A program made the position numbers and the translations under genes. A DNA stretch of 64,000 bases, from positions 6,656,001 through 6,720,000 of the forward strand of contig CP068257.2 in NCBI GenBank assembly GCA_009914755.4, written 5' to 3'. Of the stretch, positions 1 to 64,000 are shown one piece after another (the first letter of the stretch is position 1; every line of letters begins with the position of its first letter). The DNA comes from the human T2T-CHM13v2.0 reference genome, Homo sapiens. The notes beneath the pieces are model-generated. The model saw only the letters and a list, made by a program, of their open reading frames with translations, ran no database searches and was not told the DNA's origin.

Positions 1-675
1 TAGAACAAACCAGGTTTTGTTTTTCTCCTGTAAACAGGATGTTCCAGCATAAGAAGATACCTTCTACTCAAGTCCCTGTTCCACCTTTTCAAATCTCACT
101 GGTCTATTTCCCAGTGGGTTTCTAAACCAAGTAAGTACATTTGCAATGGTAATAGTGACACCAGTGACTGAAGTTTTGGCCAATCTCTCAAAATTGAGAA
201 AATAACCAAAGGGAAGGCATTGTTAAAGTGAACTAAGTATGGCCTGAGAAGGACTCCATAATTCTATATATGAGTCCTTGTGGATGAACTGTAACCTACC
301 TTAATAGGTATAGAAGAATGAAAAACTAACTTAAGAGTATGCACCTGGAAAAACAGCTACATCTTGGCCAATCCCAATGGCCAAACTTCAACCAATCAGG
401 CACTGCCAAATGTTCAAACTGTGTTCAAACAAGGCAAACACTGAGTTGTTTCTGTACCTCACTTCCGATTTCGGTATGCCATTTCCCTTTTGTCTATAAA
501 TCTTCTTCCACCACATGAATGCGCTGGAGTCTCTGTGAATCTGCTGTGATTCTGGGGACTGTCTGATTCGTGAATAGTTTATTGCTCTATTAAACTCCTT
601 TAAAGTTTTTCTTTTAACAGAACTAACACAGAAGAATTTCCAGATCATGAACAGATGTTTTGTAATACCCAATGT

Positions 676-755
676 TGTAACATGAATAGACTCTTCCTTA
701 GATAGCTAACCTTGTTTTTAATATGAATAGATTCTCCCTTAGCTGAGAAAACCAG
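676..755. repeat. Short imperfect tandem duplication (~37-40 bp x2): 'aacatgaatagactcttccttagatagctaacc' / 'aatatgaatagattctcccttagctgagaaaacc'
   Basis: Two adjacent near-copies read directly in the sequence. Confidence 0.4.
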
Positions 756-1610
756 ACAAACTCCATTTGGCTCCTTCATTTACAAGACATCAAGGGCTCC
801 CTACCCACCCCCTTTCCTCAAGGACTTTAACTTGTGCAAGCTGACTTTCAATATATCAAAGAGTGCAATTAACTGATAAAGTGCTGAGACAAGCGATGTC
901 CGCAGTTCCCAGCAATTTATTCAGAGATGGTATCATAAAGCCCCACATTTGTCTGGCAGATAATGCCCAGAGCCCCCTCACCTATCACTTTGTGGTGAAT
1001 TTAAAGCCCCTGCACCTGGAACAGTTTGTTTTCCTGTAACCATCTGTCTTTTTAACTTTTTTGTCTGTTATTTTCTTCTGTAAAGTTGCTGCAGCTAGAA
1101 TCCCCCCTCCCCTCTCTAAACCAAAGTATAAAAGAAAATCTAGTCCCTTCTTCGGGGCCGAGAGAATTTCGTGCATTAGCCGTCTCTCAGTCACCAGCTA
1201 ATAAAGGACCCCTGAATTCGTCTCAAAGTGTGGCGTTTATCTCTAACTCACTCGGGTACGACAGTTTCAACTATGGTAGAAGACTTGAGTAAGGCAAATA
1301 CAGTCCCCCTAAATTTGACTATTATTTAGGTTAATGGTGAGTTTAGAAGAAATAAGTTAAGACTACACAGAGTGGGCTAAAGTGCAAATAAACACTGGAA
1401 ATATTTCCCAGAAAATATGACTTTGAACAGGCTGCTGCACACCCTGCATGTAGAGATAAACTAAGAAAAATGTCTGGAGAGTTATTTAAGGACCTCTGGT
1501 TAACTCAGTCCTCAAGATGTTCTGGGTTTCATCCATGAATCAAGAAGGACCTCCCAAAAGCTGTTTGGGACCACACTCTTTGAGCAATGAGCACACCTTA
1601 CGATGGAAGC

Positions 1611-1699
1611 TGTGCTTTAGCGGCAGATGACCATTTCCACTGCACAACACACCATGCTTTAGCGGAAGATGACCGTTTCCACTGCACAACACTACAAGT
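1611..1699. repeat. Tandem duplication, ~43 bp unit x2 ('gctttagcggcagatgaccatttccactgcacaacac...')
   Basis: Two consecutive near-identical copies differing at ~4 positions. Confidence 0.75.
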
Positions 1700-4336
1700 G
1701 GTTACTGCCAGGCCGGTGTGAAATATGTTCCAGCACATAATCTATGTCACCAATGAAGGTGGTGGTTCGGACTTGGTGCACACAATCTTTCCTGTCCCAC
1801 AAGAACACAGCATACTCTCTTCTCGGGTTCCATTCCAATTACATAACAAATATGACTGCCTTTTTTGTCTCGGCATCAGAAAGATCAGAGGAAAATTTGC
1901 ACCCAACTTAGACAACTCTAAGCTCTTATAACCTGCCTATATCTACATGTCAGCTTTATCTTATTTATGTATATTTCCTTCAACCTGAGTTTTACTTATT
2001 TCTACTTTTCCTTTTTAATTCACAGACACCCATAAACTCAGAAAATACAGTGTAAAACAAAGTGAAGAACAAGTAAGCAACTCACCAGAGATTTATTCGT
2101 TCCCTGTTGCTCTTGGAAACACCCAGAGGACACTGGAAACATAGCTGGGATAGAAGGCAAATGACTTGGATTAAGGAGAGAACTGGTGTGGTGTGGTCCC
2201 AGATTCTTCTGCCCAACGCTCTAGACACATTACCTGGGAAAGCCCTCCTCCCTCCTGAAAAAGAAAAACTTCCCCAGGGGAGAAGAGTCCTTCACGCCTC
2301 ATTAGGGGCAGCAGAGGCTCAAGTTAAGATACATAGACAAGTACATTAATTGGTAGACATTAGATGCACAATTTATTTTTGAATAAATATATGTATTACC
2401 TACTAATTTAGTAACAATATTATCTAAAGATATAATCTAATAATTTAATACAAAGAAACATTATAAGTTCACTAAAATAAATGTTATAGAAATATACTGG
2501 GCTGTATTAACTATTTTCCTATTAATATGTAGATTCCACAAATAACTTCATATGAGTGTTCCCGTGACAGTACCTCTTGCTTTTCTATACCTGAACATCA
2601 TGGAAAGTGCATCTTGCAAACCAGCAATTTTGGCCTACAATTACGTTTTTTAAAATGTACATAATGCGTATTTCCTACAGTATCCCATTCTACTCATGTT
2701 TCCCAATAACACCTTTCCTTCTATCCAAGCCCTCATATTATGCTCTGACAATAAATTGGGCTTTTCCATCTGACTTGTCCAGTGAATGGACAATGGAAAA
2801 TGTGATGCAAATATCCATTGGTTCTTCCCTTTTTGGGAGAAATTGTGAAGAGGTCTGGAGCTACCCTGTTGGAGACACAGGGCCTAGCCAAGAGTCACCA
2901 CAAACCACCAGATAGTGAAGGAAACTATCTTAAACCAACCAGGCTCAGTCAACGCACCAGGTGACTAAGGCCTTTTTGTGATCCAGGCAACACAAATATA
3001 TCAACTACCCAGGTGAATCCACCACACCAAAATGCAGATCCACAGAACTTCAAACAAATAAAATGGTGGTTGTTTTTTATAAGCCAGTAAGGTTTAATTA
3101 GTTCCTTAAACAGCAAGTATTAACTGTTACACCTAAGTGAACAGAATTCACTTCTGTGTTTTCAACAAAATTATGTAGGGGGAGAAAATCTTAAATTACA
3201 AATCAAATACAATCAATAGAACTTCGCAATCTAATGCTAAATTTGGTGATGGACTAGGTTTAATATATTTCAGACGCGAAAAAACGAGCTAAGATTGAAG
3301 GAATGGGACTGTGTTTGGAGAGTATTTTAATCCTCTCAAGTATGACAGGTCACTCCTGAACCCCAGACCACACTTTCAGGCCCCTTCAAATAAGGAATAT
3401 TTCCTAAGTCCTTGCCTGTTTTTCTCAGCTGAATTCACCTCAACCTTCTGAAAGTTCGTCCAAACCTTCTACTATCACCTAGTCTTTGCAAATCTTGTGC
3501 ATTCTAGGGAGTAGAATTAATATTTCCTGAGCAAGGAAAACTGGGATCTTCACCTGTGTCCTTTTTTCCTCCTCTGAAGCACCAGGGAGAGGTTAGACCA
3601 GATGGCTGTTCTTTCAAGTGTGCTTCTTATTCATAGGGAACCCTCCCTTTCAAACTTTGTAACACACAGTTAAGACTGAAGTACCCTTAAGGCTGACGAC
3701 CATCATCTATTACGCCATCTCCCTCGCGGAATCAGTGAGTTCTTCCCTGGAAACTAGGTCTCGTATAAACTTCTGTAAATGCGACCCAGGAGGACTAGGC
3801 AGGTCACACAGTGAAGGAGGGAACCAGAAACTTCACTTGCTAAAGAGACACCAGGAAACCCAACTAATACAAACGTCAAGTTTAAGACTAGAGGCGCACG
3901 CGTTTCACACTACTCCTCTGGGAATGGGGAACGTCTCCCAAGAACTGTGTGTTAGCACTGGGACAGATGGGCAAACTGAGCATCATGCGGGTTGGTAACT
4001 GGGTCCCTCAGCAGCAGGACAGGAGCGCGGCCTGCAGACTCCGGGCCCAGGGCCACCGGCCTCTCCTACCCGCTCCTGTGCCTCTAGAACCCGCTTCACT
4101 GCTGGGACCCCACCCCTGTCCTCCCAGCCCCTGCCAGGGTCCGCAGCCCGCACCTGCTCTTCAGGCCCTGCCCTCCCGCGATGCGCCCACGCGTCTGCTC
4201 CCACAACTAGGGAACACTGGTCCGGCCTCCTGGGATCCCCTGAGGCCCACGGGTTCCTCTTGACCCTTGCACCGACCCACAGGGACATAGAACCAAGCCC
4301 CACGCCGGCCCAGCTACAGGACCGCCTCTGGGTGCC

Positions 4337-4359
4337 ACACTTCCGGAGGAAAATGGCGG
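4337..4359. promoter_or_regulatory. ETS/GABP-like site (CCGGAAGTG on minus strand) next to a YY1-like core (AAAATGGCGG)
   Basis: The + strand reads 'cacttccggaggaaaatggcggag'. The reverse complement contains CCGGAAGTG, the GABPA/ETS consensus core. AAnATGGCG is the YY1 core. This makes the ATG more likely part of a YY1 site than a start codon. Confidence 0.45.
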
Positions 4360-4436
4360 AGTGGGCCGGGCAGCGCTTGTGCAGAGAGAAAAGCTGGTTC
4401 CCAAGGTCCTTGATGGTAACATCATTGGAAGGTGAC

Positions 4437-4462
4437 ACTACAATTCCCATGAGGCTTTGCGG
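4437..4462 (+). promoter_or_regulatory. ZNF143 (SBS)-like motif with 5' ACTACA extension: ACTACAATTCCCATGAGGCTTTGCGG
   Basis: Compared with the ACTACAATTCCCAGCAATGC / TTCCCAGAATGCATTGCG consensus, the ACTACAATTCCCA core is exact and about 14 of 18 positions match overall. Confidence 0.4.
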
Positions 4463-4683
4463 TCCCCCTTTAGGAACCCACGCCAGACATTCTGTTTTGC
4501 CCAGCAGTTGAGTCCAGTTACCCAGAGACCCAGACTTAATGTATCAGGACTGGTCCCTACCCAGTTGACACAGATGTGGCATTCTGGTTCTTTATTAAAT
4601 ACTGGTTTCACAGCCTGGGACATTGTGAAAATAATGGAGAAATTTCAATAGAGGCCAATTGGTCTATGCTATGAATGAGTAAC

Positions 4684-4984
4684 TTTTTTTTTTTTTTGAG
4701 ACGGAGTCTCACTCTGTCGCCCAGGCTGGAATGTAATGGTGTGATCTTGGCTCACCGCAACCTCCGCTTCCCGGGTCCAAGTGATTCTCCTGCCTCAGCC
4801 TCCTAAGTACCTGGGATTACAGGCGCGTGCCACCACACTCCACACTCGCCTAATTTTTGTATTTTTAGTAGAGACTGGTTTTCACCATGTTGGTCAGGCT
4901 GGTCTCCAACTCCTGACCTCGTGATCCACCCTCCTCAGCCTCCCAAGGTGCTGGGATTACAAGCGTGAGCCACTGTGCCCAGCC
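4684..4984 (-). mobile_element. Alu SINE (AluS-like), full length, minus orientation
   Basis: The + strand begins with a 14-nt poly-T, then 'gagacggagtctcactctgtcgcccaggctgga...' and ends '...gcgtgagccactgtgcccagcc'. This is the reverse complement of an Alu from the GGCCGGGCGCGGTGGCTCA head to the poly-A tail. Confidence 0.95.
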
Positions 4985-5274
4985 CTCAAGTCTATTTTTT
5001 ATAGATGCATTCGAAAGCATGAAAAAAATCATGTCTCTATTTTACTTTAAAATTTTAAAAACACAACTAATGAATATGGTAATTCTCTTCCAATCTGTTA
5101 TCTTCTCTCTCACTAAACTAATTTGTGAGCCTTCAATTTACACAGTTAGAAAATATGCTCTAGTGCATATACTAGGATAAAATAACAGGGTCATAAGACA
5201 GGTGCACTCCATAATCTTTGTGACAACTTTCACTTCCAGTGTCTGATAAATATTTGCCTGTAGACTCCCACATT

Positions 5275-5300
5275 TCATCCATCCATCCATCAATCAAATC
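5275..5300. repeat. Short (CATC/ATCC)n microsatellite
   Basis: The sequence reads catccatccatccatcaatcaaatc. Confidence 0.6.
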
Positions 5301-6519
5301 TACCTATCTTTATTTATTTATTGTGAGAAAGACCTGAAATTTGCCTTTCCTTCCCTGATTTCTGCCACAAACTAGGCAAGGAGTTCTGCCTAGGGGTTTC
5401 TCAGAGCTCTGGCTACCACCGAGGTTCCTAACAGGGAAACGCAGGCTTGAATGCTCAGGGTTGATGTGGGAGTGCGTGTGAAACGGGGGTGGGGTGAAAG
5501 GGCAGTGACGTTTGTAGGTGGGCAGATGGGGGTGTTGATAGGCTTTCAGGTAAGAGGCACGCAGGAAACTGGGAGAGGCAGCGAAAGCACCTCACACCTC
5601 AGATCACCAGAAGACGCTCCCACCAGTGCCATGACAGTTTGCCAATGCCATGGCATCACGAGAAGTCCCCACCCCTTGCCATGGAAACAGATGGAAGTTA
5701 CTGCCCATTTCTAGCTATTTCTGAATAACCCGCCCCTTAATTAGCATGCCATTAAAAGTGAATTATAAAAGTGACTACAAGCCAACCCTAGGCTGCTGCT
5801 CTGGGAGCACAACCCACAGAGGGCTCCCTGCCCTGCCGGAGTGGATGCAGGGTTGTAACACCGCCAATGCCTCCATAGAGCTGCTTTCTTCCACCACAGG
5901 CTTGCTTTTGGATTTCTTCCTGAGCGACGCCAAGAACCTGCCCTTCCTCAGTGTGACTCTTGCCTAAAACCTATCCCTGGTATTCTCTTTTCCTAAGCAT
6001 GCCCTGACTTGTTCTTTCATCTCCTCTGATCTTGCAATTGGTCCTCAGTGACTCTATTCTGCAGATCCAGAAAACTCAACCTTAATCTTCCCAGAGCACT
6101 GTTGTCTCTAATATTGGAATCTATAGCCTTGTTTTCTCAGACGCCTAGATTACAGGCCTCTCTCTTGAACACCTATTGGTATGGTATCTGGGGATCCTTT
6201 AAGTACTTGATGATTGGCAGGGGTTAAATAGCGGAAATCAGTGAATGACAATTCGCCTTCCAGGATATGGACTGTCATTCCCTCTCTTGGTGGGCCTCAG
6301 TCTCTTATCCATAAAAGTAGAGATTGTAATACTCATTTGAATTGCAGATACCTCAACCCAAACCCACCTAATATAATGTAAAAGCCAAGAATGCAACCTC
6401 TTTCCTCACCCCGTGAAGGTAAAGCCCTCAGAGCCAAGGAGAGAAGGCTCAGGGATGGTATCTGGGTGTTTCCAACGCTAACCATGTATTGTACTTTTTT
6501 GTGTTCAAGTTTAAGCTTC

Positions 6520-6775
6520 CCCAGCTTTAATTCTATTGTAACAAGATTTATTTTTCTAATTCCATTTTTGGATTCTTGATTTATTGGTAAAGAAATACAG
6601 TTATTTTTGTATACCAATCTTACATAGTGTTACATTCTTAAATTTGTTCATGAGTCCTAATACTTTTTAGTAAATTTCTTACGATTTTCTAAATGCAAGA
6701 TCATGTCATCTGTACATAAAGATAACTGTACTTCTTCTTTTCCAATCTAGATGCTGTTTATTTATTTACATTGCC
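6520..6775 (-). mobile_element. L1 (LINE-1) ORF2 fragment, antisense orientation
   Basis: '...attttctaaatgcaagatcatgtcatctgtacataaagataactgtacttcttcttttccaatctagatgc...' matches the well-known antisense strand of L1 ORF2. The reverse complement encodes ~EEVxLSLxxDDMI, the RT/'FADD' region. Upstream there is an AT-rich L1-antisense-like tail. Confidence 0.6.
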
Positions 6776-6903
6776 AAATTGTCCCAGCTACCACTGTTAT
6801 CAAGTAAAAGGGTCTCACTGCCCAAAGCACAAGAAGCCAGTACCATGACACTGAGTTTTCGAGAAAAGAAAATGTTTAAAGTCAAACCAAAACCTAGGGT
6901 AGA

Positions 6904-7267
<364 letters not shown>

Positions 7268-7632
7268 CTACATCAAAAAAAGTAGAAAAGCTTCAAATAA
7301 ACAAACTAATAATGCATCTTAAATAATTAGAAAAGCAAGAACAAACCAAAACCAAAATTAGTAGAAGGAAACATAGCAAAGGTTGGAGCAGAAATAAATG
7401 AAATTGAAATTTAGCAATATAAAATATCAATGAAATGAAAAGTTAATATTTTTAAAAGACCAACAAAATCAACAAACATTTAACCAGACTAAGAAAAAAG
7501 AGAGAAGATTCCAATACATAAAACCAGAGATTGAAAAGGAGACACTATAACTGATACTGTGGAAATTCAAAGAATCATTAGAAACTATTATGACCAACTA
7601 TATTCCAATAAATTGAAAAACCTGGAAGAAAT

Positions 7633-7921
<289 letters not shown>

Positions 7922-10900
7922 CTAGAAGAAATGGATAAATGAAATTGAAGCCATAATAAAACATCTCCTAGCAAAGAAAAGCCTGGATTCAATGGCTTCA
8001 CTGGCTTCATGGATTAATTTTACCAAACATTGAAGGCAGAATTACTATCAATCCTACCCAAACTATTCCCAAAAACAGAGAAGGCTGTAGTATTTCCAAA
8101 CTCATCCTACGAAAAAGACCATTCATCATGTCTAAGTGGGATTTATACCGATGATGCCAACATGGTTCAACATATGCAAATCACTCAATGTGACACATCA
8201 TATCAACAGAATGAAGGACAAAAACCATATGATAATTTCAATTGATACTGAAAAGCATTTAATAAAATTCAACATCCCTGTGATAAAAAGAAACCCTCAA
8301 AAAAAACTAGATATAGAAGGAACATACCACAACACAATAAAAACCAAATGCATCAGAACCACAGCCAGTATCATCCTGAACAGGGAAAAGCTGAAAGCGT
8401 TTCTTCTAAGTTCTGGAACAAGACAAGAATGTCCACTTCCAACACTGTTACTCAACACAGTACTGGAAGTCCTAGCTAGAGCAATTCAGACAAGAGAAAA
8501 ACAATAAAAGGGATGCACAAAGGAAAGAAGTAAAATTATTAAAGTTTTATTGTTTGCAGATGACTTGATCTTATATTTGGAAAAACCTAAGGACTCCACC
8601 AAAAAACTATTAGAACTGATCAACAAATTCAGAGTCACAACATACGAAATCAAGCTACAAAATTGAGGAGCATTTCTAAATGACAAAAATGAACAATCTA
8701 AAGAAGAAAATCAAGAATGTAATCCCATTTAGAATAGCTACAAATAAAATAAAATAACTGGGAATAAACATAACAGAAAAAGTGAAAGACCTCTACAATG
8801 AAAAGTATAAAATATCGATGCAAAAAAATAAAAGAGGACACAAAAAAATGGAAAGATTGTCCATGTTCATTTATTGGAAGAGTAAATATTATTAAAATAC
8901 CAATACTTCACAAAGCAATCTACAGATTCAATGCAATCCTTATTGAAATACTAATAACCCACTTCACAGAAATAGAAAAAAAATCCTAAAGTTTATATGA
9001 AACCATAAGAATGGAATGGAACGGAAAGGAATCAACCTGAGTGGAATGGATTGGAATGGAAAGGAATGGAATGGAATTCAATGGAATGGAATTCAATGGA
9101 ATGGAATCAAATGGAAAGGAATGGAATGGAATGGAATGGAATGGAATGGAATGGAATGGAAGGGAATCAACCCGAGAGGAATGGATTGCAATGGAATGGA
9201 GTTATCCTGAGTGGAATGGAATGGAATGGAATCATCCGAGTGGAATGGAATGGAAGGGAATGCAATGGAATGGAATGGAATAGAATTAACACGAGTGACA
9301 TGGAATGGAAAGGAATGGAATAGAATTGAATGGAATGGAATCCACCCGAGTGGAATGGAATGGCATGGAATGCAATGGAATTGAACGGAATATAATGGAA
9401 TTAAATGGAATCATCCCGAGTGGAATGGAATGGTATCTAATGCAATGGAATGGAATGGAGCAGAACGGAATGGAATGGAAAGAATAGATTGAATCCAAGT
9501 GGAATTGAATGGAATGGAATGGATTGGAAAGGAATGGAATGGATTGGAATGGATTGGAATGGAAAGGAATGGATTCAACCCAAGTGGAATGTAATAGATT
9601 GGAATGGAAAGGAATAGAATGGAATGGAATGGAATGGAATCAACACGAATGGAATGGAACGGAATGGAATGGAATGGAATGGAATGGAATGGAATGGTAT
9701 GGAATGAAATGGAAAGGAACGGCATAGAATCAACAAAAGTGGAATGGAATGGAATGGAATGGAAGGGAATCAACACGAGTGGAATGGAATGGAAAGGAAT
9801 GCAATGGAATGGAATGGAATGGAATCAACCCGAGTGGAGTAGAAGGGAATGGAATGGAAACAACCCCAGTGGAATGGAATGGAATGGAATGCAATAGAAT
9901 GGAATGGAATGGAATGGAATGGAATTCAATGGAATCAACCCGAGTGGAAAGGAATGGTTTGGAATGCAATGGAATGGAGTTTAACAGAACGGAATGGAAT
10001 GGAATGGAATTGATTGAATCCGAGTGGAATTGAATGGAAGGGAATGCATTGGAAAGGAATGGAAAGGATTCAACCCGAGTGGAATGTAATGGATTGGAAT
10101 GGAGTGGAATGGAATTGAATGGAATGGAATGGAATGGAATCAACAGAAATGGAATGGAATGGAATGCAATGGAATAGAATGGAACGGAATGGAATGCAAT
10201 GGAAGAGAATGGAATGCAATGAAATGGAATAAACCCGAATGGAATGGAATGGAATGGAATGCAATGGAATGGAATGGAATGCAATGGAATGGAATGGAAT
10301 GCAATGGAATGGAATGGAATGGAATGGAATGGAATGGAATGGAATGGAATGGAATGAATTGTGATAAACCCGAATGGAATGGAATGGAATGGAATGGAAT
10401 GGAATGGAATGGAATGGAAAGGAGTGGAATGAAATAAACACCAGTGGAATGAAACGGAATAAAATGGAATGGAATGGAATGGAATGGAATGGAATGGAAA
10501 GGAATGAAATCTAGTCGAGTAGAATGGAACGGAATGCAATGGAATGGAATGGAAAGGAATGGAATCAACTGAAATGGAATGAAATGGAATGGAACGGAGT
10601 GGAATGGAATGGAAAGCAAAGGAATCAATAAGAGTGAAAAGCTATGGAATGGAACGGAATGGAATGGAATGGAGTGGAATGGAATCAACCCAAGTGGAGT
10701 GAAATAAAATGAAATGGAATTGAATGGAATCAACATGAGTGGAATTGAATGGAATGGAATGGAATGGAATGGTATCAACCAGAGTGGAATGGAATTGAAA
10801 GGAATGGAACGGAATGGAATGCAATGGAATCAACTGGAATGGAATGGAATGGAATGGAATGGAATGGAATGGAATGGAACGGAATCAACCTCAGTCAAAT

Positions 10901-13394
10901 AGAATGGAATGGAATTGAATGGAATGGAATGGAATGGAATGGAAACTACTGGAATGGAATGGAAACAACAAGAGTGGAATGGAATGCAAAGGAATGGAAT
11001 GGAATGGAATGGAATGTAAAGGAATGGAATGGAATCAACCTGACTGGAATGGAATGGAATGGAAAGGAATGAATGGAATGGAATGGAATAGAATGGAATT
11101 GTATGAAATGCAATGGTATGGAATTTAATGGAATGGAATGGAACGGAACGGAATGGAATGGAATTGACCCCAATGGAATGGAACGGAATGGAATGGATTG
11201 GAATGGAATGGAACGGAATTAACCCGAGTGGAACGGAATGTTATGGAATGGAGTGGAATGGAATGGAATGGAATGAAATGGAATGGAACAGAATCGAAAC
11301 CAATGGAATCAACTGGAATGGAATGGAATGGAATGGAATGGAATCAATCCGGGTGGAATGGAATGGTATGGAATACAATAGAATGGAATGGAATGGAATG
11401 GAATGGAATTCAATGGAATCAACCCCAGTGGAATAGAATGGTATGGAATGCAATGGAATGGAGTGGAACAGAACGGAATGGAATGTAATGGAATTGATTG
11501 AATCCGAGTGGAATTGAATGGAAGGGAATGCATTGGAAAGGAATGGAAAGGATTCAACCCGAGTGGAATGCAATGGATTGGAATGGAGTGGAATGGAATG
11601 GAATGGAAAGGAATGGAATGGAATGGAATCAACACAAATGGAATGGAATGGAATGGAATAGAATGGAAAGGAATGGAATGCAATGGAATCTAATGGAATG
11701 GAATGAAATGGAATAAACCCGAATGGAATGGAATGGAATGAAATGGAATGGAATGAAGTGGAATAAAGCCGAATGGAATGGAATGGAATGGAATGGAATG
11801 GAATGGAATGGAATGGAATGGAATGGAGTGGAATGGAATAAACACCAGTGGAATGAAATGGAATGGAATGGAATGGAATGGAAAGGAATGGAATGGAATG
11901 GAATAGAAAGGAATGAAATCAACCCGAGTAGAATGGAACAGAATGGAATGGAATGGAATGGAATGGAATGGAATGGAATGGAATGGAAAGGAATGGAATC
12001 AACTGGAATGGAATGAAATGGACTGGAATGGAGTGGAATGGAATAGAATGCAGTGGAATCAACAAGAGTGAAATGCAATGGAATGGAATGGAATGGAATC
12101 AACCCGAGTGGAGTGAAATAAAATGGAATGGAATGGAATGGAATGGAATGGAATGGAATGGAATGGAATGGAATGGAATGGAATAGCATGCAATCAACTT
12201 TGGTGGAATGGAATGGAATAGCATGCAATCAACTTTGGTGGAATGGTATGGAATGGTATGGAATGGAATGGAATGGAGTGGTACGGAATGGAATGGAATA
12301 AAAGGGCATGGAATGGAGTGGAATCAACCCGAGAGGAATGGAATGGAATGGAATGGAATGGAATGGAATGGAATGGAATGGAAATGAATCAAACCGAGTG
12401 GAATGGAATGGAATGGAGTGGAATGGAAACAATGCAAAGCAATGGTATCAACGGGAATGGAATGCATTGGAATGGAATGGAATGGAATCACCCTGAGTGG
12501 ATAGGAATGGAATGGAAGGGAATGGAAAGGAATGGAATGGAATGGAACCTAATGGAATGGAATTTAAACAACCCGAGTGGAACGGAATGGAATGGAATGG
12601 AATGGAATGGAATGGAATGGAATGGAATGGAATAAACACCAGTGGAATGAAATGGAATGGAATGGAAAGGAATGCAATGGAATAGAATGGAATGGAATGG
12701 AATGGAATGGAATGGAATGGAATGGAATGGAATCAACCCGAGTGGAGTAGAAAGGAATGGAATGGAATGGAATCAACCCCAGTGGAATGGAATGGAATGG
12801 AATGCAATAGAATGGAAAGGAATGGAATGGAATGGAATTCAATGGAATTAACCCGACAGGAATGGAATGGTATGGAATCCAATGGAATGGAGTGGAACAG
12901 AACGGAATGGAATGGAATGGAATTGACTGAATCCGAGTGGAATTGAATGGAACGGAATGCATTGGAAAGGAATGGAAAGGATTCAACCCGAGTGGAATGT
13001 AATGGATTGGAATGTAGTGGAATGGAATGGAATGGAATGGAATCAACACAAATGGAATGGAATGGAATGGAATGGAATGGAATAGAATGGAAAGGAATGC
13101 AATGCAATGGAATGGAATGGAATGGAATGAAATGGAATAAACCCGAAAGGAATGGAATGGAATGGAATGGAATGGAATGGAATGGAATGCAATGAATTGG
13201 AATAAACCCGAATGGAATGGAATGGAATGGAATGGAATGGAATGGAATGGAGTGCAATGGAATAAACACCAGTGGAATGAAATGGAATGGAATGGAATGG
13301 AATGGAATGGAATGGAATGGAATGGAATGGAATGGAATGAAATCAACCCGAGTAGAATGGAACAGAATGGAATGGAATGGAATGGAATGGAAAG

Positions 13395-16300
13395 GAGTGG
13401 AATCAACTAGAATGGAATGAAATTTAATGGAATGGAGTGGAATGGAATGGAATGCAATGGAATCAACAAGAGTGAAATGCAATGGAATGGAATGCAATGG
13501 AATCAACTAGAGTGAAATGCAATGGAATGGAATGGAATGGAATGGAATCAACCCGACTGGAGTGAAATAAAATGGAATGGAATGGAATGGAATGGAATAA
13601 AATGGAATGGAATGGAATGGAAACAACGCGAGTGGAATGGAATGGAATGGAAGGGAGTAACCAGAGAGGAATGGAATGGAAAGGAGTGAAATGGAATGGA
13701 ATAGAATGGAATGGAATGGAATGGAATGGAATGGAATAGAATGAAAGGGAAAGGAATGGAATGGAAATAACCCCAGTGGAATGGAATGGATTGGAATGGA
13801 ATGGAATGGAATGGAATCAACCCCAGTTGAATGGAATGCAATGGAATGGAACGGAATATAATGGAATGGAACGGAAGCATCCCGAGTGCAATGGAATGGT
13901 ATGGAATGCAACAGAATGGAATGGAACAGAACGGAATGAAATGGGATGGAATAGATTGATTGCGAGTGGAATGGAATGCAATGGAATGGAATGGAATGGA
14001 ATGGAACGCATTGGAATGGATTGGAATGGAAAGGAATGGATTCAACCCGATTGGAATGTAATTGATTGGAATGGAATGGAATGGAATGGAATGGAATGGA
14101 ATGGAATGGAATGGAATGGAATCAACACGAATGGAATGGAACGGAATGGAATGGAATGGAATGGAATGAAAGGGAAAGGAACAGAATAGAATCAACCCAA
14201 GTGGAATGGAATGGAATGGAATGGAAGGGAATCAACACGAGTGGAATGGAATGGAAAGGAATGCAATGGAATGGAATGGAATGGAATGGAATGGAATGGA
14301 ATGGAATGGAATGGAATCAACCCGAGTGGAGTAGAATGGAATGGAATGGAATCAACCCCAGTGGAATGGAATGGAATGGAATGCAATAGAATTGAATGGA
14401 ATGGAATGGAACGGAATTCAATGGAATCAACCCAAGTGGAATGGAATGGTATGGAATGCCATGGAATGGAGTGGAACAGAACGGAATGGAATGGAATGGA
14501 ATTGATTGAATCCGAGTGGAATTGAATGGAAGGGAATGCATTGGAAAGGAATGGAAAGGATTCAACCCGCGTGGAATGTAATGGATTGGAATGGAGTGGA
14601 ATGGAATGGAATGGAATGGAGTGGAATGGAATCAACACAAATGGAATGGAATAGAATGGAAAGGAATGGAATGCAATGGAATGGAATGCAATGGAATGGA
14701 ATGAAATGGAATAAACCGGAATATAATGGAATGGAATTAAATGGAATAAACCGGAATGTAATGCAATGGAATGGAATGGAATGGAATGGAATGGAATGGA
14801 ATGGAATGAATTGGAAAAAACCCGAATGGAATGGAATGGAATGGAATGGAATGGAAGGGAATGGAAACTACTGGAATGGAATGGAAACAACCCGAGTGGA
14901 ATGGAATGCAATGGAATGCAATGGAATGGAATGGAATGGAATGGAATGGAATGGAATGGAATGGAATGTAAAGGAATGGAATGGAATAGAATGGAATTGT
15001 ATGGAATGCAATGGTATGGAATTGTATGGAATGGAACGGAACGGAACGGAATGGAATGGAATTCACCCCAATGGAATTGAATGGAATGGAATGGATTGGA
15101 ATGCAATGGAACGGAATTAACCCGAGTGGAATGGAATGTAATGGAATGGAGTGGAATGTAATGGAATGGAGTGGAATGTAATGTAAAGGAATGGAGTGGA
15201 ATGTAATGGAATGGAGTGGAATGGAATGGAATGTAAAGGATTGGAATGGAATGGAATGGAGTGGAATGGAGTGGAATGGAATGGAATGGAATCAACCCGA
15301 ATGGAATGGAACGGAATGGAATGGAATGGAATGGAATGGAATGGAAAGGAATGGAATGCAACGGAATAGAATGGAATCAACCCGAATGGGTTGGAATGAA
15401 ATGGAATGGAATGTAACGGAATGGAATGGAATGGAATGGAATGGAATGGAAAGGAATGGAATGCAACGGAATAGAATGGAATCAACCCGAATGGGTTGGA
15501 ATGAAATGGAATGGAATGAAATGGAATGGAATGATATGGAATCAACCGGAGTGTAATGTAAATGAATGGAATGGAATGGAATGGAATAGAATGGAATGGA
15601 ATGGAATGCTATGGAGTCAACAAGAGTGGAATGGAATGGAATGGAATGGAATGCAATGCAATGGAATGGAATGCAATGGAATGGAATGGAATGGAATGGA
15701 ATGAACCCAAATGGAGTGGAATGGAACGGAATGCAATGGAATGGAATGGAATAACATGCAATCACCTTTGGTGGAATGGAATGGAATGGAATGGAATGGA
15801 ATGGAATGGAATCAACCAGAGTGGACTGCAACGGAATAAAATGGAATGGAATGGAACTGAATGGAACGGAACGGAACGGAATTGAATACAATGGAATCAA
15901 CCCAAGTGGAAAGGAATGGAATGGAATGGAATGGAATGGAATAACATGCAATCAATGTTGGTGGAATGGCATGGAATGGTATGGAATGGAATGGAATGGA
16001 ATGGAATGGAATGGAATGGTATGGAATGGAATGGAATAAAAAGGCATGGAATGGAATGGAATCAACCCGAGGGGAATGGAATGGAATGGAATGGAATGGA
16101 ATGGAATGGAATGGAAATGAAGCAAACCGAGTCGAATGGAATGGAATGGAATGGAATGGAATGGAAACAATGCAATGCAGTGGTATCAACGCGAATGGAA
16201 TGCATTGGAACGGAATGGAATGGAATCACCCTGAATGGATAGGAATGGAATGGAAAGGAATGGAAAGGAATGGAATGGAATGGAAACTAATGGAATGGAA

Positions 16301-18696
16301 TGGAAAAAACTCGAGTGGAATGGAATGGAATGGAATGGAATGGAATGGAATGGAATACAACAAAATGGAAACAACCCGAGTGGAATGGCATGGAATGGAA
16401 AGGACCTGAATATAATGGAAAGGATTGGAATCAACGCGATTAGAAACTAATGGAATGGAATGGAATGGAAGGGAATGGAATGGAATGGAATGGAATGGAA
16501 TGGAAAGGAATCTACTCGAGTGGAATGGAATGTAATGGAATTAAATGGAATGGAATGGAATGGAAAGGAATGGAATGGAATCCACCCGAGTGGAATGGAA
16601 TGGAATGGAATGCAATGGAATTGAACGGAATATAATGGAATTCAATGGAATCATCCCGAGTGGAATGGAATGGTATCTAATGCAATGGAATGGAACGGAA
16701 CAGAACGGAATGGAATGGAAATAATAGATTGAATCCAAGTGGAATTGAATGGAATGGAATGGATTGGAAAGGAATGGAATGGATTGGAATGGATTGGAAT
16801 GGAATGGAATGGAATGGAATGGAATGGAATCAACACGAATAGAATGGAACGGAATGGAATGGAATGGAATGGAATGGTATGGAATGAAATGGAAAGGAAC
16901 GGAATAGAATCAACCCAAGTGGAATGGAATGGAATGCAATGGAAGGGAATCAACACGAGTGGAATGGAATGGAAAGGAATACAATGGAATGGAATGGAAT
17001 GGAATGGAATGGAATGGAATGGAATCAACCCGAGTGGAGTAGAATGGAATAGAATGGAATCAACCGCAGTGGAATGGAATGGAATGGAATGGAATAGAAT
17101 GGAATTCAATGGAATCAACCCGAGTGGAATGGAATGGTATGGAATGCAATGGAATGGAGTGGAACAGAACGGAATGGAATGGAATGGAATTGATTGAATC
17201 CGAGTGGAATTGAATGGAAGGGAATGCGTTGGAAAGGAAAGGAAAGGATTCAACCCGAGTGGAATGTAATGGATTGGAATGGAGTGGAATGGAATGGAAT
17301 GGAATGGAATGGAATGGAATGGAATGGAATGAATTGGAATAAACCCGAATGGAATGGAATGGAATGGAATTTAATGGTGTGGAATGGAATAAACACCAGT
17401 GGAATGGAATGGAATGGAATGGAATGGAATGGAATGGAATTGAATGGAAAGGAATGAAATCAACCCGAGTAGAATGGAACAGAATGGGATGGAATGGAAT
17501 GGAATGGAAATGAATGGAATCAACTGGAATGGAATGAAATGGAATGGAATGGAGTGGAATGGAATGGAATGCATTGGAATCAACAAGAGTGAAATGCAAT
17601 GGAAAGGAATGGAATGGAATGGAATGGAATAGAATGGAATCACCCGAGTGGAGAGAAATAAATTGGAATGGAATGGAATGGAATCAACCTGAGTGGAACG
17701 GAATGGAATGGAATGGAATGGAACGGAATGGAATGCAATGGAATGGAATGGAATGGAAACTACTGGAATGGAATGGAAACAACCCGAGTGGAATGAAATG
17801 CAAAGGAATGGAATGGAGTGGAATGGAATGGAACGGAATGGAATGGAATTGAATGGAATGGAGTCAACACAAGTGGAAAGGAATGGAATGGAATGGAATG
17901 GAATGGAATGGAATGGAATGGAACGGAATAAACACCAGTGGAATGAAATGGAATGGAATGGAATGGAATGGAATGGAATGGAATGGAATGGAATGGAAAG
18001 GAATGAAATCAACCCGAGTAGAATGGAACGGAATGGAATGGAATGGAATGGAATGGAATGGAAAGGAATGGAATCAGCTGGAATGGAATGAAATGGAATG
18101 GAATGGAGTGGAATGGAATGGAATGCAATGGAATCAACAAGAGTGAAATGCAATGGAATGGAATGGAATGGAATGGAATGGAATGGAATGGAATGGAATG
18201 GAATTGAATCAACCCGAGTGGAGTGAAATAAAATGAAATGGAATGGAATGGAATCAACCTAAGTGGAACGGAATGGAATGTAATGGAATCGAATGGAATG
18301 GAATGGAATGCAATGGAATCAACTGGAATGGAATTGAATGGAATGGAATGGAATGGAATGGAATGGAAAGGAACGGAATCATCCTGAGTCAAATAGAATG
18401 GAATGGAATGGAATCGAATGGAATGGAATGGAATGGAATGGAATGGAATGGAATGGAATGGAAACTACTGGAATGGAATGGAAACAACCCGAGTGGAATG
18501 GAATGCAATGGAATGGAATGGAGTGGAATGGAAAGGAATGGAATGGAATCAACACGAGTGGACTGCAACGGAATGAAATGGAATGGAATGCAATGGAATG
18601 GAATGGAATGGAATGGAACGGAACGGAACGGAATTGAATGGAATGGAATCAACCCAAGTGGAAAGGAATGGAATGGAATGGAATGGAATGGAAAGG
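13395..18696 (+). repeat. HSat3 higher-order repeat 'A', copy 1 (~5.30 kb)
   Basis: The start landmark '...ggaatcaactagaatggaatgaaatttaatggaatggagtgg...' recurs at 18697. The long artefact ORFs at 13761, 14506, 15191, 15966, 16739, 17544 and 18243 recur identically or near-identically at 19062, 19792, 20467, 21242, 21950, 22745 and 23449. Offsets run 5301 down to 5201. Confidence 0.85.
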
Positions 18697-21600
18697 AATG
18701 GAATCAACTAGAATGGAATGAAATTTAATGGAATGGAGTGGAATGGAATGGAATGCAATGGAATGAACAAGAGTGAAATGCAATGGAATGGAATGCAATG
18801 GAATCAACTAGAGTGAAATGCAATGGAATGGAATGGAATGGAATGGAATCAACCCGACTGGAGTGAAATAAAATGGAATGGAATGGAATGGAATGGAATA
18901 AAATGGAATGGAATGGAATGGAAACAACGCGAGTGGAATGGAATGGAATGGAAGGGAGTAACCAGAGAGGAATGGAATGGAATGGAGTGAAATGGAATGG
19001 AATAGAATGGAATGGAATGGAATGGAATGGAATGGAATAGAATGAAAGGGAAAGGAATGGAATGGAAATAACCCCAGTGGAATGGAATGGATTGGAATGG
19101 AATGGAATGGAATGGAATCAACCCCAGTTGAATGGAATGCAATGGAATGGAACGGAATATAATGGAATGGAACGGAAGCATCCCGAGTGCAATGGAATGG
19201 TATGGAATGCAACAGAATGGAATGGAACAGAACGGAATGAAATGGGATGGAATAGATTGATTGCGAGTGGAATGGAATGCAATGGAATGGAATGGAATGG
19301 AATGGAACGCATTGGAATGGATTGGAATGGAAAGGAATGGATTCAACCCGATTGGAATGTAATTGATTGGAATGGAATGGAATGGAATGGAATGGAATGG
19401 AATGGAATGGAATCAACACGAATGGAATGGAACGGAATGGAATGGAATGGAATGGAATGAAAGGGAAAGGAACAGAATAGAATCAACCCAAGTGGAATGG
19501 AATGGAATGGAATGGAAGGGAATCAACACGAGTGGAATGGAATGGAAAGGAATGCAATGGAATGGAATGGAATGGAATGGAATGGAATGGAATGGAATGG
19601 AATCAACCCGAGTGGAGTAGAATGGAATGGAATGGAATCAACCCCAGTGGAATGGAATGGAATGGAATGCAATAGAATTGAATGGAATGGAATGGAACGG
19701 AATTCAATGGAATCAACCCAAGTGGAATGGAATGGTATGGAATGCAATGGAATGGAGTGGAACAGAACGGAATGGAATGGAATGGAATTGATTGAATCCG
19801 AGTGGAATTGAATGGAAGGGAATGCATTGGAAAGGAATGGAAAGGATTCAACCCGCGTGGAATGTAATGGATTGGAATGGAGTGGAATGGAATGGAATGG
19901 AATGGAGTGGAATGGAATCAACACAAATGGAATGGAATAGAATGGAAAGGAATGGAATGCAATGGAATGGAATGCAATGGAATGGAATGAAATGGAATAA
20001 ACCGGAATGTAATGGAATGGAATTAAATGGAATAAACCGGAATGTAATGTAATGTAATGGAATGGAATGGAATGGAATGGAATGGAATGAATTGGAAAAA
20101 ACCCGAATGGAATGGAATGGAATGGAATGGAATGGAAGGGAATGGAAACTACTGGAATGGAATGGAAACAACCCGAGTGGAATGGAATGCAATGGAATGC
20201 AATGGAATGGAATGGAATGGAATGGAATGGAATGGAATGGAATGTAAAGGAATGGAATGGAATAGAATGGAATTGTATGGAATGCAATGGTATGGAATTT
20301 AATGGAATGGAACGGAACGGAACAGAATGGAATGGAATTCACCCCAATGGAATTGAATGGAATGGAATGGATTGGAATGCAATGGAACGGAATTAACCCG
20401 AGTGGAATGGAATGTAATGGAATGGAGTGGAATGTAATGGAATGGAGTGGAATGTAATGTAAAGGAATGGAGTGGAATGTAATGGAATGGAGTGGAATGG
20501 AATGGAATGTAAAGGATTGGAATGGAATGGAATGGAGTGGAATGGAGTGGAATGGAATGGAATGGAATCAACCCGAATGGAATGGAACGGAATGGAATGG
20601 AATGGAATGGAATGGAATGGAAAGGAATGGAATGCAACGGAATAGAATGGAATCAACCCGAATGGGTTGGAATGAAATGGAATGGAATGTAACGGAATGG
20701 AATGGAATGCAATGGAATGGAATGGAATGGAAAGGAATGGAATGCAACGGAATAGAATGGAATCAACCCGAATGGGTTGGAATGAAATGGAATGGAATGA
20801 AATGGAATGGAATGATATGGAATCAACCGGAGTGTAATGTAAATGAATGGAATGGAATGGAATGGAATAGAATGGAATGGAATGGAATGCTATGGAGTCA
20901 ACAAGAGTGGAATGGAATGGAATGGAATGGAATGCAATGCAATGGAATGGAATGCAATGGAATGGAATGGAATGGAATGGAATGAACCCAAATGGAGTGG
21001 AATGGAACGGAATGCAATGGAATGGAATGGAATAACATGCAATCACCTTTGGTGGAATGGAATGGAATGGAATGGAATGGAATGGAATCAACCAGAGTGG
21101 ACTGCAACGGAATAAAATGGAATGGAATGGAACTGAATGGAACGGAACGGAACGGAATTGAATACAATGGAATCAACCCAAGTGGAAAGGAATGGAATGG
21201 AATGGAATGGAATGGAATAACATGCAATCAATGTTGGTGGAATGGCATGGAATGGTATGGAATGGAATGGAATGGAATGGAATGGAATGGAATGGTATGG
21301 AATGGAATGGAATAAAAAGGCATGGAATGGAATGGAATCAACCCGAGGGGAATGGAATGGAATGGAATGGAATGGAATGGAAACAATACAATGCAGTGGT
21401 ATCAACGCGAATGGAATGCATTGGAACGGAATGGAATGGAATCACCCTGAATGGATAGGAATGGAATGGAAAGGAATGGAAAGGAATGGAATGGAATGGA
21501 AACTAATGGAATGGAATGGAAAAAACTCGAGTGGAATGGAATGGAATGGAATGGAATGGAATGGAATACAACAAAATGGAAACAACCCGAGTGGAATGGC

Positions 21601-23885
21601 ATGGAATGGAAAGGACCTGAATATAATGGAAAGGATTGGAATCAACGCGATTAGAAACTAATGGAATGGAATGGAATGGAAGGGAATGGAATGGAATGGA
21701 ATGGAATGGAATGGAAAGGAATCTACCCGAGTGGAATGGAATGTAATGGAATTAAATGGAATGGAATGGAATGGAAAGGAATGGAATGGAATCCACCCGA
21801 GTGGAATGGAATGGAATGGAATGCAATGGAATTGAACGGAATATAATGGAATTCAATGGAATCATCCCGAGTGGAATGGAATGGTATCTAATGCAATGGA
21901 ATGGAACGGAACAGAACGGAATGGAATGGAAAAAATAGATTGAATCCAAGTGGAATTGAATGGAATGGAATGGATTGGAAAAGAATGGAATGGATTGGAA
22001 TGGATTGGAATGGAATGGAATGGAATGGAATGGAATGGAATCAACACGAACAGAATGGAACGGAATGGAATGGAATGGAATGGAATGGTATGGAATGAAA
22101 TGGAAAGGAACGGAATAGAATCAACCCAAGTGGAATGGAATGGAATGCAATGGAAGGGAATCAACACGAGTGGAATGGAATGGAAAGGAATACAATGGAA
22201 TGGAATGGAATGGAATGGAATGGAATGGAATGGAATCAACCCGAGTGGAGTAGAATGGAATAGAATGGAATCAACCGCAGTGGAATGGAATGGAATGGAA
22301 TGGAATAGAATGGAATTCAATGGAATCAACCCGAGTGGAATGGAATGGTATGGAATGCAATGGAATGGAGTGGAACAGAACGGAATGGAATGGAATGGAA
22401 TTGATTGAATCCGAGTGGAATTGAATGGAAGGGAATGCGTTGGAAAGGAATGGAAAGGATTCAACCCGAGTGGAATGTAATGGATTGGAATGGAGTGGAA
22501 TGGAATGGAATGGAATGGAATGGAATGGAATGGAATGAATTGGAATAAACCCGAATGGAATGGAATGGAATGGAATTTAATGGTGTGGAATGGAATAAAC
22601 ACCAGTGGAATGGAATGGAATGGAATGGAATGGAATGGAATTGAATGGAAAGGAATGAAATCAACCCGAGTAGAATGGAACAGAATGGGATGGAATGGAA
22701 TGGAATGGAAATGAATGGAATCAACTGGAATGGAATGAAATGGAATGGAATGGAGTGGAATGGAATGGAATGCATTGGAATCAACAAGAGTGAAATGCAA
22801 TGGAAAGGAATGGAATGGAATGGAATGGAATAGAATGGAATCACCCGAGTGGAGAGAAATAAATTGGAATGGAATGGAATGGAATCAACCTGAGTGGAAC
22901 GGAATGGAATGGAATGGAATGGAACGGAATGGAATGCAATGGAATGGAATGGAATGGAAACTACTGGAATGGAATGGAAACAACCCGAGTGGAATGAAAT
23001 GCAAAGGAATGGAATGGAGTGGAATGGAATGGAACGGAATGGAATGGAATTGAATGGAATGGAGTCAACACAAGTGGAAAGGAATGGAATGGAATGGAAT
23101 GGAATGGAATGGAATGGAATGGAATGGAATGGAACGGAATAAACACCAGTGGAATGAAATGGAATGGAATGGAATGGAATGGAATGGAATGGAATGGAAT
23201 GGAATGGAAAGGAATGAAATCAACCCGAGTAGAATGGAACGGAATGGAATGGAATGGAATGGAATGGAATGGAAAGGAATGGAATCAGCTGGAATGGAAT
23301 GAAATGGAATGGAATGGAGTGGAATGGAATGGAATGCAATGGAATCAACAAGAGTGAAATGCAATGGAATGGAATGGAATGGAATGGAATGGAATGGAAT
23401 GGAATGGAATTGAATCAACCCGAGTGGAGTGAAATAAAATGAAATGGAATGGAATGGAATCAACCTAAGTGGAACGGAATGGAATGTAATGGAATCGAAT
23501 GGAATGGAATGGAATGCAATGGAATCAACTGGAATGGAATTGAATGGAATGGAATGGAATGGAATGGAATGGAAAGGAACGGAATCATCCTGAGTCAAAT
23601 AGAATGGAATGGAATGGAATCGAATGGAATGGAATGGAATGGAATGGAATGGAATGGAATGGAATGGAAACTACTGGAATGGAATGGAAACAACCCGAGT
23701 GGAATGGAATGCAATGGAATGGAATGGAGTGGAATGGAATGGAATGGAATGGAATCAACACGAGTGGACTGCAACGGAATGAAATGGAATGGAATGCAAT
23801 GGAATGGAATGGAATGGAATGGAACGGAACGGAACGGAATTGAATGGAATGGAATCAACCCAAGTGGAAAGGAATGGAATGGAAT
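18697..23885 (+). repeat. HSat3 higher-order repeat 'A', copy 2 (~5.19 kb; ~100 bp of small deletions relative to copy 1)
   Basis: Colinear with copy 1 as above. Homology to the copy-1 successor breaks at ~23885, where 'gaaatagcatgcaatcaaatttggtgg' replaces 'aaaggaatggaatcaactagaatgg'. Confidence 0.85.
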
Positions 23886-26099
23886 GGAATGGAATGGAAT
23901 GGAATGGAATGAAATAGCATGCAATCAAATTTGGTGGAATGGTATGGAATGGTATTGAATGGAATGGAATGGAATGGAATTGTATGGAATGGAATGGAAT
24001 TTAACCGAGTGGAAAGGAATGTAATGAAATTAAATGGTATGGAATGGAATGGAATGGAATGGAATGGAATGTACCCGAGTGGAATGGAATGGAATGGAAT
24101 TTAATGGAATGGAATGGAATAGAATGATATGGAATCAACCCGAGTGGAATGGTATAGAATGGAACGTAATGGAACGGAATGGAATGGAATAAAATGGAAT
24201 GGAATGGAATGGAATGGAAACTACCCGAGTGGAGTGGAATGGAATGGAATGGAGTAACCGGAGAGGAATGGAATGGAATGGAGTGGAATGTAATGGAATA
24301 GAATGGAATGGAATGGAATAGAATAGAATGAAATGGAAAGGAACGGAATGGAAATAACCCGAGTGGAATGGAATGGAATGGAATGGAATGGAATGGAATG
24401 GAATGGAATGGAATCAACCCCAGTTGAATGGAATGGAATGGAATGGAATTTAACGGAATATAATGGAATGGAACGGAATCATCCTGAATGGAATGGAATG
24501 GTATGGATTGCAACAGAATGGAATGGAACAGAACGGAATGAAATGGAATGGAATAGATTGAATGCGAGTGGAATGGAATGGATTGGAATGGAATGGAACG
24601 GATTGGAGTGGAATGCAATGGAATCAACACCAATGGGATGGAACGGAATGGAATGGAATGGAACGGAATGGAATGGAATGGAACGGAATGGAATCAACCC
24701 GATTGGAATGGAATGGAATGGAATGGAATCCACCCGAGTGGAATAGAATGGAATGGAATGCAATGGAATTGAACGGAATATAATGGAATTAAATGGAATC
24801 ATCCCGAGTGGAATGGAATGGTATCTAATGCAATTTAATGGAATGGAGCAGAATGGAATGGAATAGAAAGAATAGATTGAATCCAAGTGGAATTGAATGG
24901 AATGGAATGGATTGGAAAGGAATGGAATGGAATGGATTGGAATGGAATGGAATGGAAAGGAATGGATTCAACCCCAGTGGAATGTAATGGATTGGAAAGG
25001 AATGGAATGGAATGGAATGGAATGGAATGGAATCAACACGAATGGAATGGAACGGAACGGAATGGAATGGAATGGAATGGTATTGAATGAAATGGAAAGG
25101 AACGGAATAGAATCAACCCAAGTGGAATGGAATGGAATGGAATGGAATGGAATGGAATGGAATGGAATGGAATGGAATCAACCCGAGTGGAGTAGAATGG
25201 AATGGAATGGAATCAACCCCAGTGGAATGGAATGGAATGGAATGCAATAGAATGGAAAGGAATGGAATGGAATGGAATTCAATGGAATCAACCCGAGTGG
25301 AAAGGAATGGTATGGAATGCAATGGAATGGAGTGGAATGGAATGGAATCAACGCGAGTTGAATGGAATGGAATGGAATGGAACGGAATATAATGGAATGG
25401 AACGGAATCATCCCGAGTGGAATGGAATGGTATGGAATGCAATAAAACGGAAAGGAACAGAACGGAATGAAATGGAATGGAATAGATTGAATGCTAGTGG
25501 AATTCAATGGAATGGAATGGATTGGAATGGAATGGAATGGATTGGAGTGGAATGGAATGGAATCAACACGAATGGGATGGAACGGAATGGAACGGAATGG
25601 AATGGAATGGAATAGAATGGAATGAAATGGAATGGAATGGAATCAACCCGAGTGGAATGGAATGGAATGGAATGGAATCCACCCGAGTGGAATGGAATGG
25701 AATGGAATGCAATGGAATTGAACGGAATATAATGAAATTAAATGGAATCATCCCGAGTGGAATGGAATGCTATATAATGCAATGGAATGGAATGGAACAG
25801 AACGGAATGGAATGGAAAGAACAGATTGAATCCAAGTGGAATTGAATGGAATGGAATGGATTGGAAAGGAATGGAATGGATTGGAATGGATTGGAATGGA
25901 AAGGAATGGATTCAACCCGAGTGGAATGTAATGGATTGGAATGGAATGGAATGGAATGCGATGGAATGGAATGGAATGGAATCAAAAAGAATGGAATGGA
26001 ACGGAATGGAATGGATTAGAATGGAATGGAATGGAATGGAATGGAATGAAATCAACCCGAGTAGAATGGAACAGAATGGAATGGAATGGAATGGAATGG

Positions 26100-27500
26100 A
26101 AAGGAATGGAATCAACTAGAATGGAATGAAATTTAATGGAATGGAGTGGAATGGAATGGAATGCAATGGAATCAACAAGAGTGAAATGCAATGGAATGGA
26201 ATGGAATGGAATGGAATGGAATGGAATGGAATGGAATCAACCCGACTGGAGTGAAATAAAATGGAATGGAATGGAATGGAATGGAATGGAATAAAATGGA
26301 ATGGAATGGAATGGAAACAACGTGAGTGGAATGGAATGGAATGGAATGGAGTAACCAGAGAGGAATGGAATAGAATGGAGTGAAATGGAATGGAATAGAA
26401 TGGAATGGAATGGAATGGAATGGAATAGAATGAAAGGTAAAGGAATGGAATGGAAATAACCCGAGTGGAATGGAATGGAATGGAATGGAATGGAATGGAA
26501 TGGAATGGAAGCAACCCCAGTTGAATGGAATGCAATGGAATGGAACGGAATATAATGGAATGGAACAGAAGCATCCCGAGTGCAATGGAATGGTATGGAA
26601 TACAACAGAATGGAATGGAACAGAACGGAATGAAATGGGATGGAATAGATTGATTGCGAGTGGAATGGAATGCAATGGAATGGATTGGAATGGAATGGAA
26701 CGCATTGGAATGGATTGGAATGGAAAGGAATGGATTCAACCCGATTGGAATGTAATTGATTGGAATGGAATGGAATGGAATGGAATGGAATGGAATGGAA
26801 TGGAATCAACACGAATGGAATGGAACGGAATGGAATGGAATGGAATGGAATGGAATGAAATGGAAAGGAACAGAATAGAATCAACCCAAGTGGAATGGAA
26901 TGGAATGGAATGGAAGGGAATCAACACGAGTGGAATGGAATGGAAAGGAATGCAATGGAATGGAATGGAATGGAATGGAATGGAATGGAATGGAATGGAA
27001 TCAACCCGAGTGGAGTAGAATGGAATGGAATGGAATCAACCCCAGTGGAATGGAATGGAATGGAATGCAATAGAATTGAATGGAATGGAATGGAACGGAA
27101 TTCAATGGAATCAACCCAAGTGGAATGGAATGGTATGGAATGCAATGGAATGGAGTGGAACAGAACGGAATGGAATGGAATGGAATTGATTGAATCCGAG
27201 TGGAATTGAATGGAAGGGAATGCATTGGAAAGGAATGGAAAGGATTCAACCCGCGTGGTATGTAATGGATTGGAATGGAGTGGAATGGAATGGAATGGAA
27301 TGGAGTGGAATGGAATCAACACAAATGGAATGGAATAGAATGGAAAGGAATGGAATGCAATGGAATGGAATGCAATGGAATGGAATGAAATGGAATAAAC
27401 CGGAATGTAATGGAATGGAATTAAATGGAATAAACCGGAATGTAATGGAATGGAATGGAATGGAATGGAATGAATTGGAAAAAACCCGAATCGAATGGAA
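26100..27500 (+). repeat. HSat3 HOR 'A', partial third copy (corresponds to ~13395-14800 of copy 1), then mosaic
   Basis: The start landmark recurs at ~26100. The ORFs at 26470 and 27190 match those at 13761/19062 and 14506/19792. Confidence 0.7.
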
Positions 27501-29275
27501 TGGAATGGAATGGAATGGAAGGGAATGGAAACTACTGGAATGGAATGGAAACAACACGAGTGGAATGGAATGCAATGGAATGCAATGGAATGGAATGGAA
27601 TGGAATGGAATGGAATGTAAAGGAATGGACTGGAATAGAATGGAATTCTATGGAATGCAATGGTATCGATTTGAATGGAATGGAATGGAACGGAACGGAA
27701 TGGAATGGAATTGACTCCAATGGAATTGAATGGAATGGAATGGATTGCAATGGAATGGAACGGAATTAACCCGAGTGGAATGGAATGTAATGGAATGGAG
27801 TGGAATGTAATGGAATGGAGTGGAATGTAATGTAAAGGAATGGAGTGGAATGTAATGGAATGGAGTGGAGTGGAATGGAATGGAATGGAATGGAATGGAA
27901 AGGAATGGAATCAATCCGGGTGGAATGGAATGGAATGTAACGGATTGGAATGGAATGGAATGGAGTGGAATGGAGTGGAATGGAATGGAATGGAATGGAA
28001 TGGAATCAACCCGAATGGAATGGAACGGAATGGAATGGAAAGGAATGGAATGGAATGGAATGGAATGGAATGAAATGGAATAAACCGGAATGTAATGGAA
28101 TGGAACGGAATGGAATGGAATGGAATGGAATGGAATGAATTGGAATAAACCCGAATGGAATAGAATGCAATGGAATGCAATGGAAAGGAATGGAATGGAA
28201 TGGAATGGAATGGAGTGGAATGGAATAAACACCAGTGGAATGAAATGGAATGGAATGGAATGGAATGGAATGGCATGGAATGGAATAAAATCAACCCGAG
28301 TAGAATGGAACGGAATGGAATGGAATGGAATGGAATGGAAAGGAATGGAATCAACTGGAATGGAATGAAGTGGAATGGAATGGAGTGGAATGGAATGGAA
28401 TGCAATGGAATCAACAAGAGTGAATTGCAATGGAATGGAAAGGAATGGAAAGGAATGGAATGGAATGGAATGGAATTGAATCAACCCGAGTGGAGTGAAA
28501 TAAAATGAAATGGAATGGAATGGAATCAACCTGAGTTCAACGGAATGGAATGGAATGGAATGGTATCAACAAGAGTGGAATGGAATGGAATTGAATGGAA
28601 TGGAACGGAATGGAATGAAATGGAAAAAACTGGAATGGAATGGAATGGAAAGGAATGGAACGGAATCAACCTGAGACAAATAGAATGGAATGGAATGGAA
28701 TGGAATGGAAGGGAATGGAAACTACTGGAATGGAATGGAAACAACACGAGTGGAATGGAATGCAATGGAATGCAATGGAATGTAATGGAATGGAATGGAA
28801 TGGAATGGAATGTAAAGGAATGGACTGGAATAGAATGGAATTCTATGGAATGCAATGGTATCGATTTGAATGGAATGGAACGGAACGGAACGGAATGGAA
28901 TGGAATTGACTCCAATGGAATTGAATGGAATGGAATGGATTGCAATGGAATGGAATGGAATTAACCAGAGTGGAATGGAATGTAATGGAATGGAGTGGAA
29001 TGAAATGGAACGGAGTGGAATGTAATGTAAAGGAATGGAGTGGAATGTAATGGAATGGAGTGGAATGGAATGGAATGGAATGGAATGGAATGGAAAGGAA
29101 TGGAATCAATCCGGGTGGAATGGAATGGAATGTAACGGATTGGAATGGAATGGAATGGAGTGGAATGGAGTGGAATGGAATGGAATGGAATGGAATGGAA
29201 TCAACCCGAATGGAATGGAACGGAATGGAATGGAAAGGAATGGAATGGAATGGAATGGAATGGAAAGGAATGGAA
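27500..29275 (+). repeat. A ~0.58 kb segment present twice, 1.2 kb apart (27500-28080 and 28700-29275)
   Basis: 'ggaatggaagggaatggaaactactggaatggaatggaaacaacacgagtggaatggaatgcaatggaatgcaatgg...tggtatcgatttgaatgg' occurs in both places. ORFs 27532-27750(-)/28526-28945(-) and 27840(+)/29035(+) are near-identical at an offset of ~1195. Confidence 0.7.
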
Positions 29276-32200
29276 TGCAACGGAATAGAATGGAATCAAC
29301 CCGAATGGGTTGGAATGAAATGGAATGGAATGAAATGGAATGGAATGATATGGAATCAACCGGAGTGTAATGTAAATGAATGGAATGGAATGGAATGGAA
29401 TAGAATGGAATGGAATGGAATGCTATGGAAACAACCCGAGTGGAATGGAATGGAATGGAATGGAATGGAATGGAATGGAATGGAATGCAATGCAATGGAA
29501 TGGAATGCAATGGAATGGAATGGAAAGGAATGGAATGGAATGGAATGGAATGAACCCTAATGGAATGGAATGGAACGGAATGCAATGGAATGGAATGGAA
29601 TAACATGCAATCAACTTTGGTGGAATGGTATGGAATGGAATGGAATGGAATGGAATGGAATGGAATGGAATGGAATGGAATCAACCAGAGTGGACTGCAA
29701 CGGAATAAAATGGAATGGAATGGAACTGAAAGGAACGGAACAGAACGGAATTGAATAGAATGGAATCAACCCAAGTGGAAAGGAATGGAATGGAATGGAA
29801 TGGAATGCAATGGAATGGAATGGAATAGCATGCAATCAAAGTTGGTGGAATGGCATTGAATGGTATGGAGTGGAATGGAATGGATTGGAATGGTATGGAA
29901 TGGAATGGAATAAAAAAGCATGGAATGGAATGGAATCAACCCGAGAGGAATGGAATGGAATGGAATGGAATGGAATGGAATGGAATGGAATGGAAATAAA
30001 GCAAACCGAGTGGAATGGAATGGAATGGAATGGAATGGAATGGAATCAACACAAATGGAATGGAATGGAATGGAATGGAATGGAATAGAATGGAAAGGAA
30101 TGGAATGCAATTGAATGGAAAGGAATGGAATGGAATAAACCCGAATGGAATGGAATGGAATGGAATGGAATGGAATGGAATGGAATGGAAAGAATTAGAA
30201 TAAACCCGAATGGAATGGAATGGAATGGAATTTAATGGTGTGGAACGGAATAAACACCAGTGGAATGAAATGGAATGGAATGGAATGGAATTGAATGGAA
30301 AGGAATGAAATCAACCCGAGTAGAATGGAACAGAATGGAATGGAATCGAATGGAATGGAAAGGAATGGAATCAACTGGAATGGAATGAAATGGAATGGAA
30401 TGGAGTGGAATGGAATGGAATGCATTGGAATCAACAAGAGTGAAACGCAATGGAAAGGAATGGAATGGAATGCAATGGAATTGAATGGAATGGAATAGAA
30501 TGGAATCAACCCGAGTGGAGTGAAATAAATTGGAATGGAATGGAATGGAATCAACCTGAGTGGAACGGAATGGAATGGAAAGGAATGGAACGGAATGGAA
30601 TGCATTGGAATCAACTGGAATGGAATGGAATGGAATGGAACGGAATCAACCTGAGTCAAATAGAATGGAATGGAATGGAATGGAATGGAATGGAATGGAA
30701 TGGAATGGAAACTACTGGAATGGAATGGAAAAAACCCGAGTGGAATGGAATGCAATGGAATGGAATGGAGTGGAATGGAATGGAATGGAATGGAATAAAC
30801 ACGAGTGGACTGCAACGGAATGAAATGGAATGGAATGCAATGGAATGGAATGGAATGGAACGGAACGGAATGGAATTGAATGGAATGGAATCAACCCAAG
30901 TGGAAAGGAATGGAATGGAATGGAATGGAATAGCATGCAATCAAATTTGGTGGAATGGTATGGAATGGTATGGATTGGAATGGAATGGAATGGAATTGTA
31001 TGGAATGGAATGGAATTTAACCGAGTGGAAAGGAATGGAATGGAAATAACCCGAGTGGAATGGAATGGAATGGAATGGAATGGAATGGAATGGAATGGAA
31101 TGGAATCAACCCCAGTTGAATGGAATGGAAAGGCATGGAACGGAATATAATGGAATGGAACGGAAACATCCCGAGTGGAATGGAATGGTATGGAATGCAA
31201 CAGAATGGAATGGAACAGAACGGAATGAAATGGAATGGAAAAGATTGAATGCGAGTGGAATGGAATGGAATGGAATGGATTGGAATGGAATGGAACGGAT
31301 TGGAGTGGAATGGAATGGAATCAACACGAATGGGATGGAAACAAATGGAATGGAATGGAATGGAATGGAATGGAATGGAACGGAATGGAATCAACCCGAT
31401 TGGAATGGAATGGAATGGAATGGAATCCACCCGAGTGGAATGGAATGGAATGGAATGCAATGGAATTGAACAGAATATAATGGAATTAAATGGAATCATC
31501 CCGAGTGGAATGGAATGGTATCTAATGCAATTTAATGGAATCGAACAGAACGGAATGGAATAGAAAGAATAGATTGAATCCAAGTGGAATTGAATGGAAT
31601 GGAATGGATTGGAAAGGAATGGAATGGACTGGAATGGATTTGAATAGAAAGGAATGGATTCAACCCGAGTGGAATGTAATGGATTGGAATGGAATGGAAT
31701 GGAATGGAATGGAATGGAATGGAATGGAATGGAATCAACCCGAGTGGAGTAGAATGGAATGGAATGGAATCAACCCCAGTGGAATGGAATGGAATGGAAT
31801 GCAATAGAATGGAAAGGAATGGAATGGAATGGAATTCAATGGAATTCACCGGAGTGGAAAGGAATGGTATGCAATGCAATGGAATAGAGTGGAATGGAAT
31901 GGAATCAACGAGAGTTGAATGTAATGGAATGGAATGGAACGGCCTATAATGGAATGGAACGGAATCATCCAGAGTGGAATGGAATGGTATGGAATGCAAT
32001 AGAATGGAATGGAACAGAAAGGAATGAAATGCAATGGAATAGATTGAATGCTAGTGGAATTGAATGGAATGGAATGGATTGGAATGGAATGGAATGGATT
32101 GGAGTGGAATGGAATGGAATCAACACGAATGGGATGGAACGGAATGGAATGGAATGGAAAGGAATGGAATGGAATGGAATGGAATGGAATGGAATGGAAT

Positions 32201-35200
32201 GGAATGGAATGGATTGAAATGGAATGGAAAAGAACGGAATTGAATCAACCCGAGTGGAATGGAATGGAATGGAATGGAATCCACCCGAGTGGAATGGAAT
32301 CGAATGGAAGGCAATGGAATTGAACGGAATATAATGGAATTAAATGGAATCATCCCGAGTGGAATGAAATGCTATCTAATGCAATGGAATGGAATGGAAC
32401 AGAACGGAATGGAATGGAAAGAATAGATTGAATCCAAGTGGAATTGAATGGAATGGAATGGATTGGAAAGGAATGGAATGGATTGGAATGGATTGGAATG
32501 GAAAGGAATGGATTCAACCTGAGTGGAATGTAATGGATTGGAATGGAATGGAATGGAATGGAATGGAATGGAATCAACACGAATGGAATGGAACGGAATG
32601 GAATGGAATGGAATGGAATGGAATGGAATGGAATGGAATGAAATGGAAAGGAAAGGAATAGAATCAACCCAAGTGGAATGGAATGGAATGGAATGGAATG
32701 GAATGGAATGGAATAGAATGGAATCAACCCGAGTGGAGTGAAATCAAATGGAATGGAATGGAATGGAATCAACCCGAGTGGAATGGAATGGAATGGAATG
32801 GAATCAACGCAGTGGAATGGAATGGAATGGAATGCAATAGAATGGAAAGGAATGGAATGGAATGGAATTCAATGGAATCAACCCGAGTGGAAAGGAATGG
32901 TATGGAATGCAATGGAATGGAGTGGAATGGAACGGAATCATCCCGAGTGGAATGGAATGGTATGGAATGCAATAGAATGGAATGGAACAGAACGGAATGA
33001 AATGCAATGGAATAGATTGAATGCTAGTGGAATTGAATGGAATAGAATGGATTGGAATGGAATGGAATGGATTGGAGTGGAATGGGATGGAACGGAATGG
33101 AACGGAATGGAATGGAATCAACACAAATGGAATGGAATGGAATGGAATGGAATAGAATGGAAAGGAATGGAATGCAATGGAATGGAATGAAATGGAATAA
33201 ACCCGAATGGAATGGAATGGAATGGAATGGAATGGAATGGAATGGAATGGAAGGGAATGGAATGGAATGGAATGAATTGGAATAAACCCGAATGGAATGG
33301 AATGGAATGGAATGGAATTTAATGGTGTGGAATGGAATAAACACCAGTGGAATGAAATGGAATGGAATGGAATGGAACTGAATGGAAAGGAAAGAAATCA
33401 ACCCGAGTAGAATGGAACACAATGGAATGGAATGGAATGGAATGGAAAGGAATGGAATCAACTGGAATGGAATGAAATGGAATGGAATGGAGTGGAATGG
33501 AATGGAATGCATTGGAATCAAAAAGAGTGAAATGCAATGGAAAGGAATGGAATGGAATGGAATGGAATGGAATGGAATGGAATGGAATAGAATGGAATCA
33601 ACCCGAGTGGAGTGAAATAAATTGGAATGGAATGGAATGGAATCAACCTGAGTGGAACGGAATGGAATGGAATGGAATGGAACGGAATGGAATGCAATGG
33701 AATAAACTGGAATGGAATGGAATGGAATGGAATGGAACGGAATCAACCTAAGTCAAATAGAATGGAATCGAATGGAATGGAATGGAATGGAATGGAATGG
33801 AATGGAATGGAATGGAAACTACTGGAATGGAATGGAAACAACCCGAGTGGAATGGAATGCAATGGAATGTAATGGAGTGGAATGGAATGGAATGGAACGG
33901 AATCAACACGAGTGGACTGCAACGGAATGAAATGGAATGGAATGCAATGGAATGGAATGGAATGGAACGGAACGGAATGGAATTGAATGGAATGGAATCA
34001 ACCCAAGTGGAAAGGAATGGAATGGAATGGAATGGAATGGAATGGAATGGAATGGAATGGAATCAACCGAGTGGAGTAGAATGGAATGGAATGGAATCAA
34101 CCCAGTGGAATGGAATGGAATGGAATGCAATAGAATGGAAAGGAATGGAACGGAATGGAATTCAATGGAATCAACCCAAGTGGAAAGGAATGGTATGGAA
34201 TGCAATGGAATGGAGTGGAATGGAACGGAATCATCCCAAGTGGAATGGAATGGTATGGAATGCAATAGAATGGAATGGAACAGAACGGAATGAAATGCAA
34301 TGGAATAGATTGAAAGCCAGTGGAATTGAATGGAATGGAATGGATTGGAATGGAATGGAATGGATTGGAGTGGAATGGGATGGAACGGAATGGAATGGAA
34401 TGGAATGGAATGGAATGGAATGGAATGGAAAGGAATGGAAACAACTGGAAAGGAATGAAATGGAATGGAATGGAGTGGAATGGAATGGAATGCGTTGGAA
34501 TCAACAAGAGTGAAATGGAATGGAATGGAATGGAATGGAATGGAATAGAATGGAATCAAGCCGAGTGGAGTGAAATAAATTGGAATGGAATGGAATGGAA
34601 TCAACCTGAGTGGAACGGAATGGAATGGAAAGGAATGGAACGGAATGGAATGCAATGGAATTAACTGGAATGGAATGGAATGGAATGGAATGGAATGGAA
34701 TGGAATGGAATAGAACGGAATCAACCTGAATCAAATAGAATGGAATGGAATGGAATGGAATGGAATGGAATGGAATGGAAACTACTGGAATGGAATGTAA
34801 ACAACCCGAGTGGTATGGAATGCAATGGAATGGAATGGAGTGGAATAGAATGTAACGGAATGGAACGGAATTGAATGGAATGGAAACAACCCAAGTGGAA
34901 AGGAATGGAATGGAATGGAATGGAATGGAATGGAATGGAATGGAATAGCATGCAATCAACTTTGGTGGAATGGTATGGAATGGAATGGAATGGAATGGAA
35001 TGGAATGGAACGGAATGGAATGGTATGGAATGGAATGGAATAAAAGGGCATGGAATGGAATGGAATCAACCCGAGAGGAATGGAATGTAATGGAATGCAA
35101 TGGAATGGAATGGAATGGAATAGAAATGAATCAAACCGAGTGGAATGGAATAGAATGGAATGGAACGGAATCATCCCGAGTGGAATGGAATGGTATGGAA

Positions 35201-37479
35201 TGCAACAGAATGGAATGGAAGAGAACGGAATGAAATGGAATGGAATAGATTGAATGCGAGAGGAATGGAATGGAATGGAATGGATTGGAATGGAATGGAA
35301 CGGATTGGAGTGGAATGGAATGAAATCAACACGAATGGGATGGAGCGGAATGGAATGGAATGCAATGGAATGGAATGGAATGGAATGGAATGGAATGGAA
35401 TGGAATGGAAAGGAACGGAATGGAATCAACCCGATTGGAATGGAATGGAATGGAATGGAATCCACCCGAGTGGAATGGAATGGAATGGAATGCAATAGAA
35501 TTGAGCGGAATATAATGGAATTAAATGGAATCATCCCGAGTGGAATGGAATGGTATCTATTGCAATTTAATGGAATGGAACAGAATGGAATGGAATAGAA
35601 AGAATGGATTGAATCCGAGTGGAATGGAATAGAATGGAATTTAATGGAATGGAATGGAATAGAATGATATGGAATCAACCCGAGTGGAATGGTATAGAAT
35701 GGAACGTAATGGAACGGAATGGAATGGAATAAAATGGAATGGAATGGAATGGAAACAACCCGAGTGGAATGGAATGGAATGGAATCGAGTAACCGGAGAG
35801 GAATGGAATGGAATGGAGTGGAATGGAATGGAATAGAATGGAATGGAATGGAATGGAATGCAATAGAATGAAAAGGAAAGGAATGGAATGGAAATAACCC
35901 GAGTGGAATGGAATGGAATGGAATGGAATGGAATGGAATGGAATAGAATGGAATCAACCCCAGTTGAATGGAATGGAATGGAATGGAACGGAATATAATG
36001 GAATGGAACGGAATCATCCCGATTGGAATGGGATGGTATGGAATGCAACAGAATGGAATGGAACAGAACGGAATGAAATGGAATGGAATAGATTGAATGC
36101 GAGTGGAATGGAAAGGAATGGAATGGATTGGAATGGAATGGAACGGATTGGAGTGGAATGGAATGGAATCAACACGAATGGATGGAAAGGAATGGAATGG
36201 AATGGAATGGAATGGAATGGAATGGAATGGAAAGGAACGGAATGGAATCAACCCGAGTGGAATGGAATGGAATGGAATGGAATCCACCCGAGTGGAATGG
36301 AATGGAATGGAATGCAATGGAATTGAACGGAATATAATGGAATTAAATGGAATCATCCCGAGTGGAATCGAATGGTATCTAATGCAATTTAATGGAATAG
36401 AACAGAACGGATTGGAATAGAAAGAATAGATTGAATCCAAGTGGAATTGAATGGAATGGAATGGATTGGAAAGGAATGGAATGGATTGGAATGGATTTGA
36501 ATGGAAAGGAATCGATTCAACCCGAGTGGAATGTAATGGATTGGAATGGAATGGAATGGAATGGAATGGAATGGAATGGAATGGTATTGAATGAAATGGA
36601 AGGGAACGGAATAGAATCAACCCAAGTGTAATGGAATGGAATGGAATGGAAGGGAATCAACACGAGTGGAATGGAATGGAATGGAATGGAATGGAATGGA
36701 ATGGAATGGAATGGAATGGAATGGAATGGAATGGAATGGAATCAACCCGAGTGGAGAAGAATGGAATGGAGTGGAATCAACCCCAGTGGAATGGAATGGA
36801 ATGGAATGCAATAAAATGGAAAGGAATGGAATGGAATGGAATTCAATTGAATCAAGCCGAGTGGAAAGGAATGGTATGGAATGCAATGGAATGGAGTGGA
36901 ATGGAATGGAATCAACGCGACTTGAATGGAATGGAATGGAATGGAACGGAATATAATGGAATGGAACGGAATCATCCCGAGTGGAATGGAATGGTATGGA
37001 ATGCAATAGAATGGAATGGAACAGAACGGAATGAAATGCAATGGAATAGATTGAATGCTAGTGGAATTGAATGGAATGGAATGGATTGGAATGAAATGGA
37101 ATGGATTGTAGTGGAATGGAAAGGAATCAATACGAATGGGATGGAACGGAATGGAATGGAATGGAATGGAATGGAATGCAATGGAATGGAATGGAATGGA
37201 ATGGAATGAAATGGAATGGAATGGAGTGGAATGGAATGGAATGCAATGGAATCAACAAGAGTGCAATGCAATAGAATGGAATGGAATGGGATGGAATGGA
37301 ATGGAATCAACCCGAGTGGAGTAGAATGGAATGGAATGGAATGGAATGGAATGGAATGGAATGGAATCAACCTGAGTTGAACGGAATGGAATGGAATGGA
37401 ATGGTATCAACCAGAGTGGAATGGAATGGAATTGAATGGAATGGAACGGAATGGAATGCAATGGAATCAACTGGAATGG

Positions 37480-40400
37480 AATGGAATTGAACGAAATGGA
37501 ATGGAATCAACCTCAGTCAAATAGAATGGAATGGAATGGAATGGAATGGAATGGAATAGAATGCAATGGAAGGGAAAGGAAAGGAATGGAATCAACCCGA
37601 GTGGAATGGAATGGAATGGAATGGAATCCACCCGAGTGGAATGGAATGGAATGGAATGCAATGGAATTGAACGGAATATAATGGAATTAAATGGAATCAT
37701 CCCGTGTGGAACGGAATGGTATCTAATGCAATGGAATGGAATGGAACAGAACGGAATGGAATGGAAGAATAGATTGAATCCAAGTGGAATTGAATGGAAT
37801 GGAATGGATTGGAAAGGAATGGAATGGATTGCAATGGATTGGAATGGAAACGAATGGATTCAACCCGAGTGGAATGCAATGGATTGGAATGGAATGGAAT
37901 GGAATGGAATGGAATGGAATGGAATGGAATGGAATGGAATCAACACGAATGCAATGGAACGGAATGGAATGGAATGGAATGGAATGGTATGGAATGAAAT
38001 AGAAAGGAACGGAACAGAATCAACCCCAGTGGAATTGAATGGAAAGGAATGCAATTGAATGGAATGGAATGGAATGGAATCAACCCGAGTGGAGTAGAAT
38101 GGAATTGAATAGAATGAACCGCAGTGGAATGGAATGGAATGGAATGCAATAGAATGGAAAGGAATGGAATGGAATGGAATGGAATGGAATGGAATTCAAT
38201 GGAATCAACCCAAGTGGAATGGAACGGTATGGAATGCAATGGAATGGAGTGGAACAGAACGGAATGGAATGGAATGGAAATGATTGAATCCGAGTGGAAA
38301 TGAATGGAAGGGAAAGCATTGTAAAGGAATGGAAAGGATTCAACCCGAGTGGAATGTAATGGATTGGAATGGAGTGGAATGTAATGGAATGGATTGGAAT
38401 GGAATGGAATCAACACAAATGGAAAGGAATGGAATGGAATGGAATAGAATGGAAAGGAATGGAATGCAATGGAATGGAATGGAATGGAATGGAATGGAAT
38501 AAACCGGAATGGAATGGAATGGAATGGAATGGAATGGAATGGAATGGAATGGAATGGAATGGAATGGAATGGAATGAATTGGAATAAACCCGAATGGAAT
38601 GGAATGGAATGGAATGGAATGGAGTGGAATGGAATAAACACCAGTGGAATGAAATGGAATGGAATGGAATGGTATGGAATGGAATGGAATGGAAAGGAAT
38701 GAAATCAACCCCAGTAGAATGGAACAGAATGGAATGGAATGCAATGGAATGGAAAGGAATGGAATCAACTGGAATGGAATGAAATGGAATGGAATGGAGT
38801 GGAATGGAATGGAATGCATTGGAATCAACAAGAGTGAAATGCAATGGAATGGAATGGAATGGAATGGAATAGAATGGAATCAACCCGAGTGGAGTGAAAT
38901 CAAATGGAATGGAATGGAATGGAATCAACCTGAGTGGAACGGAATGGAATGGAATGGAATGGAATGGAATGGAATGGAATGGTATCAACCAGAGTGGAAT
39001 TGAATGGAATGGAATGGAATGGAATGCAATGGAATCAACTGGAATGGAATGGAATGGAATGGAATGGAACGGAATGGAATGGAATGGAATGGAACGGAAT
39101 GGAATGGAAACTACTGGAATGGAATGGAAACAACCCGAGTGGAATGGAATGCAATGAATGGAATGGAGTGGAATGAAATGGAATGGAATGGAATCAACAC
39201 GAGTGGACTGCAACGGAATGAAATGGAATGGAATGGAATGGAATGGAATGAAACGGAACGGAACAGAACGGAATTGAATGCAATGGAATCAACCCAAGTG
39301 GAAAGGAACGGAATGGAATGGAATGGAATGGAATGGAATGGAATAGCATGCAATCAACTTTGGTGGAATGGTATGGAATGGTATGGTATGGAATGGAATG
39401 GAATGGAATGGTATGGAATGGAATAGAATAAAAGGGCATGGAATGGAATGGAATCAAGCCAAGAGGAATGGAATGGAATGGAATGGAATGGAATGGAATG
39501 GAATGGAATGGAATGGATTGGAAATGAATCAAACCGAGTGGAATGGAATAGAATGGAATGGAATGGAATGGAAACAATGCAATGCAATTGTATCAACGGG
39601 AATGGAATGCATTGGAATGGAATGGAATGGAATGGAATCACCCTGAGTGGATAGGAATGGAATGGAAGGGAATGGAAAGGAATGGAATGGAATGGAAACT
39701 AATGGAATGGAATGGAAACAACCCGAGTGGAATGGAATGGAATGGAATGGAATGGAATGGAATGGAATACAACAAAATGGAAACAACCCGAGTGGAATGG
39801 CATGGAATGGAAAGGACTTGAATATAATGGAATGGATTGGAATCAACCCGATTAGAAACTAATGGAATTGAATGGAATGGAATGGAATAGAATGGAATGG
39901 AATTTACCCGAGTGGAATGGAATGTAACGAAATTAAATGGAATGGATTGGAATGGAATGGAATGGATTGGAGTGGAATGGAATGGAATCAACACGAATGG
40001 GATGGAACGGAATGGAATGCAATGGAACGGAATGGAATGGAATGGAATGGAATGGAATGGAATGGTATGGAATGAAATGGAAAGGAACGGAATAGAATCA
40101 ACCCAAGTGGAACGGAATGGAATGGAATGGAAGGGAATCAACACGAGTGGAATGGAATGGAAAGGAATGCAATGGAATGGAATGGAATGGAATGGAATGG
40201 AATGGAATCTACCCGAGTGGAGTAGAATGGAATGGCATGGAATCATCTCCAGTGGAATGGAATGGAACGGAATGCAATAGAATGGAATGGAAATGAATGG
40301 AATGGAATTCAATGGAATGAACCCGAGTGGAATGGCATGGTATGGAATGCAATGGAATGGATTGGAACAGAACGGAATGGAATGGAATGGAACTGATTGA

Positions 40401-42010
40401 ATCCGAGTGGAATTGAATGGAAGGGAATGCATTGGAAAGGAATGGAAAGGATTCCACCGAGTGGAATGTAATGGATTTTAATGGAGTGGAATGGAATGGA
40501 ATGGAATGGAATCAAAACAAATGGAAAGGAATGGAATGGAATGGAATAGAATGGAAAGGAATGGAATGTAACGGAATGGAATGGAATGGAATGAAATGGA
40601 ATAAACACGAATGGAATGGAATGGAATGGAATGGAATGGATTGGAATGGAATGGAATGAATTGTAGTAAACCCGAATGGAATGGATTGGAATGGAATGGA
40701 ATGGAATGGAATAGAATGGAGTGGAATGGAATAAACACCAGTGGAATGCAATGGAATCGAATGGAATGGATTGGAATGGAATTGAATGGAATGGAATGGA
40801 ATGGAATTAACCCGAGTGGAGTAGAATGGAATGGAATGGAATCAACCCCAGTGGAATGGAATGGAATGGAATGCAAGAGAATGGAATGGAATGGAATGGA
40901 ATGGAATGGAATGGAATTCAATGGAATCAACCCGAGTGGAATGGAATGGTATGGAATGCAATGGAATGGAGTGGAACAGAACGGAATGGAATGAAATGGA
41001 ATTGATTGAATCCGAGTGGAATTGAATGGAAGGGAATGCATTGCAAAGGAATGGAAAGGATTCAACCCGAGTGGAATGTAATGGATTGGAATGGAGTGGA
41101 ATGGAATGGAATGCAATGGAATGGAATCAACACAAATGGAATGGAATGGAATGGAATGGAATAGAATGGAAAGGAATGGAATGCAATCGAATGGAATGGA
41201 ATGGAATGAAATGGAAAAAACCCGAATGGAAAGGAATGGAATGGAAAGGAATGGAATGCAATGGAATGGAATGGAATGGAATGAAATGGAATAAACCCGA
41301 ATGGAATGGAATGGAATGGAATGGAATGAAATAGAATTTACCCGAGTGGAATGGAATATAATGAAATTAAATGGAATGGAATGGAATGGAATGGAATGGA
41401 ATGGAATGGGATGGAATGGAATCTACACGAGTGGAATGGAATGGAATGGAATTTAATGGAATGGAATGGAAAAGAATGGTATGGAATCAACCCGATAGGA
41501 ATGGGATAGAATGGAACGTAATGGAACGGAATGGAATGGAATAAAATGGAATGGAATGGAATGGAAACAACCCGAGTGGAATGGAATGGAATGAAATGGA
41601 ATGGAATGGAATGGAAAGGAATACAACAAATTGGAAACAACCCGAGTGGAATGGCATGGAATGGAATGGACTTGAATATAATGGAATGGATTGGAATCAA
41701 CCCGATTAGAAACTAATGGAATGGAATGAAATGGAGTGGAATGGAATGGAATGGAATGGAATGGAATGGAATGGAATGGAATGGAATTTACCCGAGTGGA
41801 ATGGAATGTAATGAAATTAAATGGAATGGAATGGAATGGAATGGAATGGAATGGAATGGAATCAACCTGAATGGAACGGAATGGAATGGAATGGAATGGA
41901 ATGGAATGGAATGGAATGGAATGGTACCAACCAGAGTGGAATCGAATGGAATTGAATGGAATGGAACGGAATAGAATGCAATGGAATCAACTGGAATGGA
42001 ATGGAATTGA
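37480..42010 (+). repeat. HSat3 distal HOR 'E', copy 0 (~4.53 kb form)
   Basis: ORFs at 37531, 38284, 38369, 38659, 38894, 39368 and 39647 recur at 42061, 42814, 42899, 43169, 43424, 43883 and 44142. Offsets are ~4530-4495. Confidence 0.8.
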
Positions 42011-45000
42011 ATGAAATGGAATGGAATCAACCTCAGTCAAATAGAATGGAATAGAATGGAATGGAATGGAATGGAATGGAATGGAATGGAATGGAATGGA
42101 AGGGAAAGGAACGGAATGGAATCAACCCGAGTGGAATGGAATGGAATGGAATGGAATCCACCCGAGTGGAATGGAATGGAATGGAATGCAATGGAATTGA
42201 ACGGAATATAATGGAATTAAATGGAATCATCCCGTGTGGAACGCAATGGTATCTAATGCAATGGAATGGAATGGTACAGAACGGAATGGAATGGAAGAAT
42301 AGATTGAATCCAAGTGGAATTGAATGGAATGGAATGGATTGGAAAGGAATGGAATGGATTGCAATGGATTGGAATGGAAAGGAATGGATTCAACCCGAGT
42401 GGAATGTAATGGATTGGAATGGAATGGAATGGAATGGAATGGAATGGAATCAACACGAATGGAATGGAACGGAATGGAATGGAATGGAATGGAATGGTAT
42501 GGTATGGAATGAAATGGAAAGGAACGGAACAGAATCAACCCAAGTGGAATGGAATGGAAAGGAATGCAATTGAATGGAATGGAATGGAATGGAATGGAAT
42601 GGAATGGAATGGAATGGAATCAACCCGAGTGGAGTAGAATGGAATGGAATGGAATGAACCGCAGTGGAATGGATTGGAATGGAATGCAATAGAATGGAAT
42701 GGAATGGAATGGAATGGAATGGAATTCAATGGAATCAACCCGAGTAGAATGGAATGGTATGGAATGCAGTGGAATGGAGTGGAACAGAACGGAATGGAAT
42801 GGAATGGAAATGATTGAATCTGAGTGGAATTGAATGGAAGGGAAAGCATTGGAAAGGAATGGAAAGGATTCAACCCGAGTGGAATGTAATGGATTGGAAT
42901 GGAGTGGAATGTAATGGAATGGATTGGAATGGAATGGAATCAACACAAATGGAAAGGAATGGAATGGAATGGAATAGAATGGAAAGGAATGGAATGCAAT
43001 GGAATGGAATGGAATGGAATGAAATGGAATAAACCCGAATGGAATGGAATGGAATGGAATGGAATGGAATGGAATGGAATGAATTGGAATAAACCCGAAT
43101 GGAATGGAATGTAATGGAATGGAATGGAATGGAGTGGAATGGAATAAACACCAGTGGAATGAAATGGAATGGAATGGAATGGTATGGAATGGAATGGAAT
43201 GGAAAGGAATGAAATCAACCCCAGTATAATGGAACAGAATGGAAATGAATGCAATGGAATGGAAAGGAATGGAATCAACTGGAATGGAATGAAATGGAAT
43301 GGAATGGAGTGGAATGGAATGGAATGCATTGGAATCAACAAGAGTGAAATGCAATGGAATGGAATGGAATGGAATGGAATGGAATGGAATGGAATGGAAT
43401 AGAATGGAATCAACCCGAGTGGAGTGAAATCAAATGGAATGGAATGGAATGGAATCAACCTGAGTGGAACGGAATGGAATGGAATGGAATGGAATGGAAT
43501 GGTATCAACCAGAGTGGAATGGAATGGAATTGAATGGAATGGAATGGAATGGAATGCAATGGAATCAACTGGAATGGAATGGAATGGAATGGAATGGAAC
43601 GGAATGGAATGGAAACTACTGGAATGGAATGGAAGCAACCCGAGTGGAATGGAATGCAATGAATGGAATGGAGTGGAATGGAATGGAATGGAATGGAATC
43701 AACACGAGTGGACTGCAACGGAATGAAATGGAATGGAATGGAATGGAATGGAATGGAACTGAACGGAACAGAACGGAATTGAATGGAATGGAATCAACCC
43801 AAGTGGAAAGGAACGGAATGGAATGGAATGGAATGGAATGGAATGGAATGGAATGGAATAGCATGCAATCAACTTTGGTGGAATGGTATGGAATGGTATG
43901 GTATGGAATAGAATGGAATGGAATGGTATGGAATGGAATGGAATAAAAGGGCATGGAATGGAATGGAATCAACCCGAGAGGAATGGAATGGAATGGAATG
44001 GAATGGAATGGAATGGAATGGAAATGAATCAAACCGAGTGGAATGGAATAGAATGGAATGGAATGGAATGGAAACAATGCAATGCAATTGTATCAACGGG
44101 AATGGAATGCATTGGAATGGAATGGAATGGAATCACCCTGAGTGGATAGGAATGGAATGGAAGGGAAACTAATGGAACGGAATGGAAACAACCTGAGTGG
44201 AATGGAATGGAATGGAATGGAATGGAACACAACAAAATGGAAACAACCCGAGTGGAATGGCATGGAATGGAAAGGACTTGAATATAATGGAATGGATTGG
44301 AATCAACCCGATTACAAACTAATGGAAAGCAATGGAATGGAATGGAATGGAATGGAATGGAATGGAATTTACCCGAGTGGAATGGAATGTAACGAAATTA
44401 AATGGAATGGAATGGAATGGAATGGAATGGAATGGAATGGAATGGAATACTACAAAATGGCAACAATCCGAGTGGAATAAAATGGAATGGAAAGGACCTG
44501 AATATAATGGAATGGATTGGAATCAACACGATTAGAAACTAATGGAATGGAATGGAATGGAATTGAATGGAATGGAATGGAAACTACCCGAGTGGAATGG
44601 AAGGTAATGGAATGGAGTGGAATGGAATGGAATGGAATGGAATGGAATGGAACAGAATCGAATCCAATGGAATCAACTGGAATGGAATGGAATGCAATGG
44701 AATGGAATGGAATGGAATGGGATCAATCCGGGTGGAATGGAATAGAATATAATGGAGTGGAATGGAATGGAAGGGAGTGGAATGGAGTGGAATGGAATGG
44801 AATGGAATGGAATCAACACGAATGGAATGGAAGGGAATGGAATGGAATGGAATGGAATGGAATGGAATGGAATGGAGTCCACCCGAGTTGAATGGAATGG
44901 AATGGAATGGAACGGAATATAATGGAATGGAACGGAATCATCCCGAGTGGAATGGAATGGTATGGAATTCAATAGAATGGAATGGAACAGAACGGAATGA

Positions 45001-48000
45001 AATGGAATGGAATAGATTGAATGCGAGTGGAATTGAATGGAATGGAACGGATTGGAATGGAATGGAATGGATTGGAGTGGAATGGAATGGAATCAACACG
45101 AATGGGATGGAACGGAATGGAATGGAATGGAAAGGAACGGAATGGAATCAACCCGAGTGGAATGGAATGGAATGGAATGGAATCCACCCGAGTGGAATGA
45201 AATCGAATGGAATGCAATGGAATTGAACGGAATATAATGGAATTAAAAGGAATCATCCCGAGTGGAATGGAATGGAATCTAATGCAATGGTATCTAATGC
45301 AATGGAATGGAATGAAACAGAACGGAAAGGAATGGAAAGAATAGATTGAATCCAAGTGGAATTGAATGGAATAGAATGGATTGGAAAGGAATGGAATGGA
45401 TTGGAATGGATTGGAATGGAAAGGAATGTATTCAACCAGAGTGGAATGTAATGGATTGGAATGGAATGGAATGGAATGGAATGGAATGGAATGGAATGGA
45501 ATACAATGGAATCAACACGAATGGAATGGAACGGAATGGAATGGAATGGAATGGAATGGAATGGTATGGAATGAAATGGAAAGGAACGGAATAGAATCAA
45601 CCAAAGTGGAATGGAATGGAATGGAATGGAAGGGAATCAACACGAGTGGAATGGAATGGAAAGGAATGCAATGGAATGGAAAGGAATGGAATGGAATGGA
45701 ATGGAATGGAATGGAATGGAATCAACTCGAGTGGAGTAGAATGGAATGGAATGGAATCAATCCCAGTGGAATGGAATGGAATCGAATGGAATGGAATGGA
45801 ATAAAAGGGCATGGAATAGAACGGAATCAACCTGAATGGAAAGGAACGGAATGGAGTGGAATGGTATGGAATGGAATGGAAACTACTGGAATGGAATGGA
45901 AACAACCCGAGTGGAATGGAATGCAATGGAATGGAATGGAGGGGAATGGATTGGAATGGAATGGAATCAACACGAGTGGACTGCAACGGAATGAAATGGA
46001 ATGGAATGCAATGGAATGGAATGGAACGGAACGGAACGGAACGGAATTGAATGGAATGGAATCAACCCAAGGGGAAAGGAATGGAATGGAATGGAATGGA
46101 ATGGAATGGAATGGAAGAGCATGCAATCAAATATGGTGGAATGGTATGGAATGGTATGGAATGGAATGGAATGGAATGGAATGGTATGGAATGGAATGGA
46201 ATAAAAGGGCATGGAATGGAATGAAATCAACCCGACAGGAATGGAAAGGAATGGAATGGAATGGAATGGAATGGAATGGAATGGAATGGAAATGAATCAA
46301 ACCGAGTGGAATGGAACGGAATGGCATGGAAACAATGCAATGCAATGGTATCAACGGGAATGGAATGCATTGGAATGGAATGGAATGTAATCACCCTCAG
46401 TGGATAGGATTGGAATGGAAGGGAATGGAAAGGAATGGAATGGAATGGAAACTAATGGAATGGAATGGAAACAACCCGAGTGGAATGGAATGGAATGGAA
46501 TGGAATGGAATGGAATGGAATGGAATACAACAAAATGGAAACAACCCGAGTGGAATGGCATGGAATGGAAAGGACTTGAATATAATGGAATGGATTGGAA
46601 TCCACCCGATTAGAAACTAATGGAATTGAATGGAATGGAATGGAATAGAATGGAATGGAATGGAATGGAATGGAATGGAATCTACCCGAGTGGAATGGAA
46701 TTGAATGGAATTCAATGGAATGGAATGGAATAGAATGGTATGGAATCAACCCGTGTGGAATGGTATAGAATGGAACGTAATGGAACGGAATGGAATGGAA
46801 TAAAACAGAATGGAATGGAATGGAAACAACCCGAGTGGGATGGAATGGAATGGAATGGAGTGGAATGGAATGGAATAGAATGGAATGGAATGAAATGGAA
46901 TAGAATGAAATGGAAAGGAATGGAATGGAAATAACCCGAGTGGAATGGAATGGAATGGAATGGAATGGAATGGAATCAACCCGAGTTAAATGGAATGGAA
47001 TGGAATGGAACGGAATATAATGGAATGTAACGGAATCATCCCGACTGGAATGGAATGGTATGGAATGCAATGGAATGGAGTGGAACAGAACGGAATGGAA
47101 TGGAATGGAATTGATTGAAACCGAGTGGAATTGAATGGAAGGGAATGCATTGGAAAGGAATGGAAAGGATTCAACCCGAGTGGAATGTAATGGATTGGAA
47201 TGGAGTGGAATGGAATGGAATGGAATGGAATGGAATGGAATCAACACAAATGGAATGGAATGGAATGGAATGGAATGGAATAGAATGGAAAGGAAAGGAA
47301 TGCAAAGGAATGGAAAGGAATGGAATGAAATGGAATAAACCCGAATGGAATGGAATGGAATGGAATGGAATGGAATGGAATGGAATGAATTGGAATAAAC
47401 CCGAATGGAATGGAATGGAATGGAATGGATTGGAATGGAATGGAATGGAGTGGAATGGAATAAACACCAGTTTAATGAAATGGAATGGAATGGAATGGAA
47501 TGGAATGGAAAGGAATGAAATCAAACCGAGTAGAATGGAACACAATGGAATGGATTGGAATGGAATGGAAAAGAATGGAGTCAACTGGAATGGAATGAAA
47601 TGGAATGGAATGGAGTGCAATGGAATGGAATGCAATGGAATCAACAAGAGTGAAATGCAATGGAATGGAATGGAATGGGATGGAATGGAATGGAATGGAA
47701 ACTACCCGAGTGGAATGGAAGGTAATGGAATGGAGTGGAATGGAATGGAATGGAATGGAATGGAACAGAATCGAATCCAATGGAATCAACTGGAATGGAA
47801 TGGAATGGAATGGAATGGAATGGAATGGAATGGAATGGAATCAATCCGGGTGGAATGGAATGGAATATAATGGAGTGGAATGGAATGGAAGGGAGTGGAA
47901 TGGAGTGGAATGGAATGGAATTGGAATGGAATCAACCCGAATGGAATGGAACGGAATGGAATGGAATGGAATGGAATGGAGTCCACCCGACTTGAATGGA

Positions 48001-49609
48001 ATGGAATGGAATGGAATGGAATATAATGGAATGGAACGGAATCATCCCGAGTGTAATGTAATGGTATGGAATTCAATAGAATGGAATGGAACAGAACGGA
48101 ATGAAATGGAATGGAATAGATTGAATGCGAGTGGAATTGAATGGAATGGAACGGATTGGAATGGAATGGAATGGATTGGAGTGGAATGGAATGGAATCAA
48201 GACCAATGGGATGGAACGGAATGGAATGGAATGGAAAGGAACGGAATGGAATCAACCCGAGTGGAATGGAATGGAATGGAATAGAATCCACCCGAGTGGA
48301 ATGGAATCGAATGGAATGCAATGGAATTGAACGGAATATAATGGAATTAAAAGGAATCATCCCGAGTGGAATGGAATGGAATCTAATGCAATGGTATCTA
48401 ATGCAATGGAATGGAATGAAACAGAACGGAAAGGAATGGAAAGAATAGATTGAATCTAAGTGGAATTGAATGGAATGGAATGGATTGGAAAGGAATGGAA
48501 TGGATTGGAATGGATTGGAATGGAAAGGAATGTATTCAACCAGAGTGGAATGTAATGGATTGGAATGGAATGGAATGGAATGGAATGAAATGGAATGGAA
48601 TGGAATGGAATGGAATGGAATGGAATCAACACGCATGGAATGGAACAGAATGGAATGGAATGGAATGGTATGGAATGAAATGGAAAGGAACGGAATAGAA
48701 TCAACCAAAGTGGAATGGAATGGAATGGAATGGAAGGGAATCAACACGAGTGGAATGGAATGGAAAGGAATGGAAAGGAATGCAATGGAATGGAATGGAA
48801 TGGAACGGAATGGAATGGAATGGAATGGAATGGAATGGAATGGAATGGAATGGAATCAACTCGAGTGGAGTAGAATGGAATGGAATGGAATCAACCCCAG
48901 TGGAATGGAATGGAATCGAATGGAAAGGAATGGAATAAACGGGCATGGAATAGAACCGAATCATCCTGAATGGAAAGGAACGGAATGGAGTGGAATGGTA
49001 TGGAATGGAATGGAATGGAAGGGAATCAACCCGAAGGGAATGGAATGAAATGGAATGGAATGGAATGGAATCGAATGGAATCAACCCGAGTGTACTGCAA
49101 CGAAATGAAATGGAATGGAATGGAATGGAAAGGAACAGAACGGAACGGAACGGAATTGAATGGAATGGAATCAACCCAAGTGGAAAGGAATGGAATGGAA
49201 TATAATGGAATGGAATGGAATAGCATGCAATCAAATTTGGTGGAATGGTATGGAATGGTATGGAATGGAATGGAATGGAATGGAATGGAATGGAATGGAA
49301 ACAACTGGAATCGAATGAAATGGAATGGAATGGAGTGGAATGGAATGGAATGCAATGGAATCAACAAGAGTGAAATGCAATGGAATGGAATGGAATGGGA
49401 TGGAATGGAATGGAATCAACCTGAGTGGAGTAGAATGGAATGGAATGGAATGGAATGGAATGGAATGGAATGGAATCAACCTGAGTTGAACGGAATGGAA
49501 TGGAATGGAATGGAATGGAATGGTATCAACCAGAGTGGAATGGAATGGAATTGAATGGAATGGAACGGAATGGAATGCAATGGAATCAACTGGAATGGAA
49601 TGGAATTGA
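42011..49609 (+). repeat. HSat3 distal HOR 'E', copy 1 (~7.60 kb). Contains an internal duplicated block X (44517-46310) and X' (~47605-49400).
   Basis: The block order (starts 42011, 42814, 43169, 43424, 44142, 44517, 46311, 46740, 47115) recurs at 49610 onward. X and X' share near-identical ORFs, e.g. 44762 with 47605-48330 and 45346 with 48450. Confidence 0.8.
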
Positions 49610-52600
49610 ATGAAATGGAATGGAATCAACCTCAGTCAAATAGACTGGAATGGAATGGAATGGAATGGAATGGAATGGAATGGAATGGAATGGAAGGGAA
49701 AGGAACGGAATGGAATCAACCCGAGTGGAATGGAATGGAATGGAATGGAATCCACCCGAGTGGAATGGAATGGAATGGAATGCAATGGAATTGAACGGAA
49801 TATCATGGAATTAAATGGAATCATCCCGTGTGGGACGGAATGGTATCTAATGCAATGGAATGGAATGGAACAGAACGGAATGGAATGGAAGAATAGATTG
49901 AATCCAAGTGGAATTGAATGGAATGGAATGGATTGGAAAGGAATGGAATGGATTGCAATGGATTGGAATGGAAAGGAATGGATTCAACCCGAGTGGAATG
50001 TAATGGATTGGAATGGAATGGAATGGAATGGAATGGAATGGAATGGAATCAACACGAATGGAATGGAACGGAATGGAATGGAATGGAATGGAATGGAATG
50101 GTATGGAATGAAATGGAAAGGAACGGAACAGAATCAACCCAAGTGGAATGGAATGGAAAGGAATGCAATTGAATGGAATGGAATGGAATGGAATGGAATG
50201 GAATGGAATGGAATGGAATCAACCCGAGTGGAGTAGAATGGAATGGAATGGAATGAACCGCAGTGGAATGGAATGGAATGGAATGCAATAGAATGGAGTG
50301 GAATGGAATGGAACGGAATTCAATGGAATCAACCCGAGTGGAATGGAATGGTATGGAATGCAGTGGAATGGAGTGGAACAGAACGGAATGGAATGGAATG
50401 GAAATGATTGAATCTGAGTGGAATTGAATGGAAGGGAAAGCATTGGAAAGGAATGGAAAGGATTCAACCCGAGTGGAATGTAATGGATTGGAATGGAGTG
50501 GAATGTAATGGAATGGATTGGAATGGAATGGAATCAACACAAATGGAAAGGAATGGAATGGAATGGAATAGAATGGAAAGGAACGGAATGCAATGGAATG
50601 GAATGTAATGGAATGAAATGGAATAAACCCGAATGGAATGGAATGGAATGGAATGGAATGGAATGGAATGGAATGGAGTGGAATGGAATAAACACCAGTG
50701 GAATGAAATGGAATGGAATGGAATGGTATGGAATGGAATGGAATGGAAAGGAATGAAATCAACCCCAGTATAATGGAACAGAATGGAAATGAATGCAATG
50801 GAATGGAAAGGAATGGAATCAACTGGAATGGAATGAAATGGAATGGAATGGAGTGGAATGGAATGGAATGCATTGGAATCAACAAGAGTGAAATGCAATG
50901 GAATGCAATGGAATGGAATGGAATGGAATGGAATGGAATGGAATGGAATAGAATGGAATCAACCCGAGTGGAGTGAAATCAAATGGAATGGAATAGAATG
51001 GAATCAACCTGAGTGGAACGGAATGGAATGGAATGGAATGGTATCAACCAGAGTGGAATGGAATGGAATTGAATGGAATGGAATGGAATGGAATGCAATG
51101 GAATCAACTGGAATGGAATGGAATGGAATGGAATGGAACGGAATTGAATGGAAACTACTGGAATGGAATGGAAACAACCCGAGTGGAATGGCATGCAATG
51201 AATGGAATGGAGTGGAATGGAATGGAATGGAATGGAATCAACACGAGTGTACTGCAATGGAATGAAATGGAATGGAATGGAATGGAATGGAAAGGAACAG
51301 AACGGAACAGAACGGAATTGAATGGAATGGAATCAACCCAAGTGGAAAGGAATGGAATGGAATGGAATGGAAGGAATGGAATGGAATGGAATGGAATAGC
51401 ATGCAATCAACTTTGGTGGAATGGTATGGAATGGTATGGTATGGAATGGAATGGAATGGAATGGAATGGAATGGAATGGAAATGAATCAAACCGAGTGGA
51501 ATGGAATAGAATGGAATGGAATGGAATGGAAACAATGCAATGCAATTGTATCAACGGGAATGCAATGCATTGGAATGGAATGGAATGGAATCACCCTGAG
51601 TGGATAGGAATGGAATGGAAGGGAGTGGAAAGGAATGGAATGGAATGGAAACTAATGGAATGGAATGGAAACAACCCGAGTGGAATGGAATGGAATGGAA
51701 TGGAATGGAATGGAATGGAATGGAATACAACAAAATGGAAACAACTCGAGTGGAATGGCATGGAATGGAAAGGACTTGAATATAATGGAATGGATTGGAA
51801 TCAACCCGATTACAAACTAATGGAAAGCAATGGAATGGAATGGAATGGAATTTACCCGAGTGGAATGGAATGTAACGAAATTAAATGGAATGGAATGGAA
51901 TGGAATGGAATGGAATGGAATGGAATGGAATACTACAAAATGGCAACAATCCGAGTGGAATGGCATGGAATGGAAAGGACCTGAATATAATGGAATGGAT
52001 TGGAATCAACACGATTAGAAACTAATGGAATGGAATGGAATGGAATGGAATGGAATGGAATGGAAACTACCCGAGTGGAATGGAATGTAATGGAATGGAG
52101 TGGAGTGGAATGGAATGGAATGGAATGGAATGGAACAGAATCGAATCCAATGGAATCAACTGGAATGGAATGGAATGCAATGGAATGGAATGGAATGGAA
52201 TGGGATCAATCCGGGTGGAATGGAATAGAATATAATGGAGTGGAATGGAATGGAAGGGAGTGGAATGGAGTGGAATGGAATGGAATTGAATGGAATCAAC
52301 ACGAATGGAATGGAAGGGAATGGAATGGAATGGAATGGAATGGAATGGAATGGAATGGAGTCCACCCGAGTTGAATGGAATGGAATGGAATGGAACGGAA
52401 TATAATGGAATGGAACGGAATCATCCCGAGTGGAATGGAATGGTATGGAATTCAATAGAATGGAATGGAACAGAACGGAATGAAATGGAATGGAATAGAT
52501 TGAATGCGAGTGGAATTGAATGGAATGGAACGGATTGGAATGGAATGGAATGGATTGGAGTGGAATGGAATGGAATCAACACGAATGGGATGGAACGGAA

Positions 52601-55600
52601 TGGAATGGAATGGAAAGGAATGGAATGGAATCAACCCGAGTGGAATGGAATGGAATGGAATGGAATCCACCCGAGTGGAATGGAATCGAATGGAATGCAA
52701 TGGAATTGAACGGAATATAATGGAATTAAAAGGAATCATCCCGAGTGGAATGGAATGGAATCTAATGCAATGGTATCTAATGCAATGGAATGGAATGAAA
52801 CAGAACGGAAAGGAATGGAAAGAATAGATTGAATCCAAGTGGAATTGAATGGAATGGAATGGATTGGAAAGGAATGGAATGGATTGGAATGGATTGGAAT
52901 GGAAAGGAATGTATTCAACCAGAGTGGAATGTAATGGATTGGAATGGAATGGAATGGAATGGAATGGAATGGAATGGAATGGAATGCAATGGAATCAACA
53001 CGAATGGAATGGAATGGAATGGAATGGAATGGAATGGAATGGAATGGAATGGAATGAAATGGAAAGGAACGGAATAGAATCAACCAAAGTGGAATGGAAT
53101 GGAATGGAATGGAAGGGAATCAACACGAGTGGAATGGAATGGAAAGGAATGCAATGGAATGGAAAGGAATGGAATGGAATGGAAAGGAATGGAATGGAAT
53201 GGAATGGAATCAACTCGAGTGGAGTAGAATGGAATGGAATGGAATCAACCCCAGTGGAATGGAATGGAATCGAATGGAATGGAATGGAATAAAAGGGCAT
53301 GGAATAGAACGGAATCAACCTGAATGGAAAGGAACGGAATGGAGTGGAATGGTATGGAATGGAATGGAAACTACTGGAATGGAATGGAAACAACCCGAGT
53401 GGAATGGAATGCAATGGAATGGAATGGAGGGGAATGGATTGGAATGGAATGGAATCAACACGAGTGGACTGCAACGGAATGAAATGGAATGGAATGGAAT
53501 GGAATGGAATGGAACGGAACGGAACGGAACGGAATTGAATGGAATGGAATCAACCCAAGGGGAAAGGAATGGAATGGAATGGAATGGAATGGAATGGAAT
53601 GGAAGAGCATGCAATCAAATTTGGTGGAATGGTATGGAATGGTATGGAATGGAATGGAATGGAATGGAATGGAATGGTATGGAATGGAATGGAATAAAAG
53701 GGCATGGAATGGAATGAAATCAACCCGACAGGAATGGAAAGGAATGGAATGGAATGGAATGGAATGGAATGGAATGGAATGGAATGGAAATGAATCAAAC
53801 CGAGTGGAATGGAACGGAATGGCATGGAAACAATGCAATGCAATGGTATCAACGGGAATGGAATGCATTGGAATGGAATGGAATGGAATCACCCTGAGTG
53901 GATAGGATAGGAATGGAAGGGAATGGAAAGGAATGGAATGGAATGGAAACTAATGGAATGGAATGGAAACAACCCAAGTGGAATGGAATGGAATGGAATG
54001 GAATGGAATGGAATGGAATGGAATGGAATGGAATACAACAAAATGGAAACAACCCGAGTGGAATGGCATGGAATGGAAAGGACTTGAATATAATGGAATG
54101 GATTGGAATCCACCCGATTAGAAACTAATGGAATTGAATGGAATGGAATGGAATAGAATGGAATGGAATGGAATGGAATGGAATGGAATGGAATCTACCC
54201 GAGTGGAATGGAATTGAATGGAATTTAATGTAATGGAATAGAATAGAATGGTATCGAATCAACCCGAGTGGAATGGTATAGAATGGAACGTAATGGAACG
54301 GAATGGAATGGAATAAAACAGAATGGAATGGAATGGAAACAACTCGAGTGGGATGGAATGGAATGGAATGGAGTGGAATGGAATGGAACAGAATGGAATG
54401 GAATGAAATGGAATAGAATGAAATGGAAATGAATGGAATGGAAATAACCCGAGTGGAATGGAATGGAATGGAATGGAATGGAATGGAAAGGAATCAACCC
54501 GAGTTAAATGGAATGGAATGGAATGGAACGGAATATAATGGAATGGAACGGAATCATCCCGACTGGAATGGAATGGTATGGAATGCAATGGAATGGAGTG
54601 GAACAGAACGGAATGGAATGGAATGGAATTGATTGAATCCGAGTGGAATTGAATGGAAGGGAATGCATTGGAAAGGAATGGAAAGGATACAACCCGAGTG
54701 GAATGTAATGGATTGGAATGGAGTGGAATGGAATGGAATGGAATGGAATGGAATGAAATCAACAGAAATGGAATGGAATGGAATGGAATGGAATAGAATG
54801 GAAAGGAATGGAATGCAAAGGAATGGAATGGAATGGAATGAAATGGAATAAACCCGAATGGAATGGAATGGAATGGAATGGAATGGAATGGAATGGAATG
54901 GAATGAATTGGAATAAACCCGAATGGAATGGAATGGAATGGAATGGAATGGAATGGAATGGAATGGAGTGGAATGGAATAAACACCAGTTTAATGAAATG
55001 GAATGGAATGGAATGGAATGGAATGGAATGGAAAGGAATGAAATCAAACCGAGTAGAATGGAACACAATGGAATGGATTGGAATGGAATGGAAAAGAATG
55101 GAATCAACTGGAATGGAATGAAATGGAATGGAATGGAGTGCAATGGAATGGAATGCAATGGAATCAACAAGAGTGAAATGCAATGGAATGGAATGGAATG
55201 GAATGGAATGGAATGGAATGGAATGGAATAGAATGGAATCAACACGAGTGGAGTGAAATAAAATGGAATGGAATGGAATAGAATCAACCTGAGTGGAACG
55301 GAATGGAATGGAATGGAATGGTATCAACCAGAGTGGAATGGAATGGAATTGAATGGAATGGAACGGAATGGAATGCAATGGAATGAACTGGAATGGAATG
55401 GAATGGAATGGAATGGAACGGAATCAACCTGAGTCAAATAGAATGGAATGGAATGGAATGGAAAGGAATGGAATGGATTTGAATGGAATGGAATGAATTG
55501 TAATAAACCCGAATGGAATGGAATGGAATGGAATGGAATAGAATGGAGTGGAATGGAATAAACACCAGTGGAATGCAATGGAATCGAATGGAATGGATTG

Positions 55601-56749
55601 GAATGGAATTGAATGGAATGGAATGGAATGGAATTAACCCGAGTGGAGTAGAATGGATTGGAATGGAATCAACCCCAGTGGAATGGAATGGAATGGAATG
55701 CAAGAGAATGGAATGGAATGGAATGGAATGGAATTGACTGAATCCGAGTGGAATTGAATGGAAGGGAATGCATTGCAAAGGAATGGAAAGGATTCAACCC
55801 GAGTGGAATGTAATGGATTGGAATGGAGTGGAATGGAATGGAATGCAATGGAATGGAATGGAATGGAATGGAATAGAATGGAAAGGAATGGAATGCAATC
55901 GAATGGAATGGAATGGAATGAAATGGAATAAACCCGAATGGAAAGGAATGTAATGGAAAGGAATGGAATGCAATGGAATGGAATGGAATGGAATGAAATG
56001 AAATGGAATAAACCCGAATGGAATGGAATGGAATGGAATGGAATGGAATGGAATGGAATGGAATGGAATTTACCCGAGTGGAATGGAATATAATGAAATT
56101 AAATTGAATGGAATGGAATGGAATGGAATGGAATGGAATGGAATGGAATGGAATCTACCCGAGTGGAATGGAATGGAATGGAATTTAACGGAATGGAATG
56201 GAAAAGAATGGTATGGAATCAACCCAAGAGGAATGGGATAGAATGGAATGTAATGGAACGGAATGGAATGGAATAAAATGGAATGGAATGGAATGGAAAC
56301 AACCCGAGTGGAATGGAATGGAATGAAATGGAATGGAATGGAATGGAAAGGAATACAACAAAATGGAAACAACCCGAGTGGAATGGCATGGAATGGAAAG
56401 GACTTGAATATAAAGGAATGGATTGGAATCAACCCGATTAGAAACTAATGGAATGGAATGAAATGGAGTGGAATGGAATGGAATGGAATGGAATGGAATG
56501 GAATGGAATGGAATTTACCCGAGTGGAATGGAATGTAATGAAATTAAATGCAATGGAATGGAATTGAATGGAATGGAATGGAATGGAATCAACCTGAGTG
56601 GAACGGAATGGAATGGAATGGAATGGAATGGAATGGAATGGAATGGAATGGAATGGAATGGTATCAACCAGAGTGGAATGGAATGGAATTGAATGGAATG
56701 GAACGGAATAGAATGCAATGGAATCAACTGCAATGGAATGGAATTGAAT
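49610..56749 (+). repeat. HSat3 distal HOR 'E', copy 2 (~7.14 kb). Its tail 55400-56749 matches 40400-42010 of copy 0, not the X' tail of copy 1.
   Basis: ORFs at 49610, 50408, 50713, 50843, 51421, 52000, 52829, 53898, 54633 are colinear with copy 1. ORFs 55513, 55768, 56023, 56263 and 56468 match 40611, 41026, ~41340, 41531 and 41726. Confidence 0.8.
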
Positions 56750-59700
56750 GAAATGGAATGGAATCAACCTCAGTCAAATAGAATGGAATGGAATGGAATG
56801 GAATGGAATGGAATGGAAGGGAAAGGAACGGTTTGGAATCAACCCGAGTGGAATGGAATGGAATGGAATGGAATCCACCCGAGTGGAATGGAATGGAATG
56901 GATTGCAATGGAATTGAACGGAATATAATGGAATTAAATGGAATCATCCCGTGTGGAACGGAATGGTATCTAATGCAATGGAATGGAATGGAACAGAACG
57001 GAATGGAATGGAAGAATAGATTGAATCCAAGTGGAATTGAATGGAATGGAATGGATTGGAAAGGAATGGAATGGATTGCAATGGATTGGAATGGAATGGA
57101 ATGGATTCAACCCGAGTGGAATGTAATGGATTGGAATGGAATGGAATGGAATGGAATGGAATGGAATGGAATGGAATCAACACGAATGGAATGGAACGGA
57201 ATGGAATGGAATGGAATGGAATGGTATGGAATGAAATGGAAAGGAACGGAACAGAATCAACCCAAGTGGAATGGAATGGAAAGGAATGCAATTGAATGGA
57301 ATGGAATGGAATGGAATGGAATGGAATGCAATGGAATGGAATCAACCCGAGTGGAGTAGAATGGAATGGAATGGAATCAACCGCAGTGGAATGGAATGGA
57401 ATGGAATGCAATAGAATGGAATGGAATGGAATGGAATGGAATTCAATGGAATCAACCCGAGTGGAATGGAATGGTATGGAATGCAGTGGAATGGAGTGGA
57501 ACAGAACGGAATGGAATGGAATGGAAATGATTGAATCTGAGTGGAATTGAATGGAAGAGAAAGCATTGGAAAGGAATGGAAAGGATTCAACCCGAGTGGA
57601 ATGTAATGGATTGGAATGGAGTGGAATGTAATGGAATGGATTGGAATGGAATGGAATCAACACAAATGGAAAGGAATGGAATGGAATGGAATAGAATGGA
57701 AAGGAATGGAATGCAATGGAATGGAATGGAATGGAATGAAATGGAATAAACCTGAATGGAATGGAATGGAATGAATTGGAATAAACCCGAATGGAATGGA
57801 ATGGAATGGAATGGAATGGAATGGAATGGAGTGGAATGGAATAAACACCAGTGGAATGAAATGAAATGGAATGGAATGGTATGGAATGGAATGGAATGGA
57901 AAGGAATGAAATCAACCCCAGTATAATGGAACAGAATGGAAATGAATGCAATGGAATGGAAAGGAATGGAATCAACTGGAATGGAATTAAATGGAATGGA
58001 ATGGAGTGGAATGGAATGGAATGCATTGGAATCAACAAGAGTGAAATGCAATGGAATGGAATGGAATGGAATGGAATGGAATGGAATGGAATGGAATAGA
58101 ATGGAATCAACCCGAGTGGAGTGAAATCAAATGGAATGGAATGGAATGGAATCAACCTGAGTGGAACGGAATGGAATGGAATGGAATGGAATGGAATGGT
58201 ATCAACCAGAGTGGAATGGAATGGAATTGAATGGAATGGAATGGAATGGAATGCAATGGAATCAACTGGAATGGAATGGAATGGAATGGAATGGAACGGA
58301 ATGGAATGGAAACTACTGGAATGGAATGGAAACAACCCGAGTGGAATGGAATGCAATGAATGGAATGGAGTGGAATGGAATGGAATGGAATGGAATCAAC
58401 ACGAGTGTACTGCAACGGAATGAAATGGAATGGAATGGAATGGAATGGAATGGAATGGAATGGAACGGAATGGAACAGAACGGAATTGAATGGAATGGAA
58501 TCAACCCAAGTGGAAAGGAATGGAATGGAATGGAATGGAAGGAATGGAATGGAATGGAATGGAATAGCATGCAATCAACTTTGGTGGAATGGTATGGAAT
58601 GGTATGGTATGGAGTGGAATGGAATGGAATGGTATGGAATGGAATGGAATAAAAGGGCATGGAATGGAATGGAATTAACCCGAGAGGAATGGAATGGAAT
58701 GGAATGGAATGGAATGGAATGGAAGGAATGGAAATGAATCAAACCGAGTGGAATGGAATAGAATGGAATGGAATGGAATGGAAACAATGCAATGCAATTG
58801 TATCAACGGGAATGGAATGCATTGGAATGGAATGGAATGGAATCACCCTGAGTGGATAGGAATGGAATGGAAGGGAATGGAAAGGAATGGAATGGAATGG
58901 AAACTAATGGAATGGAATGGAAACAACCCGAGTGGAATGGAATGGAATGGAATGGAATGGAATGGAATGGAATGGAATGGAATACAACAAAATGGAAACA
59001 ACCCGAGTGGAATGGCATGGAATGGAAAGGACTTGAATATAATGGAATGGATTGGAATCAACCCGATTACAAACTAATGGAAAGCAATGGAATGGAATGG
59101 AATGGAATGGAATGGAATTTACCCGAGTGGAATGGAATGTAACGAAATTAAATGGAATGGAATGGAATGGAATGGAATGGAATACTACAAAATGGCAACA
59201 ATCCGAGTGGAATGGCATGGAATGGAAACGACCTGAATATAATGGAATGGATTGGAATCAACCCGATTAGAAACTAATGGAATGGAATGGAATGGAATGG
59301 AAACTACCCGAGTGGAATGGAATGTAATGGAATGGAGTGGAATGGAATGGAATGGAATGGAATGGAATGGAATGGAATGGAACAGAATCGAATCCAATGG
59401 AATCAACTGGAATGGAATGGAATGCAATGGAATGGAATGGAATGGAATGGAATGGGATCAATCCGGGTGGAATGGAATAGAATATAATGATGTGGAATGG
59501 AATGGAAGGGAGTGGAATGGAGTTGAATGGAATGGAATGGAATGGAATCAACCCGAATGGAATGGAACGGAATGGAATGGAATGGAATGGAATGGAATGG
59601 AATGGAATGGAATGGAATGGAGTCCACCCGAGGTGAATGGAATGGAATGGAATGGAACGGAATATAATGGAATGGAACGGAATCATCCCGAGTGGAATGG

Positions 59701-62700
59701 AATGGTATGGAATTCAATAGAATGGAATGGAACAGAACGGAATGAAATGGAATGGAATAGATTGAATGCGAGTGGAATTGAATGGAATGGAACGGATTGG
59801 AATGGAATGGAATGGACTGGAGTGGAATGGAATGGAATCAACACGAATGGGATGGAACGGAATGGAATGGAATGGAAAGGAACGGAATGGAATCAACCCG
59901 AGTGGAATGGAATGGAATGGAATGGAATCCACCCGAGTGGAATGGAATCGAATGGAATGCAATGGAATTGAACGGAATATAATGGAATTAAAAGGAATCA
60001 TCCCGAGTGGAATGGAATGGAATCTAATGCAATGGTATCTAATGCAATGGAATGGAATGAAACAGAACGGAAAGGAATGGAAAGAATAGATTGAATCCAA
60101 GTGGAATTGAATGGAATGGAATGGATTGGAAAGGAATGGAATGGATTGGAATGGATTGGAATGGAAAGGAATGTATTCAACCATTGTGGAATGTAATGGA
60201 TTGGAATGGAATGGAATGGAATGGAATGGAATGGAATGGAATGCAATGGAATCAACACGAATGGAATGGAACGGAATGGAATGGAATGGAATGGTATGGA
60301 ATGAAATGGAAAGGAACGGAATAGAATCAACCAAAGTGGAATGGAATGGAATGGAATGGAAGGGAATCAACACGAGTGGAATGGAGTGGAAAGGAATGCA
60401 ATGGAATGGAAAGGAATGGAATGGAATGGAAAGGAATGGAATGGAATGGAATGGAATGGAATGGAATGGAATCAACTCGAGTGGAGTAGAATGGAATGGA
60501 ATGGAATCAACCCCAGTGGAATGGAATGGAATCGAATGGAATGGAATGGAATAAAAGGGCATGGAATAGAACGGAATCAACCTGAATGGAAAGGAACGGA
60601 ATGGAGTGGAATGGTATGGAATGGAATGGAAACTACTGGAATGGAATGGAAACAACCCGAGTGGAATGGAATGCAATGGAATGGAATGGAGGGGAATGGA
60701 TTGGAATGGAATGGAATCAGCACGAGTGGACTGCAACGGAATGAAATGGAATGGAATGGAATGGAATGGAATGGAACGGAACGGAACGGAACGGAATTGA
60801 ATGGAATGGAATCAACCCAAGGGGAAAGGAATGGAATGGAATGGAATGGAATGGAATGGAATGGAATGGAATGGAAGAGTATGCAATCAAATTTGGTGGA
60901 ATGGTATGGAATGGTATGGAATGGAATGGAATGGAATGGTATGGAATGGAATGGAATAAAAGGGCATGGAATGGAATGAAATCAACCCGACAGGAATGGA
61001 AAGGAATGGAATGGAATGGAATGGAATGGAATGGAATGGAATGGAATGGAAATGAATCAAACCGAGTGGAATGGAACGGAATGGCATGGAAACAATGCAA
61101 TGCAATGGTATCAACGGGAATGGAATGCATTGGAATGGAATGGAATGGAATCATCCTGAGTGGATAGGATTGGAATGAAAGGGAATGGAAAGGAATGGAA
61201 TGGAATGGAAACTAATGGAATGGAATGGAAACAACCCGAGTGGAATGGAATGGAATGGAATGGAATGGAATGGAATGGAATACAACAAAATGGAAACAAC
61301 CCGAGTGGAATGGCATGGAATGGAAAGGACTTGAATATAATGGAATGGATTGGAATCAACCCGATTAGAAACTAATGGAATTGAATGGAATGGAATGGAA
61401 TAGAATGGAATGGAATGGAATGGCATGGAATCTACCCGAGTGGAATGGAATTGAATGGAATTTAATGGAATGGAATGGAATAGAATGGTATGGAATCAAC
61501 CCGAGTGGAATGGTATAGAATGGAACGTAATGGAACGGAATGGAATGGAATAAAACAGAATGGAATGGAATGGAAACAACCCGAGTGGAATGGAATGGAA
61601 TGGAATGGAGTGGAATGGAATGGAATGGAATGGAGTGGAATGGAATGGAATAGAATGGAATGGAATAGAATGGAATGGAATGAAATGGAATAGAATGAAA
61701 TGGAAAGGAATGGAATGGAAATAACCCGAGTGGAATGGAATGGAATGGAATGGAATGGAATGGAATGGAATGGAATGGAATCAACCCGAGTTAAATGGAA
61801 TGGAATGGAATGGAACGGAATATAATGGAATGGAACGGAATCATCCCTACTGGAATGGAATGGTATGGAATGCAATGGAATGGAGTGGAACAGAACGGAA
61901 TGGAATGGAATGGAATTGATTGAAACCGAGTGGAATTGAATGGAAGGGAATGCATTGGAAAGGAATGGAAAGGATTCAACCCGAGTGGAATGTAATGGAT
62001 TGGAATGGAGTGGAATGGAATGGAATGGAATAGAATGGAATGGAATCAACACAAATGGAATGGAATGGAATGGAATGGAATGGAATAGAATGGAAAGGAA
62101 TGGAATGCAAAGGAATGGAATGGAATGGAATGAAATGGAATAAACCCGAATGGAATGGAATGGAATGGAATGGAATGGAATGGAATGGAATGGAATGGAA
62201 TGGAATGGAGTGGAATGGAATAAACACCAGTTTAATGAAATGGAATGGAATGGAATGGAATGGAATACAACAAAATGGAAACAACCCGAGTGGAATGGCA
62301 TGGAATGAAAAGGATTGAATATAATGGAATGGATTGGAATCAACCCGATTAGAAACTAATGGAATGGAATGGAATGGAATGGAATGGAATGGAATGGAAT
62401 GGAATGGAATGGAATCTAACCTAGTGGAATGGAAAGGAATGGAATTTAAAGAAATGAAATGGAATGGAATGGAACAGAATTGAATGGAATGGAATGGAAT
62501 GGAATCTACCCGAGTGAAATGGAATGGAATGGAATTTAATGGAATGGAATGGTATAGAATGTAATGGAATCAACCCCAGTGGAATGGTATAGAATGTAAT
62601 GTAATGGAATGGAATGGAATAAAATGGAATGGAATGGAAACAACCCGAGTGGAATGGAATGGAATAACCGGAGAGGAATGGAATGGAATGGAGTGGAATG

Positions 62701-63900
62701 GAATGGAATAGAATGGAATAGAAAGGAATGGAATAGAATGAAATTGAAAGGAATGGAATGGAAACCACCCGAGTGGAATGGAATGGAATGGAATGGAATG
62801 CAATGGAATCAACCCGAGTGGAATGGAAAGGAATGGAATGGAACGGAATATAATGGAATGGAATGGAAACATCCCGAGTGGAATGGAATGGTATGGAATG
62901 CAATTGAATGGTATGGAACAGAACGGAATGAAATGGAATGCAATAGATTGATTGCGAGTGGAATTGAATGGAATGGAATGGATTGGAATGGAATGGAAAG
63001 GATTGGAGTGGAATGGAATGGAATCAACAAGAATGGAATGGAAAGGAATGGAATGGAATGGAATGGAATGGAATGGAATGGTAAGGAACAGAATGGAAAC
63101 AACCCGAGTGGAATGGAATGGAATGGACTGTAATCCACCCGAGTGGAATGGAATGTAATGGAATTGAACGGAATATAATGGAATTGAATGGAATCATCCC
63201 GAGTCGAATGGAATGGTATCTAATGCAATGGAATGGAATGGAACAGAACGGAATGGAATGGAAAGAATAGATTGAATCCAAGTGGAATTGAATGGAATGA
63301 AATGGATTGGAAAGGAATGGAATGGATTGGAATGGAAAGGAATGGATTCAACACGAGTGGAATGTAATGGATTGGAATGGAGTGGAATGGAATAGAATGG
63401 AATCAACACGAATGGAATGGAACGGAATGGAATGGAATGGAATGGAATGCTATGGAATGAAATGGAAAGGAACGGAATAGAATCAACCCAAGTGTAATGG
63501 AATGGAAGGGAATTGAAGGGAATCAACACGAGTGGAACGGAATGGAAAGGAATGCAATGGAATGGAATGGAATGGAATGGAATGGAATGGAATGGAAGGG
63601 AATGGAATGGAACGGAAAGGAATCAACCCAAGAGGAGTGGAATGGAATAGAATGGAACCAACCCGAGTGGAATGGAATGCTATGGAATTCAATGGAATGG
63701 AGTGGAACAGAACTGAATGATATGAAATGGAATTGATTGAATCCGAGTGGAATTGAACGGAAGGGAACGGATTGGAATGGAATGGAAAGGATTCAACACG
63801 AGTGGAATGTAATGGAATGGAGTGGAGTGGAATGGAATGGTATGGAATGTAATGGAATGGAATGGAATGGAATGAAATGGAATAAACCCGAATGCAATGG
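56750..63900 (+). repeat. HSat3 distal HOR 'E', copy 3 (~7.1-7.2 kb, reaching the window end)
   Basis: ORFs at 56748, 57531, 57866, 58121, 58852, 59252, 60091, 61160, 61490 and 61940 are colinear with 49610, 50408, 50713, 50843, (51421), 52000, 52829, 53898, ~54250 and 54633. Confidence 0.8.
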
Positions 63901-64000
63901 AATGGATTGGAATGGAATGGAATGGAATGCAATGGAATGGAATGGAATGAAATGGAAAGGAGTGCAATGGAATAAACACCAGTGGAACGAAATGGAATGG

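What the first reader, a model, noticed from the sequence alone, without database searches (positions are those of the whole stretch)
37480..64000. Distal domain with a variable-length HOR (4.5, 7.6, 7.1, ~7.2 kb) whose copies exchange internal blocks
The landmark block 'MKWNGINLSQIEW...' and the blocks that follow it start at ~37.48, 42.01, 49.61 and 56.75 kb. Copy 1 carries an internal duplication (X at 44517-46310, X' at ~47605-49400). Copy 2 lacks X'. It ends with the same tail as copy 0 (40.4-42.0 kb matches 55.4-56.75 kb, a 14.73 kb offset). Copy 3 follows copy 2's order. This alternating structural variation between neighbouring HOR copies is a direct footprint of unequal crossing-over. 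It also gives haplotype-informative markers in a region usually treated as featureless.
Basis: seen in the sequence. Interest (0 to 1): 0.5.

Follow-up and report, generated by a model that had tools for sequence, protein, structure and literature searches.

The report
Variable multi-kb repeat units in HSat3
This is an ordinary stretch of primate (almost certainly human) satellite III DNA. Its simple GGAAT repeat is organised into 4.5-7.6 kb units that differ by whole blocks, the known footprint of out-of-register recombination in such arrays, so it is real but not new.

Summary
A 29-base landmark recurs at 37501, 42021, 49620 and 56758, giving unit lengths of 4520, 7599 and 7138 bp. The fourth unit is cut off by the window end. 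On-diagonal identity is 96-99%, against about 82% background. Chains share 430-1860 rare 20-mers, against at most 140 in controls. The X/X' duplication, the absence of X' from copy 2 and the shared tail of copies 0 and 2 are confirmed with refined edges. One claim fails: copy 3 follows copy 2 only to about 62.27 kb. It then switches to an X-type tail, like copy 1 and like the sequence before copy 0.

The sequence is HSat3: 53% exact GGAAT, CAACCCGAGT spacers, one strand, next to a truncated L1 and Alus. The published name for such units is nested tandem repeats (NTRs), not HORs.

Unequal homologous exchange is supported. Two resolved junctions lie inside (GGAAT)n tracts. 45 of 49 indels are multiples of 5. 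A 238-bp exact patch sits at a paralogous position, which suggests gene conversion.

Multi-kb HSat3 units, hybrid units and unequal exchange are already published, so novelty and interest are low. Chromosome and subfamily could not be determined.

The parts
9009..64000 (+). HSat3-type satellite array, G-rich (GGAAT)n strand on +. It extends beyond the window end.
   Evidence: TRF finds period 5 from 9009. Lag-5 self-identity is 0.73, against 0.29 in the flank. There are no non-satellite inserts: the lowest 300-bp window scores 0.61. 53% of bases are exact GGAAT and only one ATTCC occurs. CAACCCGAGT occurs 128 times, and none of 20 HSat2A1 marker 24-mers is present. GC skew is +0.65 throughout.
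35600..37500 (+). Tail of the unit before copy 0: an X-like block (~35.6-37.15 kb) followed by block t (~37146-37500).
   Evidence: 37146-37500 matches 49250-49619 at 94-100% per 50 bp. t(-1) versus t1 is 98.3%. 35.3-37.3 kb is collinear with copy 3's tail at 90.5%.
37501..42020 (+). Copy 0 (4520 bp): head H 37501-~39944, a middle part 39945-~40700 with only paralogous matches, and tail T ~40700-42020.
   Evidence: H0 versus H1-3 is 95.9-96.3%. T0 versus T2 is 97.8%. Tiles in the middle part match many paralogues at 87-93%.
39666..39903 (+). 238-bp stretch identical to 61179-61416, which is the Y block of copy 3 and a non-orthologous position.
   Evidence: Exact match. Diagnostic sites on both sides (up to 39657 and from 39904) are H-type, while 39855-39889 are Y-type.
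42021..49619 (+). Copy 1 (7599 bp): H 42021-44581, X 44582-46240, Y 46241-47699, X' 47700-~49300, t ~49250-49619.
47661..47699 (+). Y|X' junction of copy 1, inside a ~40-bp (GGAAT)n tract common to the end of Y and the sequence preceding X.
   Evidence: Per-50-bp identity to copy 2 is 49-50/50 up to 47699 and 28/50 after it. Identity to X1 is 50/50 from 47700. Sequences are shown.
49620..56757 (+). Copy 2 (7138 bp): H 49620-52064, X 52065-53733, Y 53734-55222, link 55223-55527 (holds a landmark-like motif at 55418), T 55528-56757.
   Evidence: C1 versus C2 is 98.84% over 5509 aligned bases. Coordinates were mapped. The tail comparison is and the motif.
56758..64000 (+). Copy 3 (at least 7243 bp, cut by the window end): H 56758-59316, X 59317-60995, Y 60996-~62266, an H-end-like piece 62267-~62385, and an X-like tail ~62385-64000.
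   Evidence: C1 versus C3 is 97.73% and C2 versus C3 is 97.79%.
62242..62266 (+). Junction where copy 3 leaves collinearity with copies 1 and 2. It lies inside a pure (GGAAT)5 tract and continues as H-end-like sequence (matching 59183 onward).
   Evidence: Alignments. The tract (62242, 25 bp) is listed.

Best explanation
The region is the inner part of a primate, almost certainly human, satellite III (HSat3) array that begins at 9009 next to a truncated LINE-1. The ancestral (GGAAT)n repeat, interrupted about every 85 bp by CAACCCGAGT-like spacers, is organised here into multi-kb nested tandem repeat units. Each unit starts with a 2.4-2.6 kb head H. Units differ in which blocks follow:
- copy 0: H, a short middle part, tail T (4.5 kb)
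- copy 1: H, X, Y, X', t (7.6 kb)
- copy 2: H, X, Y, link, T (7.1 kb)
- copy 3: H, X, Y, then an X-like tail (at least 7.2 kb)

The length variants arise from homologous exchange out of register. This means unequal sister-chromatid or interhomologue crossing-over, plus gene conversion and pentamer slippage. The substrates are plain (GGAAT)n tracts and sub-blocks that recur many times within and between units.

Recent homogenisation keeps H-X-Y of copies 1-3 at 98-99% identity. The tails, and copy 0 nearer the array edge, retain older differences.

Shown: the block map, the identities, the junction positions, the pentamer-phased indels and the identical patch. Inferred: the recombination mechanism, and the order and age of events. 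No sequence-specific function of the block pattern is implied. The ORF-like 'peptides' are translation artefacts of a repeat that lacks stop codons in several frames.
For: Identity as HSat3 in a primate:
- establish the pentamer content, the spacer motif, the single strand and the absence of HSat2A1 markers.
- Alu-type 7SL hits and an L1 ORF2 fragment (E 1e-34) lie in the flank.

Unit structure: landmark, chains, alignments, dot-plot.

Significance against Markov and block-shuffle controls.

Homology-mediated exchange:
- The Y|X' junction lies in a ~40-bp (GGAAT)n tract.
- Copy 3's junction lies in a (GGAAT)5 tract. Such tracts cover only 19.5% of the region.
- 45 of 49 internal indels are multiples of 5.
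- A 238-bp exact paralogous patch is flanked by sites of the other type.
- Sub-blocks recur up to 16-17 times across 9-64 kb, which supplies substrates for misaligned pairing.

Independent sample: metagenome contig L002 carries a T-type tail joined to H at 95-96%.

Literature: multi-kb HSat2,3 units are called NTRs. [quoted passage not shown] Hybrid 2.7 kb units built from DYZ18 and DYZ1 parts are described.
Against: - Only two junctions could be resolved to the base. Other transitions (copy 0's middle part, X' to t, link to T) fall in sequence with many paralogues and are ambiguous.
- One haplotype cannot separate crossing-over from gene conversion or replication template switching.
- X' is older than the split of copies 1-3 (96% versus 99%), so the event history is not a simple series of recent crossovers.
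- The alternation of tail types hints at a larger regular unit (see the rival explanation).
- Species, chromosome and HSat3 subfamily were not determined.
Confidence: 0.8

Rival explanations
1. The alternation is not a series of separate unequal exchanges. It is a regular two-unit super-repeat of about 12-15 kb: an A-type unit ending in X-like+t followed by a B-type unit ending in T. This super-repeat was amplified as a whole and later modified by indels.
For: - Tail types alternate without exception over five units.
- A continuous diagonal at 14.7 kb crosses the unit boundary for 6.2 kb: 41025-44167 plus 44229-47265 versus 55757-62070.
- A diagonal at 12.1 kb crosses the t|H boundary: 37239-38436 versus 49348-50560.
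- 14700 is among the strongest k-mer offsets.
Against: - The shared 5.4 kb does not group by type. C1(A)-C2(B) is 98.84%, higher than C1(A)-C3(A) at 97.73%. Informative sites: 84 group C1 with C2, 29 group C1 with C3, 27 group C2 with C3.
- H0(B) is equidistant, at about 96%, from H1, H2 and H3.
- The two A-type junctions sit at different positions: Y-equivalent 55222 in copy 1 and 55024 in copy 3.
- The A-type tails are only 86-89% alike.
- The super-period is not constant (12.1 versus 14.7 kb).
Confidence: 0.15
2. The block differences are assembly artefacts: mis-joins or collapses of a uniform satellite repeat.
For: Satellite arrays are error-prone to assemble. No reads are available to check. 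Junctions in low-complexity (GGAAT)n tracts are also where an assembler could mis-join.
Against: - Copies differ by 1-4% in scattered private substitutions and phased indels, rather than being identical collapsed copies.
- Tail types are each seen twice or more, at 97.8-98.3% identity and not 100%.
- An independent metagenome contig carries the T|H junction.
Confidence: 0.04

Closest known systems
Human satellite III (HSat3) nested tandem repeats, e.g. DYZ1 / HSat3A6 (3.6 kb unit) and the NTRs found by NTRprism in T2T-CHM13 HSat2,3 arrays
   Same: - Built from (GGAAT)n with CAACCCGAGT-type spacers.
- Multi-kb units nested on the pentamer.
- Units 96-99% alike.
- A single strand orientation.
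- Evolution by unequal exchange.
   Different: - Unit length here is 4.5-7.6 kb and varies from unit to unit, rather than a dominant 3.6 kb.
- The subfamily and chromosome are unknown.
- The stretch lies 28-55 kb from an array edge, where units are less homogenised.
Hybrid / variant HSat3-derived units on Yq (3.1 kb and 2.7 kb repeats made of DYZ18 and DYZ1 parts; Hallast et al. preprint)
   Same: New unit types are created by joining parts of related units. Arrays of different unit length lie next to one another.
   Different: The Y variants form their own homogeneous arrays. Here the variants alternate one by one within a single short stretch.
Alpha-satellite HOR structural variants (e.g. 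variant HORs on chr7 and chr10 in T2T-CHM13)
   Same: Neighbouring repeat units differ by the gain or loss of internal blocks through unequal exchange. Such variants serve as haplotype markers.
   Different: Alpha HORs consist of a whole number of ~171-bp monomers and exchanges are in monomer register. Here there is no fixed monomer: spacer intervals have a median of 85 bp and an interquartile range of 65-135 bp. Exchanges use pentamer tracts and irregular sub-blocks.

Membership tests
HSat3 (human satellite III) | Derived from a (CATTC)n/(GGAAT)n pentamer repeat | tested here: met
   53% of bases are exact GGAAT. Lag-5 identity is 0.73 and lag-10 is 0.70. TRF finds period 5.
HSat3 (human satellite III) | Interspersed CAACCCGA(G/A)T-type 10-mer rather than the HSat2 23/26-bp CATTCGATTCC...ATGAT structure | tested here: met
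   CAACCCGAGT occurs 128 times (2.3 per kb). ATCATCGAATGGAA occurs 0 times. None of 20 HSat2A1-specific 24-mers is present. That the 10-mer is diagnostic rests on my own knowledge of the classical satellite III literature.
HSat3 (human satellite III) | Primate pericentromeric or acrocentric/Yq location, and assignment to one of the A1-A6 / B1-B5 subfamilies | not testable with these tools
   Alus and an L1 in the flank show a primate genome. No human reference is available among the tools, and the held copy of the subfamily 24-mer list covers only 2A1.
Nested tandem repeat (NTR) sensu Altemose et al. | Multi-kb tandem units built on a short ancestral repeat, without discrete equal-sized monomers | tested here: met
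   Units of 4520, 7599 and 7138 bp are 96-99% identical. Spacer intervals are irregular. The definition is quoted.
Higher-order repeat (HOR) in the alpha-satellite sense | Unit made of a whole number of monomers of similar length, with monomers 20-40% diverged from each other and HOR copies nearly identical | tested here: not met
   There is no constant monomer length. Sub-blocks are irregular and appear in different orders in H and in X-Y: F2-F1-P versus F2-P-F1. Only the 'copies nearly identical' part holds.
Products of unequal homologous exchange | Junctions of variant units lie in sequence shared by both parental contexts, and indels keep the repeat phase | tested here: met
   Two of two resolved junctions lie in (GGAAT)n tracts. 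45 of 49 indels are multiples of 5. The sample of junctions is small.

The most novel reading that the evidence does not exclude
The strict alternation of two tail types over five consecutive units might reflect a stable dimeric super-unit of about 12-15 kb specific to this HSat3 array. In this reading the head-X-Y parts are homogenised across unit types while the tails are kept apart. That would be a case of block-selective concerted evolution inside one satellite unit, with short conversion tracts such as the 238-bp identical patch as the vehicle.
Probability: 0.12. Interest if true: 0.35.

Novelty: already known. Interest (0 to 1): 0.15.

Why it matters
It matters little beyond bookkeeping. 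The stretch is a clean small-scale illustration of how HSat3 units gain and lose blocks. Junctions sit in pentamer tracts, indels are phased by five, and there is one probable conversion patch. The corrected block map could serve as a structural marker set if this array is compared across haplotypes. It does not open a new question, because multi-kb HSat3 units, hybrid units and unequal exchange are already documented in the T2T and pangenome literature.

Tried and rejected
- BLASTN self-alignment of the window, and of 37-64 kb alone, timed out twice on the satellite. I replaced it with rare-k-mer chaining, fitting alignments of tiles and MAFFT.
- Chain length alone is a poor statistic. Markov and shuffled controls give sparse chains up to 1.4 kb. 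I switched to the number of shared rare 20-mers per chain.
- Subfamily typing with the Altemose 2014 24-mer list failed. The held file is cut and holds only HSat2A1.
- Two scans of genome contigs, for the landmark and for the X-start marker, found nothing.
- The metagenome scan gave two short contigs. L002 is informative. L001 (coverage 0.8) is a mosaic and was not used.
- An exact-product look-up of an ORF across the Y|X' junction found nothing.
- Pfam found nothing in two flank ORFs. The PDB sequence search then identified the L1 ORF2 fragment.
- Rejected idea: copy 0 as a clean deletion derivative of a copy-2-like unit, made by crossover between the paralogous P blocks (H-end and X-end/Y-start). 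Diagnostic sites show copy 0 stays H-type on both sides of a short Y-type patch.
- Rejected idea: X' as a recent duplicate of copy 1's own X. It is equidistant from X1, X2 and X3.
Full report
**What the sequence is**

From 9009 to the window end the + strand is a (GGAAT)n-based satellite.
- TRF reports period 5 from 9009.
- Lag-5 self-identity is 0.73, against 0.29 in the flank.
- 53% of bases are exact GGAAT, and ATTCC occurs once. The array therefore has a single orientation.
- No 300-bp window drops below 0.61, so there are no foreign inserts.
- CAACCCGAGT occurs 128 times. Spacer-like motifs come at a median of 85 bp (interquartile range 65-135 bp).
- An HSat2-type motif and 20 HSat2A1-specific 24-mers are absent.

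This is HSat3-type satellite.

The flank (1-9008) carries three Alu-like 7SL matches. It also carries a LINE-1 ORF2 fragment (8136-8504, E 1e-34 to human ORF2p structures). The L1 runs up to the exact start of the satellite. The genome is therefore primate. Two metagenome contigs holding the landmark fit human DNA. Chromosome and subfamily could not be determined with the tools at hand.

**Checking the observation**

As DNA, ATGGAATCAACCTCAGTCAAATAGAATGG occurs at 37501, 42021, 49620 (1 mismatch) and 56758. This gives unit lengths of 4520, 7599 and 7138 bp. The fourth unit runs into the window end, so it is at least 7243 bp.

Rare-20-mer chaining, global alignments, tile painting and an identity dot-plot all show diagonals at 4.5, 7.1-7.6, 3.1 and 14.7 kb.

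Background similarity between unrelated HSat3 tiles is about 82% (median fitting score 129 of 200). The diagonals run at 96-99% substitution identity. The top chains share 430-1860 rare 20-mers. Markov simulations give at most 56 and 100-bp block shuffles at most 140. The repeat is real and far beyond chance.

**Corrected block map**

| Unit | Coordinates | Blocks |
|---|---|---|
| Before copy 0 | ~35.6-37.5 kb | X-like block ~35.6-37.15 kb; t ~37146-37500 |
| Copy 0 | 37501-42020 | H 37501-~39944; middle part with only paralogous matches, to ~40700; T to 42020 |
| Copy 1 | 42021-49619 | H 42021-44581; X 44582-46240; Y 46241-47699; X' 47700-~49300; t ~49250-49619 |
| Copy 2 | 49620-56757 | H 49620-52064; X 52065-53733; Y 53734-55222; link 55223-55527; T 55528-56757 |
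| Copy 3 | 56758-64000+ | H 56758-59316; X 59317-60995; Y 60996-~62266; H-end-like piece to ~62385; X-like block to the window end |

Substitution identities:

| Comparison | Identity |
|---|---|
| C1-C2 over about 5.4 kb | 98.84% |
| C1-C3 | 97.73% |
| C2-C3 | 97.79% |
| H0 versus H1-3 | 95.9-96.3% |
| X' versus X1-3 | 96.1-96.3% |
| X1-3 among themselves | 98.6-99.2% |
| T0-T2 | 97.8% |
| t(-1)-t1 | 98.3% |
| X-like tail of copy 3 versus X1-3 | 86-87% |
| X-like tail of copy 3 versus the block before copy 0 | 88.7% in the multiple alignment; ~90.5% pairwise |

Right, with edges shifted by 50-300 bp:
- the four starts;
- the X/X' duplication;
- the absence of X' from copy 2;
- the shared tail of copies 0 and 2.

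Wrong: copy 3 shares copy 2's order only up to about 62266. Its last 1.7 kb is an X-type block. Architecturally copy 3 therefore resembles copy 1 and the unit before copy 0, not copy 2.

The tails run X-like+t, T, X'+t, T, X-like.

**Mechanism**

Two junctions could be resolved to the base.
- In copy 1, identity to copy 2 is 49-50 of 50 up to 47699 and collapses after it. Identity to X1 is 50 of 50 from 47700. The switch lies in a ~40-bp (GGAAT)n tract present both at the end of Y and in front of X.
- In copy 3, the switch from Y to H-end-like sequence lies in a pure (GGAAT)5 tract at 62242-62266.

Such tracts cover 19.5% of the region. The two A-type junctions sit at different Y positions (equivalents of 55222 and 55024), so they are separate events.

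Among copies 1-3, 45 of 49 internal indels are multiples of five.

A 238-bp exact match joins 39666-39903 (H-end of copy 0) to 61179-61416 (Y block of copy 3). This is a paralogous position, 21.5 kb away. In copy 0 the patch is flanked on both sides by H-type diagnostic sites. At the surrounding 4-7% divergence, zero differences in 238 bp is not expected. A recent conversion-like transfer is the simplest reading.

Sub-blocks recur up to 16-17 times across 9-64 kb at 88-95%, which gives ample substrate for misaligned pairing.

All this fits unequal homologous exchange plus conversion and slippage. The data do not separate crossing-over from other homology-driven routes.

**The rival super-repeat**

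The alternation and the long 14.7 kb and 12.1 kb diagonals that cross unit boundaries suggest an A+B dimer. Against this:
- The shared H-X-Y parts do not group by type. C1-C2 are the closest pair. Informative sites are 84, 29 and 27.
- H0 is equidistant from H1-3.
- The A-type junctions and tails differ from one another.

An old dimer overprinted by later homogenisation of H-X-Y cannot be excluded with five units. I give this rival about 0.15.

**Comparison with what is known**

Altemose et al. describe multi-kb units in HSat2,3 and propose calling them nested tandem repeats. They distinguish these from HORs, which are made of discrete, similar-sized monomers. The T2T-Y paper describes DYZ1 as a ~3.6 kb HSat3 NTR, with rearrangements consistent with unequal exchange and higher divergence at peripheral blocks. 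Hallast et al. describe hybrid 2.7 kb and 3.1 kb units built from parts of DYZ18 and DYZ1.

The present stretch is a member of this known kind. The HOR definition is not met, and the NTR definition is met.

**Verdict**

This is a real, well-structured but ordinary HSat3 NTR segment near an array edge. The finding's description needs one substantive correction (copy 3's tail) and a change of term (NTR rather than HOR). Novelty: already known. Interest: about 0.15.

Noticed in passing
window 8136-9008: A LINE-1 ORF2 fragment on the + strand. 8136-8504 matches human ORF2p residues ~564-682 (E 1e-34). The element is cut off exactly at the first base of the satellite (9009), so the array edge abuts a 3'-truncated L1.
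   Followed up: partly
window 4696-4983 (-), 6905-7192 (+), 7634-7912 (+): Three Alu-like elements, seen as paired Metazoa_SRP / mir-1268 Rfam hits below gathering score. They mark the flank as primate DNA. The 4-6 kb stretch is GC-rich (0.51).
   Followed up: no
window 13398-18690 vs 18699-23900; also 26034-27829: The proximal part of the same array has a different unit of 5.2-5.3 kb. Two adjacent copies are 99.69% identical over 5.18 kb, with exact matches up to 519 bp. This is more recent than anything in the distal domain. A third partial copy is 97.7-98.4% identical.
   Followed up: partly
window 39666-39903 and 61179-61416: A 238-bp exact match between non-orthologous blocks (H-end of copy 0 and Y of copy 3). 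In copy 0 it is flanked by sites of the other paralogue type. This is a probable gene-conversion tract.
   Followed up: yes
window 55223-55527 (motif at 55418): The link between Y and T in copy 2 contains a vestigial unit boundary. A landmark-like ACGGAATCAACCTGAGTCAAATAGAATGG is preceded by sequence ~93% like the last 150 bp before true landmarks. The same module recurs in the proximal domain near 18.4, 23.6, 28.7, 30.6 and 33.7 kb.
   Followed up: partly
window 27512-28045 vs 28702-29240: A local direct duplication 1.19 kb apart, with a 200-bp exact core (27871/29066).
   Followed up: no
L002 (OOQC01009649.1, 1570 bp) and L001 (ERZ1699227 contig, 1414 bp): Two metagenome contigs carry the landmark. 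L002 has a T-type tail joined to H, at 96% to copy 2's tail and 95-96% to the heads. It is therefore a related but non-identical unit from another sample. L001 (coverage 0.8) is a mosaic of sub-blocks, including ones that match 34.9, 17.4/22.3 and 54.5 kb at 96-98%.
   Followed up: partly
window 1613-1692: A 42-bp unit repeated 1.9 times (94% match) in the non-satellite flank.
   Followed up: no
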